Shown: positions 1 to 64,000 of the stretch, piece after piece | How the letters are laid out: the number at the start of each line of letters is the position of its first letter | Position numbering within the stretch: position 1 is the stretch's first letter | Source of the DNA: a bacterium | Lineage (GTDB): Bacteria > UBA8248 | DNA: 64,000 nucleotides | Reading direction: 5' to 3' | NCBI GenBank assembly: GCA_965203325.1 | Contig: OZ241875.1 | Coordinates: 3,104,001 to 3,168,000, forward strand | Position numbers and translations under genes: made by a program | The notes under the pieces: generated by a model | What the model saw: only the letters and a program-made list of their open reading frames with translations | Told to the model about the DNA's origin: nothing | Database searches by the model: none

Positions 1-166
1 CACCTCTTCGAGGGCCGGGCGCACAACCTCTCGCGCAAGGAGAGGGCGCGGCGGCTGATTCTCGATTTTCTCAGCCGTCACCATAGGGCCGAATAAAGGC
101 GGCATCGCCCGTACCCCTGTGATAGGATGCTCGATATCGCAAACTTGAAGCTGGAGGCTCATCTTC

Positions 167-1153
167 ATGCGGATCTGTACGTTCAGCCTGGCGGGCGAGG
201 CGCGCATCGGCGTGTTGTTCGGGGAGAAAATCGCCGATCTGAAACTGGCCTGCGCCCTGTCGCTGGATGAGGAAACAGCGGCGGAGGCCATGGATCGCGT
301 CGAGGCCGAGGTTCCCGATGATTGCGAGGAGTTCATCGAGGATCTGGAACTGAACCGCCCTCTCGCCGAGGAGGCTCTCGAAGCGATCGAGGCGCATTCG
401 GGCAAAAAAGACCCGATCCGCTTCGACGGGATGCAGGTGGTCTATGAACCCGATGAAGTCGAGATTCTCCCTCCCGTCGTGCCGGACACGCTGTTTTGCA
501 TGGCGAGGAACTACGTGGCCCATGCCGCCGAGATGGCGCGCACCGAAGTGGATGATTTCAAGGAGGAACTCCCGCTTTATTGTTTCCTGAAGCCCGCCAC
601 CTGCGTGAGCGGCCCGTATGAGGACGTGCCCGTCTATCCCTCGATGGAAAAGCTCGACTACGAACTCGAACTCGGCGTGCTCATCGGCCAGGGCGGCAAG
701 AACATTCCGGTGGAAAGGGCCATGGACCACGTGGGCGGCTACACCCTGTTCAACGACATGAGCGACCGCACGAGCCTCAACATGGGCAAGTTCATCGACT
801 GGTACGCCATGAAGGCCCCGGACGGCTTCGCCCCCATCGGCCCCTATATCCTGCTCCCCGAAGAGGGGCTCGACCCCCACGATTTGAGGCTCAAGCTCTG
901 GGTGAACGGCGAACTGAGGCAAGACGCCACCACGGGCGACATGGTCTGGCGGGTCGCCGAGCAGGTATCGTATCTCTCGGGGATAGCGACCTTGCGGACG
1001 GGCGACATCATCGGCACCGGCTCTCCTGCCGGCAACGCCGCCTCGTGGGGGGAATATCTCCAGGCGGGCGACCTGATAGAGGGCGAAATCGAGGGTATCG
1101 GGCGCCAGGCTTTTCGAATCAAGAGTGAAAGCCCCGAATATACGCCGGGCTAG
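167..1153 (+). CDS. Fumarylacetoacetate hydrolase family protein
   Basis: FAH motifs RNY..H, FLKP, LDYELELGV, YTLFNDMSDR, K..DGFAPIGP, GDIIGTGSPAG; RBS GGAGG upstream. Confidence 0.9.
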   Translation: MRICTFSLAGEARIGVLFGEKIADLKLACALSLDEETAAEAMDRVEAEVPDDCEEFIEDLELNRPLAEEALEAIEAHSGKKDPIRFDGMQVVYEPDEVEILPPVVPDTLFCMARNYVAHAAEMARTEVDDFKEELPLYCFLKPATCVSGPYEDVPVYPSMEKLDYELELGVLIGQGGKNIPVERAMDHVGGYTLFNDMSDRTSLNMGKFIDWYAMKAPDGFAPIGPYILLPEEGLDPHDLRLKLWVNGELRQDATTGDMVWRVAEQVSYLSGIATLRTGDIIGTGSPAGNAASWGEYLQAGDLIEGEIEGIGRQAFRIKSESPEYTPG

Positions 1154-1247
1154 TTCTCCTGGCGGTTGATTCGCATCCGTTTGCGCATTAAGATTTTCGC
1201 ATCGATCAATGGAATTCCGAATCGCTGAAACCCGAGAGGGGACCCTC

Positions 1248-2615
1248 ATGAATCCAGCCATAGCCGAAGCCGAATCCCTGCGGACGATGGACAAGGAACA
1301 CGTCTGGCATCCGCTCATGAACCATTCCGGGATGGAGGAAAATCCCCTCGACGTCGTGGTCAAGGCCAGGGGTTCGACCATCCAGGACGCCTCGGGCAAG
1401 GAATACATCGACGCCATGGCGGGGCTTTGGTGCGTGAACATCGGCTACGGGCGCGACGAGGTGGCCAAGGCGGCCTACGAGCAGATGTTGGAATTGGCCT
1501 ATTACCCGCTGACGCAGGTGAACCCGCCCGCGGCGAGGCTTGGCCAAAGGCTCGCTTCCTTGCTGCCCGAGGGCGTCGAGCGCGTCTGGTTCGTCAATTC
1601 CGGCTCAGAAGCCGTGGACACGGCCATCAAGATCGCCCGCGCCTATGGACGCTTAAACGGCGGGAGGCGATACAAGGTCATCGCCCGCCACCAAGGCTAT
1701 CACGGGGCGACCATCGGAGGCGCCAGCCTCACCGGCCAGACGCTCCGGCGCGCGATGTTCGAGCCGCTGCTCCCGGGCGTGATTCACGTGAGCGCGCCCT
1801 ATTTCTACCGAAGCAACGCGGATACCGAGGAAGAACTCGCCCGCCGGTGCGCGGACGAGTTGGATGAGGTCATCCGCTACGAAGACCCCGAGACCGTGGC
1901 GGCGTTCATCGCGGAGCCCGTCATCGGCGGCGGCGGGGTGATTCCCCCGCCAGCGGATTACCTGAAGCGCATGCGCGAGGTGTGCCGGAACCACGGCGTG
2001 TTGTTCATCGCCGATGAGGTCATCACAGGATTCGGGCGGACGGGGCAGCTCTTCGCCTCGGACCTCTACGAGATCGAGCCGGACATCATGACGATGGCCA
2101 AGGGGCTGAGCAGCGCCTATCTGCCCATCGGGGCGACGGCGACCACGAACGAGATATTCGAGGCCTTAAACGCCGAGGGCGACACCGGGTTCCTGCAGAT
2201 AAACACCTACGGCGGGCACCCCGTCGCCTGCGCGGCGTCGCTCAAGAACCTCGAGATCATGATGGACGAGGAATTGCCCGCGCGCGGCGCCAAGGTGGGC
2301 GCATATCTCGGCGGGCTTTTGGGCAAGCTCTCCGACATCCCCTGCGTGGGCGACGTGCGGGGCGTGGGCCTTATCTGGGGCGTGGAGTTGATAGAAGAGA
2401 GCGGCGCGCCGCTCTCCACGGCGGCCACGGCGAAGGTGCTGGCATACGCGAAGGAGCAAGGCGTGATCTTCGGCAAGAACGCCGGCATCGCGGCGGGCCC
2501 TTCGAACACCGTCACCATCAGCCCGCCGCTGGTCTTGACCGAAGAGGAAGCCGAGCGCGCCGCCTCCGCTCTCGACACCGCCCTGCGCCGCGTTCAGGCG
2601 GAGAGCGGAGCCTGA
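1248..2615 (+). CDS. Class III (omega-amino acid/polyamine type) PLP aminotransferase
   Basis: DAMAGLWCVNIGYG, NSGSEA, YHG, FIADEVITGFGRTG, AKGL (PLP lysine), TYGGHP; start placed at the ATG after GAGGGG (track gives 1209). Confidence 0.9.
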   Translation: MNPAIAEAESLRTMDKEHVWHPLMNHSGMEENPLDVVVKARGSTIQDASGKEYIDAMAGLWCVNIGYGRDEVAKAAYEQMLELAYYPLTQVNPPAARLGQRLASLLPEGVERVWFVNSGSEAVDTAIKIARAYGRLNGGRRYKVIARHQGYHGATIGGASLTGQTLRRAMFEPLLPGVIHVSAPYFYRSNADTEEELARRCADELDEVIRYEDPETVAAFIAEPVIGGGGVIPPPADYLKRMREVCRNHGVLFIADEVITGFGRTGQLFASDLYEIEPDIMTMAKGLSSAYLPIGATATTNEIFEALNAEGDTGFLQINTYGGHPVACAASLKNLEIMMDEELPARGAKVGAYLGGLLGKLSDIPCVGDVRGVGLIWGVELIEESGAPLSTAATAKVLAYAKEQGVIFGKNAGIAAGPSNTVTISPPLVLTEEEAERAASALDTALRRVQAESGA

Positions 2616-2666
2616 TGCGATAGCCGATAATCCGGTCTTATTCGCTATCCTTTTGGGAGATTTCAT

Positions 2667-3338
2667 ATGTCCAACATCACGATGCTCGACATCGAGGATC
2701 TGAAGAAGACGAAGCTGGCGCCGTTCGTGAACAAGGCGCTCAAACACCGCGCGCCCGACCCCGCCTTTCACGCCATGCAGGGCCACAACGAGGATTTGGC
2801 GAAGTCGATGTACCTCGCGTGGGGTACGGTGTTCAACACCGGCGTCATCGACCACAAGCTCAAGGAGATCATCCGCGTTCAGCTCTCGCGCCGCGCCTTT
2901 TGCAACTACTGAGGGAACGTGCGCTCTGCTTCGGCGAAGCAGGCCGGCCTGACGGAAGAGATGATAGACGAGGGCATCGACAACTGGCGCGAGAGTGAGC
3001 TTTTCACCGAAGCCGAAAAACTCGCGCTCGAATACAGCGAACTCATGGATTCGGAACCCGAGAAGATTGACGAGGCCTTCTACGCGAGGCTTCGCGAGCA
3101 CTACTCGGATGAGGAGATCGTGGAACTCGGCTCCTTCATCGGCTTCAACGTGGGCTACCACACCTTTTTCAGGACGCTCGATTTCTACCCCATGTTCACC
3201 CCCGACGGGCGGCTGGTGAGTCAGGAGGAATCGCGCCGCGTCTACGGCGATTGCCCCGTCTCGCACATGAGCGGGCCGCTTGAGCGCGCGCTCGAAGAGG
3301 GCGAGGCGCAACAGGCAGGCGGAAGCCAGGAGGGGTAG
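2667..3338 (+). CDS. AhpD/carboxymuconolactone decarboxylase-like protein, predicted selenoprotein (C-N-Y-U; TGA 2910-2912 read as Sec), 223 aa
   Basis: ORFs 2667-2912 and 2919-3338 are in the same frame, separated by one TGA at the second redox position of CxxC; the joined protein aligns across the TGA with the downstream paralog. Confidence 0.85.
2913..2945 (+). promoter_or_regulatory. Candidate bacterial SECIS element
   Basis: Stem CTGCTTC (2926-2932)/GAAGCAG (2936-2942) with a G-containing apical loop about 21 nt after the TGA. Confidence 0.6.
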
Positions 3339-3340
3339 CC

Positions 3341-3946
3341 ATGCCGATCATCGAGCCGCTCGAACCCGAAGGAATTGAAGAGAAGAACTGGAAGCGCGTC
3401 ATGGAGCGCACCGCCGAGACCCAGGCGCCCGATGCGCTTTTCTCGCGCGTGATGGCGCATGCGCCCGGTTACGCCGGACCCCTGCACGACGCCATGCACC
3501 GCTCCCACGCCATGGGCGGGGTGGAGCACAAGCTCAAGGAGATGATTCGCATCCAGCTCGCCAGGACCGCGCAGGACACCTACTTCGCGAACCTGCGCTC
3601 CGAGCAGGCGAAAAAAGAAGGTCTGACGGAAGAACGCATCGAGGCCGCCTGCGGCGATTTCGAGAACGACCCGCAGTTCACCGAAGCCGAGAAGTGGGCG
3701 CTCCGCTATTCCTACTGGATGTACCGGGACGCCGCGAAGCTCGACAAGGAATTCTACGACGAAGGCAAGAAGCACTTTTCAGAAGCCCAGATCATGGAGA
3801 TCGGCGCGATGGTGGCGATTCACTATGGTTTCCAGGTCTTCATGCGCACGCTCAAGGCTTATCCCTTGCACGATCCCGAGGGAAACCCGGTGACGCAGGC
3901 GCAGTCCGAGCAGATTTACGGTGAAGACGTGCCCCTGCCTTCTTGA
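3341..3946 (+). CDS. AhpD/CMD-like paralog lacking the redox motif
   Basis: HKLKEMIRIQLAR..DTYF.N.RS..AK..GLTEE.I and FTEAEK.AL.YS match the upstream protein; DTYF replaces CNYU. Confidence 0.8.
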   Translation: MPIIEPLEPEGIEEKNWKRVMERTAETQAPDALFSRVMAHAPGYAGPLHDAMHRSHAMGGVEHKLKEMIRIQLARTAQDTYFANLRSEQAKKEGLTEERIEAACGDFENDPQFTEAEKWALRYSYWMYRDAAKLDKEFYDEGKKHFSEAQIMEIGAMVAIHYGFQVFMRTLKAYPLHDPEGNPVTQAQSEQIYGEDVPLPS

Positions 3947-4062
3947 GTTTTTCTGTTGAGCGGAAAGTCCCCATGAATCGATGGAGGTGCGATGGTTTTG
4001 CAGGGGGTAAATGCGATGCCACCCGCAATCCCTCCCGCATGGGTTGAGGCCGTCCATAACAC

Positions 4063-4270
4063 CGTCATTCCGGCATGCGCCGGAATGACGATCCGAGGCG
4101 AATGACGTGTATGCCTGTAGGGGCCGTTCGTGAACGGCCCTTGCCGGAGAAACGGGCGCTTCACGAAGCGCCCCTACGGGTTCGTTTCCAAACGCAAGAG
4201 ATGCGTAGGAGCGGGTTTTCTCCCACCCGGGCATCGCTTTGGAGTCGGACACCGAGGGTGGCCGGAATGA
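4063..4270. repeat. Cluster of palindromic REP-like elements
   Basis: CGTCATTCCGGC-ATGC-GCCGGAATGACG (4063-4090); GTAGGGGCCGTTCGTGAACGGCCC (4117-4140); GGGCGCTTCACGAAGCGCCCCTAC (4154-4177). Confidence 0.75.
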
Positions 4271-4550
4271 TCGAATCGATGCGGTGAAGCCGGATCGCGC
4301 CGAACTCGTCAGTATCTCCGGTGAAAAAAATTCTTGAATCCCTCCCTCTCTCCATGCTCTAATGAGTGCGTCAGCACCACGACAGCGAACGTCCATGCCC
4401 GGAGGCGCGTATGCAGACCCACATTCCGCCTCGAACCGACCGCCATCTCGCGCGTCATGTTCCGCCCGCCTCCGTTGCAGCCCTACCCCCCGGCGCCATA
4501 GAAAATGCCTTTGAAAAACAAGCGGATTTCACCAGAATTGGAGCGAACCC

Positions 4551-5957
<1,407 letters not shown>

Positions 5958-6029
5958 GGCGGGAGAGTTGCCGACTATGGAGCTCTTGATTCTTGAAGCG
6001 TGATTCTTTCGTCGGGTACTCAGAAAGAT

Positions 6030-6059
6030 AAAAGCGCCCGCCGTCCCGCGGGCGTTTTT
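6030..6059. terminator. Bidirectional intrinsic terminator between amt and the toxin gene
   Basis: AAAAGCGCCCGC-CGTCCC-GCGGGCGTTTTT between convergent genes. Confidence 0.7.
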
Positions 6060-6481
6060 CATGCGTGGGAATACAGAGTGAAATCCCTGTCGAGCCATAA
6101 GACATGGAACGTGGTTCTGTCTCGATATCCCACCATGGGGCGTCTGCCGAAAAAACGGAAAGCAAGGAGGTTCACCTCGTCCGTGATGTGTGGCGGCATC
6201 GATGCCTTGATTTGATTTCGAGGTATCTTTTCATATCCGGTTGCGTGTCTGTTCGAGCTCGCGATCTGATTCCAGGTCAATCGACTCAATTTGTCGAGGG
6301 TGTCGGCGAAGGCGGCTTTTTCGTCTCTTTGACAATTTTTCAGGGAATGTTCCCTTTGACTCAAATAGCGAAGCGAAAACTTGGGCGGGAGCGTTTGCGG
6401 GGAAACGCCGCGAGAAGAACCGGGTTTTATTCTCTCCCCTTTGTTCCTTCTGTCTTTGGGCCTAATCCGTCTCTTCCCCAT
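6059..6481 (-). CDS. Putative toxin partner of the Panacea antitoxin (basic, possibly RelE/MqsR-like RNase fold)
   Basis: Overlaps the 3' end of the DUF4065 gene; highly basic; ends FRF....PMVGYR....FHVLWLD..FTLYSH. Confidence 0.55.
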   Translation of the reverse strand: MGKRRIRPKDRRNKGERIKPGSSRGVSPQTLPPKFSLRYLSQREHSLKNCQRDEKAAFADTLDKLSRLTWNQIASSNRHATGYEKIPRNQIKASMPPHITDEVNLLAFRFFGRRPMVGYRDRTTFHVLWLDRDFTLYSHA

Positions 6482-6914
6482 TTTCCATCTGGGCCTTGAA
6501 ATACGTTTTCATGGATCGGTTCGAGATGGCTTCCCTTTTCTCGGAAGCGACTCGCCAAGGCGCATCTTCGTGCGTCATGTTTCTCAGCTTCCAGGCCGAA
6601 AATTGTCCGTAGACGTCATAGACCTCATCGAGAAATTCCTTTTCTTCGTCGTTGAATTTGCTGAAATCCATGTTTTCGGGGTTCGGAATCGGAGCGGAGC
6701 CGTATTCCTTGTATTCCCGGAACAGGTTCGGGATGACGGGACCATACAGCCATGCCTCGATGCGGTCCTCGAACAGCGGCTCGTCATAAAGCGCCAGATG
6801 ATAGCCCTGCGCATAGTAGACGAGCTTTTGCAATTTCATGTTCGAGATCAGATCGCCCGCGTCCTCATCCTGAAGCGAGAGAAAATACTCGGCTACGTCT
6901 TTGCAGGTAAGCAA
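6462..6914 (-). CDS. Panacea/DUF4065 (SocA/GepA-like) antitoxin
   Basis: DVAEYF, ISNMKLQKLVYYAQG, LFEDRIEAW.YGPV..L, LRNMTHE..PW; TTG start preceded by GAGGA. Confidence 0.88.
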   Translation of the reverse strand: MLTCKDVAEYFLSLQDEDAGDLISNMKLQKLVYYAQGYHLALYDEPLFEDRIEAWLYGPVIPNLFREYKEYGSAPIPNPENMDFSKFNDEEKEFLDEVYDVYGQFSAWKLRNMTHEDAPWRVASEKREAISNRSMKTYFKAQMENGEETD

Positions 6915-7075
6915 TGGAGTTCCTCGAAAGAAAACAAGCATGGAATGAGGGGCGGTGTCCGCCCGGCGCGTATACGTCTGAAAATTGTATATACCGCAAA
7001 AACGCCTTGTCAACGAAAAGCGGAGGCGTTTCGTCGAACGCCCTCGCCGATGGTTTCCGAGCGGCTTTCTTCTCC

Positions 7076-7828
7076 TCACCCCAACCCGAAATACGCCTGG
7101 ATGCGTCGGGCCGCTTCCTGGGAGACGCCCGTCATCACCTCAGCCACGCGCTCGGGCGAAGTGTCCTCAATCACGCCGTACCAGCCCGATTCGTACATGT
7201 CGCGCACGTCCCTGGGGATGTAGTAGACCGCCGGGTCGCGCCGGGCCGCGTCGCTCTTGGCTCCGTGGTCCATGGGGGATGCGTCCGTGGCGAGTTCCAG
7301 GTGCGCGAGTTCGGGTCTGTCGGCGAGCACAGGCAGGACTTCGAGTTCTCCGCCGTGGGTGAGGCCCACCTTCTCTCCGTAGAGGTTCTTGGCGATGAAG
7401 TGCGCGTGAACGATGAGTATCCGCAAACCCTCGTGTGCGTTCTGGGCGTCTTCGGCGGCGATTTCCATCGCCGGCAGGTTGCGCTCGTGCCAGTTCAGGA
7501 ACACTACCTTCCGCGCCCCGTGCTGGTGGAGACTGCCGACGACGTCGCGCATCAGGCGGATCATGGTCTCGGAGCGAAGCGACACCGTGCCGCCGAAGCC
7601 CATGTGCAGGGGGGTGACGCCGAAGGGGCAGAAATCGACCAACAATCCGCCCGTGATGGCCGCGACCCGCCTCGCGAAAGATTCCGCCGCATAGTAGTCC
7701 GTCCCCATCGGCAGGTGGGCGCCGTGCTGCTCCACACTGCCCAAGGGAATGATGGCGAGGCCGGTTTCCTCCAAAATCTTCTCGGCCTCGGGGTTCGTCA
7801 TCTCCATCAGCGTGCGCGCTTTTTCCAT
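7076..7828 (-). CDS. Creatininase/creatinine amidohydrolase family protein
   Basis: PLGSVEQHGAHLPMGTD, GTVSL, HGGELE. Confidence 0.88.
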   Translation of the reverse strand: MEKARTLMEMTNPEAEKILEETGLAIIPLGSVEQHGAHLPMGTDYYAAESFARRVAAITGGLLVDFCPFGVTPLHMGFGGTVSLRSETMIRLMRDVVGSLHQHGARKVVFLNWHERNLPAMEIAAEDAQNAHEGLRILIVHAHFIAKNLYGEKVGLTHGGELEVLPVLADRPELAHLELATDASPMDHGAKSDAARRDPAVYYIPRDVRDMYESGWYGVIEDTSPERVAEVMTGVSQEAARRIQAYFGLG

Positions 7829-7832
7829 CGTT

Positions 7833-8258
7833 CTATGGCTCCTCGTCTTGCTCCTGAGCCGATGCGGGAAGCGGCCCTTTGGTTTCCATGAGTTCGATCA
7901 CCACCCCGTCGGGCCCCTGGAAGTAGAGGTATTTGAGGTGCGGCATGTCGTCTTCCTCGATGATGGGAACGCCGCGCCCGGTGAGGGTCGCGCGGGCGGC
8001 CTCGAGTTCTCCCTCGCCCACGTAGAAGCCGATGTGGTCGACGCCCAGCCGGGGGGTGCGGCCCGGCGGGTCGGGATTTTCTCCGGGCCGGACGCCCCGA
8101 ACGATGAGCATCCCGCCGCCGATCATGAGCTTGGTCTGGGGCGCTCCTTTGCGCTCGCGCGAGTCGACGACGCGCGCCCCCAGGATTTCGCGGTAGAAGC
8201 GCACCGCCTCGTCGTGGTCCGTATGGAGGATGTGCGCGTGCTCGTAGATGAGTTTCAT
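7833..8258 (-). CDS. VOC/glyoxalase family protein
   Basis: EHAHI..D...AVRFYREILG, GVDHIGF.V, YFQGPDGVVIELME; start moved to MKLIYE. Confidence 0.85.
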   Translation of the reverse strand: MKLIYEHAHILHTDHDEAVRFYREILGARVVDSRERKGAPQTKLMIGGGMLIVRGVRPGENPDPPGRTPRLGVDHIGFYVGEGELEAARATLTGRGVPIIEEDDMPHLKYLYFQGPDGVVIELMETKGPLPASAQEQDEEP

Positions 8259-8593
8259 GGCGGTTCTTCTTTCAGGCGCGCCGGGAGGGCGCGCGCTCGA
8301 TAAAATTTTCCCGTTCGTGACTGAAGCCGGACGACCCGCATTCTGGCGCAAAAGACCCTTTTTTTGAAGAGAGGGCCGCGAATTTCGCCTCCCCTGGAGG
8401 CGGTGAAGCCCTGGAAGCGAGGCCGGTGGGACGTCGTCGCCGCACGCCGGGGAACGCCCGGTGCTTTGCGAATCGGGGCGAATCGTTGTATACACACTTC
8501 TTCCAACCCAACCCGGCCGCCAATGCGGGAAGGCTCGAGGAGGAGCCGGGCGGAGGGGTTTGGATGATCAACATCCCGCTGGAGGCAATTCCT

Positions 8594-9390
8594 GTGGCGC
8601 AAGCAGTATGCAACGGAGTCCAGATTTCCTACGACGACAATGGCATGAGCACCCCGACCCCTCCCATCGTCTTCATACATGGGCACGGGCTGAACCGCTC
8701 GATGTGGGAGCGCCAGAAACTCGCGCTCCGGGGCACGCAACGGGTCCTGACGTATGACCTGAGAGGGCATGGCCGATCGGAAAAACCCCCGACGGGATAC
8801 GGCCGCGACATCGAGGTCGCGGACCTCCTCGATTTGATCGAGCATACTCGCATCCCCAAGGCCCACCTCGTGGGCTTGAGCCGCGGCGCCGGAATCGCCC
8901 TCGCCTTCGCCGCGGCGCACCCCGACAGGACGGCGTCGGTCATCGCGATGGGACCGGTTATGACTATCCCCGCCTCATGCCCGAGTTCGCCGATCAGAGG
9001 CTCCAGACCATGGCCACCCTGAGAGCCGAGGGGCTGCGGGCGGCCAAGGATTACTGGGCGGACCTGCCCATCTTCGCTTCGGTGAGAGAAAACGAGGACG
9101 CCGCCGATTGGGCGGAGGACATGCTCCTCACCTATACGGGCGCGCATTGGCTCGACCAGAATCCTCCGCAGGATGCCTCGCTCGCGAACATCGCCGCCAA
9201 AGTCACGGCGCCCACGCTCCTCATGGTGGGCGAGAAGGATTTGCCCGGCTTCCATGACTGCGCGGACGAATTGGCCGCGAAGATAGAGGGCGCCGAGAAG
9301 GTGGTGGTTCCGGGCGTGGGGCACCTGATGGCGATCGAGGACACCGAAGCGGTGACGGAGCACATCTCCGCGTTCCTGGCGAAACAATAG
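8594..9390 (+). pseudogene. Alpha/beta hydrolase split by a single frameshift near 8950-8955 (pseudogene or sequence error)
   Basis: N-half has FIHG, YDLRGHGRS and GLSRG; C-half in another frame has PTLLMVGEKD and GVGHL; GTG start after GGAGG. Confidence 0.75.
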
Positions 9391-9477
9391 GGGAAGATTC
9401 CGAATCGCGCACGCTCTTCTCTTCGGGCGGCACGACACGGAACGGAGTGATTTTCTGAGAACGGGACGCGGCGGAGA

Positions 9478-23990: not shown

Positions 23991-26900
23991 ATGAGTCAGG
24001 ACGTGGAGAGGTTCACGAGGGCTTGCAACCGGAGTTGGCACCCGCCGCACTCCGTCATTCGTCATCCGGAAGAGGGCGGCATGAGCGCGCAGCGCCCGGC
24101 CGGAACGCGCAAGCCGGCTTCCCAAACCTCGGCTGAGCCCGTCCCGAGTTCATCGAGGGGCTCCCTGCGGCCTGGCGCCCGCACCGGACGCTCCCGCGCC
24201 CGCCGCTTCACCCTCCTCCTTCCCGTCCTCGCGCTGCTGCTCGGCGCGCTCGGCCTGTTCCACGGCGCGCCCGCCGAGGCGCAGACCACCGTCTGGTCCG
24301 CCACGCTGACGGTGGCGGAGAACGGTTCGAACCCTGGCTGCGACAACAACGTGACAGGCGCCGAGTGCAGCTCGGCCTCGGTGCTGACGGACGACGACTT
24401 CACGATCTCGGGCACGGACTGGCAGATAACGACCATATCTGGAATCAGTACTGGCTTTGGGGTTATATTCAACCGTGACGTGTGGACCGCGCTGGACAAC
24501 TACAGCTTCTGCATCGGCACGACGGCGCTGGCGTTCTCGTCCGCCACTCACCCCGGAAGCAACAATTTCGCCATCTGGTCCACCACGGCCGCGTGGTGGA
24601 ACGTCGGCGACACGGTTTCGCTGAGCATCGGCACGTCCTGCGCGCAGCACGACGCGACCCTGTCCGGCCTGGCGGCGTCGAGCAGCACGAGCGCCACGGG
24701 CACGTTCACGGCGCTGGACATCGGCACGTTCGGCGCGTCCACCACGTCCTACGCGGCGTCGGTGGCCAATTCCGTCACCCACGTGAAGCTGACCCCGACG
24801 GCCAGCCACTCTGGCGCCACGGTGGAGGTGGGCAAGGGGTCGAGCCTGACGGCGGTCACGAGCGGCTCGGCGAGCGACGCCATCGCGCTCTCGGTGGGCT
24901 CGAACGAGATCACGGTCGAGGTCACCGCCGCGGACGGCGCCACGAAGAAGACCTACACGGTGACGGTCACGCGGGGGGCAGCGGTGCCCGTCCCGCCGGG
25001 TGACACGACCCTCACGCCGGTGGAGTCAGGTGACAACGCGCCGACGGCGACGACGCTGAGCTTTACGATTGAGTGCGCGGTGGCAGGCTCCGGCAGGCCG
25101 ATCACCGATTACCAAGTGCGCGCGGTGGCCCAGGGCGTCGCGTCGCTGGAGCGCACGTATTACTTCCCGTCGGATAAGTGCGGTTCCAACGGTCCGGTGA
25201 CGCTGACGGGCCTGCCGCTGCGCCCGACGGCGACGATGTGGCGGGTCCGGGCCCGGGCGCGGGCCATACGCGGACACAGAGGGGTTTGGTCGCAAACGGT
25301 CGACTTGGCGACAGTGGCCGACCCGGTGCAGCAGAACGCCGCGCCGCTGACGGCGTCGTTCGCGGGGGTGCCCTCGGAGCATACGGGCAACGGCCGCACG
25401 TTCAGCTTCACGGTGAACTTCAGCGTGTCGCTGGACGGCGGCCAGGCGCCGACCAGACGGTCGTTCGAGACCTCGCACGGCGCGGTCATGCGACTGGTGA
25501 AGGTCTCGGCGATGAAGTGGACGGTGCATGTCCGGCCGATCACGTGGCGCAAGGTCGGGATTGCCCTGCGGGGCGGGCGGAGATGTGACGACCCGCGCGC
25601 GGTGTGCGCGACCGGCGGGCGGGCGCTGGCGAACAGCCCGCAGGCGAGCGTCGGCGGCGCGGCGCGGATCCGGGTGAGCAGCCATTGGGCCCGGGAGGGC
25701 AGAGAAACGCCGGTCCGCTTCGACGTGAAGCTGAGCCGCGTGGTGTCGCACGAGGTGCGGGTGGACTACGCGACGAAGGACGGCGAGGGCATGCTCGGGG
25801 GCAATGCGCCGGCGACGGCGGGTGCGGACTACACCGCGGCCTCCGGCACGCTGGTGTTCGAGGCGGGCGAGACGGCGAAGACGGTCTCGGTGCCGGTGCT
25901 CGACGACGCCATAGGCGAGGGCGCCGAGTATTTCCTGCTGGCGCTGTCGAACCCGCAGGGCGCCCATCTGCCGTTTCGGCAGGTCGAGAAGCCGGGCCTC
26001 ATCACGAACGACGACCCGCTGCAAAGGATGTGGCTCGCGCGCTTCGGGCGCGCGGCGGCGGGCCACGTCGCCGGGGCGATTGACGGGCGCCTGTCGGGCG
26101 GCGCCGCCGCGGGCGTCGTGCTGGGCGGCCACAGCCTCTCAGGCGGCGGGGCGGAGCGCGAGGACCTCGAGTCGCGCCTCGCCGAGGCCCTGATGAAGGA
26201 GAGGGAGGCCCGGCTTGGGCGCGGCGGGGAGGCGCCGGCGTCTTCGGTGCGCGAGGTCGCGATGTCCGATCTCCTCCTCGCGAGTTCGTTTCATATGGCC
26301 TCGGCCAGCGGCGGGGACGCGTCGGGGGGGCGCTGGTCGCTTTGGGGCCGGGGCGCGCGCTCCTCGTTCGAGGGCGCCGAGGGCGATCTCTCGCTGGATG
26401 GCGACGTGACGACGGCGACCGTGGGCTTCGACTACGAGCGGGCGCGCTGGCTGGTGGGCGTGGCGCTCTCGCGAAGCGCGGGCGACGGGTCGTACAAGGC
26501 GGGCGGTGCCTGCGATACGGGCTGCGCGGGCGAGGTGGAGAGCACGCTTACGGGTGTCTACCCCTACGCGCGCTACCGTGTGAGCGGGACGTTCTCGCTC
26601 TGGGGCGCGGTGGGCCACGGGCAGGGGGAGATGACGCTCACGCCCGGGGGGTCGTCCCCGGTGGAGGCCGACGTCGCGATGGGCATGGCGGCGGCCGGGG
26701 CGCGCGGGGTCGTTCTGCCCGCGCGCGAGGCGGGCGGGTTCGAGCTCGCGCTTCGCGCGGACGTCCTGGTGACGAACACGCGCTCGGACGCTGCAGCGGG
26801 CCTGGCGGAGACCGAGGCGCAGACGAGCCGCGTGCGCCTCGTGCTGGAGGGTTCGCGCTCGCTCAGGTTCGGCGATGCGGTGCTGACGCCCTCGCTGGAG

Positions 26901-27428
26901 ATAGGGTTCCGGAACGATTCGGGCGACGCGGAGACGGGCGGCGGGGTGGAGGCCGGCGGCTCGGTCCGCTGGACCTCGGGGGCCCTGACGACGCAGGTGC
27001 GCGCGCGCGGCCTGCTCTCCCACGGCGCCGGCGGTTATGAGGAATGGGGCGTGAGCGCCTCGGTGGCGTACGCTCCCGGCTCCGGGGGACGGGGTCTCAC
27101 GCTTCGGGCGGGCTCCTCGTGGGGCGCGGCCGCGGGCGGTGCGGAGCGGCTCTGGTCGCAGGCGGCGGGCCTGGCGCCTGCCGGTGCGTTCGAGCCGGGC
27201 GTTGCGGGCTTCGAGGCCGAGGCGGCCTGGGGCCTCGACGCCCCGCGCGGGCTGCTGACGCCCTATACGGGCGTGGCGGTCTCGGGGAACGGGGAGACCT
27301 GGCGCGCGGGCGCGCGGTGGAAGCCCGGGGCGGCCACGGAGGTGAGCCTCGAGGCGAGGCTCACCGAACAGGCGGGCGGCGGGAGACCAGAAGGCGGCCT
27401 CCTGCTCAGAGGCTCGAAGCGGTGGTAG
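23991..27428 (+). CDS. Large surface protein: signal peptide, cadherin-like beta-sandwich, FN3-like and Calx-beta domains, C-terminal autotransporter-like barrel
   Basis: DATLSGL...L.VG.N.ITVEVTAADG.TKKTYTVTVTR; VDYAT.DG...ATAGADYTAASGTLVF.AGET.KTVSVPVLDD; beta-strand-rich C-terminus ending in W; true start may be 24081. Confidence 0.8.
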   Translation: MSQDVERFTRACNRSWHPPHSVIRHPEEGGMSAQRPAGTRKPASQTSAEPVPSSSRGSLRPGARTGRSRARRFTLLLPVLALLLGALGLFHGAPAEAQTTVWSATLTVAENGSNPGCDNNVTGAECSSASVLTDDDFTISGTDWQITTISGISTGFGVIFNRDVWTALDNYSFCIGTTALAFSSATHPGSNNFAIWSTTAAWWNVGDTVSLSIGTSCAQHDATLSGLAASSSTSATGTFTALDIGTFGASTTSYAASVANSVTHVKLTPTASHSGATVEVGKGSSLTAVTSGSASDAIALSVGSNEITVEVTAADGATKKTYTVTVTRGAAVPVPPGDTTLTPVESGDNAPTATTLSFTIECAVAGSGRPITDYQVRAVAQGVASLERTYYFPSDKCGSNGPVTLTGLPLRPTATMWRVRARARAIRGHRGVWSQTVDLATVADPVQQNAAPLTASFAGVPSEHTGNGRTFSFTVNFSVSLDGGQAPTRRSFETSHGAVMRLVKVSAMKWTVHVRPITWRKVGIALRGGRRCDDPRAVCATGGRALANSPQASVGGAARIRVSSHWAREGRETPVRFDVKLSRVVSHEVRVDYATKDGEGMLGGNAPATAGADYTAASGTLVFEAGETAKTVSVPVLDDAIGEGAEYFLLALSNPQGAHLPFRQVEKPGLITNDDPLQRMWLARFGRAAAGHVAGAIDGRLSGGAAAGVVLGGHSLSGGGAEREDLESRLAEALMKEREARLGRGGEAPASSVREVAMSDLLLASSFHMASASGGDASGGRWSLWGRGARSSFEGAEGDLSLDGDVTTATVGFDYERARWLVGVALSRSAGDGSYKAGGACDTGCAGEVESTLTGVYPYARYRVSGTFSLWGAVGHGQGEMTLTPGGSSPVEADVAMGMAAAGARGVVLPAREAGGFELALRADVLVTNTRSDAAAGLAETEAQTSRVRLVLEGSRSLRFGDAVLTPSLEIGFRNDSGDAETGGGVEAGGSVRWTSGALTTQVRARGLLSHGAGGYEEWGVSASVAYAPGSGGRGLTLRAGSSWGAAAGGAERLWSQAAGLAPAGAFEPGVAGFEAEAAWGLDAPRGLLTPYTGVAVSGNGETWRAGARWKPGAATEVSLEARLTEQAGGGRPEGGLLLRGSKRW

Positions 27429-27561
27429 GGGCGGACCCGGGGGTAGCGCAGGCCGTTCCTCCCGGCCCGCTTCATCGCTATCCCCCTCCCGGCGGGTCGT
27501 CTCGCCGGCGGGCGGCGGGAGGGGGCGCGCATCCCGCTCTCCCGCCCGTTTTCAGACGGCG

Positions 27562-28353
27562 GTGGTGCTTTCCCTTCTCTGCCGGGTGTGGCAGGCTTGG
27601 AGAAGCTTGCTACCGCCCGCAAGGAGCGAACCCCTCATGCGCAAGTGGCACCTCGTGCGCAAATGGCCCCGGCCCCCGGAGAAACCCGCTCCGGTTCCCT
27701 TGAACCCCGATGCGATGGACGAGGTCTGCTCGATCCTGGCGGAGGAGTTCGACGAACCCGGCGTGGTACTCGCCCGGTACACGGTGCATTTCCCCGGCTG
27801 GGCGCGGCGCGAGTTCGAGAGCGTGGAGAGCATAATCCAGGAGATGAAGCGCAAACATGCGCCCCTGCTTGACGTGATCAGAAGCTACCATGTGCGGATT
27901 TATGACGGGAGACAGCACATCGATATCGAGTACCGCCGCCTGTGGTTGTTCGACTTCCTGCGCACAGGAGCGGAGGGAGGGGATAAAGCGTGGCGTGCCC
28001 GTGCGGCCGCGGCTGCGTCGCACGCGCTGGAGGGCCGCGGCGAGCGCTACCTGGAAGGGGATTTCCCTGTCTTGCTCCAGGGGACGTTCTGGCTGGCGTT
28101 CCAGGCGTTTTCGGGAATAACCCTGCTGTATCTGTGGGCCGGCGGCGGGGCGGACGCGTGGCTCCTGTGGATGGGCGCCGCTGCCTTCGCACTGGCGGCG
28201 GCCACGTTCGCGCCCGGCCTGACAAGCCGCATGTTCCCTTCCGGAAGCGGCCGGGGGACAGGCGTTTTTCTACGCCGCCTCTGCGGCGTGGTGACAGTGC
28301 TTTCGAGCATCTTTGCGGCGGCCCTGGCGATGTACGGCCTCTCGGGCCTTTGA
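27562..28353 (+). CDS. Hypothetical membrane protein
   Basis: About three hydrophobic C-terminal segments; start uncertain; no family recognised. Confidence 0.5.
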   Translation: MVLSLLCRVWQAWRSLLPPARSEPLMRKWHLVRKWPRPPEKPAPVPLNPDAMDEVCSILAEEFDEPGVVLARYTVHFPGWARREFESVESIIQEMKRKHAPLLDVIRSYHVRIYDGRQHIDIEYRRLWLFDFLRTGAEGGDKAWRARAAAAASHALEGRGERYLEGDFPVLLQGTFWLAFQAFSGITLLYLWAGGGADAWLLWMGAAAFALAAATFAPGLTSRMFPSGSGRGTGVFLRRLCGVVTVLSSIFAAALAMYGLSGL

Positions 28354-28419
28354 GCGCATCGTCGGGCGGGACGCCGCCTCGCAAATCGCATCCGCATCGG
28401 TCGCATCGTTCTTCTGACG

Positions 28420-28623
28420 CTTGACGAAGCGCCCCTACGCCATCCTTTCGGAGAGATCACAACACTCGTCATTCCGGCCACCGACCCCGTAGGGACAGGT
28501 CGCGGCCTCGGACAGGCGCAGGGCCCCGTCCGCGACAGATGCGATTCGGCTTTGTTCGTCATTCCGGCTTTCGCCGGAATGACGGTGGTTTTCCCACATC
28601 GGGGGGCTTTTCCAACACCCCCC
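28420..28623. repeat. REP/palindrome cluster
   Basis: GAAGCGCCCCTAC, GTAGGGACAGGTCGCG, CGTCATTCCGGC-TTTC-GCCGGAATGACG (28557-28584), CTTTTCCAACACCCC. Confidence 0.7.
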
Positions 28624-28716
28624 GCATCCGTCCCCGCGTTGCCGCTCTTATCTTGAAGAGCGTATAATCGCGCCCCATCAAGCGGACTTCACCGCCCCCT
28701 CACCGAAGGAAATCCC

Positions 28717-29568
28717 TTGGCATCCGACTACGCCCTCTCCGCACATCTGTTCGCCTACGAGGCGCTCCGCTTCGGGCACTTGAAAGAAGCGGCCGAGGCC
28801 GGTTTCGGGAAAATCGAGTTGTGGGCGATGACGCCCAATTTCGACGTGGGAGATGAGGCCAAGATCAAGGCCCTCAAAGGCTGGATGACGGATCTCTCCC
28901 TCTCGACACCCTCCTTCCATGCGCCTTTTTACGCGGATTTAAGCGATGCCAGAGCCGGACGCTGGCTCTCTCTCGCCGCTCCCGATGCAGATGCACGCGC
29001 AGAAGCGCTTCAGAAAACGATTCAGGCCCTGCGCACCTCCCGTCCCCTAGGGGCGAGAATCGCCGTCATCCACCCGAGCGCGCCGGGCAAAGCGGGGGAC
29101 GGGGACACCTGCGAGGCGTTGGAAGCGAGCATCGAACGGCTCCTGCCCCTGGCGGAGGAGACCGACGCCGTCCTGGCGCTTGAGAACATTCCCTCCGCTC
29201 TGGGCCGCGCGGAGCCGCTCGCCGATTTCGTCTCCCGCATCGACCACCCGAGGCTCAAAATCTGCATCGACACCGGCCACGCCCTCATCACCGAGGGAGA
29301 TGAGACCCAAAAGGCCGTCGAGCGGCTGGCGCCCATGTGCATCGCGACGCATCTGCATGACAACGACGGGCGAAACGACGCGCACCTGATACCCGGCGAG
29401 GGCGCGTTCGAGTGGCCCTCTTTCTTCGCGGCGCTCGACGCCCGAGGCTACTCGGGAACGCTCGCGCTCGAACTCAGAAGAAAAGACGAACCTTACGCCG
29501 AGACGCTGGCCGACGCAGCGCGCGCCATGAAGACGCTCACTCCACATATCAAGCCGAGTCCCGCATGA
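28717..29568 (+). CDS. Sugar phosphate isomerase/epimerase (AP endonuclease 2 TIM barrel)
   Basis: GF..IEL, SFHAPF, LALEN, ICIDTGHA, HLHDNDG..D.HL.PGEG. Confidence 0.85.
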   Translation: MASDYALSAHLFAYEALRFGHLKEAAEAGFGKIELWAMTPNFDVGDEAKIKALKGWMTDLSLSTPSFHAPFYADLSDARAGRWLSLAAPDADARAEALQKTIQALRTSRPLGARIAVIHPSAPGKAGDGDTCEALEASIERLLPLAEETDAVLALENIPSALGRAEPLADFVSRIDHPRLKICIDTGHALITEGDETQKAVERLAPMCIATHLHDNDGRNDAHLIPGEGAFEWPSFFAALDARGYSGTLALELRRKDEPYAETLADAARAMKTLTPHIKPSPA

Positions 29569-30581
29569 AGGCGAACCTCGTGGAGCAGACGCATGAGCGA
29601 CTGAAAACACTGGCGCGCGATTATTTCGGCGCCGGGGTCTCCTCTCTCACGCCGCTTCAAGGGGACGCCTCGACGCGCGACTACGTCCGCCTCACGCACC
29701 CTGGCGGCGCACGCCTAAGTTCGGTCGGCATGATTATGCCGGAACCTTTCTCGAAAGAGACGCTCCCATTCATCGACGTGTGCGCGCATTTTGGTGAGAT
29801 CGGCGTCAGGGTCCCTGAGATTTTCGGGATGGACGAGGAGTCGGGCGTCATCCTTTTAGAGGACTGCGGCGATGAATCGCTCGAAGACGCATGGCGGCGC
29901 GGCGAATGGGAGGAAGCCGGGCCGCATTACGACGCCGCGCTCGACATGATGGCCGCCATGCAGGAAGCCCCGGTCGCGCCCGCAGGCGGGAGAATCGCGC
30001 TCGCGCGGCGCTTCGACGCGGCGTTTTTCACGAACGAACTCCACCACACGCGCAAATACGCCTTCGAGAGCCTCCTGGGGATGGCGACGGATGAGCGCGC
30101 GTTGGATTCGGCGTTCCGCTCATTGTGCGAAGAAATCTGCCGGATTCCCTTTCGCCTCACGCACCGCGACTACCACAGCAGGAACCTGATGGTGCTGGAT
30201 GATGCGGTGATCGCCATCGATTTTCAGGACGCGCGCATGGGACCGGTCACCTACGATCTGGCCTCTCTCGTCTTCGACAGCTACGTCGATTTGGAAGCCG
30301 GCGCACGGGAATACCTCATCACGCGCTACTGGGAGACTTGCGGCCAACGCCTCTTCTCGGCTAAAGAAGAATACGAACGCGCCCTGCGCGGGACAGCCAT
30401 ACAACGAAACCTGAAGGCCATCGGCACGTTCGCCTATCAGAAGGCGGCCCGCGGGGCGGAACGCTATCTGGAGAGCATTCCGCATACCGTCCGGATGGTG
30501 GAGAGACATTTCGAAAAAAGGAGGGACTTGGGGCCTCTTCATGCTTCGCTCAAGCCCTTCCTGGACGCGCTTCTCAAGTAA
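29565..30581 (+). CDS. amgK: APH-family phosphotransferase, AmgK-like (MurNAc/GlcNAc anomeric kinase)
   Basis: GDAS.R.Y.R, LEDCG, HRDYHSRNLM, IDFQDARMGP..YDLASL, QRNLKAIGTF. Confidence 0.75.
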   Translation: MKANLVEQTHERLKTLARDYFGAGVSSLTPLQGDASTRDYVRLTHPGGARLSSVGMIMPEPFSKETLPFIDVCAHFGEIGVRVPEIFGMDEESGVILLEDCGDESLEDAWRRGEWEEAGPHYDAALDMMAAMQEAPVAPAGGRIALARRFDAAFFTNELHHTRKYAFESLLGMATDERALDSAFRSLCEEICRIPFRLTHRDYHSRNLMVLDDAVIAIDFQDARMGPVTYDLASLVFDSYVDLEAGAREYLITRYWETCGQRLFSAKEEYERALRGTAIQRNLKAIGTFAYQKAARGAERYLESIPHTVRMVERHFEKRRDLGPLHASLKPFLDALLK

Positions 30582-30596
30582 AGGAGTCATCCCCTT

Positions 30597-31190
30597 TTGG
30601 ATTTCCTCAAAAACACGTTCCTCACGTCGGTGGAGCTTTGTCTCTACGACTTTCTGCACACAGAAGAAATACCGCCGAGCGAGGCGAGGATCGAGGTGGA
30701 GCACATCATCCTCGAAGCCGCGTCGGAGAACCGCCACCTCATCACCGACGTCCAGGGCGAGAGCCTGACGGCGCGGCGCTTCGAGCGGGGCGAGAAGTGC
30801 TTCGTCGCACTCGAAGACGGCAAGGCGGTGAGCTACATCTGGGGTGCGCGCGGCGTGGTGGGCGTGGAGGAGATCGACAAGGCCGTGAAGCCCGAGCCTA
30901 AGGAAATCTATCTCTACGACGCCTTCACGCTGGAGCCCTGGCGGGGGCGGAACCTCTACCCCGCCGTGCTCCGGCGCGCGCTCGAATACGCCGAGGGGCT
31001 GGGCCTCATACGCTCTCTCATCTTCGTGGAGGCGAGCAACACGGCTTCGAGGCGCGGCGTGGACAAGGCGGGCTTCATCCAGTTTCAGACGCTCTACTAC
31101 AACCGGTTTTTCGTCTTCGGCCGCTCGAACCTCTCGGACCCCCTGGAGGGACACCCGACGGCCACGTTCGTCGGGCTGGAGTTCGCGTAG
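30597..31190 (+). CDS. GNAT family N-acetyltransferase
   Basis: YDAFT..PWRGRNL and N.AS.RG..KAGF. Confidence 0.8.
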   Translation: MDFLKNTFLTSVELCLYDFLHTEEIPPSEARIEVEHIILEAASENRHLITDVQGESLTARRFERGEKCFVALEDGKAVSYIWGARGVVGVEEIDKAVKPEPKEIYLYDAFTLEPWRGRNLYPAVLRRALEYAEGLGLIRSLIFVEASNTASRRGVDKAGFIQFQTLYYNRFFVFGRSNLSDPLEGHPTATFVGLEFA

Positions 31191-31240
31191 CGGCGGAATC
31201 AGCGCGCGCCCACGGGCGCGATGGATGCGAAGGAATCCCG

Positions 31241-32260
31241 ATGTCGCAAAGCTCATGCTCCTCATTGCAGATAGAAGCCTTCACGTCTCCCGAGGCGTTC
31301 AAAGAGCTCGAATCCGAGTGGCGTGCGCTGATGGCGCGCTCCGCCCACGCGCACCCGTTCTACGACCCCGCGTGGCACGCCGCGTGGTGGCGGAACTTCG
31401 GCGCGGGCGAGCTGCGCGTCTACACCCTGCGCGATGAGAACGGCGCGCTCACGGGCGTGGCCCCCTTCGTCCTGAGCGAGGGCGGGCGCCTGCGCCTGAC
31501 GGGCGGGGATGACCTCTCTGATTACCTCGACATCATCGCCGCGGACGGGGCGCACCTCGCCTGCTGGCGGGCGGTTCTCGCCGCCCTGGACGAGCCGGAC
31601 GCGCCCGAATGGCGCGAACTCTCCCTGCGCGGAATTCCCGAAGCCTCCCCCACCGTCGCGGCGATAGAGGAGTTGGCGGGCGGGGCGGTTTCGATATCCG
31701 AAGAAGAAGTCTGTCCCGTCATCGCGCTTCCCGACTCGTGGGATGAATACACCGGTATGCTCGCGCCGCGGGACGAACGCGACCTGAGGCGGAAGATTCG
31801 CAAGGCCAACATGGAGGCGGGGCTGGAATATGAGCGGACGGAATCGGCGGACACCCTCGCCTCCAATCTGGAAGACTTCATCACCCTTCACGCGCTGAGC
31901 CAGCCGGAGAAGGCGGATTTCTGGAACGCGGACAGGAGGGCTTTTTTTGAGGACGTGACCCGGGCGATGCTCGAACTCGGCTGTCTGGAACTCTCGATCA
32001 TGCGTGTGGACGGCCACCCCGTCGCCGCCAATCTCTCCTTCGATTACGGCGACAGGATATATCTCTACAACTCGGGCTTCGACCCGGTGGAACACGAACT
32101 GAGCGGGGGTCTGGTGCTGCTCGCCCACAACGTGGACGAGGCGATTCAGGCGGGGCGCTCCAGCTTCGACCTCTTGCGGGGCGATGAGGCCTACAAGTAC
32201 CGCTTCGGCGCGCGGGATGAGCGCGTGATGCGCGTGTCGATCAAGAGGAGTAGCGAATGA
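31241..32260 (+). CDS. GNAT family acyltransferase (Acetyltransf_6, CelD/BcsL-like)
   Basis: W...WW..FG, SDYLD.I, LP.SWDEY...L, YNSGFD, FDLLRGDE.YKYRFG. Confidence 0.8.
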   Translation: MSQSSCSSLQIEAFTSPEAFKELESEWRALMARSAHAHPFYDPAWHAAWWRNFGAGELRVYTLRDENGALTGVAPFVLSEGGRLRLTGGDDLSDYLDIIAADGAHLACWRAVLAALDEPDAPEWRELSLRGIPEASPTVAAIEELAGGAVSISEEEVCPVIALPDSWDEYTGMLAPRDERDLRRKIRKANMEAGLEYERTESADTLASNLEDFITLHALSQPEKADFWNADRRAFFEDVTRAMLELGCLELSIMRVDGHPVAANLSFDYGDRIYLYNSGFDPVEHELSGGLVLLAHNVDEAIQAGRSSFDLLRGDEAYKYRFGARDERVMRVSIKRSSE

Positions 32261-33561
32261 ACGCCGGGGCGGCCCGTCTCGCCATCCTCTCGATGCACAC
32301 CGACCCTCTCGCTCCCCTGGGGGGCGACTTCACGGGCGGGATGAACGTCTACGCCCGCGAGGTGGCGAAGGCGCTCGCGAGCTTGGGCGTCGGTGCGGAC
32401 GTCTTCACACGACTGGAATCGGATGCAAGCGCTCGCGAAGTTCCGCTGGCAGACGGCGCCCGCCTCATCCGGGTCGAAGCGGGGCCCAGGATAAGACTCG
32501 ATAAGGACGCGCAAGTCGAACACGCCGACGCCTTCGCTGAGGCAATACTCGCATTCGTGCAAAAAAACGGGGCGCATTATGACGGCGTGTCCGCGCACTA
32601 CTGGCTTTCGGGCCTTGCGGGCGAGAAGTTAAGCAAAGCGTGGGGCGTCCCCCTCGCCGTTCGCTTCCACACCCTGGCCGCGCTCAAAAACGACGCGCTG
32701 CCGCGTGACACCAGGCGAGAGTCGGAGGCGCGGCTGGCGAGTGAACCCCGGCTCGCACAGGCGGCGGACGCGGTTCTGGCCTCATCGCCCGCCGAGGCGC
32801 GCGCAATCAGCGAAATATCGGGCGGGTCGGAAATCCACGTCGTCCCTTGCGGCGTGGACCCCGATACGTTCAGGCCCCATCCAAAGGATGAGGCGCGCAA
32901 ACGTCTGAGGCTTGCGGAGAATATCTCCTATCTCCTGAGCGTGGGCCGCATCGAACGCGTGAAGGGTCTCGACCGCTTGATCGAGGCCTTCGCCGTCATC
33001 ACCCGAGAGCGGCCGGAACTCGATGCGCGTCTTTTGCACCTGGGCGGTGAGATAAAAGAAGGCGCGGTGAGAGCCGGAGAAAGCTATCGCGCAGAAGATT
33101 TCGCCTCGCCCGCGCAGGGGGCCGAAGTCGCGCGTCTGGAAGACCTGGCAGGGAAACTCGGAATCGCGGATCGCATCACCTTCCTGGGCGCGAAGCCGCA
33201 GGAGGCGCTTCCTCTTTATTATTCCGCCGCCGACCTCTTCGCCCTGCCGTCCCGATATGAGAGCTTCGGCATGACGGCCGTCGAGGCGGCCGCGTGCGGA
33301 CTGCCGACGCTCGCCTTCGACGTGGGCGGCCTCTCCCAGGCGGTGAGTGAGGGCGTAAGCGGCCACCTCATCGCGGACGGCGATATTCACGCCTATGCAC
33401 AGAAGATGATCCAAGCCCTCGAAAACCCCCGTGAGCGTCCCAATCGAGCGGCGCTTGAATGGGCGGAATCGTTCGCCTGGAGGCGGGTGGCCGAGGCGGA
33501 ACTCGAAATCTGGGCGCGCCTGCGTCAGGGGGCCGCGCTCTCATCACCACACGCATCATAG
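32257..33561 (+). CDS. GT4 glycosyltransferase, MshA-like
   Basis: MHT.PL..LG...TGGMNVY, HYWLSG, FHTLA..K, VGRI..VKG, PSRYESFGM.A.EA.ACG. Confidence 0.85.
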   Translation: MNAGAARLAILSMHTDPLAPLGGDFTGGMNVYAREVAKALASLGVGADVFTRLESDASAREVPLADGARLIRVEAGPRIRLDKDAQVEHADAFAEAILAFVQKNGAHYDGVSAHYWLSGLAGEKLSKAWGVPLAVRFHTLAALKNDALPRDTRRESEARLASEPRLAQAADAVLASSPAEARAISEISGGSEIHVVPCGVDPDTFRPHPKDEARKRLRLAENISYLLSVGRIERVKGLDRLIEAFAVITRERPELDARLLHLGGEIKEGAVRAGESYRAEDFASPAQGAEVARLEDLAGKLGIADRITFLGAKPQEALPLYYSAADLFALPSRYESFGMTAVEAAACGLPTLAFDVGGLSQAVSEGVSGHLIADGDIHAYAQKMIQALENPRERPNRAALEWAESFAWRRVAEAELEIWARLRQGAALSSPHAS

Positions 33562-33579
33562 ACACGGAAGGAAACGCAA

Positions 33580-34272
33580 GTGAGCCAGGAGGAATTCAGA
33601 AACATACTCGTCGTCGTCGCCCACCCCGACGATGCGGAACTCTCCGCGGGAGGTAGCATCGCCCGCTGGACGCGGGAGGGCGCGACCGTGCGGACGGTCG
33701 TCTGTACGAACGGGGACAAGGGCACGAAAGATGAGGTCAGCCCCTTCGACCTCGCCAGGATTCGCGAGGCGGAACAACTCGAAGCCTCCCGCATCCTGGG
33801 CGTCAAGGAGACGCTGTTCCTGCGCCACCGCGACGGGGAACTCGAGGACACGCGCGCGTTCCGGAATCAGATCGCCTTCCTGATACGCCACTTCAAGCCC
33901 GACACCATCCTCACCCACGACCCCTGGCGCACCTACTACCAGCACCCCGACCACCAGGCCATCGGCCACGCCACGTTCAAGGCGGTGGTCTACGCGCGGG
34001 ACCACCATTTTCTGCCCGAACTCACCTACGCCGGCATCGGCGCGCACCACACGAAAAATCTCTTGTTCTTGAACACGCGAGAGCCGAATTTCTTCGTGGA
34101 CATCACCGAGACCTTCGATACGAAAGTCCGCGCGGTGTGCGCACACAAGTGCCAGATCAAAAACCCCGAAGCCTTCGAGAAGCGCACCCGTCAGCGGCTC
34201 GAAGACGCAGGCCGCGCGGCGGGCTTCCCGATAGCGGAGTCTTTCGTCATCACGCGGATGCGCGAAGGCTAG
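33580..34272 (+). CDS. PIG-L family N-deacetylase (MshB/BshB/LmbE-like)
   Basis: AHPDDAE, T.GD.G, R..E...A..ILG, HPDH. Confidence 0.88.
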   Translation: MSQEEFRNILVVVAHPDDAELSAGGSIARWTREGATVRTVVCTNGDKGTKDEVSPFDLARIREAEQLEASRILGVKETLFLRHRDGELEDTRAFRNQIAFLIRHFKPDTILTHDPWRTYYQHPDHQAIGHATFKAVVYARDHHFLPELTYAGIGAHHTKNLLFLNTREPNFFVDITETFDTKVRAVCAHKCQIKNPEAFEKRTRQRLEDAGRAAGFPIAESFVITRMREG

Positions 34273-34279
34273 GGCGCAC

Positions 34280-35389
34280 ATGAACGAGGAGACGCCGGAG
34301 ACCAGGGCCGGCCGGCGCATCATGGCCGGTTTCGAGGGAACCGCCGCCCCCTCCTCGCTCCTGGCGCGCGTCCGCGCGGGAAGAGTCGGCGGCGTCATTC
34401 TTTTCCAGCGGAACATCGAGTCCGCTGCGCAGACCGCCGCCCTCATCGCCACTTTGCAAGAAGCCGCCCTCGCCTCGCCGCTCGAAGCTCCTCTTCTCGT
34501 CGGAATCGACCAGGAAGGCGGGCGCGTGAGCAGGCTTTCGGACGATTTCACGATCTTTCCGGCGGCGCGGGGATTCGGCGATGCGGGCGAACCCGCCCTC
34601 GCGCGGGAAGCGGCAAGGGTCACTGGCACTGAATTAGAGGCCATAGGCGTGAACGTCAACTTTGCGCCCGCCGTGGACATTCTCACGAACCCCGAATGCG
34701 CCGTCATCGGCGACCGCGCCTTTGGCGAATCACCCCAAGTCGTGGCCCAAATGGGCGAGGCCGTAACGCAGGGCTTGCAGGAAACGGGCGTCGCCGCGTG
34801 CGCCAAGCATTTCCCCGGCATCGGCGACATGGCCCCCGACCCCCACGAGGTGCTGCCGACCTCACGCCTCACGCTCGACGATCTGAGAACGCGCGAGTTG
34901 GAGCCGTTCCGCCACCTCATCCGCCGCACGCCGCCCGCCTGCGTCATGATCGCCCACGCCGTTTTCGAGGCGATAGACGAAACGACTCCTGCGAGCCTGT
35001 CCCCCGTTTTTCTCCAAAATATCCTGCGCGGAGAACTCGGTTTCAGAGGCGTCGCCGTAACCGACGATCTGGACATGGGCGCGATAGACGACGCCGCAGA
35101 CGCAGCGCTTCAAAGCATCCTCGCCGGGGCGGACATCGCCCTCATCTGCCACTCGGAAGACGCACAGGAACGAGCGGTCGATGCGGTTGCGAAGGCCATC
35201 AGAGACGAACGCCTCCCCCCGGAACAGGAGGAGGTGTCATCGGATCGGATACGCAGACTCAAGGAGAGCTACTGCCGCCCGAACTGGCGGAAGGAGATGC
35301 TCGAAGTTATCGGGTGTGTGGAGCACCGAAGAGCGCACTCGAGAATCCTCGAGGCACTGGAGGTGGCCGAACAGTCAGGGGGTTGTTGA
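34280..35389 (+). CDS. nagZ: Beta-N-acetylhexosaminidase (GH3)
   Basis: GGVILF.RN, DQEGGRVSR, NFAP..D, KHFPG.G...DPH, TDDLDMGA. Confidence 0.85.
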   Translation: MNEETPETRAGRRIMAGFEGTAAPSSLLARVRAGRVGGVILFQRNIESAAQTAALIATLQEAALASPLEAPLLVGIDQEGGRVSRLSDDFTIFPAARGFGDAGEPALAREAARVTGTELEAIGVNVNFAPAVDILTNPECAVIGDRAFGESPQVVAQMGEAVTQGLQETGVAACAKHFPGIGDMAPDPHEVLPTSRLTLDDLRTRELEPFRHLIRRTPPACVMIAHAVFEAIDETTPASLSPVFLQNILRGELGFRGVAVTDDLDMGAIDDAADAALQSILAGADIALICHSEDAQERAVDAVAKAIRDERLPPEQEEVSSDRIRRLKESYCRPNWRKEMLEVIGCVEHRRAHSRILEALEVAEQSGGC

Positions 35390-35730
35390 AAAAGCCCTTG
35401 TCAAGGGAGCGAACGCTCCCACCCCGGTCGCGTTCGACCCCCCAACTCCCCTTGTCGGGGCTGTTGAAAAAGCCCAAGGAGAGAGGAATCACTCCCCCCT
35501 TGAGGGGGAGTCGGTGAGGTGAGGGGGGTTTTACCCGAAACCGAACCGGTGGGGGGAGTTTTTTCTGTGGCATGTCCCCCCACCGAATCGGCCTTCGCCA
35601 AGGCTCGGCCTCTTCGACTCCCCCTCAAGGGGGGAGTGGATTTGAAATTCTCGTCCGTGGAGAGCGATCTCCGTTGGGGTCGTATACCGCCTTTTTTTAC
35701 CCCCCTGACAAGGGGGGTAGGGGGGTTGGT
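35378..35730. repeat. Composite intergenic repeat between nagZ and ychF
   Basis: Two TGTTGAAAAAGCCC ends, an ACTCCCCCTTGAGGGGGAG/CTCCCCCTCAAGGGGGGAGTG pair, and a CCCCCTGACAAGGGGGGTAGGGGG arm. Confidence 0.75.
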
Positions 35731-35742
35731 TTTGAGTTACGC

Positions 35743-36801
35743 TCACACGTTAAACCGCACGTGGAAGATGTCGCCGTCGTGGACGACGTAGTCCTTGCCC
35801 TCGAGCCGGAGCGTTCCCCTGTCCCGCGCCGCGGCGAGCGAACCTGCCGCCATGAAGTCGGGGAACGAGATTACCTCCGCGCGGATGAAACCGCGCTCGA
35901 GATCGGAGTGAATCGTCCCCGCCGCATGGAGCGCGACCGTGCCCGCGCGAACCGGCCATGCGCGTACCTCCTCCTCGCTCACCGTGAAGAAACACCTGAG
36001 ATTGAGCAGCGAGAACGCCGCCTGAATCACCTTGTCGAGCGCTGAGGATTCGAGAGCGTAATCGGCGAGAAACGCAGCCCTCTCATCGGGGGGAAGTTGG
36101 GCGAGTTCTTCTTCGAGCCTCGCGGCCAGGACGACGGGCGTCTCTCCGTTCAGTTTGGCGAAAGCGTCCGCCTCTCCCAGCTGATCCTCGCCCACGTTCA
36201 CCACGAAGAGCAGCGGCTTGGCGGAGAGAAAGCCGAACCCTTTGACGGAGCGCGCTTCCTCCGCGCTCATCTGCATCGAGCGGACGGGGCGGCCCTCTTC
36301 GAGCGCTTCGCGGATGCGTCCCAAAAGCGCGAACTCCGCCGCCTCGGCAGGATCGCGTTTAAGCTTCACCAGGCGCTCCAGACGCTCCACCCGCCGCTCG
36401 ACGACGTCGAGGTCGCGCAGCATCAGGTCGAAGCGTACGTCGGCCAGATCGCGCGCGGGGTCGACGCTCTCCTTCGGGTGCGGAACGCCTGCGTCCTCGA
36501 AGGCGCGCACCACCACCAGGAGCGCGTCCGCGCCCTCCAGCGCCTGCGGGATGGCCTCGGCGCTCTTCGCGGCGCCCGCATCGCCCACGCCCGGCGCATC
36601 CACGAAGTTGACGCTCGCATGCGTCGTCTTCTTCGGCTTGAAAACCCCGCTCAGGGCGTCCACCCGGGCGTCTGCCACCGCCGCTGCGCCCACGTTCACC
36701 CGCGCGGCGCCGTATCCCCCCGTTATGGCCGTGCCGCCCGTGAGCGCGTTGAACAGCGTCGTCTTGCCACTGGCTGCGGGGCCGATGATGCCGATTTTCA
36801 C
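35743..36801 (-). CDS. ychF: Redox-regulated ATPase YchF (Obg family)
   Basis: G...SGKTTLFNALT, D.RVD.L....PKK, AG.IHSD.ERGFIRAEV, RLEGKDYVV.DGDI...RFNV. Confidence 0.92.
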   Translation of the reverse strand: MKIGIIGPAASGKTTLFNALTGGTAITGGYGAARVNVGAAAVADARVDALSGVFKPKKTTHASVNFVDAPGVGDAGAAKSAEAIPQALEGADALLVVVRAFEDAGVPHPKESVDPARDLADVRFDLMLRDLDVVERRVERLERLVKLKRDPAEAAEFALLGRIREALEEGRPVRSMQMSAEEARSVKGFGFLSAKPLLFVVNVGEDQLGEADAFAKLNGETPVVLAARLEEELAQLPPDERAAFLADYALESSALDKVIQAAFSLLNLRCFFTVSEEEVRAWPVRAGTVALHAAGTIHSDLERGFIRAEVISFPDFMAAGSLAAARDRGTLRLEGKDYVVHDGDIFHVRFNV

Positions 36802-36877
36802 GTTCTAACTCCTAAATGCGCCATGAACGAACAAACGCGCGCGAGTGTAGGAGAACGGAGGCACGAGGTCAAAAGGG

Positions 36878-37118
36878 GTGGGGTGTGTAGGGGCGGGCCT
36901 GCGTGTCCATCCCATCACCCCGTTTCATGACGCCCGACTCCGCATGGGAGAGCACATAGTCAGACATATATGTCTGACCCCTACGAAATCATTGCGGCCA
37001 CCGGAGGGACAACCCCCCGTGGTTGTCCTTTGCAGGGTGGACAGGGCCAGGACAGGTACGGGGGCCTGTCCCTGCAAAACCTGCAATCCTCGTTCCTCGG
37101 GGCTTTTTCAACAAGCCC
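36878..37118. repeat. REP/MITE-like repeat cluster at the left edge of the RiPP cluster
   Basis: GTAGGGGCGGGCC, CCCCTAC, CCCCGTGGTTGTCC and GGGGGCCTGTCCCT (shared with 21716-21804), CTTTTTCAACAAGCCC. Confidence 0.65.
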
Positions 37119-37332
37119 TTGAGGGGCCGCTCCGGGAGCGTGGAGGCCCGTGTGGGGGATGCCGCTCGATGCGCACTCGGCGTAACCCTCGTCGGTCAAG
37201 CACGCGGAATTACTCGATTCACGACGGCCTGCACCGGATTTTGAAGCGGCTCGATTCGACAATGGCTCATATCCGCAATTTCGTCTATATTTTGAAAAGG
37301 CAATGGGCCGACACCTATAAAAGTGACGTGGG

Positions 37333-38610
37333 ATGATACAGCCGGGCGCTACATCTTTACGGAAGATCGCGGTTGTCGGGAGAGGAACCGCAGGCTCCCT
37401 TGCGGCCGCCAAGGTCACTCGTCTTCTGCCCGAGAGCGACCATGAGCTGCACCACATATATGACTCGCGTATCCCGGCCCTCGGCGTGGGCGAAGGCAGC
37501 TGGCCGAGCCTGGTTCAGGAATTGCAGGAACTGACGAATCTGCCCCATGAAACCATCCAGCAGCGCTTGAATGGAACGCGCAAGTACGGCGTGACGTTCG
37601 AGGGATGGGGCCGGCGCAACCAGGACTTCACCCACTATTTCACGCCGCAACAGGTGTCCTACGCCTACCACCTGTCCGTCGACTTGATGGCGGACCTGCT
37701 GCATGAAAGCACGCGCGCGCGCCACATCGACGCGAAAGTACTCGATATCACCAGGGTGGAAGGCGGCGCGCAAGTGGAATTCGAGGGCCTGCCGCCGGAG
37801 CGCTACGACCTGGTTTTCGATGCTCGCGGATTTCCCCGAGAACTCGATCCCGAACGGCACATCGAACTCTCTTTCATTCCCACCAATACAGCCGTCATCC
37901 GCCGCTGTCCGGCAATCGTCGAAGCAGAGCAGGACGGACCGGTTCTGCAACCTACCTATACCCGGGCGGTTGCGCGTCCGCATGGTTGGATAGTCGTTAT
38001 TCCGCTTACGGCACACACATCCTACGGGTACGTCTTCAACCGAGACGTATCCGGCCTTGACGAAGTCGAATCGGACTTTGACGCTTTCCTCGAAAGCGAC
38101 GGCGTGTCGGAATTCGAGCAGCGCGCCGTCATTCCGTTTCCCAATTTCGTCCACCGCCGGATATTCGACGGCGCGGTAGTCCGCATCGGCAACGCAGCCG
38201 CTTTCATGGAACCCCTCGAAGCAACGGCGATCGTATCCGGACAGGTGGAGGTCGGGATGGCTCTCCAAATACGCCTGAACCGTTCGGCAGACCATCTCGA
38301 GCGTGACGCGCCGGTGGTCAATCGATTCCTCATCAACAACATGCTCTGCTTCGGCTTGTTCGTCGGTTGGCACTATTCCTGCGGCTCGAAGTACGATAGC
38401 GAATTCTGGAGATACGCCCGCGACCACGCCTGGCCGCAGCATCGAAAGGTGGCGGACCCTGAGTTCGTGGATTGCGACGCGCTCCGCAAATTCGACGAAA
38501 TGATTGAACTGAAGAACCAGTCGATCATTGACAAATCGGACTGGAATCGGACGTTGGCGTACTTCCCTCTCTCCTGTTATTGCCAGATGTCCCAGGGGCT
38601 GGGCTGCTAG
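37333..38610 (+). CDS. srpI: Flavin-dependent halogenase (tryptophan halogenase family), likely peptidyl-Trp halogenase
   Basis: GRGTAG FAD motif, GVGEG, catalytic Lys region GTRKYGV.F.GW, GWIVVIPL, GNAAAFMEPLEAT; context of an LCCCW precursor. Confidence 0.8.
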   Translation: MIQPGATSLRKIAVVGRGTAGSLAAAKVTRLLPESDHELHHIYDSRIPALGVGEGSWPSLVQELQELTNLPHETIQQRLNGTRKYGVTFEGWGRRNQDFTHYFTPQQVSYAYHLSVDLMADLLHESTRARHIDAKVLDITRVEGGAQVEFEGLPPERYDLVFDARGFPRELDPERHIELSFIPTNTAVIRRCPAIVEAEQDGPVLQPTYTRAVARPHGWIVVIPLTAHTSYGYVFNRDVSGLDEVESDFDAFLESDGVSEFEQRAVIPFPNFVHRRIFDGAVVRIGNAAAFMEPLEATAIVSGQVEVGMALQIRLNRSADHLERDAPVVNRFLINNMLCFGLFVGWHYSCGSKYDSEFWRYARDHAWPQHRKVADPEFVDCDALRKFDEMIELKNQSIIDKSDWNRTLAYFPLSCYCQMSQGLGC

Positions 38611-38640
38611 GCGCCGGTCTTGGGAAATTTCAACATCGGT

Positions 38641-38756
38641 TGATTCTACGCCATTGGTTTGGCCCCCCCGAGTCAAGAAACGAGGAAACGGAGGATGGCC
38701 AGGAAGGTCTGCAAGTCGGAGAAGATCGTTTGTCTGCTGCGTATGGAGTCCGTTTC
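38641..38756 (+). mobile_element. Degenerate IS3-family left end with orfA 5' fragment
   Basis: TG start; GGAGG then ATG at 38695 encoding MARKVCKSEKIVCLLR, similar to IS3 OrfA N-termini (M.RK....E.IV..LR). Confidence 0.4.
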
Positions 38757-38915
38757 AGGCCGTTGAAAAAGTCCCCGCCCTGTGGTTTCGTATAATTTTC
38801 AGCGCCCGTGAGGGGGAATCTCCGGAGATGTCGGGACGCAGACGGCGCGAGCAACCGGAATTGTTCGCGGCCGGTTCTCTGGAGCAACTCATCCCGGAGG
38901 ATAACGATCTGTTCC
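38757..38915 (+). mobile_element. IS1182-like left end and transposase N-terminal remnant
   Basis: AGGCCGTTGAAAAAGTCCC end, then ATG 38828 MSGRRRREQPELFAAGSLEQLIPEDNDL. Confidence 0.6.
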
Positions 38916-39048
38916 GTGCAACGGCAATCCGCTACTCCCAAACCGTGACATTTCTTGATCTGGATTGCCTGTAATTTTATGAGATATTTCCAAATGGGGT
39001 GAGATTTTTCACCTTGCCTGATTGCTACAAGGAGGCTACTCTGCGGTC

Positions 39049-39600
39049 GTGTTCAACAATCCGTTCGACTCATTTCATAAAACTGTTGCCGAAGCGAAGG
39101 AAGAACGCGAACAACTCGATCGGCTACTGACAGTTTCCACGCCGCGGGAGCGTCTGCTTGTCGCCGCCATTGCGCTTTTGCTGTGCATCCTCTCGGCATG
39201 GCTTTTCTTCGGCAACGTGGCTCGTAATATTGTGGTAGACGGCGCACTGGTCAAACAGGGCGAAAACTTGCCCGAGGGCAGACGGTCCGTGCAGGTCCTC
39301 GTCTGGGTCGAGAGCGGCATCGTTCCTCATATCGAGGCCGGGATGCCGGTGATGATTGAGCCGGATGCGGCAGACGGAGAAACAGGCGCACTTGCCGGAG
39401 AGGTCAGGGCGATTTCTGCCGTGCCCTTTTCCGGGGGGCTGGCTGCGTTTGGGTCCGCAGCGCCGGTGTCCGTGTACCGCATTGATATCGCGCTCGAAGA
39501 AAGTCTCGATTTGAGTTCCCTTGCGGGCAGGAAATGCCGGATTGTCATAGAGCTTGGCAGGCAATCTCCGATCGCACTATTTCGAATGAGGCGGTCATAA
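39049..39600 (+). CDS. Short NHLP-system secretion accessory protein (HlyD-like, lacking the coiled coil)
   Basis: EQLDRLLTV.TP..plus TM helix; C-terminal RQSPI.L; AAGGAGG upstream of GTG; directly before the NHLP ABC genes. Confidence 0.7.
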   Translation: MFNNPFDSFHKTVAEAKEEREQLDRLLTVSTPRERLLVAAIALLLCILSAWLFFGNVARNIVVDGALVKQGENLPEGRRSVQVLVWVESGIVPHIEAGMPVMIEPDAADGETGALAGEVRAISAVPFSGGLAAFGSAAPVSVYRIDIALEESLDLSSLAGRKCRIVIELGRQSPIALFRMRRS

Positions 39601-39601
39601 G

Positions 39602-41812
39602 ATGCCGTCTCTCACCTCCCCAAAAGCCGGCGATAAGGCCTCTTCGGACACATCGGCGCAGAGGGTAACCACGCCGATTCTGCTGCAGATGCATGTTTCA
39701 GAATGTGGCGCCGCCTGTCTCGGCATCGTACTGGCCTACTTCGGGCGTTGGGTGCCGCTTACCGAATTGCGCGAAAAATGCGAGGTGAGCCGGGACGGCA
39801 GCAGCGCCGCAAGCATCTTGCGCGCCTCCAGACACTATGGTCTCGAATGCAGTGGGCTCAGCATACGCGCCGAACAACTGAAAAAGCTGGAGTTGCCCTT
39901 GATTTTGTTCTGGCAATTCAGCCATTTCGTTGTCCTCGATGGATTCGATGGACGCTATTTCTATCTCAACGACCCCTCCACGGGGCGGCGCAGGGTTTCC
40001 GCCGAAGAGTTCAACAAGGGCTACAGTGGCATTGCGCTTCGTTTCAAGTGCGGCGCCGATTTCAGGCCCGGAGGCGAGCAACCCGACTTGTTCAGGCAAT
40101 TGGGCGCCTTGCTCTCCGGATCATGGAGTGTGCTTACCGGGGTGATTGCCTGCGGACTCATGTTGACGTTATTGACATTGATTATTCCCGCATCTCTCGG
40201 TGTTTTCGTCGACGATGTAATGAACAAACATGGGTCCTGGGGCGGATTGGTGACTGCCTTGCTCGGCGGCGGCGTCCTGGTATACGTCCTGTCCTTGCTC
40301 AAACACCGGTTCCTCAAGCGGCTCTCGGTCCGCTTGTCGGTGATTGGGTACAGTCGCGGCATGTCACGGCTGCTGCGGTTGCCGGTGGAGTTTTTTGAGC
40401 ACAGACTGGCGGGCGATCTGACCGATCGAGTCTCGTCCACCGACAGAATCGCCAAGAATCTGGCGGATCAGTTTCTTGTGCTCATCATCGACATGGCGAT
40501 GAGCGTGGTGTTGCTCGTGGCGATGTTCACCTACGATATCCTGCTCACGCTGGTTGTGCTTTTGCTGGCCCTTCTGCACGGGATGTTGGCCCACTTTCTC
40601 AACGCCCTCCGGGTTGTTCGAAGTCAGGCGATGAGACGCGAGCAGGGGTTGCTGATTGGCCTCGGTATGCAGATGTTGAGTCACGCGGACAATCTGCGCA
40701 TGACGGGAGCGGATGACCGGTTTTTTTCGCGCTGGAGTGGTCAACAGGCGCGTGAACTGCGTGCGCGCCAACTGTATTCCGAACTGGGCTCCGTCAATAC
40801 CTCGCTTCCGGGGCTGATTGACGCACTCCGCAGTGCGGCGATTCTCGGCATCGGGGGCAGTTTGGTCATGACCGGAGAAATGACCCTGGGGATGCTGGTC
40901 GGGTTTTACATCCTGGCGGAGATGTTTCTGGCTCCCGTCAAGCGATTTTTGGAGTTTGCGGAAAACCGTCAGGCGCTCGAAACCGATATGCAACGGTTCG
41001 AGGACATCTCCAAAACCGATGAAGATCCCGTTTTCAGCCGCAGGAGTCCGGAGCCGGAGTCAATCCCCACGTTCAACGGCCGGCTCCAGCTTGCGGGCCA
41101 ACTCGAACTGAGAAACGTCGCCTTCGGCTACAACAAGAGCCGACCGCCTTTGATAAAGGACTTCAGCCTCGTGATCAAGCCGGGGCAGCGCGTTGCCGTG
41201 GTCGGTCCCAGCGGTTCCGGCAAGTCGACCCTGGCGCGTCTGGTTTCGGGTGTCTATCAGCCCTGGTCGGGTGAAATCCTGTTTGATGGTCATCCGCGGG
41301 ATCAGGTTCCAGAAGAAGTGCTGCGGCAGTCCATATCCATGGTGGATCAGGAGATCGTGCTCTTTTCCGCTTCCCTGCGCGACAATATTACGTTGTGGAA
41401 CCCGGCCATTCCGGATGAAGTCATCTTCGCCGCGACACGGGATGCCCAGATCCATGACGAAATCCTGCTTCGAGCGCAGGGATATACGACCCTCGTCGAA
41501 GAGGGCGGGGCGAATTTCAGCGGCGGCCAGCAGCAACGCCTCGAAATCGCCCGTGCGTTGGTGGGCAATCCGACAGTGCTCATTCTGGACGAGGCTACCA
41601 GCGCACTCGATGCCGCAACGGAGGAATATGTCGATGATGCCCTGCGGCGTCGCGGCGTCACGTGCCTGATCGTTGCGCACCGGCTGAGCACCGTGCGGGA
41701 TTGCGATAGAATCATCGTGCTCGACAAAGGCGTCACGGTGCAATGCGGCACGCACGACGAGTTGATCGCGGATCGGGACGGCACGTATTACAAACTGGTG
41801 AAGTCGGGCTGA
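39602..41812 (+). CDS. NHLP bacteriocin export ABC transporter, C39 peptidase/permease/ATPase
   Basis: TP.LLQM...ECGAACL, VSRDGS, HFVV, LNDP; GPSGSGKST, FSGGQQQR, LDEATSALD. Confidence 0.93.
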   Translation: MPSLTSPKAGDKASSDTSAQRVTTPILLQMHVSECGAACLGIVLAYFGRWVPLTELREKCEVSRDGSSAASILRASRHYGLECSGLSIRAEQLKKLELPLILFWQFSHFVVLDGFDGRYFYLNDPSTGRRRVSAEEFNKGYSGIALRFKCGADFRPGGEQPDLFRQLGALLSGSWSVLTGVIACGLMLTLLTLIIPASLGVFVDDVMNKHGSWGGLVTALLGGGVLVYVLSLLKHRFLKRLSVRLSVIGYSRGMSRLLRLPVEFFEHRLAGDLTDRVSSTDRIAKNLADQFLVLIIDMAMSVVLLVAMFTYDILLTLVVLLLALLHGMLAHFLNALRVVRSQAMRREQGLLIGLGMQMLSHADNLRMTGADDRFFSRWSGQQARELRARQLYSELGSVNTSLPGLIDALRSAAILGIGGSLVMTGEMTLGMLVGFYILAEMFLAPVKRFLEFAENRQALETDMQRFEDISKTDEDPVFSRRSPEPESIPTFNGRLQLAGQLELRNVAFGYNKSRPPLIKDFSLVIKPGQRVAVVGPSGSGKSTLARLVSGVYQPWSGEILFDGHPRDQVPEEVLRQSISMVDQEIVLFSASLRDNITLWNPAIPDEVIFAATRDAQIHDEILLRAQGYTTLVEEGGANFSGGQQQRLEIARALVGNPTVLILDEATSALDAATEEYVDDALRRRGVTCLIVAHRLSTVRDCDRIIVLDKGVTVQCGTHDELIADRDGTYYKLVKSG

Positions 41813-44754
41813 TGCAGAATACAAGGCCGGAATACACGTCCATAGCCGAACTCGCCGCTCGCTTCGGCGCATCCGTGCCCTGCGCCGCCAACCTGCCGGT
41901 CAAGCTCGACGACCCGGATAGTGTCTGGTTCATCGATCAGGGTGCCGTCAATCTGTTCCTGGTCGAATTCAAGGACGGGGTGGAGCAGGCGGCGCCACAG
42001 CATCTGTTGCGCCGGGAATCGGGCTGGTTGCTGCCGGGTGTCGCCCCGGATCAACGAGACGGTGACGAGGACACGACGCTCAGCCTCATTGCCAAGGGAC
42101 AGCCGGGCACCCTTCTGAAACGTCTGCCGGCTTCCTTGCTGTCTCAGGTTCGTTCATCGGAACTGGCGGAACAGGCCGATACCTGGCTGACCGCCATTAC
42201 GGAAACACTGTCGCGTTTTGCAAGCCCCCTTCCGCGTCCGACTGCGCTGGCCGAACCCGGTCTGACGCAGACCCTGGCCCCTTGTACGCTATCCGTACGC
42301 CGCGGGGTGGTATGGGTATCCGAACCGCCGCGCGGCGCAAGCCTGTTCATGGGTATTATCGACCCGGCGGAACTTGCGGAGGCGTGCGGGCCTCACGAAG
42401 CCGTTATTCCGCTGACGCGGACAAGCTGGCTCACCTTGTTCGACGAGGCGACGCTGACGGGCGAATCTACCGAAACACTGGCGGAGCAAGGCATGCTGCT
42501 GCCGGCGCTCGCCTCTTTTCACGCGGTTGCTTTCACTCTGGAACGCCTGAACCGCCGACTGGTCGTGGCCGATGACGTCAATCTCGAACGCGCGCGGACA
42601 ACCAGCCGCCGCACGGCCGAAAATGCCGCGCGGCAGCGGCTCTTCAATATCTATGACCTTCCGATTGACCGGGATGCCGGTATCGAGGACACGGCGCTGG
42701 CGGATGCCCTGCAACTCATCGGGGACCATGAAGGAATCGATTTCAAGATACCGGCTCGCTCGGCACTTTCCGATTCTCCGGTCGGCCTCGTCGACGTTCT
42801 CGATGCGTCCGGCGTACGCGCCCGGCGCGTGCGGTTCAAAGCCGAGGGCAGCTGGTGGCGCGGCGACAGCAACGCGATGCTGGCATTCCGCGCCGAGGAC
42901 GGCCGCCCCGTGGCGCTGCTGCCGGGAATGTTCGGGCGATACCGGGAAATCGACCCGGTCAGCAAACGCCGCCTCCGGGTGACGGCGGACCGCGCGGGCG
43001 CGCTGAAAGAGGAGGCCTGGATGTTCTATCGGCCATTGCCGCCGGAGGACGTGAAACCGAAAGACCTGCTGGGAATGGCCCTGCACGGATCGGGCGCGGA
43101 TTTGGCGCGGCTGGTCATTTCCGGGCTTCCATACGGCTTGATCAACCTGCTGCCGGCGCTCGCGCTCGGGTTCGTTGCGAATCAAATTTTGGCGGGCGGA
43201 AGCGCAGAAGCGCTCTATGCCGTTGCCGTGGCGGTAGCAGCGTTCGGCCTGCTCGGCGCACTGCTGCACCTGTTTCAAAGCACGGCGATGATGCGGCTCG
43301 AGGGGCGCTCGGCATCCCGGCTCGAAGCCGCCTTCTGGGATCGTCTCATGCGCCTTCCGCCAAGCATTCTGCACCGCCATCCGGCCGGCGATCTGGCAAC
43401 CTCGGGAATGACGTTCCAGAATCTTCGCGACGGCTTGCGGGGGGTCGTCGCCGACAGTTTTCTGTCGCTCATTTTTCTGCTTCCGGTTTTCGGCGTCATT
43501 TTCTTCTACGACGCCACCCTCGGCCTCATCACCCTCGTCTTCAGCCTGGCTTCGCTGCTGGTCACCGTAGTCCTCGGGTTGCGCCAGATTCCACCTTATG
43601 GGCGTATGATCAGCGCAGCACGCCGCGTAGCCGGTCGACTGTTCCAGATCGTGGGAGGCATCTCCAAGCTGCGAATGGATAATGCGGAAGGGTCGGCTTA
43701 CGCCATCTGGGCGAAGGATTATCGTGAGCAGAAACGCGCGGAGATCGATCTGAGCGCGTTTGAGGGGCATTCGCGGGCGTTCGGCGCCGCGCTCCCTTTT
43801 CTGGCCGGCGGGGTACTGCTTTTTGCGGTGGCGTCGGCGGGAGACCGGAACATTCCGGTCGGCGATTTTCTCGTCGTTTACACGGTCTTTCTCGTTTTCC
43901 AGTCCTCCATCGCCCGGCTCGGTGAGTCCTTCGGCGCCATTGCCGCCATGCGGCCCGCGTTCGAGCAGATGGGCCCGCTGCTCTCCGCCGTTCCTGAAAC
44001 CGTGACGGAAGGAGAGCCGGTGGAATACCTGGGCGGTGAAATACTGTTCGACCGCATTTCCTTCCGCTACGACCCCGACGGTCCGTTGATTCTCGACGAC
44101 GTCACGATTCGCGCCCGTCCCGGCGAATTCGTTGCGATTGCCGGTGAGTCCGGCGCCGGCAAGAGCACCCTGTTCCGGCTCGCACTCGGCATTGACTGCC
44201 CGACCGCCGGTGCGGTGTATTACGACGGACGCGACCTGAGGCATCTGAATCTGAAGCAGGTGCGCCGGAAAATCGGCGCGGTGCCCCAATCCGTCGGACT
44301 CCATCCGCAAGATCTCTGGGACAATCTGGTCTCTCACCATGATGAAGTGGCGACGGAGGAGGTATGGGATGCGGTCCGGACCGCCGAAGTCGAAGCCCAG
44401 GTCAGGGACATGCCCATGGGCATGATGACCATGGTGGGCGCCAGCGGGTCCGTCCTCTCAGGCGGCGAGAGCCAGCGCATCACAATCGCCCGCTCGATAA
44501 TCGGCAGCCCTCGAATCATGTTGCTGGACGAGGCGACCAACTGGCTGGACAACGAAAGCCAGGCCAGGGTCATGGAGAACCTCGCCGCCCTGACTTCCAC
44601 CCGGCTCATCATTGCCCACCGGCTGTCCACGCTGGAACAGGCCGACCGCATCTACGTGCTGCAGGCCGGAAAAGTCGTGCAAAGCGGTTCCTTCGATGAA
44701 CTCAAGGAAGTCGACGGGGTATTCAAGGAATTGATCAAAAGGCAAATCGCTTGA
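41812..44754 (+). CDS. NHLP bacteriocin export ABC transporter permease/ATPase, second subunit (no active peptidase)
   Basis: ASGVR.R.V.....WW..D, PVALLP, A.WDRL.RLP, GESGAGKST, LSGGE.QR, LDEAT. Confidence 0.9.
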   Translation: MQNTRPEYTSIAELAARFGASVPCAANLPVKLDDPDSVWFIDQGAVNLFLVEFKDGVEQAAPQHLLRRESGWLLPGVAPDQRDGDEDTTLSLIAKGQPGTLLKRLPASLLSQVRSSELAEQADTWLTAITETLSRFASPLPRPTALAEPGLTQTLAPCTLSVRRGVVWVSEPPRGASLFMGIIDPAELAEACGPHEAVIPLTRTSWLTLFDEATLTGESTETLAEQGMLLPALASFHAVAFTLERLNRRLVVADDVNLERARTTSRRTAENAARQRLFNIYDLPIDRDAGIEDTALADALQLIGDHEGIDFKIPARSALSDSPVGLVDVLDASGVRARRVRFKAEGSWWRGDSNAMLAFRAEDGRPVALLPGMFGRYREIDPVSKRRLRVTADRAGALKEEAWMFYRPLPPEDVKPKDLLGMALHGSGADLARLVISGLPYGLINLLPALALGFVANQILAGGSAEALYAVAVAVAAFGLLGALLHLFQSTAMMRLEGRSASRLEAAFWDRLMRLPPSILHRHPAGDLATSGMTFQNLRDGLRGVVADSFLSLIFLLPVFGVIFFYDATLGLITLVFSLASLLVTVVLGLRQIPPYGRMISAARRVAGRLFQIVGGISKLRMDNAEGSAYAIWAKDYREQKRAEIDLSAFEGHSRAFGAALPFLAGGVLLFAVASAGDRNIPVGDFLVVYTVFLVFQSSIARLGESFGAIAAMRPAFEQMGPLLSAVPETVTEGEPVEYLGGEILFDRISFRYDPDGPLILDDVTIRARPGEFVAIAGESGAGKSTLFRLALGIDCPTAGAVYYDGRDLRHLNLKQVRRKIGAVPQSVGLHPQDLWDNLVSHHDEVATEEVWDAVRTAEVEAQVRDMPMGMMTMVGASGSVLSGGESQRITIARSIIGSPRIMLLDEATNWLDNESQARVMENLAALTSTRLIIAHRLSTLEQADRIYVLQAGKVVQSGSFDELKEVDGVFKELIKRQIA

Positions 44755-44829
44755 TTCGGATACGCAGATAGCAACCCGGCGGCAAAAATGCGCGTCCGGC
44801 CGGATCCTGCGAAAATGGAGTAGCCGTCC

Positions 44830-46131
44830 ATGAAGAAACCCTTTGACGCAGCGGATTCCCTTGTGTCGCGGGCCGGCGAGGACGACGACTTCAGGGAGCG
44901 TCTTCTCGCCAAACCCAAAGAGACCATCGAAGCGGAATTCGGCGTGACGATGGCCGAAGGCCACGAGATTCACGTGCACGAAGACACCTATGCCGAGACG
45001 CACCTCGTCCTTCCGCCGCGCAGCAAATTCACCGAGGCGGAACGGGAGGAGGCGAGAACCGGTGCGGAATCTCTCGATTTCCTTCGCAAAACCATGCACG
45101 ACCCCGCGCCGCCCCTCCGTCCGCCCGTCGTTCAGGGGGAGATGGCCCCGAAGGCCGCCGCCACCGCCGAGGCGCTTGCGAAAGCGGGCAGAGAAGCCAT
45201 CCGCCGCGGTCTCGATTTCCTGGAATCCACGATAGACGAAAACGGCGCTTGGCACTGCATCCGGTTCAACGTGGCCGATCCGGAGGTGCCGCGGCATTTC
45301 GAAAGACCTCCCTTCGTATCGGCTTTCTGCGTCCTCGCCCTGGAATGCTGCGAGGAAGCGCGCGCCAGGGCCATCTGCGCCGCGAGCAGGGCGTATCTCG
45401 CCGACACGGTCGAATATCCCGGATTCTGGCGCTATTACCGCCATCTGCCCCCGGATCTCGACAGCACCGCACTGTGTTCACTCGTGATTGGCGCTCATCC
45501 CTGGATTTTGCTGGGGAGGAACGTTCCGCGGATACTGGCGAACCGCGACGAGGAAGGCCGCTTCATGACCTGGGTTCTCGAAGACGACGAACCCGATGTC
45601 GTGTCGCCCTTTCGCATCGAAGCCGACCCCGTGGTCAATGCGAACGTCATCGCCTGTCTCGGCGGCCACCCTGAAACCAAAGATGCCCGGCGATGGCTGG
45701 AAGCCCTGATAACCGAGGGCAATCTCGCGGGCTCCTCCAAATGGTATCCCGACGAGGTCGCCATCTATTATGCGGCCGCCCGCGCCATGGTCCGCGCACG
45801 GCCCGCTCTCGATCGGCTGCGCCCGGTACTGGCGGAGCGCATCCTGGGCTTGCGGGACGAGGAGGGGGATTTCGGCAATATCCTCCAAACGGCGCAGGCC
45901 GTCTCGGCGCTCCACCACGCGGGACGCCTCGACAGCATCGACGCGAAGCGCATGGTGGAGAGGTTCACGGGTTCGCAGCGTGAGGACGGTAGCTGGCCGG
46001 AACTCCTCGCGTTCGGCGACCAGACGCTGAAGTGGGGCGCGGTAGGGCAGATAGGGCATGGCTCCGAAGCCCTGACCACGGCGTTTTGCATCGAAGCACT
46101 CGAGCGTCTCGTCGCAGTCTTGGGGGCCTGA
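44830..46131 (+). CDS. NHLP-leader domain fused to a prenyltransferase/squalene-hopene cyclase-like alpha/alpha barrel
   Basis: N-terminal D.DFRERLL..PK..IE...G.......I.VHE......HLVLPP; PPDLDSTA; QW-like repeats ENGAW, RDEEGRF, RDEEGDF, SQREDGSW. Confidence 0.8.
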   Translation: MKKPFDAADSLVSRAGEDDDFRERLLAKPKETIEAEFGVTMAEGHEIHVHEDTYAETHLVLPPRSKFTEAEREEARTGAESLDFLRKTMHDPAPPLRPPVVQGEMAPKAAATAEALAKAGREAIRRGLDFLESTIDENGAWHCIRFNVADPEVPRHFERPPFVSAFCVLALECCEEARARAICAASRAYLADTVEYPGFWRYYRHLPPDLDSTALCSLVIGAHPWILLGRNVPRILANRDEEGRFMTWVLEDDEPDVVSPFRIEADPVVNANVIACLGGHPETKDARRWLEALITEGNLAGSSKWYPDEVAIYYAAARAMVRARPALDRLRPVLAERILGLRDEEGDFGNILQTAQAVSALHHAGRLDSIDAKRMVERFTGSQREDGSWPELLAFGDQTLKWGAVGQIGHGSEALTTAFCIEALERLVAVLGA

Positions 46132-46213
46132 AATTTCTTGCAGGTCAAGGCGCTCGGGGATAAAATATCTTCCGGTCCAAGGGACACGATATGACTACCT
46201 TTGAGGAGCTGAC

Positions 46214-48610
46214 ATGCCACAAAGCCCGGTTGTAGGTGGTGGCTCCGATTCGAGCAACGCCGGCGCCGCTCAGCCTATCGAGCCGTCCATCCTGACCGCC
46301 ATTCCGCATTATCTGCCGTTGGTCGTTTTTCCGCTGATTCTTCTCGGCGCGCTCTATGGCGGCTGGTGGCTGTTGCCGCCGCTCGTCTTTATGAGTCTGG
46401 CCGGGGCGCTCGATCGGGCGCTGGGCCGGGACGGACAAACCATGGATCCGGTGAAAACGCCGGAACACCGCCTGTTCTGGCACAATCTGCCGGTCTGGTC
46501 GTGGTCGTTTCTGTGGCCGCCGACGCTCGTTTTCGGTATGTGGCAAATCCTGGCGGCGGATCAATTCTCATGGTGGGAAGGCGTGCTCCTGGCGGTCATC
46601 CTGACGATGGAAGCGCAAGCCGTGTTCGTCGTCGGCCACGAGATGATTCATCGGCGCACGACCTGGGAGCGCCGGGTCGGCGAGTTCCTGCTCGCCTCCG
46701 TCTCCTATCCGCAGTACGCGACGGAACACGTCTATATCCACCATGCCCTGGTCGGCACGCCCTACGACGTGGGTTCCGCCCCGAAGGGGGAGAGTTTCTG
46801 GAAGTATTTCCCCAAGGAAGTCGTCAGCAACCTCGTCCATTCCTGGGAAGTCGCGGGAGAACGCCTGGCGCGGCGCCGTCTGCCCGTCTGGCATTACGAC
46901 AATCCGTTCTGGCGCTACGCGATAGGCGTCGCGTTCTGGTACGCGCTGGTGTACTGGATGGGCGGGATCTGGGCCGTTCCGGTCTTTATCTTCCTCGGCC
47001 TGTCCTGCGTCTTTTCGATGAAGATGAGCAACTACTTTCAGCACTACGGCCTGCGGCGGGTCCGCCTGGAGAACGGTCGCTGGGAAAAGGCGATGCCGCG
47101 CCATTCCTGGAGCGCCGACTGGAAGTTCAGCAACTGGATGTTTTTCAACATGCAGCGTCATGCGGACCATCACGCGGTGGCGTCGCGCCAGTATCCCCTG
47201 CTGCAGGTCAGCGGCCTCGATGAGTCGCCGGAACTGCCGGGAACCTACGCCGACATGATGAACATCGTGCTGCGGCCCAAGCGCTGGTTCGAGAAGATGG
47301 ACCCGCTGGTGGACCAGTGGCGCGAGCATTTCTATCCGGATATCGACGACTGGAGCCCCTACGACAGCCCGATTGCCGCGGCGCGGCCCGACGCCTTCGA
47401 CGCGATACTCGAGATATTCGGCGCCGCCCCGCGGCTCGCGAAATGGATTGAGCGGAATCCGGAGCTTCTGGATAACCTGCAGGACCAGGAATTCCTCGAT
47501 CTCGACCTGCCGAAAGGGTTCGGGCCGGATGCGGAATACGAAGCGATTGCGCGGCGCGGGCTGGCGAGAGTCTACTGGACGTACGAAATGGACGTTCCGG
47601 AATTGAAGGGTCTGGTCGCCGAACTGCCGGTGGCCGACGCGAGGGAAACCGCCGAGATTGTGCGGAACTGGTCGAACGACAAGGCGTTTCAGATCGGCAT
47701 GCACGTCATGCGCGGAAACCTGCTGCCGGCGGAAGCGAGTACGGCGCTCTCGAATCTCGCCGAAGCATCGATTTCGACCGTGCTCGCCTCCGTGGTCGCG
47801 GATTACGTCGACCGCTTCGGGACGCTCAGCGTGGGCGGCGTCGCCGCCGTTTTCCTGGGCGATCTGGCCAGCCGGGAAGCATACCCCGGCGTTGGAATCG
47901 AAATGCTGATCCTACACAACGGCCGTCAGTCCGGCGAAAATGAACGCATGTTCGGGAGCTTCCGAAAGTCGCTGAGCGACCTGTCGCAGGACAGCCTGTT
48001 GTTCTCCCCGGTCCCGCACGGCTCGAATTCCATTCCTGCGTTGACGCTTTCCGATCTGGCCGAGAGTTTCGGAAATTCGACTTCCGGCGAGGTTCCCGCC
48101 CTCACCAGGGCGCGTTGCGCCTTCGAGTATGAAGGTTCCGATATCGCAGACCGCTTCGAGGAGGCGCGGCGCCGGATACTGACCGAATACAGCGCGAACA
48201 GGTCTTTGCCCGACTGGTTGCGCGAGTGGACCGAAGAGGGCGCCGAAAAAAACGTGTCCGCATACGCCCGGATGCGCGGCGGGCTGAACGATGTCGAGAA
48301 GGCCGCGCGCTACCTGCAGTTGGAGCGCGGCGGAAGCTTCCTCGACGACCCGGCGCCGAGCGCTGCGGCGGTGTTCGATGCCGCCGGCGCCGAACCGCTG
48401 GCGCAAGCCGCGGTCATGTGGCGGGATTTGCAGGGCGTCATGCGCCTCGTCGGCGAGGAAGGGTTCGACGCGGCGGCGGGGGGGACGAAGGTCAAATCCC
48501 TGATTGCGAACGCTTGCGGGCAGGAGGATTTCGATGTGCTGGCGTCGGCGGTCACCGAAACCGCATCCGTCGCCGCCGCCCGGATCGATACGCTTTTTTC
48601 GCGCACATAA
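46214..48610 (+). CDS. AlkB/fatty-acid-desaturase-type di-iron membrane enzyme fused to a degenerate GlnE-like nucleotidyltransferase domain
   Basis: His boxes HEMIHR, EHVYIHH, NYFQHYG, QRHADHH; C-half LSNLAE, RGGL.DVE..A.YLQL. Confidence 0.82.
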   Translation: MPQSPVVGGGSDSSNAGAAQPIEPSILTAIPHYLPLVVFPLILLGALYGGWWLLPPLVFMSLAGALDRALGRDGQTMDPVKTPEHRLFWHNLPVWSWSFLWPPTLVFGMWQILAADQFSWWEGVLLAVILTMEAQAVFVVGHEMIHRRTTWERRVGEFLLASVSYPQYATEHVYIHHALVGTPYDVGSAPKGESFWKYFPKEVVSNLVHSWEVAGERLARRRLPVWHYDNPFWRYAIGVAFWYALVYWMGGIWAVPVFIFLGLSCVFSMKMSNYFQHYGLRRVRLENGRWEKAMPRHSWSADWKFSNWMFFNMQRHADHHAVASRQYPLLQVSGLDESPELPGTYADMMNIVLRPKRWFEKMDPLVDQWREHFYPDIDDWSPYDSPIAAARPDAFDAILEIFGAAPRLAKWIERNPELLDNLQDQEFLDLDLPKGFGPDAEYEAIARRGLARVYWTYEMDVPELKGLVAELPVADARETAEIVRNWSNDKAFQIGMHVMRGNLLPAEASTALSNLAEASISTVLASVVADYVDRFGTLSVGGVAAVFLGDLASREAYPGVGIEMLILHNGRQSGENERMFGSFRKSLSDLSQDSLLFSPVPHGSNSIPALTLSDLAESFGNSTSGEVPALTRARCAFEYEGSDIADRFEEARRRILTEYSANRSLPDWLREWTEEGAEKNVSAYARMRGGLNDVEKAARYLQLERGGSFLDDPAPSAAAVFDAAGAEPLAQAAVMWRDLQGVMRLVGEEGFDAAAGGTKVKSLIANACGQEDFDVLASAVTETASVAAARIDTLFSRT

Positions 48611-48643
48611 AACGCGCCGGCCGAGCAGACGCGGAAACCCCGG

Positions 48644-50962
48644 ATGCCAACCCAGACGAAACGGAATCCCCCACGCGGGATATTGACGAAAACGACGCCT
48701 GCGGACCAGGGCCTCGTCGAGCTCCCCGCGCTCACCCCGCACCTGCAGTTCCGCGAAATCGACGAACGGCAGACGCTGCTGGTTTCCGAGTCGTTCGATA
48801 CGCTGCTGCACGGCGGCCTGTATGGCGATCTGCTGCCGCTTCTCGACGGCCGTCACCCGCATAACGAGATCGCCGCCGCCCTCGATGGCCGCCACCCCGC
48901 CGCCGATGTTCACGCGGCGATTGTTTCGCTCTCCGCCAGAGGCTATGTCGTCTCCGCCGATCATGGCATGGAACGGCCCCGGGCGGCCTACTGGTCGTCG
49001 CTCGGCGCATCGCCCCGCTGGGTCGAAGGGCGGCTGGCGCAGTCGCGAGTCGCGGTCGAAGGTGACGACGGCCGCCTCGTCCGGCACCTGGAAGAGGCCG
49101 GCATCGATATGGCGACCGGCGACCCCAAGCTCACCGTTGTCGTCTGCGAGGATTATCTCGACACACGGCTTGCAGAGGTGAACCGGCGCGCGCTCGAGGC
49201 GGGAGCGCCGTGGATGCTGGTGCGCCCGCGCGGAATGGAGGCGCTGTTCGGGCCCGTCTTTCGCGCGGATAAAGAAGGGCCCTGCTGGGAGTGCCTGGCT
49301 TGCCGCCTGCGCTGCCATAAGGAGGTCCACAATTTCCTGCGCAACTTCGCCGGTGAGGAAGCCGCCTTCAAGCCGTTCGCCGCCGAGTCCGGGGTCCTGG
49401 AGTCGCTGTACGGAATGATCGCGGCGGAGATCGTCAAATGGCTGGTGCTGGATGAGGCGGCCCCGATTCACGAGAACGCGATAGCGATGAACCTCGCCGC
49501 GTTCGAAAGTTCCAGGCATCCGGTGATGCGCCGCCCGCAGTGCCCCGCCTGCGGCGATGAGTCGCTCTATCGGCCGGACCGGCCGCCGGCGCCGCTTTGT
49601 CTGAGAGCGAGTCCCAAAACCCATCGCAACAGCGGCGGCGCGCGGGCCGTGACGCCCGAAGCGACCCTGGCGAAATACCGCCACCTGGTGAGCCCTGTCG
49701 GCGGGGTCGTTACATGGCTCGCGCGCACGACCGATGAGAGCGACTCCTGGCTGCACGTCTATTGGGCCGGGAGCAACCCCGGGGCGAGAAGCCGGAGCCT
49801 GAGTTCGCTCAGGCGCAGTTTGCGCAGCAAGAGCGCGGGCAAGGGCAGCACGCGGGAACAATCCGAGGCCAGCGCCCTGTGCGAGGCTATCGAGCGTTAC
49901 TCGGGCGCCTGGTGCGGAGACGAAATCTGCATCCGCAGGCGGTTCAACGACCTGGCTGCGGAAGAGGCGGCAATCCATCCCAACGATGTGCAGTTGTTCA
50001 GCGATTATCAGCTCGACAACGCGGAGAGCATCAACGCGAAAGGCCACCCGTACAACATCGTCCCGCCGCGTCTCGACCCCGATGCCGAAATCGACTGGAC
50101 CCCGGTCTGGTCGTTCACGCAGCGGCGGCATCGCTATCTGCCGACGTCGATGCTCTACAGCATGTCTCCCGAAGGGCGCGGCGGCGCCGATCTGATTGCC
50201 GACTCCAACGGCTGCGCCGCGGGGAACACCCTGGAGGAGGCCATCCTGCAGGGCTTCTATGAACTGGTCGAGCGCGATGCGTTCGCCATCTGGTGGTATA
50301 ACCGACTGAGAGCGCCCGGGGTCGATCTTTGCGGCTTTGACGACGAATTCCTCGCCTCGGCCGCGGGGTACTACGGCCGCTGCGAGCGGGAAGTGTGGAT
50401 GCTCGACGTTACCTCCGATATCGGGATTCCTTCGTTCGTCGCGCTATCGCGCAGACCGGACGCGGACACCGAGGACATCATATACGGCGCAGGCGCCCAT
50501 GCCGACCCGCGGCTGGCGGCCCTGCGCGCGGTTTGCGAGCTGAACCAGTGCCTTACCTGGCTGCCGCGTCCCGGCGGGGGCGACGGCAAGCCCATGATCG
50601 ACGATCCGCTGGCGCTCAGTTGGTGGAAGACGGCTCGACTTGCCGATTGTTCCTGGCTGGCGCCGGCACCGGACGCGCCGCTCAGGCAAGGCTCGCACTA
50701 TCCGGTGATCGAATCGGCGGACACGCGCGACGACGTGGAGCATTGCCGGGCGTTGGTGGAAGCCAAAGACATGGAGTTCCTCGTGCTGGACCAGACCCGG
50801 CCGGACATCGGGATGCCGGTTGCGCGGGTCATCGTGCCGGGCATGCGCCATTTCTGGGCGAGATTCGCGCCCGGGCGCCTCTACGACGCGCCCCTCGACA
50901 TGGGACGCCGCGAACACCCCCTGGCCGAAGCTGATTTGAATCCCGCGCCCGTGATCGCGTAA
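48644..50962 (+). CDS. srpC: Fused leader-binding (E1-like)/YcaO cyclodehydratase
   Basis: GP.F......CWECL..RL, RRPQCPACG, SAGKG, SALCEAIERYS, SNGCAAG, ELVERDA, RAVCEL, RVIVPGM, C-terminal NPAP. Confidence 0.92.
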   Translation: MPTQTKRNPPRGILTKTTPADQGLVELPALTPHLQFREIDERQTLLVSESFDTLLHGGLYGDLLPLLDGRHPHNEIAAALDGRHPAADVHAAIVSLSARGYVVSADHGMERPRAAYWSSLGASPRWVEGRLAQSRVAVEGDDGRLVRHLEEAGIDMATGDPKLTVVVCEDYLDTRLAEVNRRALEAGAPWMLVRPRGMEALFGPVFRADKEGPCWECLACRLRCHKEVHNFLRNFAGEEAAFKPFAAESGVLESLYGMIAAEIVKWLVLDEAAPIHENAIAMNLAAFESSRHPVMRRPQCPACGDESLYRPDRPPAPLCLRASPKTHRNSGGARAVTPEATLAKYRHLVSPVGGVVTWLARTTDESDSWLHVYWAGSNPGARSRSLSSLRRSLRSKSAGKGSTREQSEASALCEAIERYSGAWCGDEICIRRRFNDLAAEEAAIHPNDVQLFSDYQLDNAESINAKGHPYNIVPPRLDPDAEIDWTPVWSFTQRRHRYLPTSMLYSMSPEGRGGADLIADSNGCAAGNTLEEAILQGFYELVERDAFAIWWYNRLRAPGVDLCGFDDEFLASAAGYYGRCEREVWMLDVTSDIGIPSFVALSRRPDADTEDIIYGAGAHADPRLAALRAVCELNQCLTWLPRPGGGDGKPMIDDPLALSWWKTARLADCSWLAPAPDAPLRQGSHYPVIESADTRDDVEHCRALVEAKDMEFLVLDQTRPDIGMPVARVIVPGMRHFWARFAPGRLYDAPLDMGRREHPLAEADLNPAPVIA

Positions 50963-50971
50963 GGAAGCCAT

Positions 50972-52090
50972 ATGGATATCGACGAAGCAATCACGCTTAC
51001 CCAGGACCGTCTCGCCGAAGAAGGCGGCGCCATGGGAGATTTGCTCGGGCGCTTTCGGGGCAGGATTTCACCGGTTCTGATCGGAGATCCGGGGTGGGAG
51101 CGCATACTCGAATGCGCCGGGAAACTCCCAATCACCATGGGCGCCCAGCCGTTCGGTTTCGAGCTGCCTCTGCATGACGCTCGACCGGTGGCGGATTTCG
51201 GCGTCTCGCTGGCGAGCGGAAACCGCTCGGGTGATTTTTTCGAAGAGCGGGCGCGGACCGACGAGACGGACGAGACCGCGAGAGCGGTCGGGCGGCTGTT
51301 CCGGGAAATGGAAGCTCCGAACTCGCCCCTGCGGGAGATTGTGGGACGCAAGTTGATGCTGGAATACGACATAGATTCCGCGCCGGGCGGTAACAATCCG
51401 CTTCCCGGAATGTTCCTGCGGCCCAACGAGCGCACGTTATACGGCGGCGCAGGCCTCCAGAATGATATCGGAATCGTGGTGGACGCCCTCGTTTCCTGCG
51501 TCGGCTGGGAAAGGAATGCCGCTGAACGGGAAAACGCCGAACGGGTTTATCTGGCCCAGCCCGAAGACACGCGCCTGGATTCGTTCGGGGTATTCCCGTC
51601 CCGGGAACGCACAATCCGCCTGGCGATCATGGACTTCAAATCGCAGGGGGAAGTATGCCGCTATCTTGAAAACACGGGTTGGCCGGGTGATATATCGGCC
51701 GTCGAGTCCGTGATTTCACGCTTCCGGGAACGCGCGGATATCGTCAGAACCGGATTGAATATCGACGTGCGCGAAGAGGGTGTCGGTCCGGCGCTCGGCC
51801 TGACGCTTATCGTCAAACACAGATATACGAAAGATTCACGTTCTTGGCTCGACGGCCTGACCGATTGGGACGCATTTCTGGAAGCCTTGCGCCATGAGGA
51901 CCTTGTCGTTCCGGAGAAGGTTGAGGCGCTTGCCGAGTGGGTTTCAAAACCGACGACGCTTTTTGCCAAATCCGGGCCATTTTTACTGTTGCGGGGCATT
52001 CACCACATCAAGCTGGTCATATCCGGAGATCGGCTCAGGCAGGTCAAGGCCTATGTGTTCATGGTGCTTTCCGGAGCGGTCTCGGTTTGA
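50972..52090 (+). CDS. Hypothetical RiPP-cluster protein, possible ABBA-type prenyltransferase
   Basis: Co-operonic with YcaO; FGFE.PL.....ADF, LMLEYD, HHIKL....KAY; fold assignment is inference only. Confidence 0.55.
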   Translation: MDIDEAITLTQDRLAEEGGAMGDLLGRFRGRISPVLIGDPGWERILECAGKLPITMGAQPFGFELPLHDARPVADFGVSLASGNRSGDFFEERARTDETDETARAVGRLFREMEAPNSPLREIVGRKLMLEYDIDSAPGGNNPLPGMFLRPNERTLYGGAGLQNDIGIVVDALVSCVGWERNAAERENAERVYLAQPEDTRLDSFGVFPSRERTIRLAIMDFKSQGEVCRYLENTGWPGDISAVESVISRFRERADIVRTGLNIDVREEGVGPALGLTLIVKHRYTKDSRSWLDGLTDWDAFLEALRHEDLVVPEKVEALAEWVSKPTTLFAKSGPFLLLRGIHHIKLVISGDRLRQVKAYVFMVLSGAVSV

Positions 52091-52114
52091 GAGCTACCCT
52101 GGCAAAATAAAGCA

Positions 52115-52148
52115 AAAATCCCCTCGCCGAAGTCGAGCGGGGGATTTC
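52115..52148. terminator. Bidirectional terminator between the maturase operon and the precursor
   Basis: Imperfect hairpin AAATCCCCTCGC...GCGGGGGATTT between convergent genes. Confidence 0.6.
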
Positions 52149-52203
52149 TGACTTTTACATCATGCGGATTCGAGGCATCCGCGTGCCGACTGGTGTTTCC
52201 GGT

Positions 52204-52455
52204 CTACCAGCAGCAGCAAAGGCCGGCCGAGACGGCTTCGAGTTGCTCCTCGGTGATGTTCGGATCCGGCGGCAACGCAATATGCACCGTCTGCATGTCG
52301 CTCTCATGGACCACGACATTCATCGAGTCGGGAATCGTGATGCCCAATTCCCCACAGATGGTCCCCTTCGGGTCTGAGAGCAGCTGTTGCCTGAAATCTG
52401 CGTCCAGGGCGGATTTCTCGACAATCTGCTTCAACATTTCATCGCCACTTCTCAT
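52204..52455 (-). CDS. srpE: NHLP-leader (proteusin) RiPP precursor, core LCCCW
   Basis: D.DFRQQLLSDPK, VVVHE....VHIALP, ITEEQLEAVSAG cleavage motif followed by LCCCW-stop; RBS AAGGAGGT. Confidence 0.93.
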   Translation of the reverse strand: MRSGDEMLKQIVEKSALDADFRQQLLSDPKGTICGELGITIPDSMNVVVHESDMQTVHIALPPDPNITEEQLEAVSAGLCCCW

Positions 52456-52510
52456 GGCTAACCTCCTTGGTAAGGTTTGATGAACAACACAACCTCATGT
52501 AATGAAACCG

Positions 52511-52552
52511 ATCTTATTCTTCGTTATTTTGCAAAGTCAACTTTTTTTTATT
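52511..52552 (-). promoter_or_regulatory. sigma70 promoter of the precursor gene
   Basis: Minus strand TTGACT-18 nt-TAAGAT with an upstream A-tract. Confidence 0.55.
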
Positions 52553-52803
52553 CGGTATTTTGATTATTTTTTCGAAGCGGAGTCTTGAACTCTACGGCGC
52601 GTGGACAGGTCGGCCACGTTATAGAAAAAGCCGGGAATTATAAAGGAAAGTTGACAAAACCCGCCTGACTTCTATTCCTCGACTTCCTCCATGACGGGTT
52701 TCCTTCATCAAATACGAGGCGGAACTTCCGCTCATAATCCGCCTTTTTCAATTCAGCCTATACACAAGATTTGAGGGCAACTCTTATTCAGGGGATAAAG
52801 GCA

Positions 52804-53023
52804 CCCCCCCCTACCCCCCTTTGTCAGGGGGGCAAGAAAAAGCAAAGCCCTCTCAGCCCAGCGGGGGCGCATCGCCTTTTTATACCCCCCTGACAAGGGG
52901 GGGGTAGGGGGGGTCCTTTGACAAAGGCTTTTTCAATAACCCCGTAGGGGCGGTTCGCGAACCGCCCCTACAAAATCCCATCGCGTCGAACCTTCATATT
53001 TCGGGACTTTTTCAACACCCCCC
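52804..53023. repeat. Composite repeat at the right edge of the RiPP cluster
   Basis: CCCCTACCCCCC..TGTCAGGGG/CCCCTGACAAGGGG..TAGGGG inverted arms, two CTTTTTCAA ends, perfect 28-nt GTAG palindrome 52944-52971. Confidence 0.8.
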
Positions 53024-53105
53024 GGCGAGCGTTTGAATCAGAATACCGGCGTTTCCCGGCAGGCGCCCCGGGTCGACTTTGAGTTTCTCGATGATATCGC
53101 CCATC
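53024..53105 (-). repeat. Diverged duplicate of the hcmA 3' end (direct repeat of 54382-54462)
   Basis: About 9 differences over about 82 nt by manual alignment, including one indel. Confidence 0.85.
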
Positions 53106-53109
53106 ATCT

Positions 53110-54303
53110 TCAGCGTTTGTTTCTATCCTTCCATCCGGGCATCGGCAGCTTGTAGGTAACTTCCGCAAGTTCTTTCGGCCAGACGATTCTGCGCCTGCCG
53201 TCGAGAATCTGGAACGTCAGGCCGTCCCGTTCGTTGAGGTTGTTCTCATCCACCTTCCATCTTCCCATCACGGTCTGGAACGCCGAGGCGCGTAGCGTCT
53301 TCCAGACTTTTTGGCGATCATGGGAACCTGCTTTCAGAATCGCCTGACTCACCACCTCTATCGCCCCGTAAGCCATGGCGACATGATCGCTCGGCTTCAC
53401 CCCGTAGCGCTTCTCGTAGGAGTCGATGAGTTCTCTCATGCCCGGAAACTTCAGGGCGTCGGGTTGCGGCTCCCACTGGCTGAAGCCCAGAACATACTCA
53501 GCCGTGGCGCCGAGTTGCTCGGCGAATTTAGGGAGACCGGGGCCGATGGTTCCGGCGAAAATCTTGAAGTTGATGTTGAGCTCCCTGAGTTGGCGAATCT
53601 GCGCGGCGGCGTCCGCGAAGTAGCTGTTCGAGAAAAGCGCCTCCGCCCGGCGCGCCTTGATTTTTTGCAGCAGCGCTGTGAAGTCGGTCTGCTTGCGCGG
53701 ATAGTTCTCGTTCAGCACCACTTTAAGGCCGAGTTTCTTCGCCCACTCCACGGCGCCCTCCGCCGACTGCCGGGGGAAGAGGCTGTCCTCGCCGATGATG
53801 GCGATTCGCTTCACCCCGATGTCCCTGGCGAGGTGCAGCGCGCCCTTGTGGTTTTTTTGGGCTACGGCATTTTGGTTGAAAAGGTATTTTCTGCCCTTCT
53901 CCCACAGCCCTCTGGAGGAAGCGCCCGGCGCCAGCGTGGGGTATTCGTGCCTTTCAAAGAGGTTGGCCACCGCGTCGGTGATGCCGCTGGAGTAGGGGCC
54001 GAGCGTGAAATGGATCTTCTCCTGCGTGATGAGCCTCTCGTAGAGCTTGATGCTGGTCTGCTTGTCCGATTTATCGTCCAGGAGAATCAGTTTCACCTTC
54101 TTGCCCAGCAGGCCGCCCCTGGCGTTTTGCCGGTCGGCGAACAGACGGTAGGCGTTGACGAACCGGCCTGCCGGCTCCGCGTAACGGCCCGTATGGGAGA
54201 TGGACCCGCCGATGGTGATTTCATCTGACGCCAGGGCCGAACCGGTGAGGAGCGTCGCCGTCCCCAGGAACGCGATTGCCATGAAGCTTCGATTCACTTT
54301 CAT
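53110..54303 (-). CDS. Branched-chain amino acid-type ABC substrate-binding protein (orphan)
   Basis: Signal peptide, S.TG.YA, N.RGGLLGKKVKL..LDD.SD, LGPYSS, TDFTALL.KIK. Confidence 0.88.
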   Translation of the reverse strand: MKVNRSFMAIAFLGTATLLTGSALASDEITIGGSISHTGRYAEPAGRFVNAYRLFADRQNARGGLLGKKVKLILLDDKSDKQTSIKLYERLITQEKIHFTLGPYSSGITDAVANLFERHEYPTLAPGASSRGLWEKGRKYLFNQNAVAQKNHKGALHLARDIGVKRIAIIGEDSLFPRQSAEGAVEWAKKLGLKVVLNENYPRKQTDFTALLQKIKARRAEALFSNSYFADAAAQIRQLRELNINFKIFAGTIGPGLPKFAEQLGATAEYVLGFSQWEPQPDALKFPGMRELIDSYEKRYGVKPSDHVAMAYGAIEVVSQAILKAGSHDRQKVWKTLRASAFQTVMGRWKVDENNLNERDGLTFQILDGRRRIVWPKELAEVTYKLPMPGWKDRNKR

Positions 54304-54395
54304 CTTCCATCTTCCTCGGAATAAGGGATACATGAAGAATCGTTCGCGACGCGCCCGGCTGCGCAGCCGGACACTCGCCCGGGCGAGCGTTTGAA

Positions 54396-56087
54396 TCAGA
54401 AAACCGGCGTTTCCCGGTAGGTGCCCCAGACCGACTTCAGTTTCTCGACGATATCGCCCATCGTTGCGCCCGCGCGCACGAGTTCCACCGTGACGGGCAT
54501 GATGTTCCGCGTCTCGTCCCTGGCGACCGAGACGAGCTCCTCCAGAAGCGTCCCGACCCTGGCGTTGTCGCGTTCGGCGCGCACCCTCCTCGTCCGCGCG
54601 ATCTGCCGGTCGGCGGTCGAGGAATCATAGGGATGGGTCTCGATCTCGTGGTTTTCGTCCTCCTCGACCAGGGTGTTGACCCCGATGACCGGCTTTTCAC
54701 CGGATTGCTTGCGCAGGGCGGTCTCGTAGGCGAAGTCGGCGATCTGCTTCTGGAACCAGCCTTCCTCGATCAATTTAATCGCGCCGCCGTTTTCATCCAC
54801 ATAGTCGAGAATCTCGAAAATGCGCGTCTCGTACTCGTTGGTCAGGCTCTCGAGGTAGTAGGAACCGCCCAGCGGATCGATGACGTTGGTGACGTTCGTT
54901 TCCTCCGCGATGACCTGCTGCGTGCGCAGGGCCAGCCGCATGGCGTCCTCGGTCGGAATCGCGAACGCTTCGTCGTAGCCGTTCGTGTGCAGCGACTGGC
55001 AGCCGCCGAGGACCGCGGCGAGGGCCTGGAACGCGGTGCGCACGATGTTGATCCGGAATTGCGGCTTGGTGAGGGTGGCGGCCGCGGTCTGGCAATGGAA
55101 ACGGAGCCGCATCGATTCGGGGTTCTTCGCGCCGAAGCGCTCTTTCATGATCCTGGCGTAACAGCGGCGCAGCGCCCGGAACTTGGCGACCTCCTCGAAC
55201 AGGTCCGCCTGCGAGACGTAGAAGAAACCAAGCCTCGGCGCGAACTCGTCGACGCTCATCCCGGTCTTCAGCACCTCCTCCACATAGACGATCAGGTTGC
55301 ACATGGTGAAGGCGGCCTCCTGCAAAGGCGAGGCGCCGGCTTCTGAGATGTGATAGCCCGAGATGTTGATCGGGTTGTAGCGCTTCATGTTGCGGCCGCA
55401 GAAGGATATGCAGTCGCGCACGATGCGGACAGACGGCGCGATCGGGTAGATGAACTCCTTCTGCGCAATATATTCCTTGAGTATGTCCGCCTGGATGGTG
55501 CCCGAGAGCCTGTTCAGGTCGAGGCCGCGTTTCTCGGCCAGCGCCACATACATGGCGAGCAGTATCCAGGCGCTGGGGTTGATGGTCATCGATACGGAGA
55601 TGTTCTCGAGATCGATGCCGTCGTAGAGCGCCTCCATGTCGGCGAGCGTATCCACGGCCACGCCTTCGCGGCCCACCTCGCCATCGCTCATCGGGTGGTC
55701 GGAGTCGTAGCCCATGAGCGTGGGCATGTCGAAGTCGGTCGACAGTCCCGTCTGCCCCTGTGAGATCAGGTATTTGAAGCGTTTGTTGGTGTCCTCACCT
55801 GTGCCGAAACCGGCGATCTGGCGCATGGTCCACACCCGGCTGCGGTACATCGTCGGGTAGGGCCCGCGCGTGAAGGGATAGCGCCCCGGCAGGCCGATAT
55901 CCTCGAGCGGCGTTTCCGCAACATCGGCGGCGGTGTAGACGCGCTGCACCGGGAAATCGCCGGTCGTGAAGAACTGCTCCTTGCGCTCGGCTTGTTTGTT
56001 CAGGAAGGCGGCGACCTCTTTGCTCTCCCAATCCTCGATCTCGCTCAGGAGTTTCTCAAGCGGATTTTGAGTGAACGTCTCGTTCAT
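54396..56087 (-). CDS. hcmA: B12-dependent acyl-CoA mutase large subunit, 2-hydroxyisobutyryl-CoA mutase type
   Basis: PFTRGPYPTMY, TMRQIAGFG (Ile at the specificity site), STDFDMPT, SGYHI.EAG, QSLHTN. Confidence 0.82.
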   Translation of the reverse strand: MNETFTQNPLEKLLSEIEDWESKEVAAFLNKQAERKEQFFTTGDFPVQRVYTAADVAETPLEDIGLPGRYPFTRGPYPTMYRSRVWTMRQIAGFGTGEDTNKRFKYLISQGQTGLSTDFDMPTLMGYDSDHPMSDGEVGREGVAVDTLADMEALYDGIDLENISVSMTINPSAWILLAMYVALAEKRGLDLNRLSGTIQADILKEYIAQKEFIYPIAPSVRIVRDCISFCGRNMKRYNPINISGYHISEAGASPLQEAAFTMCNLIVYVEEVLKTGMSVDEFAPRLGFFYVSQADLFEEVAKFRALRRCYARIMKERFGAKNPESMRLRFHCQTAAATLTKPQFRINIVRTAFQALAAVLGGCQSLHTNGYDEAFAIPTEDAMRLALRTQQVIAEETNVTNVIDPLGGSYYLESLTNEYETRIFEILDYVDENGGAIKLIEEGWFQKQIADFAYETALRKQSGEKPVIGVNTLVEEDENHEIETHPYDSSTADRQIARTRRVRAERDNARVGTLLEELVSVARDETRNIMPVTVELVRAGATMGDIVEKLKSVWGTYRETPVF

Positions 56088-57060
56088 GGTCTCCCTCCCA
56101 TTCGAGCGTCGTCGAGAGCAATTCCTCCGCCAGGGAATAGGGGTCGCTCTCCCGGCGCATGAGCTGTTCGGCGAGTTTCGCGCTCGCCGCAGCCGTGGCG
56201 GCGTTGAATCGATCATATAACAGATTTTCAGCGGTCTTGCGCAGCCGGAATTCCGCGATGCTCTTGCGCCGCGCGCGGCCCGCATCGGTATTCGACGTCA
56301 CCTCGCGATGCCGGGCAATCGCTTCGAGCAACTCGTCGATCCCTTCTCCGGAAACAGCGCTGGTGCCGATGACGGGGACGGCCCGGTCGGATGGTTCGCC
56401 CCCGTGGGTTCCGAGTGTCAGCATCTGCTTCAAATCGGTCAGCGTCCGGTTGGCGTCGCTGCGGTCGCACTTCGACACGACGTGGATGTCGGCGATCTCC
56501 AGAAGGCCCGCCTTGATCGCCTGGACCTCGTCGCCCAAGCCGGGTGCGGAAACCACGACCGTGGTGTGGGAGGCCCGCACGATCTCGACCTCGTCCTGGC
56601 CCACGCCGACGGTTTCGAGAATGATCACCCCGAAACCGGCGGCATCGAGGATATCGGCCGCCTCGAGCGCCGCGCGCGCCATGCCGCCGGTCGCCCCGTG
56701 CGTCGCCATGCTGCGGATATAAACGCCGGAGTCGGCGCTCAAGTCGCTCATGCGGATTCGGTCTCCCAGGATGGCGCCGCCCGAATAGGGAGAGGACGGA
56801 TCGATAGCGATGATGCCGACCTTCTCGCCGCCGGCGCGCAGCCTTTGCGCCAGCCCGCTTACGAGCGTGGATTTTCCGCTGCCGGGCACCCCGGTGATGC
56901 CGACGAGGTGCGCTCGTCCGGCCAGTCTGTGGATGCGGGCGAGTGCGTCGCGCGGTTCCGCCAGGCCCGACTCCGCGCGCGATATGAGGCGGCCGATCGC
57001 GGCCGGCTCGCCAGATTGAACGCGGGCGATGAGTTCCACCGAAGGGACGTAGGCGCCCAT
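56056..57060 (-). CDS. meaH: MeaB-like GTPase chaperone
   Basis: GITGVPGSGKST, IDPSSPYSGGAILGDRIRM, ETVGVGQ, QAIKAGLLEIAD. Confidence 0.85.
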   Translation of the reverse strand: MGAYVPSVELIARVQSGEPAAIGRLISRAESGLAEPRDALARIHRLAGRAHLVGITGVPGSGKSTLVSGLAQRLRAGGEKVGIIAIDPSSPYSGGAILGDRIRMSDLSADSGVYIRSMATHGATGGMARAALEAADILDAAGFGVIILETVGVGQDEVEIVRASHTTVVVSAPGLGDEVQAIKAGLLEIADIHVVSKCDRSDANRTLTDLKQMLTLGTHGGEPSDRAVPVIGTSAVSGEGIDELLEAIARHREVTSNTDAGRARRKSIAEFRLRKTAENLLYDRFNAATAAASAKLAEQLMRRESDPYSLAEELLSTTLEWEGDHERDVHSKSA

Positions 57061-58490
57061 CAGCGGTTTTCGTCATCCAGTTGTGTCTGCATTTCCTGAA
57101 AGACAGCGCGATCGTCGATGACGCGGCGCGCCTTGAAATCCGTTCGGGGGATCGAGCCCGGCTCGACGATCTCCACGCCCGTCCGCAGCCCGAGCACCTT
57201 CTGCAATTTGTGCGCAACCTCGGTGCAGAACCGGGCGGCGCCGTCCGCGTCGGCGAAGGTCTCGGTGTCGGCCTCGACGCGCAGCAGCAACTCGTCCATC
57301 GCCGCCTCGCGGCTGATCACGATCCGGTGCTCTCCGCCGTAGTGCGCGAGTTCGTTGAGCGCGGCGTCTATCTCGCTGGGATACACGTTCTCGCCCCGGA
57401 TCGTGAACATGTCGTCGATGCGCCCGAAAATACCGTGCGGCAGGCGTGGATAGGTGCGCCCGCACGGGTTCGGTTCGTCCACCCAGCGGGTCAGGTCCCC
57501 CGACGCCAGGCGGATCATCGGCTGGGAGGCGCGTTCGAGATGGGTGTACACGGGCGTTCCCCGTTCCCCGTAGGGGACCCGGCGCATGGTTTCGGGGTCG
57601 CACACTTCCGTGTAGACGACGTCCTGCCAGCAGAGCATTCCGTCCGTCTCGGCCGAACTCGCCACGTTCATCCATGGGCTCATCTCGGCCATGGAGCCGC
57701 TGTCGAAAACCCTGGCCCCATAGAGCCCCTCGATGCGCTCGCGGATGGCCGGTATCGAGGCGCCGGGCTCGCCGGAGAAGAACATGATCTTGAGCTGCAT
57801 GTCGCGGGGGTCCAGTCCCTCGTCTTCCGCGACCTGGGCGAGGTGCAAGGCGTAGGTCGGCGTGCCGTAGAAGGCGGTGGGCTTCAGCATGTCGAGCCAT
57901 TGCACGCAGCGCGCCGACATGCCGGACGCGCCGGCGCCGAAGGGGAAGGCTTTCGCGCCGAGGCGTTCCGCGCCGGCGAGCGCCCCCCAACTCCCCATAT
58001 AGAGGGAAAACACGGCGGCGACGCAAATCGTGTCGCCGGGGCGCAGGCCCATGCCCCACATGATGCGCGCATGCGCGTTGGCTATGGCGCGCCAGTCGCC
58101 CTGCGAGATGGCGAAGGCGGTGGGCCGCCCGGTCGTGCCGCTGGTGCCGTGGATGTGAAAGACTTCCGTTTCGTCCACGCAGAGGTAATCGCCGAAGGGC
58201 GGATGGCGCTCCTGCGCCTCGCGCAGGTCCTGCTTGGTGAGGACCGGGACTTTCTCCTCGAAGTCCTCGAGCGACTTGAGCCGGCTCGGGTGGAAACCGG
58301 CCTCATCCCATTTGCGGCGGTAGAGGGCCGCGTTCTCGTAGGCGTAGGCGCAGACTTGCCGGAGGCGCTCCAGGATGGCCTTCTCCCGGTCTCTCGCCGG
58401 CATCGTCTCCCGCCGGGGGAACCAGTAGCGGCTGCCCGGAGGCGGAAGAAAATCCTCATCGTATTCAGGTGGGAATGACCAGGACTCCAT
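57060..58490 (-). CDS. Phenylacetate-CoA ligase family, likely 2-hydroxyisobutyrate-CoA ligase
   Basis: HGTSGTTGRP, GTPTYAL, SGEPG, IR..SGD, GRIDDM..IRGENVYPS; lies inside the mutase operon. Confidence 0.8.
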   Translation of the reverse strand: MESWSFPPEYDEDFLPPPGSRYWFPRRETMPARDREKAILERLRQVCAYAYENAALYRRKWDEAGFHPSRLKSLEDFEEKVPVLTKQDLREAQERHPPFGDYLCVDETEVFHIHGTSGTTGRPTAFAISQGDWRAIANAHARIMWGMGLRPGDTICVAAVFSLYMGSWGALAGAERLGAKAFPFGAGASGMSARCVQWLDMLKPTAFYGTPTYALHLAQVAEDEGLDPRDMQLKIMFFSGEPGASIPAIRERIEGLYGARVFDSGSMAEMSPWMNVASSAETDGMLCWQDVVYTEVCDPETMRRVPYGERGTPVYTHLERASQPMIRLASGDLTRWVDEPNPCGRTYPRLPHGIFGRIDDMFTIRGENVYPSEIDAALNELAHYGGEHRIVISREAAMDELLLRVEADTETFADADGAARFCTEVAHKLQKVLGLRTGVEIVEPGSIPRTDFKARRVIDDRAVFQEMQTQLDDENR

Positions 58491-58500
58491 GGATGTCGGA

Positions 58501-58908
58501 TCAGCGCGCGCCGCGCTCCTCCACGAGGCGGGTCAGCGTGTCGATGATCGTTTGCGGCGGCGTATCCTGCAGCAGCACCTTGCTTACGCCCATTTTCTTG
58601 AGCTGGACGACGTCTTCGTCCGGCATGACGCCGCCGGCCACGACGATCATGTCGTCGGCGCCGCTGGTCCGAAGCAGGTCGAATATCTTGGGGAACACCG
58701 TCATCTGGACGCCGGACAACAGACTCACGCCCAGCACGTCGACGTCTTCCTGTACGGCGGCGGTCACCACCTCTTCCGGCGAGCGGTGCAGGCCGGTGTA
58801 GATCACGTCCATACCGGCGTCCCGCAGGGCGCGGGCGACGATCTTGACGCCCCGGTCGTGACCGTCGAGACCCACCTTCGCCAGCAGGACGCGAATTGGT
58901 TGACTCAT
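58501..58908 (-). CDS. hcmB: Cobalamin-binding small subunit of the acyl-CoA mutase
   Basis: AKVGLDGHDRG, GVSLLSG, VAGG. Confidence 0.85.
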   Translation of the reverse strand: MSQPIRVLLAKVGLDGHDRGVKIVARALRDAGMDVIYTGLHRSPEEVVTAAVQEDVDVLGVSLLSGVQMTVFPKIFDLLRTSGADDMIVVAGGVMPDEDVVQLKKMGVSKVLLQDTPPQTIIDTLTRLVEERGAR

Positions 58909-59057
58909 GAGGGATTCCTCATCGGTCTCTCACTTGTATACGAAAACAGCATACAACCTGCAAAAAATGCAACATACTGTCAAGGTGAAACAGAACCGAC
59001 TCGCAGGAGGAACGGTCCCGCGGGCGCTCCTGCTCCCCCGAAGACACCCGCCCGGAA

Positions 59058-59357
59058 GGGGGTTGTTGAAAAAGTCCTCGTGAGAGGGCATCCCGTTCAT
59101 CGAATGGTTTACCGTAGGGACAGGTCGCGACCTGTCCCTACTCAAAGGAGCAACCCCCCCTACCCCCCTTGTCAGGGGTCAAACGCGAGTGATGAACGAG
59201 CGTTTGCATGAGCCATTGACGAGAAACACATCGTCTTGCAAAACCTCCCTCTTCGGTCGGTTTTGACCCCTGACAAGGGGGGGTAGGGGGGGTGCCTTAA
59301 TGGGGTTTCCCTTTCAGGGGGGTGCCATTACCTTCTCAGGGACTTTTTCAACAGCCC
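59058..59357. mobile_element. MITE-like element with TTGAAAAAG inverted ends
   Basis: GGGGGTTGTTGAAAAAGTCC ... GGGACTTTTTCAACAGCCC; encloses perfect palindrome GTAGGGACAGGTCGCGACCTGTCCCTAC (59114-59141) and long inverted arms 59154-59292. Confidence 0.7.
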
Positions 59358-59831
59358 TCATCTGCCGGGTTCGATGCCCACCCTCCGTCCGGGTCTCCAT
59401 CCCTCGCGCGGGGGGCGCATTTCCCCGCATTTGCGGCGAAGCGCTCATCACTCCCTCCCGGGGTCCGGACGAAATTCTCTGCATCTCCCTCGAAACCACC
59501 CGCATTTGCCCGTATTTGCCGTCGCGCTGCTCGGGGCGCGAGCGCGTATGATGGCGAAGCCGGGCGCTTCGTTCGGGGCCGATGGAATTTCTGAAAATTC
59601 CTGAAAAATTCGATAAATTCCCGGGGTTTTTCCGTAAATTTCTGAAAATTAAATTCTTGGGAAATGACGCCGCGGAATCCGGGCGCAGGGGAATTCTGCC
59701 ACGGATCGCTGCACCTGCCATGACGGCAAATGCGCGGATTTGCGGGCAGTTGCGGGGGAGGTGGGCGGAAATTTCGCGGATCGGCGGTTTTATCGTAGAA
59801 TCAGGGGTGGTTTTCCTGGTGGAGGAGCGCC

Positions 59832-60914
59832 ATGAGGGTTTCCAGACGCCAACTGTTGCGGGTTGCGGGGCGAGTCGCGCCCCTCGCCGTCATCGGGGTT
59901 CCGCGCGAGGCGCAGGCCTCGATGATGGGCCATCTGTTCGACTGGCTGAACAGCCGCCCCGTCGAGACGCCCGGACCCGGGGAGGGGATTCTCGATTTCG
60001 CCGCGCGCGTCGTTCCCGAAGTCACCGCGAACGATAAATTCTACGTGCAGAGCATCGGCCATTCGGCGCCCAGGCTCTCCCGCAAGAAATGGCGGCTGAA
60101 AATAACGGGTGAGGTAAAAGGGCCTTTTTCCGCTACTTATGCGGCGTTGGGCGCGCTCAGGCAGGAGCGAACCTGGGCGACGATGACCTGCATCGGGAAC
60201 CCCGTGGGCGGCGGTCAGATTGGGAACGCCCTGTGGGAAGGAGTACCGCTCAGAACCCTCATCGAGCGGGCGGGCGTCGCGGAAAGCGTTCGCCGCTCTG
60301 TATCCGCCCGGGTGATTTTTCGCGCGGCGGACGGGTATCATGATTCCATATCCCTGGAGCAGGCACTCGATTCGAGAACGCTTCTGTGCACCAGGATGAA
60401 CGGAGAACCTTTGCCGAGAGATCACGGCGCTCCGCTCAGGCTCCTCGTGCCGGGGACTTACGGCCTCAAGAACGTAAAATGGATTGAATCCATTGAGGTT
60501 GCGACCAAGGGCCATGGCGGCTATTGGCAACGGCGGGGGTGGTCGGATGAGGCAATCGTCGAGACGCTCAGCCGTTTCGAAGCCCCCAGAAGACGCGTTG
60601 AGGTGCGGACATCCAAAGTGTGGCTCGTGGGGTCTGCTTTCGCGGGGGACAGGGGAATCCGCAAGGTGGAGGTAACCTATGGGCAGGGTGAGCGTTTGCA
60701 GCCCTGGGCGCCCGCCTTGCTCAAAAAGCCTCTCGGGCCTCTCGCCTGGAGCGTCTGGGCGTTTCCCATGCGTTTTGAGGAAAACGGTTTCTACCCGGCG
60801 ACGGTGCGGGCATTGGATGGCGCAGGAAAAGTGCAGACGGATGAGATTTCCGATCCGCAACCCGGCGGGTCGACGGGACAGATGGGGCTCAGCATATACG
60901 TGAAGGGCTTGTAG
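59832..60914 (+). CDS. Tat-exported molybdopterin oxidoreductase (sulfite oxidase family)
   Basis: SRRQLL; Mo-ligand Cys in TMTCIGN; GNA.WEGVPL; MNGEPLP.DHG.PLRL.VPG.YG.KNVKW; GYW..RGW. Confidence 0.88.
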   Translation: MRVSRRQLLRVAGRVAPLAVIGVPREAQASMMGHLFDWLNSRPVETPGPGEGILDFAARVVPEVTANDKFYVQSIGHSAPRLSRKKWRLKITGEVKGPFSATYAALGALRQERTWATMTCIGNPVGGGQIGNALWEGVPLRTLIERAGVAESVRRSVSARVIFRAADGYHDSISLEQALDSRTLLCTRMNGEPLPRDHGAPLRLLVPGTYGLKNVKWIESIEVATKGHGGYWQRRGWSDEAIVETLSRFEAPRRRVEVRTSKVWLVGSAFAGDRGIRKVEVTYGQGERLQPWAPALLKKPLGPLAWSVWAFPMRFEENGFYPATVRALDGAGKVQTDEISDPQPGGSTGQMGLSIYVKGL

Positions 60915-60934
60915 GCGAGACAAGGTGGCGTATG

Positions 60935-60965
60935 AAAAAACCCCGCCGGGCAACCGGCGGGGTTT
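60935..60965. terminator. Bidirectional terminator
   Basis: AAAAACCCCGCCGG-GCAA-CCGGCGGGGTTT. Confidence 0.8.
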
Positions 60966-60987
60966 AATCTTTCAGCGAGAGTGCAAC

Positions 60988-62046
60988 TTAACGGCGTTTT
61001 CCGCCCACGATGTTCGCCGCGCGTTTCTGGCGCTTGATCATCCAGTTCTTGGGCGCCTCGATGCCGCTTCGATCCAGAATGTCGAGGTTGTGCTGGAAAG
61101 CCATGTAGTTCTGGATGTAGCTGAGCGTGCCGCCACGGTAGGGCGTGCCGGGAGGCAGGCGTCCTTCGATCAGATCGATCACGTTATAAACAGCCTCACT
61201 CGCCATGGCGATCTGCTCGGCCAGGACAGCCGCATGCACCCAGCCGTCGCGAATGTCTTTTTCGATGCCGACGACGAGGTTGTGCGTCACGATCTTGATC
61301 TGGCCGGGTTTGTAACCGGCCGCTTTCACGGCGTCCACCGTGCCGCGAGCGATGAGCGTCGCCCAGGGGTAGATGCCTTTCACATCGGGATGTTTCTTGA
61401 GCAGGTCTTCCGCCGTCTGGTATGCATGCTGCACGTTCGACTTGGTGAATTCCTTGGCCACAATCTTGATTTTCGGGTAGTGGCTCATATATTCCTCAAA
61501 ACCTTTTGCCATGGAGGTCACCATCTCGATGCCGCTGGGTCCGGGCAGCATCATGACTTTGCCCTCGTAATTGATGCCATGCGCCAGGGTGGAGGCGATG
61601 AGAACGCCCAGTTCGTAGCTGTTTTTCATGACGCGGTTCTTAACGCGATCACTGTCGAGGTCGATGTTGTCCACGACGACCTTGACGCCTTTTTCCATCG
61701 CCTTGTGTACGGCGTCCACCATCCCCTTGGTGCTGATGGGGCAGATGATCATCCCGTCGTACTTCGCCGCGATGATGTCCTCCACGTGAGCCACCTGCTT
61801 GGGCAGGAACTCATAGCCGCCTGCATCGAACATCGTCACGGTTACACCGGCTTTTTTGGCCGCCTGGACGCTGCCGTACCATTTCGAGAAGAAATAGGGG
61901 TCGACGCCGTTCGGCACGACGACGGCAATCTTGTATTTCTTCTTCGCCTTCACCCGGGCGTCGGCGTCCGGGGTTGCCGCCATCGACACGAACATAAACG
62001 TGACGACGGAAGCGAGAATCATGAAAGTGCGGAACAGTTTTTTCAT
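60988..62046 (-). CDS. Sugar ABC transporter substrate-binding protein
   Basis: Signal peptide; DPYF, Q...VED.I....DG.II.P, GP.G, ..DLL.KHPDVKGI. Confidence 0.85.
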   Translation of the reverse strand: MKKLFRTFMILASVVTFMFVSMAATPDADARVKAKKKYKIAVVVPNGVDPYFFSKWYGSVQAAKKAGVTVTMFDAGGYEFLPKQVAHVEDIIAAKYDGMIICPISTKGMVDAVHKAMEKGVKVVVDNIDLDSDRVKNRVMKNSYELGVLIASTLAHGINYEGKVMMLPGPSGIEMVTSMAKGFEEYMSHYPKIKIVAKEFTKSNVQHAYQTAEDLLKKHPDVKGIYPWATLIARGTVDAVKAAGYKPGQIKIVTHNLVVGIEKDIRDGWVHAAVLAEQIAMASEAVYNVIDLIEGRLPPGTPYRGGTLSYIQNYMAFQHNLDILDRSGIEAPKNWMIKRQKRAANIVGGKRR

Positions 62047-62134
62047 CTTGAATCTCCTCGTCGCAGAATGGGTTTCACGGACGAAGCGCTCTCCTCCGCG
62101 AAAGGGAAAAATGACTGCCGAAAGAACATATTTC

Positions 62135-63130
62135 CTATTCCCGCCGCTTGCGGGAACTCAAAACCACTGCCGCAATGAGCAGCAAGCCTACCACCACCTC
62201 CCGGGCGAATGTACCCACGCCCAGGAGAATGAGACCATTGAGCAAAAATGTCAGGAACAGCGTCCCGATCGCGGCTTGCGTCACGCCGCCCTCGCCGCCG
62301 TGGAACGTCGTGCCTCCCACCACAGTGGCCGCCAGGGACTGGAATTCAAGCTGAAACCCCGCGAGGCCGTTCGTGGCCGGGAGTCTTGCCAGGTAAAGGA
62401 ACGAGGTGATGCCCACGCAGATGCCGCTGATTAAGTAGCAAATGAGCTTCACCTTGCCCGTATCGATGCCCGAGAGCCGCGCGGCCTCCTCGTTCCCGCC
62501 GGTTAGATAGATCGCCCGGCCGAGCACCGTTCGTTTCGTCAGCAGGTAGAGAATGATGAAGAAGAAGATGGCGATGAACAGCGTGCCGGGGATGTGGAAG
62601 AAATCCGTGAGCCCGATGGCTTGCAGGATATCTTTTTGCTCGCCCGTGAACTGGTGAATGGTGCGACCACCCGTGAATACCAGTGCGATGCCTGCGCAGA
62701 TGAAGAGCATGCTCAGGGTGACGATGAAAGGCTGTATCTTCACGCGGCCCACGAGATAGCCGTTGATGAAACCGAAAATCGTCGCCATTCCGATGCCCAT
62801 CAACACGCCCACGGCAAGGCCGAAGTCCAGTATGCCCTGCGCCATCACGACGCTCGAGAGGCTGAGCAGGGAACCTTGACTCAAATCGATGCCTGAAACG
62901 AGGAGCACCATGCTTTGGCCCGCGACGATGAAGAACAGGAGAGATGCGTTTCTGAGTTGGTTGGTCAAATTGTGGGCTTCGATGAAGTTGTTCACATAGC
63001 CCATCAACTGGAGAACGTAAAATATGATCATCATCAGGATGAACACGACGAGCAAACCATATTTTTCGTAATTGAAGTTGGCCAACAAGGAGGCCGATGG
63101 TCTGACCGGAGCCTCCGCTACATTCGCCAT
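62135..63130 (-). CDS. Sugar ABC transporter permease
   Basis: SGIDLS.GS, GGNEEAARLSGI, A.VVGGT...GGEG. Confidence 0.9.
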   Translation of the reverse strand: MANVAEAPVRPSASLLANFNYEKYGLLVVFILMMIIFYVLQLMGYVNNFIEAHNLTNQLRNASLLFFIVAGQSMVLLVSGIDLSQGSLLSLSSVVMAQGILDFGLAVGVLMGIGMATIFGFINGYLVGRVKIQPFIVTLSMLFICAGIALVFTGGRTIHQFTGEQKDILQAIGLTDFFHIPGTLFIAIFFFIILYLLTKRTVLGRAIYLTGGNEEAARLSGIDTGKVKLICYLISGICVGITSFLYLARLPATNGLAGFQLEFQSLAATVVGGTTFHGGEGGVTQAAIGTLFLTFLLNGLILLGVGTFAREVVVGLLLIAAVVLSSRKRRE

Positions 63131-63145
63131 GATGTTGAATCTCCC

Positions 63146-64000
63146 TTAGTTTTTCTGCTCGCGCAGGGTGCTGACCCAGATGGAGGCGAGAATCACCAAA
63201 CCGACGATAATTTGTTGTCGGTAGGTGTCGATTCCCATGATGTTCAGACCGTTCACCAGGAATATGATCAGGAAAACACCCAGCGTCGTACCCAGCACGC
63301 CGCCTCGCCCGCCGAAAATATGCGTGCCGCCGATGATGGTCGCTCCGATCGATTGGAGCAGTTGATCGCCGCCGCCCAGCCTCGGTTCGCCCGCAGCGCT
63401 GACGTTCGCCGAAAGAAGAAGCCCTGCGAAGCCGCACAGAAGACCGCCGATGCCGAAAATGGCGATCTTCATGCCCGGATAGTTGATGCCGGCGGAAATC
63501 GCCGTTTGCTCGTTCCCGCCCAGGGCGTACACGTAAGTGCCGAAGCGGGTGTATTTGAGCAGATACCACATGGTGCCCAGCGCGATGAGTATCCAGATGA
63601 ATGTAAAGGGAATGGGCCCGAGATTCCCTTTCGCCAGAAAGACGTATGCTTCTTCCACGTGCTTCGGCAGCGTTGCGCCCTCGCGTGCGCCTCCCATCTG
63701 AAGGCCGCCGGTCCAAAGCTGGGCCGTGCCGCTGCCGATGAAGAGCATCCCCAGTGTTGCGATGAATGGCTGCACCCTGACGACGCCGACGAAAAACCCG
63801 TTGATGACGCCGCAAAGCAGACCGATGCCGAGGCCGGCGATGAGACCAATGAAAAACCCGAAATGCAGCATCGCGCTCCAGGCCATCACGCTCACCACGC
63901 TCATGATGGAGCCTTGCGAAAGGTCGAATCCCGCCGACACGATGACCAATGTCTGGGCATAGGCCAAAAAGAAGAGCCATGCGTCTCGGCGCACGACGTT
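63146..64000 (-). CDS. Sugar ABC transporter permease (5' end outside the window)
   Basis: AGFDLS.GS, PFIATLGM, YALGGNE..A..AGI, IIGGT...GG.G. Confidence 0.85.
   Translation of the reverse strand, partial: NVVRRDAWLFFLAYAQTLVIVSAGFDLSQGSIMSVVSVMAWSAMLHFGFFIGLIAGLGIGLLCGVINGFFVGVVRVQPFIATLGMLFIGSGTAQLWTGGLQMGGAREGATLPKHVEEAYVFLAKGNLGPIPFTFIWILIALGTMWYLLKYTRFGTYVYALGGNEQTAISAGINYPGMKIAIFGIGGLLCGFAGLLLSANVSAAGEPRLGGGDQLLQSIGATIIGGTHIFGGRGGVLGTTLGVFLIIFLVNGLNIMGIDTYRQQIIVGLVILASIWVSTLREQKN

What the first reader, a model, noticed from the sequence alone, without database searches (positions are those of the whole stretch)
37333..52455. Complete srp-type proteusin cluster predicted to make a halogenated tri-thiazoline peptide with a possible terpenoid unit
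Seen: halogenase, three export genes, leader-cyclase fusion, AlkB-GlnE fusion, YcaO, an unknown protein, and a precursor with a 78-aa leader and LCCCW core. Known (from recall): sponge-microbiome srp clusters with an LCCCW core, YcaO SrpC and the Trp brominase SrpI have been described, so the family is not new. To my knowledge the mature product and the roles of the other enzymes are open. Inference: Cys cyclodehydration and Trp halogenation, then prenylation, terpene cyclisation and di-iron oxidation, giving a peptide-terpenoid hybrid.
Basis: partly seen in the sequence, partly recalled or inferred. Interest (0 to 1): 0.85.

Follow-up and report, generated by a model that had tools for sequence, protein, structure and literature searches.

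The report
Known sponge-symbiont srp peptide gene cluster
This is an intact copy of the published srp gene cluster of marine-sponge bacteria, which turns the tiny peptide LCCCW into a thiazoline-containing, brominated product, and three of its uncharacterised genes look like enzymes that attach, cyclise and oxidise an isoprenoid lipid.

Summary
Window 37333-52455 holds nine genes of an srp-type proteusin cluster, including an 83-aa NHLP precursor that ends in LCCCW. The srp family is published (precursor SrpE, YcaO SrpC, Trp-6 brominase SrpI), and this scan has already reported copies of it on other DNA.

What I add is about the uncharacterised genes:
- The 372-aa 'unknown' protein models confidently as an ABBA aromatic prenyltransferase barrel (Z 16.4 to MpnD).
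- The 433-aa protein is a leader-like NHLP domain fused to a single-domain class II terpene cyclase (Z 21.9 to drimenol synthase, 20.8 to MstE). It carries a D-L-D-S acid motif in 75 of 75 orthologs.
- The 798-aa protein is a true AlkB-type di-iron monooxygenase with a degenerate GlnE-like tail.

These genes travel with the YcaO gene and the precursor across many phyla: 60, 56 and 55 of 61 full-flank loci.

One caveat concerns the acceptor. Related clusters keep the prenyltransferase and AlkB genes but have no cyclase, no halogenase and mostly no Trp in the core. The prenyl acceptor may therefore not be Trp.

Verdict: a known cluster. The terpenoid reading is well supported in silico but unproven.

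The parts
37333..38610 (+). Flavin-dependent Trp-halogenase family protein, 425 aa (SrpI-type peptidyl brominase candidate)
   Evidence: PF04820 at 7e-44. Closest solved chains are 9luq at 2.4e-23 and MibH (5uao) at 5.5e-23. Motifs GRGTAG at 16, K84 in RKYG, WIVVIP at 219 and FMEPLE at 291 are present. Orthologs of 69-82% identity lie in 37 of 80 loci. In 5 of 5 further genomes the gene lies 0.5-4 kb beyond the fetched flank.
38611..39021 (.). 411-nt spacer; the 148-aa ORF at 38528-38974 is probably not a gene
   Evidence: No family hit. tblastn gives only a partial match, in 1 of 80 loci.
39022..39600 (+). Short HlyD-like periplasmic adaptor, 192 aa
   Evidence: Weak hit to the N-terminal part of TIGR03794, 6e-8. 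Conserved at this short length in 60 of 80 loci.
39602..41812 (+). NHLP-type export ABC transporter with an N-terminal C39 peptidase; expected to remove the leader after ...SAG
   Evidence: TIGR03796 at 854 bits; PF03412 at 6e-33. Present in 66 of 80 loci.
41743..44754 (+). Second NHLP-type ABC permease/ATPase with an N-terminal extension of about 316 aa
   Evidence: TIGR03797 at 660 bits over residues 317-1002. Present in 67 of 80 loci.
44830..46131 (+). 433-aa fusion: NHLP leader-like domain (about residues 1-80), a linker, then a single-domain class II terpene-cyclase-like (alpha/alpha)6 barrel (about 110-433) with D209-L-D211-S-T
   Evidence: TIGR03793 at 3.9e-11; one SQHop_cyclase_C repeat. 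Foldseek gives class II cyclases at E 4e-7. VIA gives Z 21.9 to drimenol synthase, 20.8 to MstE and 18.4 to SHC, against about 14 for generic barrels. D-L-D-S-[T/S] is present in 75 of 75 orthologs. The gene is in 75 of 80 loci and 60 of 61 full-flank loci.
46214..48610 (+). 798-aa fusion: AlkB-type integral-membrane di-iron monooxygenase (about 1-370) plus a degenerate GlnE-like nucleotidyltransferase domain (about 390-798)
   Evidence: Matches alkane 1-monooxygenase 8f6t at 2.4e-46, with HEMIH at 142, EHVYIHH at 171, NYFQHYG at 273 and RHADHH at 315. GlnE 3k7d matches only at E 0.024, with its DLD aligned to G-I-E. Acidic residues at both positions occur in 2 of 51 srp-type sequences. The gene is in 69 of 80 loci.
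48644..50962 (+). SrpC-type cyclodehydratase: wHTH (RRE-like) + E1-like + YcaO, 772 aa
   Evidence: PF02624 at 2.5e-92; TIGR03882 at 2.2e-39; TIGR03604 at 5.7e-81. 340 of 365 candidate stretches in species-representative genomes encode a relative.
50972..52090 (+). 372-aa ABBA-fold (PT-barrel) protein; the likely peptide prenyltransferase. It starts 9 nt after the YcaO stop codon
   Evidence: No Pfam or NCBIfam hit. The AlphaFold2 model has pLDDT 87.7 and pTM 0.88, with five alpha-alpha-beta-beta units. Foldseek: 63 chains at E<=1e-3, and the listed matches are aromatic or indole prenyltransferases. VIA: Z 16.4 to MpnD, with 133 chains at Z>=8. The Atlas neighbours include a Trp_DMAT cluster at 0.90. 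The gene lies directly downstream of YcaO in 66 of 71 loci.
52091..52203 (.). Convergent intergenic region with a GC-rich hairpin between the prenyltransferase stop and the precursor stop
   Evidence: Read directly from the sequence.
52204..52455 (-). SrpE-type NHLP precursor: 83 aa, 78-aa leader, core LCCCW
   Evidence: TIGR03793 at 66.6 bits; translation. The core is LCCCW in 73 of 75 orthologous precursors. A strong AGGAGG lies before the ATG, and a promoter-like site at 52540-52511 on the - strand. The promoter scan as a whole found no more sites than shuffled sequence gives.

Best explanation
This is a complete, horizontally spread srp-family RiPP operon.

Steps shown by others for the orthologs:
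1. The YcaO enzyme turns the three Cys of the leader-bound core LCCCW into thiazolines. No azoline dehydrogenase is encoded in the cluster.
2. The flavin halogenase brominates the C-terminal Trp in a leader-dependent way.

Steps inferred here:
3. The 372-aa ABBA-barrel protein transfers an isoprenoid, probably C15 or C20, from a prenyl diphosphate to the modified peptide.
4. The class II cyclase domain protonates the distal double bond through D211 of the D-L-D-S motif and closes the chain into rings. Its leader-like NHLP domain probably brings it to the leader-handling machinery or to the precursor.
5. The AlkB-type membrane di-iron enzyme hydroxylates the lipid part.
6. The C39-peptidase ABC exporter cuts after ...SAG and exports a small, very hydrophobic lipopeptide.

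The acceptor atom, the donor length and the order of the steps are unknown.
For: Identity as an srp cluster:
- Precursor, YcaO and halogenase are present.
- Passages in PMC10858898 and PMC10286304 give the LCCCW core, SrpC making three thiazolines, and SrpI acting as a leader-dependent Trp-6 brominase.

Prenyltransferase:
- The model is confident (pLDDT 87.7).
- The listed Foldseek and VIA matches are ABBA prenyltransferases (E 2e-6; Z 16.4 at rmsd 4.5 over 306 residues; 133 chains at Z>=8).
- The Atlas gives Trp_DMAT and PTase_Orf2 neighbours.

Cyclase:
- Z 21.9 to AsDMS and 20.8 to MstE, which stand 6-8 units above generic barrels.
- D-L-D-S-[T/S] is present in 75 of 75 orthologs.
- Offsets counted from the first aligned residue put D211 within 3-5 residues of the general acids D323/D333 of AsDMS and D109 of MstE.
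- PMC12232559 (passages) says the middle Asp of a variable DXDD motif is the acid, and that AsDMS has DXDT.

AlkB:
- E 2.4e-46 to 8f6t, with all His boxes present.

Linkage:
- One + strand operon with gaps of -70 to 82 nt from the HlyD-like gene to the prenyltransferase gene.
- Of 61 full-flank loci from many phyla, 60 have the cyclase, 56 the prenyltransferase, 55 the AlkB gene and 59 the precursor.
- No window flank gene is shared with any of the 110 fetched loci.

Precedent:
- The review PMC13290415 (passages) describes NctPC, an ABBA prenyltransferase fused to an MstE-like cyclase, which puts geranylgeranyl on Trp of a ribosomal peptide and then cyclises it.

Lipid context in relatives:
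- Six related loci were scanned. MMPL/sterol-sensing exporters occur in 4, methyltransferases with CMAS-family matches in 5, FAD_binding_4/cytokinin-dehydrogenase-like oxidases in 2, and a CrtI-like amine oxidase in 1.
Against: - No experiment bears on the three inferred steps.
- The prenyltransferase assignment rests on fold alone: no Pfam or NCBIfam prenyltransferase model matches.
- The cyclase model is poor overall (pLDDT 64.7), and residues 194-222, which hold the D-L-D-S motif, are below pLDDT 50. The equivalence of D211 to the known acids therefore rests on offsets, not on a superposition.
- A profile comparison with squalene-hopene cyclases aligned only one QW-type repeat.
- No rubredoxin gene was found in this genome, which is 95% complete, so the electron supply for AlkB is unexplained.
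- No prenyl-diphosphate synthase lies in the cluster; two lie elsewhere in the genome.
- 24 related loci carry a prenyltransferase homologue of 37-53% identity. None has a cyclase hit (11 of them are at least 15 kb long) and none has a halogenase hit. Only 1 of their 16 precursors ends in Trp. A Trp acceptor is therefore not a family trait.
- The original srp paper (PMC8780398) and the polycyclic-isoprenoid RiPP paper (PMC11484575) are not held, so I could not see what they say about these genes.
Confidence: 0.6

Rival explanations
1. The isoprenoid is real but is not put on Trp. The ABBA enzyme alkylates a site shared by all cores of the wider family: a Cys thiol before cyclodehydration, the thiazoline block, or a peptide terminus. 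In the srp branch proper, Trp serves only as the bromination site, or as the nucleophile that ends the cyclase cascade.
For: - 24 related loci keep the YcaO (60-77% identity), prenyltransferase (37-53%) and AlkB-GlnE genes. Their cores read LCCCT, LSCCL, LCCCGI, LCCCGF, LCCCG, LSCCG, FCCCI and RCCC; 15 of 16 precursors lack Trp.
- Consensus blocks of the prenyltransferase (PFGFE, FPxRxRxxRL, RGIHHxK, KAY) persist across 54 family members down to 25% identity.
- The cyclase and halogenase appear only where the core ends in LCCCW. The toroid HMM hits 4 of 4 srp-type loci and 0 of 24 related loci.
Against: - Most of the closest structural neighbours of the 372-aa model are indole or Trp prenyltransferases.
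- The only described peptide prenyltransferase-cyclase pair acts on Trp (PMC13290415, passages).
- ABBA enzymes are known to change acceptor easily (general knowledge), so relatives at 37-53% identity may simply use another residue.
- Several related loci are short, so their gene sets are incomplete.
Confidence: 0.3
2. Only the published chemistry happens (three thiazolines and one bromine). The ABBA-fold, toroid and AlkB-like proteins are not maturases of the peptide. They would be scaffolds, immunity or export helpers, or relics.
For: - In the passages I saw (PMC10286304, PMC10858898), only cyclodehydration and bromination are reported for the SrpE core.
- The GlnE-like domain is degenerate.
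- No rubredoxin is found.
- No prenyltransferase sequence model matches.
Against: - The proteins are very strongly conserved: medians of 74-75% identity across phyla, and no stop codon in 75 cyclase and 70 prenyltransferase orthologs.
- The acid motif is invariant.
- All AlkB His boxes are intact.
- The prenyltransferase gene is tightly coupled to the YcaO gene (9-nt gap).
Confidence: 0.12
3. The three enzymes make a separate small meroterpenoid that is not joined to the peptide, so the locus would be two pathways side by side.
For: MstE and the drimenol and drimenyl-diphosphate synthases, the closest cyclase structures, act on small molecules. Most ABBA enzymes also act on small aromatic substrates.
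Against: - The cyclase carries a RiPP leader-like NHLP domain.
- The genes sit between the RiPP exporter and the YcaO gene in one operon.
- They co-vary with the core sequence.
- No gene that would supply an aromatic substrate is in the cluster.
Confidence: 0.08

Closest known systems
srp (sponge-derived RiPP proteusin) gene clusters: SrpE, SrpC, SrpI (Nguyen et al., J Am Chem Soc 2021, PMC8780398; not held, known to me only through citing papers)
   Same: NHLP precursor with the core LCCCW, a fused E1-like/YcaO cyclodehydratase, a compact Trp-halogenase family enzyme, NHLP-type exporters, and a distribution across many bacterial phyla. The public runs that hold this stretch are mostly labelled sponge metagenome.
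   Different: Nothing that I can show; this looks like one more copy. I could not compare it with the published SrpC, SrpE or SrpI sequences because none is held. I also could not see how the paper annotates the other genes.
[quoted passage not shown]
   Same: An ABBA-barrel prenyltransferase and an MstE-like single-domain class II cyclase act on a ribosomal peptide (a proteusin, by my recall of the abstract). The core contains Trp.
   Different: Here the two activities sit on separate proteins. The cyclase is fused to a leader-like NHLP domain instead of to the prenyltransferase. The peptide also carries thiazolines and bromine, and an AlkB-type oxygenase is added. No sequence comparison was possible.
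MstE and drimenol synthase AsDMS (single beta-domain class II terpene cyclases; PDB 6sbb-6sbg, 9mhs, 9m7d)
   Same: An (alpha/alpha)6 barrel of about 320 residues (Z 20-22). A DXD(D/T/S)-type motif lies about 100 residues into the domain.
   Different: Sequence identity is 15-18%. The fourth motif residue is Ser. An N-terminal NHLP domain is present. The substrate is presumably a prenylated peptide rather than a small molecule.
DMATS-type and Orf2-type ABBA aromatic prenyltransferases (MpnD, CymD, IptA, PriB, NphB) and cyanobactin prenyltransferases
   Same: A ten-strand antiparallel barrel built from five alpha-alpha-beta-beta units.
   Different: Identity is 7-14% and no Pfam model matches. 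The protein belongs to a family of its own, with 721 representatives at E<=1e-3. Its acceptor is unknown.
AlkB alkane 1-monooxygenase (PDB 8f6t, 8sbb)
   Same: All the His boxes and the membrane core are present (E 2.4e-46).
   Different: It is fused to a degenerate GlnE-like domain rather than to rubredoxin, and no rubredoxin is found in the genome.

Membership tests
srp RiPP cluster family | NHLP (proteusin) precursor whose core is LCCCW | tested here: met
   TIGR03793 at 66.6 bits; the precursor ends ...SAGLCCCW. The same core occurs in 73 of 75 orthologs.
srp RiPP cluster family | YcaO cyclodehydratase with a leader-binding domain (SrpC type) and no azoline dehydrogenase | tested here: met
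   PF02624 at 2.5e-92; TIGR03882 at 2.2e-39; wHTH domain. No nitroreductase hit among the cluster ORFs.
srp RiPP cluster family | SrpI-type peptidyl Trp brominase | tested here: inconclusive
   The protein belongs to the Trp-halogenase family and has its cofactor and Lys motifs. Orthology to the published SrpI sequence and the preference for bromide could not be tested, because no SrpI sequence or structure is held.
srp RiPP cluster family | Occurs in sponge microbiomes across many phyla | tested here: met
   80 loci come from MAGs labelled Alpha- and Gammaproteobacteria, Nitrospirota, Nitrospinota, Gemmatimonadota, Acidobacteriota, Binatia and others. The holder runs are mostly labelled sponge metagenome and come from 7 studies.
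ABBA (PT-barrel) aromatic prenyltransferases | Barrel of five alpha-alpha-beta-beta repeats | tested here: met
   The secondary-structure order in the model fits. Z 13-16 to more than 50 solved ABBA prenyltransferase entries, over 270-306 residues.
ABBA (PT-barrel) aromatic prenyltransferases | Sequence membership (PF11991 Trp_DMAT or PF11468 PTase_Orf2) | tested here: not met
   No Pfam hit at E<=0.01 for the protein or for 54 family members. The Atlas gives only feature-level neighbours.
ABBA (PT-barrel) aromatic prenyltransferases | Basic and Tyr residues lining the barrel to hold the diphosphate; prenyl transfer activity | tested here: inconclusive
   Conserved R/K/H/Y residues lie on predicted strands (FPSRERTIR at 208, RGIHHIK at 341, KAY at 359). 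I could not map them in three dimensions. Activity cannot be tested with these tools.
Class II terpene cyclases (single beta domain, MstE/AsDMS type) | (alpha/alpha)6 beta-domain fold | tested here: met
   Z 21.9 (rmsd 3.4, 264 residues) to 9mhs_B and Z 20.8 to 6sbc. Class II cyclases fill the top 32 rows.
Class II terpene cyclases (single beta domain, MstE/AsDMS type) | DXDD-type motif whose middle Asp is the general acid | tested here: inconclusive
   D209-L-D211-S-[T/S] is present in 75 of 75 orthologs, and its position lies within 3-5 residues of the known acids by offset. The motif sits in a low-confidence part of the model, and no residue-level superposition was available.
AlkB integral-membrane di-iron monooxygenases | HXXXH, HXXXHH, NYXXHYG and HXXHH boxes | tested here: met
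   Aligned to 8f6t at E 2.4e-46. The boxes lie at 142, 171, 273 and 315 and are conserved in 51 sequences.
AlkB integral-membrane di-iron monooxygenases | Rubredoxin electron partner | tested here: not met
   PF00301 has 0 matches in the 4.39-Mb genome (95% complete), while 7 of 14 control genomes give a match.
GlnE-type nucleotidyltransferases | Catalytic pair of carboxylates (DxD) after the G-x-L-G-G/S motif | tested here: not met
   DLD of GlnE aligns to G-I-E in the window copy. Acidic residues at both positions occur in 2 of 51 srp-type sequences and in 9 of 17 metagenome relatives.
Fused prenyltransferase-cyclase RiPP maturases (NctPC type) | Prenyltransferase and cyclase in one polypeptide | tested here: not met
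   They are separate genes, 50972-52090 and 44830-46131. None of the 150 representatives listed (of 721 hits) is longer than 540 aa.

The most novel reading that the evidence does not exclude
The srp end product would be a lipopeptide, not just a brominated tri-thiazoline pentapeptide. An ABBA enzyme family with no sequence-model membership would attach a long isoprenoid at a site shared by all (C/S)CC cores, so not at Trp. That would be a peptide prenylation chemistry without a described precedent. In the LCCCW branch, a cyclase carrying its own copy of the leader fold would then close the chain, possibly onto the indole, and AlkB would hydroxylate it. The leader-tagged enzyme would be a new way of bringing a maturase to a RiPP assembly.
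Probability: 0.2. Interest if true: 0.8.

Novelty: already known. Interest (0 to 1): 0.42.

Why it matters
srp clusters are among the most widespread RiPP clusters of sponge microbiomes and are reported to be highly transcribed there (bioRxiv 10.1101/2023.06.09.544420, passages). In the papers I could read, the final product and its role remain undescribed. If the conserved prenyltransferase, cyclase and AlkB genes act on the peptide, the product that chemists should look for in sponge extracts is a heavier, lipophilic, brominated peptide-terpenoid. Heterologous work using only SrpC and SrpI would then have stopped at an intermediate. The related clusters without Trp give a natural comparison set for finding the acceptor. 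The practical gain is a sharper and cheap experiment, not a new kind of system.

Tried and rejected
- **Complex prediction** of the prenyltransferase with the cyclase fusion: median score 0.05 against a mark of 0.32. This gives no verdict either way.
- **Profile comparison** of the toroid alignment with eight squalene-hopene cyclases from related genomes: only one QW-type repeat aligned (probability 29%), so it says nothing about the acid motif.
- **HMM search of solved chains** with the cyclase alignment: only nitrile-hydratase-like hits for the N-terminal domain and one SHC repeat (E 0.005).
- **Search for fused, longer forms** of the prenyltransferase: the length band came out as 873-2490 aa, so fusions of 650-870 aa were not examined. 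Finding none is not informative.
- **Pfam on nine longer family members**: no family.
- **Window flank ORFs:** none of 13 is found in the 110 fetched loci, so the flanks are not part of the cluster.
- **The 45-nt repeat** near both ends (35688 and 52873) is a genome-wide element, not an island border.
- **RNA:** one metatranscriptome library holds contigs of 90-99% likeness over 28 of 30 bins. Most of them are from relatives, and DNA carry-over cannot be excluded, so I do not count this as expression of this operon.
- **Papers not held:** PMC8780398 (original srp paper), PMC11484575 (Hubrich 2024) and PMC7613056 (MstE).
- **Papers opened without useful passages:** no 'srp' passage in PMC12426817, PMC12858407, PMC13083261 or PMC9505594. 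PMC12537861 gave none on the srp genes. PMC12715784 (outline only) concerns lanthipeptide prenyltransferases.
- **Supplements of PMC10858898**: nothing on the gene map.

Full report
**1. What is there**

Window 37333-52455 holds eight genes on the + strand and one convergent gene on the - strand.

| Coordinates | Strand | Product | Main evidence |
|---|---|---|---|
| 37333-38610 | + | Trp-halogenase family flavoenzyme | PF04820, 7e-44 |
| 39022-39600 | + | 192-aa HlyD-like protein | weak TIGR03794 hit |
| 39602-41812 | + | NHLP-type exporter with C39 peptidase | TIGR03796, 854 bits |
| 41743-44754 | + | second exporter subunit | TIGR03797, 660 bits |
| 44830-46131 | + | 433-aa protein: NHLP-like N-terminus plus one squalene-cyclase-type repeat | |
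| 46214-48610 | + | 798-aa FA_desaturase + GlnE-like protein | |
| 48644-50962 | + | 772-aa wHTH + E1-like + YcaO protein | PF02624, 2.5e-92 |
| 50972-52090 | + | 372-aa protein with no Pfam or NCBIfam hit | |
| 52204-52455 | - | 83-aa NHLP precursor ending ...AVSAG-LCCCW | |

From the HlyD-like gene to the 372-aa gene the gaps are -70 to 82 nt. The 372-aa gene starts 9 nt after the YcaO stop codon. The 148-aa ORF in the 411-nt gap after the halogenase gene is not conserved.

**2. It is a known family**

Passages in PMC10858898 and PMC10286304 state three things:
- SrpE has the core LCCCW.
- The YcaO enzyme SrpC turns its three Cys into thiazolines.
- SrpI brominates indole C6 of the C-terminal Trp, and only when the leader is attached.

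A preprint (10.1101/2023.06.09.544420, passages) reports such precursors in 191 clusters of sponge bacteria, with high transcription. The original paper (PMC8780398) is not held, so I could not see how it labels the other genes. I recall, without checking, that YcaO is SrpC and the precursor SrpE, which suggests the letters A, B and D for the cyclase fusion, the AlkB fusion and the 372-aa protein.

Earlier agents of this scan filed look-alike stretches in other genomes as the known srp cluster. Four of them also proposed isoprenoid handling. That is the same idea reached again, not independent evidence.

**3. Conservation**

A scan of one genome per species with the YcaO protein found relatives in 340 of 365 candidate stretches. 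The 80 best (69-91% identity) come from MAGs labelled as at least eight phyla or classes.

I ran tblastn of the window's proteins on these 80 loci. A gene counted as present at >=45% identity and >=60% coverage (precursor: >=60% and >=90%).

| Gene | Present in 80 loci | Present in 61 loci with about 10 kb on both sides |
|---|---|---|
| Cyclase fusion | 75 | 60 |
| 372-aa protein | 71 (+7 cut by the locus end) | 56 |
| AlkB fusion | 69 (+1 cut) | 55 |
| Precursor | 75 | 59 |
| ABC1 | 66 | 53 |
| ABC2 | 67 | 54 |
| HlyD-like | 60 | 47 |
| Halogenase | 37 (+4 cut) | 30 |

- The low halogenase count is partly an effect of the flank limit. In 5 of 5 complete genomes without a hit, the gene lies 0.5-4 kb beyond the fetched end.
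- The core is LCCCW in 73 of 75 precursors; the other two read LSCCW and LCCSW.
- None of 13 flanking ORFs of the window occurs in any of the 110 fetched loci. The cluster is therefore a self-contained unit that sits in different neighbourhoods.

**4. The 'unknown' 372-aa protein**

- It has more than 1000 close homologs without any family label, and 721 representatives at E<=1e-3 in a library clustered at 50% identity.
- With a 28-row alignment, AlphaFold2 gives pLDDT 87.7 and pTM 0.88. The model has five alpha-alpha-beta-beta units.
- Foldseek finds 63 solved chains at E<=1e-3, and the listed matches are aromatic or indole prenyltransferases.
- VIA gives Z 16.4 to MpnD (rmsd 4.5, 306 residues) and 133 chains at Z>=8.
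- The protein Atlas puts a Trp_DMAT cluster at 0.90.
- No prenyltransferase sequence model matches.

It is an ABBA-fold protein and most likely a prenyltransferase, but this rests on fold alone.

**5. The 433-aa protein**

- Residues 1-80 match NHLP leaders and nitrile hydratase alpha. Where the precursor has ITEEQLEAVSAG, the fusion has F-T-E-A-E-R-E-E-A-R-T-G-A. It therefore lacks the second Leu of the L(X)4L motif that SrpI reads (PMC10858898, PMC12455567, passages).
- The whole-protein model is poor (pLDDT 64.7). Even so, residues 111-433 match class II terpene cyclases: Foldseek E 4e-7; VIA Z 21.9 to drimenol synthase, 20.8 to MstE, 19.4 to a myxobacterial single-domain cyclase and 18.4 to SHC. 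Unrelated (alpha/alpha)6 barrels score about 14.
- The Atlas neighbours are proteins of 320-360 aa carrying SQHop_cyclase_C or AstC-like domains.
- D209-L-D211-S-[T/S] is present in 75 of 75 orthologs.
- Counting from the first aligned residue, D211 falls 3 residues from the general acid of drimenol synthase in both numbering schemes, and 5 residues from D109 of MstE. PMC12232559 (passages) states that the middle Asp of a variable DXDD motif is the acid and that AsDMS has DXDT.
- These offsets ignore insertions and deletions, and the motif lies in a low-confidence stretch of the model. I call the equivalence likely, not shown.

**6. The 798-aa protein**

- Residues 52-368 align with alkane 1-monooxygenase 8f6t at E 2.4e-46, with all His boxes. 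The boxes are conserved in 51 sequences.
- The C-terminal part matches GlnE only at E 0.024. The catalytic DLD of GlnE aligns to G-I-E.
- Acidic residues at both of these positions occur in 2 of 51 srp-type sequences, against 9 of 17 metagenome relatives.
- The genome has no rubredoxin hit and no squalene-hopene cyclase. It has two polyprenyl synthases, both far from the cluster.

**7. Precedent**

The review PMC13290415 (passages and reference list) describes two enzymes:
- NctPC, an ABBA prenyltransferase fused to an MstE-like cyclase, which geranylgeranylates a Trp of a ribosomal peptide and then cyclises the chain.
- ChrPC, which has another prenyltransferase fold.

The source paper (Hubrich 2024, PMC11484575) is not held. 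A full-text search for proteusin + terpene cyclase + prenyltransferase found 0 papers. A search for proteusin, prenyl, cyclase and sponge returned 224 papers holding three of the four terms; I judged the 15 listed ones by title and abstract start, and none concerns these srp genes. A search for SrpA, SrpB, SrpD and SrpI found no relevant paper. The kind of chemistry is therefore known. I could not find its assignment to srp in print, but the two key papers were out of reach.

**8. Related clusters**

A metagenome scan with five distant members of the 372-aa family gave 30 loci, and 28 of them carry a homologue.
- Four are srp-type: 59-73% identical to the window protein, with a cyclase hit, and with the core LCCCW in the three that hold a precursor.
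- Twenty-four are relatives with the prenyltransferase at 37-53%, the YcaO at 60-77% and the AlkB-GlnE at 45-61% identity. None has a halogenase hit. None has a toroid-HMM hit even at E 10, and 11 of them are at least 15 kb long.
- The 16 precursors of these relatives end in LCCCT, LSCCL (4), LCCCGI (3), LCCCGF, LCCCG, LSCCG, FCCCI, RCCC (3) and RCCCCW.
- Pfam on 31 ORFs of six such loci shows MMPL/sterol-sensing exporters in 4 loci, methyltransferases with CMAS-family matches in 5, FAD_binding_4/cytokinin-dehydrogenase-like oxidases in 2, a CrtI-like amine oxidase in 1 and a ThcOx-type azoline oxidase in 1.

I read this two ways. It strengthens the case that the family makes lipidated peptides. 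It weakens the assumption that Trp is the acceptor, because the cyclase and the halogenase, not the prenyltransferase, go with Trp.

**9. Habitat**

Runs that hold the stretch come from 7 studies and are mostly labelled sponge metagenome. RNA-library contigs of relatives cover 28 of 30 bins, which is at most a weak hint of transcription.

**10. Verdict**

The terpenoid hypothesis now has a named candidate for each step and a clear experiment, but no proof. The acceptor, the donor length, the order of steps, the role of the NHLP tag and the electron donor for AlkB remain open.

Noticed in passing
L099-L126 (metagenome loci), e.g. L105:5065-21017 and L100:4088-21074: A sister family of clusters carries YcaO, the ABBA-fold protein, AlkB-GlnE and NHLP precursors. 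The cores read LCCCT, LSCCL, LCCCGI, RCCC and similar. These clusters have no cyclase and no halogenase. They add CMAS-like methyltransferases, cytokinin-dehydrogenase-like and CrtI-like oxidases and MMPL exporters.
   Followed up: partly
window 35688-35732, 52798-52848 and 52873-52919: A palindromic element of about 45 nt (core ACCCCCCTGACAAGGGGGG) lies on both sides of the region. It is a genome-wide REP-like repeat, with 129 matches at up to 1 mismatch against 0 for the reversed control. It is not a border of the cluster.
   Followed up: yes
G000:C1:1912250-1912474 and 3711043-3711255 (L002, L003): Two further NHLP-type precursor-like genes (40% and 31% identity to the srp precursor) lie elsewhere in the same genome, so it may hold other proteusin clusters.
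   Followed up: no
window 47840-47910 (residues 543-566 of the 798-aa protein): The nucleotidyltransferase motif of the GlnE-like domain is degenerate in srp-type copies but keeps two acidic residues in 9 of 17 metagenome relatives. The domain may be active only in the sister family.
   Followed up: partly
window 41743-42690 (first ~316 residues of ABC2): The second ABC subunit has a long N-terminal extension that lies outside the TIGR03797 match and has no family hit. Its annotated start overlaps ABC1 by 70 nt, so the true start may be later.
   Followed up: no
window 23991-27428: A 1145-aa ORF with Cadherin-like and Calx-beta domains lies in a stretch of 70-73% G+C, well above the window's usual 56-66%.
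   Followed up: no
window 6462-7079: An ORF with a SocA/Panacea antitoxin-like domain (PF13274, 8.5e-26).
   Followed up: no
window 53110-58490: Downstream of the cluster lie a branched-chain-type periplasmic binding protein, a methylmalonyl-CoA mutase, MeaB and an AMP-binding enzyme. None is shared with other srp loci.
   Followed up: yes

What the first reader, a model, noticed from the sequence alone, without database searches (positions are those of the whole stretch)
46214..48610. AlkB-like di-iron enzyme fused to a catalytically degenerate GlnE domain inside a RiPP operon
Seen: all four AlkB His motifs, with NYFQHYG in place of NYxEHYG. A C-half of about 400 aa has LGDLASREAYPGVGIEM where GlnE has MGKLGGxE...SDLD, so the metal-binding Asp pair is lost. 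No rubredoxin is nearby. Inference: a membrane desaturase or hydroxylase for a lipophilic peptide or terpene moiety, or a substitute thiazoline oxidase, with the dead NTase domain acting as a binding scaffold.
Basis: partly seen in the sequence, partly recalled or inferred. Interest (0 to 1): 0.7.

Follow-up and report, generated by a model that had tools for sequence, protein, structure and literature searches.

The report
Peptide-cluster iron oxidase with GlnE relic
A membrane iron oxidase of the alkane-hydroxylase type, carrying an inactivated half of a nitrogen-control enzyme, is a real but untested gene of a published marine peptide gene cluster, and the same inactivated half also hangs on efflux pumps and on relatives outside peptide clusters, so it looks like a portable module, not a peptide-specific invention.

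Summary
The ORF is real: an AlkB fold with nine invariant His, plus a GlnE adenylyltransferase half. It lies in the published srp proteusin cluster (core LCCCW), whose tested enzymes do not include it. The scan has reported this fusion on at least nine other windows.

Corrections and additions:
- Only the first Asp and the DxRLRP motif are lost family-wide. The second acidic residue is mostly kept.
- Gln276 is not the diagnostic change. Position 270 is K/R in 38 of 38 fusions and E in 83 of 83 stand-alone AlkBs.
- The fusion is not RiPP-restricted: a sister clade sits in sulfotransferase/RND loci.
- The same dead half is fused to AcrB-like pumps. Both types share an insertion with one GlnE paralogue clade.
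- Selection is strong on residues 377-540 (dN/dS 0.10) and relaxed on the NTase core (0.39).
- Five related genomes have a cluster without the gene and keep one copy elsewhere.

Best reading: an O2-dependent tailoring oxidase, most likely acting on a prenyl group added by the neighbouring ABBA-fold protein (about 0.4). Thiazoline desaturation and C-terminal decarboxylation are live rivals. The chemistry is inferred, not shown.

The parts
46214..48610 (+). The fusion gene, 798 aa (srpB if the letters follow gene order; that name is my inference)
46289..47341 (+). AlkB-type membrane di-iron domain, residues 26-376, with nine His; dN/dS 0.116
47021..47050 (+). K270-x-x-N-Y-x-Q276-H-Y-G. K/R270 marks all fusions; Q276 replaces FtAlkB Glu271 in most
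47342..47833 (+). GlnE-derived helical region, residues 377-540; dN/dS 0.103, as constrained as the catalytic domain
47501..47575 (+). Insertion of about 27 aa (tested on residues 430-454), shared with RND fusions and one GlnE paralogue clade, absent from canonical GlnE
47834..48193 (+). Degenerate nucleotidyltransferase core, residues 541-660 (motif 548-567 at 47855-47914); dN/dS 0.39
48194..48607 (+). GlnE C-terminal helical domain, residues 661-798; dN/dS 0.62; missing in many shorter homologues
37333..38610 (+). Flavin-dependent halogenase (SrpI type)
   Evidence: PF04820
39022..44754 (+). Short HlyD-like gene and two NHLP export ABC transporters, the first with a C39 peptidase
   Evidence: TIGR03796 over cut-off, TIGR03797 and TIGR03794 under
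44830..46131 (+). NHLP-like domain fused to a class II terpene-cyclase-like domain, with invariant D209-L-D211
   Evidence: weak hits, E 1e-6 to 3e-3
48644..50962 (+). YcaO cyclodehydratase (SrpC type), 33 bp after the fusion
50972..52090 (+). 372-aa protein with a predicted ABBA prenyltransferase fold; no Pfam or NCBIfam hit
52204..52455 (-). NHLP precursor, 252 bp, with ITEEQL and core LCCCW (SrpE type)

Best explanation
The gene encodes a membrane-bound, O2-dependent di-iron tailoring oxidase of the srp pathway. YcaO makes thiazolines in the Cys run and the halogenase brominates Trp (both shown in print for the srp enzymes). The ABBA-fold protein adds a prenyl group, which the class II cyclase may cyclise in clusters that have one (inferred). 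The AlkB half then hydroxylates or desaturates that short lipophilic group from the membrane side, with electrons from a host ferredoxin system because no rubredoxin is present (inferred). The GlnE half transfers no nucleotide. It came once from an insertion-bearing GlnE paralogue, before the enzyme entered peptide clusters, and is kept for its helical region 377-540 as a structural, docking or regulatory cap. Odds: tailoring oxidase of this pathway about 0.8; prenyl or terpenoid group as the substrate about 0.4 overall; dead NTase about 0.95.
For: Nine His invariant, 200 of 200; AlkB and GlnE folds. YcaO in 79 of 80 and the ABBA protein in 75 of 80 fusion loci, all five misses at contig ends, whereas the cyclase domain is really missing in 5 loci with 10 kb of upstream DNA. 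ABBA fold: every listed Foldseek row for the pLDDT-92 model is an aromatic or indole prenyltransferase. F59 (F 182, Y 16 of 200) aligns with FtAlkB Ile54, where bulky residues shorten the accepted chain. The basic residues of the FtAlkB donor-docking face are mostly kept: R148, R153, R217, R289, K292; Arg169 becomes Tyr. Stand-alone copies nest inside the RiPP clade (support 99), and 5 of 5 genomes carrying the main stand-alone group hold an srp-type YcaO plus ABBA gene elsewhere without the fusion; in two of them the cyclase runs straight into YcaO. That fits rescue in trans. Single origin of the dead half: AlkB-fused (39) and RND-fused (17) halves form one clade, support 100, also under a mixture model; three alternative groupings were rejected at p-AU 0.011, 0.044 and 0.012. 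Insertion present in 39 of 39, 17 of 17 and 12 paralogues, and in 0 of 29 canonical GlnE.
Against: No activity is shown for this protein or for the ABBA protein. In one genome with a split cluster the fusion travels with YcaO and the halogenase, not with the ABBA gene (L266, L292). ABBA paralogues occur beside NHLP precursors without any fusion, three of them in this genome. The family-wide E-to-K/R change at 270 suggests a polar or anionic substrate group more than a plain hydrocarbon (inference). The five clusters without the gene could equally mean it is dispensable; they come from one order and may be one or two events. The 80 loci are the best 80 of 151, so they are biased to close relatives. 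The trees are quick SH-aLRT trees, and two fast-evolving dead domains can attract each other. dN/dS rests on 8 close, non-independent sequences, and dS in the last region is oddly low (0.14).
Confidence: 0.4

Rival explanations
1. Substitute azoline oxidase: the di-iron centre desaturates the YcaO-made thiazolines to thiazoles, in place of the usual FMN-dependent dehydrogenase.
For: No azoline oxidase among the window's cluster genes. The gene sits 33 bp before YcaO and stays with it when a cluster splits (L266). The Cys run is the near-constant part of the cores seen: LCCCW, LCCCL, RCCCC plus I/A/F/W, RCCC, LCCCGI, LTCSW. Published srp work reports thiazolines from SrpC alone (PMC10286304).
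Against: The sister clade works in sulfotransferase loci without YcaO. The AlkB tunnel is narrow, hydrophobic and entered from the membrane. I found no precedent. I did not scan every related locus for a flavin oxidase.
Confidence: 0.2
2. UndB-like oxidative decarboxylase: K/R270 holds the C-terminal carboxylate of the core near the irons, and the last residue leaves as an enamide (or as a terminal thiazole).
For: K/R at 270 in 38 of 38 fusions against E in 83 of 83 stand-alone AlkBs, and loss of the Glu271 equivalent in 32 of 38. UndB is a di-iron enzyme of the same superfamily that decarboxylates fatty acids using ferredoxin (PMC11204201). Cores end one or two residues after the Cys run. Bromoindole enamides in marine invertebrates are recalled, not looked up.
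Against: The position of residue 270 relative to the substrate was not measured (no model coordinates were available to scripts). K/R270 is also present in the sulfotransferase-locus clade, so it predates the peptide substrate. Six fusions keep Glu at 276, including five RiPP loci with RCCCC cores.
Confidence: 0.15
3. The GlnE half is a live regulatory module: it senses nitrogen status (PII or glutamine) or binds glutamine synthetase, and gates the membrane enzyme or pump it is attached to.
For: One dead half is kept on two unrelated membrane proteins. The constrained stretch lies at the GlnE regulatory/adenylyltransferase junction (alignment to 3k7d; that GlnE binds PII and glutamine is recalled). 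Six of 12 insertion-bearing full-length paralogues have also lost AT catalysis while keeping the N-half motif. The genome has two PII genes.
Against: No binding was tested. Most of the regulatory region upstream of the fusion point is missing. The C-terminal part is often truncated and evolves fast. A literature search on GlnE regulation returned nothing.
Confidence: 0.15
4. An ordinary alkane hydroxylase, or a passenger gene with no role in the peptide pathway.
For: Closest solved structures are AlkB. Clusters without the gene exist. The nearest stand-alone relatives carry the label alkane 1-monooxygenase.
Against: Both glutamates typical of stand-alone AlkB are changed. No rubredoxin in the genome. 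Fixed position in the cluster across Alpha- and Gammaproteobacteria, Acidobacteriota and others. Strong purifying selection.
Confidence: 0.1

Closest known systems
srp cluster (sponge-derived RiPP proteusins; Nguyen et al. 2021, not readable here; described in PMC10286304, PMC10858898 and bioRxiv 2023.06.09.544420)
   Same: 252-bp NHLP precursor with ITEEQL and core LCCCW, YcaO, flavin halogenase, spread across phyla
   Different: The papers I could read test only SrpC, SrpE and SrpI. They give no function for this fusion, the ABBA-fold protein or the cyclase-like protein. The 2021 paper may already annotate the gene.
AlkB alkane 1-monooxygenase (FtAlkB, PDB 8f6t and 8sbb)
   Same: Fold, nine His ligands, most of the basic donor-docking face
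   Different: Glu271 equivalent is Gln; the Glu six residues earlier is Lys; no rubredoxin, fused or in the genome; a GlnE half at the C terminus; biosynthetic context
GlnE glutamine-synthetase adenylyltransferase, C-terminal half (PDB 3k7d)
   Same: Fold and alignment over about 290 residues (E 1e-22); best NCBIfam model PRK14108, far below its cut-off
   Different: No N-terminal half; GK to GD, first Asp lost, DxRLRP lost; extra 27-aa insertion; an intact GlnE lies elsewhere in the genome
UndB and other desaturase-like di-iron enzymes
   Same: Membrane His-box superfamily that desaturates, hydroxylates or decarboxylates
   Different: AlkB fold, which the FtAlkB paper reports as distinct from SCD1 and Scs7p; no sequence comparison with UndB was run

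Membership tests
srp cluster | NHLP precursor with LCCCW core | tested here: met
   LCCCW in 63 of 68 precursor hits in 67 loci
srp cluster | YcaO cyclodehydratase and flavin halogenase in the cluster | tested here: met
srp cluster | Sequence identity to the published SrpC, SrpE and SrpI | not testable with these tools
   original paper not held; the published sequences were not retrieved
AlkB alkane 1-monooxygenase | Nine His in four motifs and AlkB fold | tested here: met
AlkB alkane 1-monooxygenase | Conserved Glu beside the di-iron site (FtAlkB Glu271; NYxEHYG) | tested here: not met
   Gln in 199 of 200 close sequences; Glu in 83 of 83 stand-alone AlkBs; role of Glu271
AlkB alkane 1-monooxygenase | Rubredoxin partner | tested here: not met
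   0 PF00301 matches in a 95.5% complete genome; the control rang in 7 of 14
AlkB alkane 1-monooxygenase | Terminal hydroxylation of n-alkanes | not testable with these tools
   needs an assay
GlnE adenylyltransferase | Nucleotidyltransferase fold with flanking helical domains | tested here: met
GlnE adenylyltransferase | Catalytic GKxG...DxD and DxRLRP motifs | tested here: not met
   0 of 39 AlkB fusions and 0 of 17 RND fusions, against 27 and 26 of the 31 rows labelled GlnE
GlnE adenylyltransferase | Two-domain AR plus AT architecture | tested here: not met
   only the C-terminal half aligns end to end
Azoline oxidase (SagB/McbC type) | FMN-dependent nitroreductase fold | tested here: not met
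   no such match for the fusion or its cluster neighbours; it could only be a functional substitute

The most novel reading that the evidence does not exclude
The AlkB half is a membrane di-iron enzyme that acts directly on a ribosomal peptide (thiazoline desaturation or C-terminal oxidative decarboxylation) or on its prenyl tail, making the srp product a brominated peptide-terpenoid hybrid. The GlnE-derived half is a portable pseudo-enzyme module, domesticated once from a GlnE paralogue and used as a working regulatory or docking cap on unrelated membrane proteins (AlkB-type oxidases and AcrB-like pumps) in the same bacterial communities.
Probability: 0.3. Interest if true: 0.75.

Novelty: new variant of a known kind. 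Interest (0 to 1): 0.5.

Why it matters
The srp precursor is among the most highly transcribed biosynthetic genes in sponge microbiomes, and its role is reported as unknown (bioRxiv 2023.06.09.544420). Three conserved genes (this oxidase, an ABBA-fold protein and a cyclase-like protein) are untested in the papers I could read, so the brominated tris-thiazoline made in E. coli is probably only an intermediate. Testing this enzyme would define the real product and might add a membrane di-iron enzyme to RiPP chemistry. The two active-site changes give a natural experiment on how AlkB-fold enzymes switch substrate. The shared dead GlnE half on oxidases and pumps is a clear case of a pseudo-enzyme domain reused on unrelated membrane proteins. 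The parts and the cluster are known kinds, so the score stays moderate.

Tried and rejected
Complex prediction of the fusion (residues 20-798) with the precursor gave no answer (score 0.00, controls not run). It is not used for or against binding.

Epoxidase idea: I considered that the short DxD motif of the cyclase-like neighbour needs an epoxidised substrate supplied by the AlkB half. Dropped, because MstE uses DxD on a plain alkene (PMC12414744).

Gln276 as a RiPP-specific mark: rejected. Sulfotransferase-locus fusions also have Gln, and five RiPP-locus fusions keep Glu.

L085 as a cluster without YcaO: not independent, since it shares its halogenase with the srp cluster on the same contig.

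Expression: three RNA-labelled runs held only small shares of the gene. Laid contigs cover all 30 bins but are mostly under 95% alike, and contigs cannot show level or strand. No claim is made.

PDB sequence search with the ABBA alignment found nothing relevant; the fold came only from the model. The Atlas search of the C-half returned only GlnE/GlnD-type clusters. Scanning 53 of the 150 listed representatives showed no N-terminal partner other than AlkB, AcrB-like or GlnE itself; several had no Pfam match.

Literature: searches returned 0 papers; two searches returned only reviews or unrelated papers (listings only). The 2021 JACS paper could not be opened; its figures and supplement may bear on novelty. 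The careful mixture tree did not finish, so a quick one was used.

Full report
Observation. Pfam gives FA_desaturase at 120-329 and a weak GlnE match at 397-537. The only PDB sequence hits are the two FtAlkB entries. An AlphaFold model (45 sequences, pLDDT 84, pTM 0.83) has five Foldseek matches at E up to 0.001: AlkB twice, and the GlnE domains 3k7d (two chains) and 1v4a. The best 120 of 920 homologues are 72-98% identical over 97-100% of the length, so this is a real gene. All nine His are invariant in 200 of 200 close sequences. The genome (95.5% complete) has no rubredoxin match, has an intact GlnE elsewhere, and has ten Fer2 matches, two of them in short frames.

The cluster is known. The window reads halogenase, HlyD-like gene, two NHLP transporters, NHLP-cyclase fusion, this gene, YcaO, a 372-aa protein and, on the other strand, a 252-bp precursor ending in LCCCW. 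This is the srp cluster type: the papers describe the LCCCW core, thiazoline formation by SrpC and bromination by SrpI (PMC10286304, first third read; PMC10858898, passages and a supplement term search with no hit), and a highly transcribed 252-bp precursor with ITEEQL (bioRxiv 2023.06.09.544420, passages and one section). PMC9426513 (passages) and PMC12615548 (passages) add nothing on this gene. The 2021 paper that defined the cluster was not held; I saw only its citation. Searches for the fusion or for prenyl chemistry in this cluster found no relevant paper. The sponge habitat is taken from those papers, not shown here. The closest named records are titled Nitrospinota (L004, L009).

Linkage to the pathway. 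Of the best 80 of 151 genome loci, 79 have YcaO and 75 the 372-aa gene; all those misses lie at contig ends. The cyclase domain is present in 71 and really absent in 5. Starting from YcaO in 249 genomes gave 36 matches: 30 with the fusion directly upstream, 4 with it after the 372-aa gene, one broken remnant and one distant YcaO. These sets overlap and are kin, so they are not independent. The 372-aa protein has no family hit, but its model (pLDDT 92) matches only ABBA prenyltransferases among the listed rows (Atlas lead). The upstream gene is an NHLP-like domain plus a weakly matching class II cyclase with invariant DxD, the motif MstE uses (PMC12414744, passages). Cores vary (LCCCW in 63 of 68; also LCCCL, RCCCC plus I/A/F/W, RCCC, LCCCGI, LTCSW), so Trp is not required.

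The AlkB half is altered. Gln276 aligns with FtAlkB Glu271, which contacts Fe2 and lies 3.2 A from the substrate methyl in one structure (PMC10113152, passages and one section) and is poorly resolved in the other (PMC10110569, passages). Across 38 of 39 fusions with a readable motif, 276 is Gln in 32 and Glu in 6, while 83 of 83 stand-alone AlkB-type proteins have Glu. The sharper mark is position 270: Lys or Arg in 38 of 38 fusions, Glu in 83 of 83 stand-alone proteins. Fused AlkB domains form one side of a branch (support 95; 40 of the stand-alone rows were used). F59 corresponds to the chain-length gate and is aromatic in 198 of 200. This argues against an ordinary alkane hydroxylase and for a short or partly polar substrate (inference).

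The GlnE half is dead, older than the RiPP link, and shared. It aligns with 3k7d over about 290 residues. The first Asp and DxRLRP are gone, and the second acidic residue is mostly kept. A search of 50%-identity representatives showed the same half on AcrB-like proteins of about 1,520 aa. Searching 50 of the fusion-bearing genomes gave 14 such RND fusions, none with RiPP genes in 14-20 kb, and 6 further AlkB fusions, 3 in RiPP loci and 3 in sulfotransferase/CysNC/MATE/RND loci. Twenty more loci, chosen by me from three order-level searches with a bias to weaker scores, gave 10 RiPP loci, 4 sulfotransferase loci and 6 stand-alone copies. An insertion of about 27 aa is present in 39 of 39 AlkB-fused and 17 of 17 RND-fused halves and in 12 full-length GlnE paralogues, but in 0 of 29 canonical GlnE; 6 of the 12 paralogues have lost AT catalysis themselves. 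Both fusion types form one clade inside that paralogue group (support 100), and three alternative groupings were rejected at p-AU 0.011-0.044, with long-branch attraction as the caveat. Pooled dN/dS over 8 close sequences is 0.116 for AlkB, 0.103 for residues 377-540, 0.39 for the NTase core and 0.62 for the last domain.

A natural experiment. In a full-length tree the sulfotransferase-locus copies form their own clade (100), apart from a clade of 40 rows (99) holding 32 RiPP-locus copies, 6 stand-alone copies and 2 of unclear context. The five genomes of the main stand-alone group each hold an srp-type YcaO and ABBA gene elsewhere with no fusion beside them. Two are otherwise complete clusters in which the cyclase runs straight into YcaO; the other three are partial. 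This fits rescue in trans, or dispensability; it is one lineage. The sixth copy is truncated, in a genome where neither gene was found. In another genome the cluster is split and the fusion stays with YcaO, not with the ABBA gene, which counts against my preferred substrate.

Mechanism. Shown: fold, His ligands, altered residues, dead NTase motifs, linkage and ancestry. From print: thiazolines and bromination. Inferred: prenylation, then oxidation of that group by this enzyme using a host ferredoxin (0.4). Rivals for the chemistry: thiazoline desaturation (0.2), UndB-like decarboxylation (0.15; PMC11204201, passages), ordinary or passenger AlkB (0.1), with the rest for other oxidations of the core. 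A live nitrogen-sensing role of the GlnE half (0.15) is a separate question.

Novelty and verdict. The cluster and both domain families are known; the combination is undescribed in what I could search but may be annotated in the 2021 paper. It fails defining tests for AlkB and for GlnE, so it is filed as a new variant. The scan's own notes report the fusion on at least nine other windows, including the sulfotransferase context; two look-ups for the RND fusion found no note of it. I had reached the srp, prenyltransferase and sulfotransferase readings before seeing those notes. Interest 0.5.

Noticed in passing
L091-L104; P0287, P0301, P0272: AcrB-like RND transporters of about 1,520 aa with the same dead GlnE half at the C terminus, mostly beside an HlyD-type adaptor and often a second RND gene; up to three copies per genome.
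   Followed up: partly
L105-L113; P0273, P0289, P0303: A GlnE paralogue clade with a 27-aa insertion, in several genomes beside a canonical GlnE. Six of 12 keep the N-half motif but have lost the AT motif, as if they only remove AMP.
   Followed up: partly
window 50972-52090: Gene with no family hit whose model has an ABBA prenyltransferase fold; three paralogues lie near other NHLP precursors in this genome (G000:C1 near 1912700, 3702821, 3711013).
   Followed up: partly
window 44830-46131: NHLP leader-like domain fused in front of a single-domain class II cyclase-like protein with invariant DxD; optional in related clusters. Not folded.
   Followed up: partly
L088, L089, L114, L260, L265, L270, L271: Sister AlkB-GlnE fusions in loci with sulfotransferases and, in most, CysNC, MATE or RND genes, pointing to a sulfated small molecule.
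   Followed up: partly
L261-L264: Stand-alone fusion between dnaK/dnaJ and an SDR, glutamine-synthetase-like, Rieske dioxygenase operon, on the same strand. A GS-like gene beside a GlnE-derived domain may be chance (one lineage; all genes annotated only in L261).
   Followed up: no
P0160, P0217, L024, L040, L252: Signs of decay and mobility: a His-to-Tyr change in the third motif (P0160), an AlkB fragment joined to a precursor (P0217), a Tn3 fragment in frame upstream (L024), interrupted copies (L040, L252).
   Followed up: no
L085 with L026 (one contig); L086, L087: Some genomes carry two related clusters in tandem with different cores (LCCCW plus LCCCL or RCCCCx), each with its own fusion.
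   Followed up: partly
window 29412-35389 and 53110-58490: Flanks look ordinary: phosphotransferase, GNAT, glycosyltransferase and GH3 genes on the left; periplasmic binding protein, methylmalonyl-CoA mutase, MeaB and a CoA ligase on the right.
   Followed up: no
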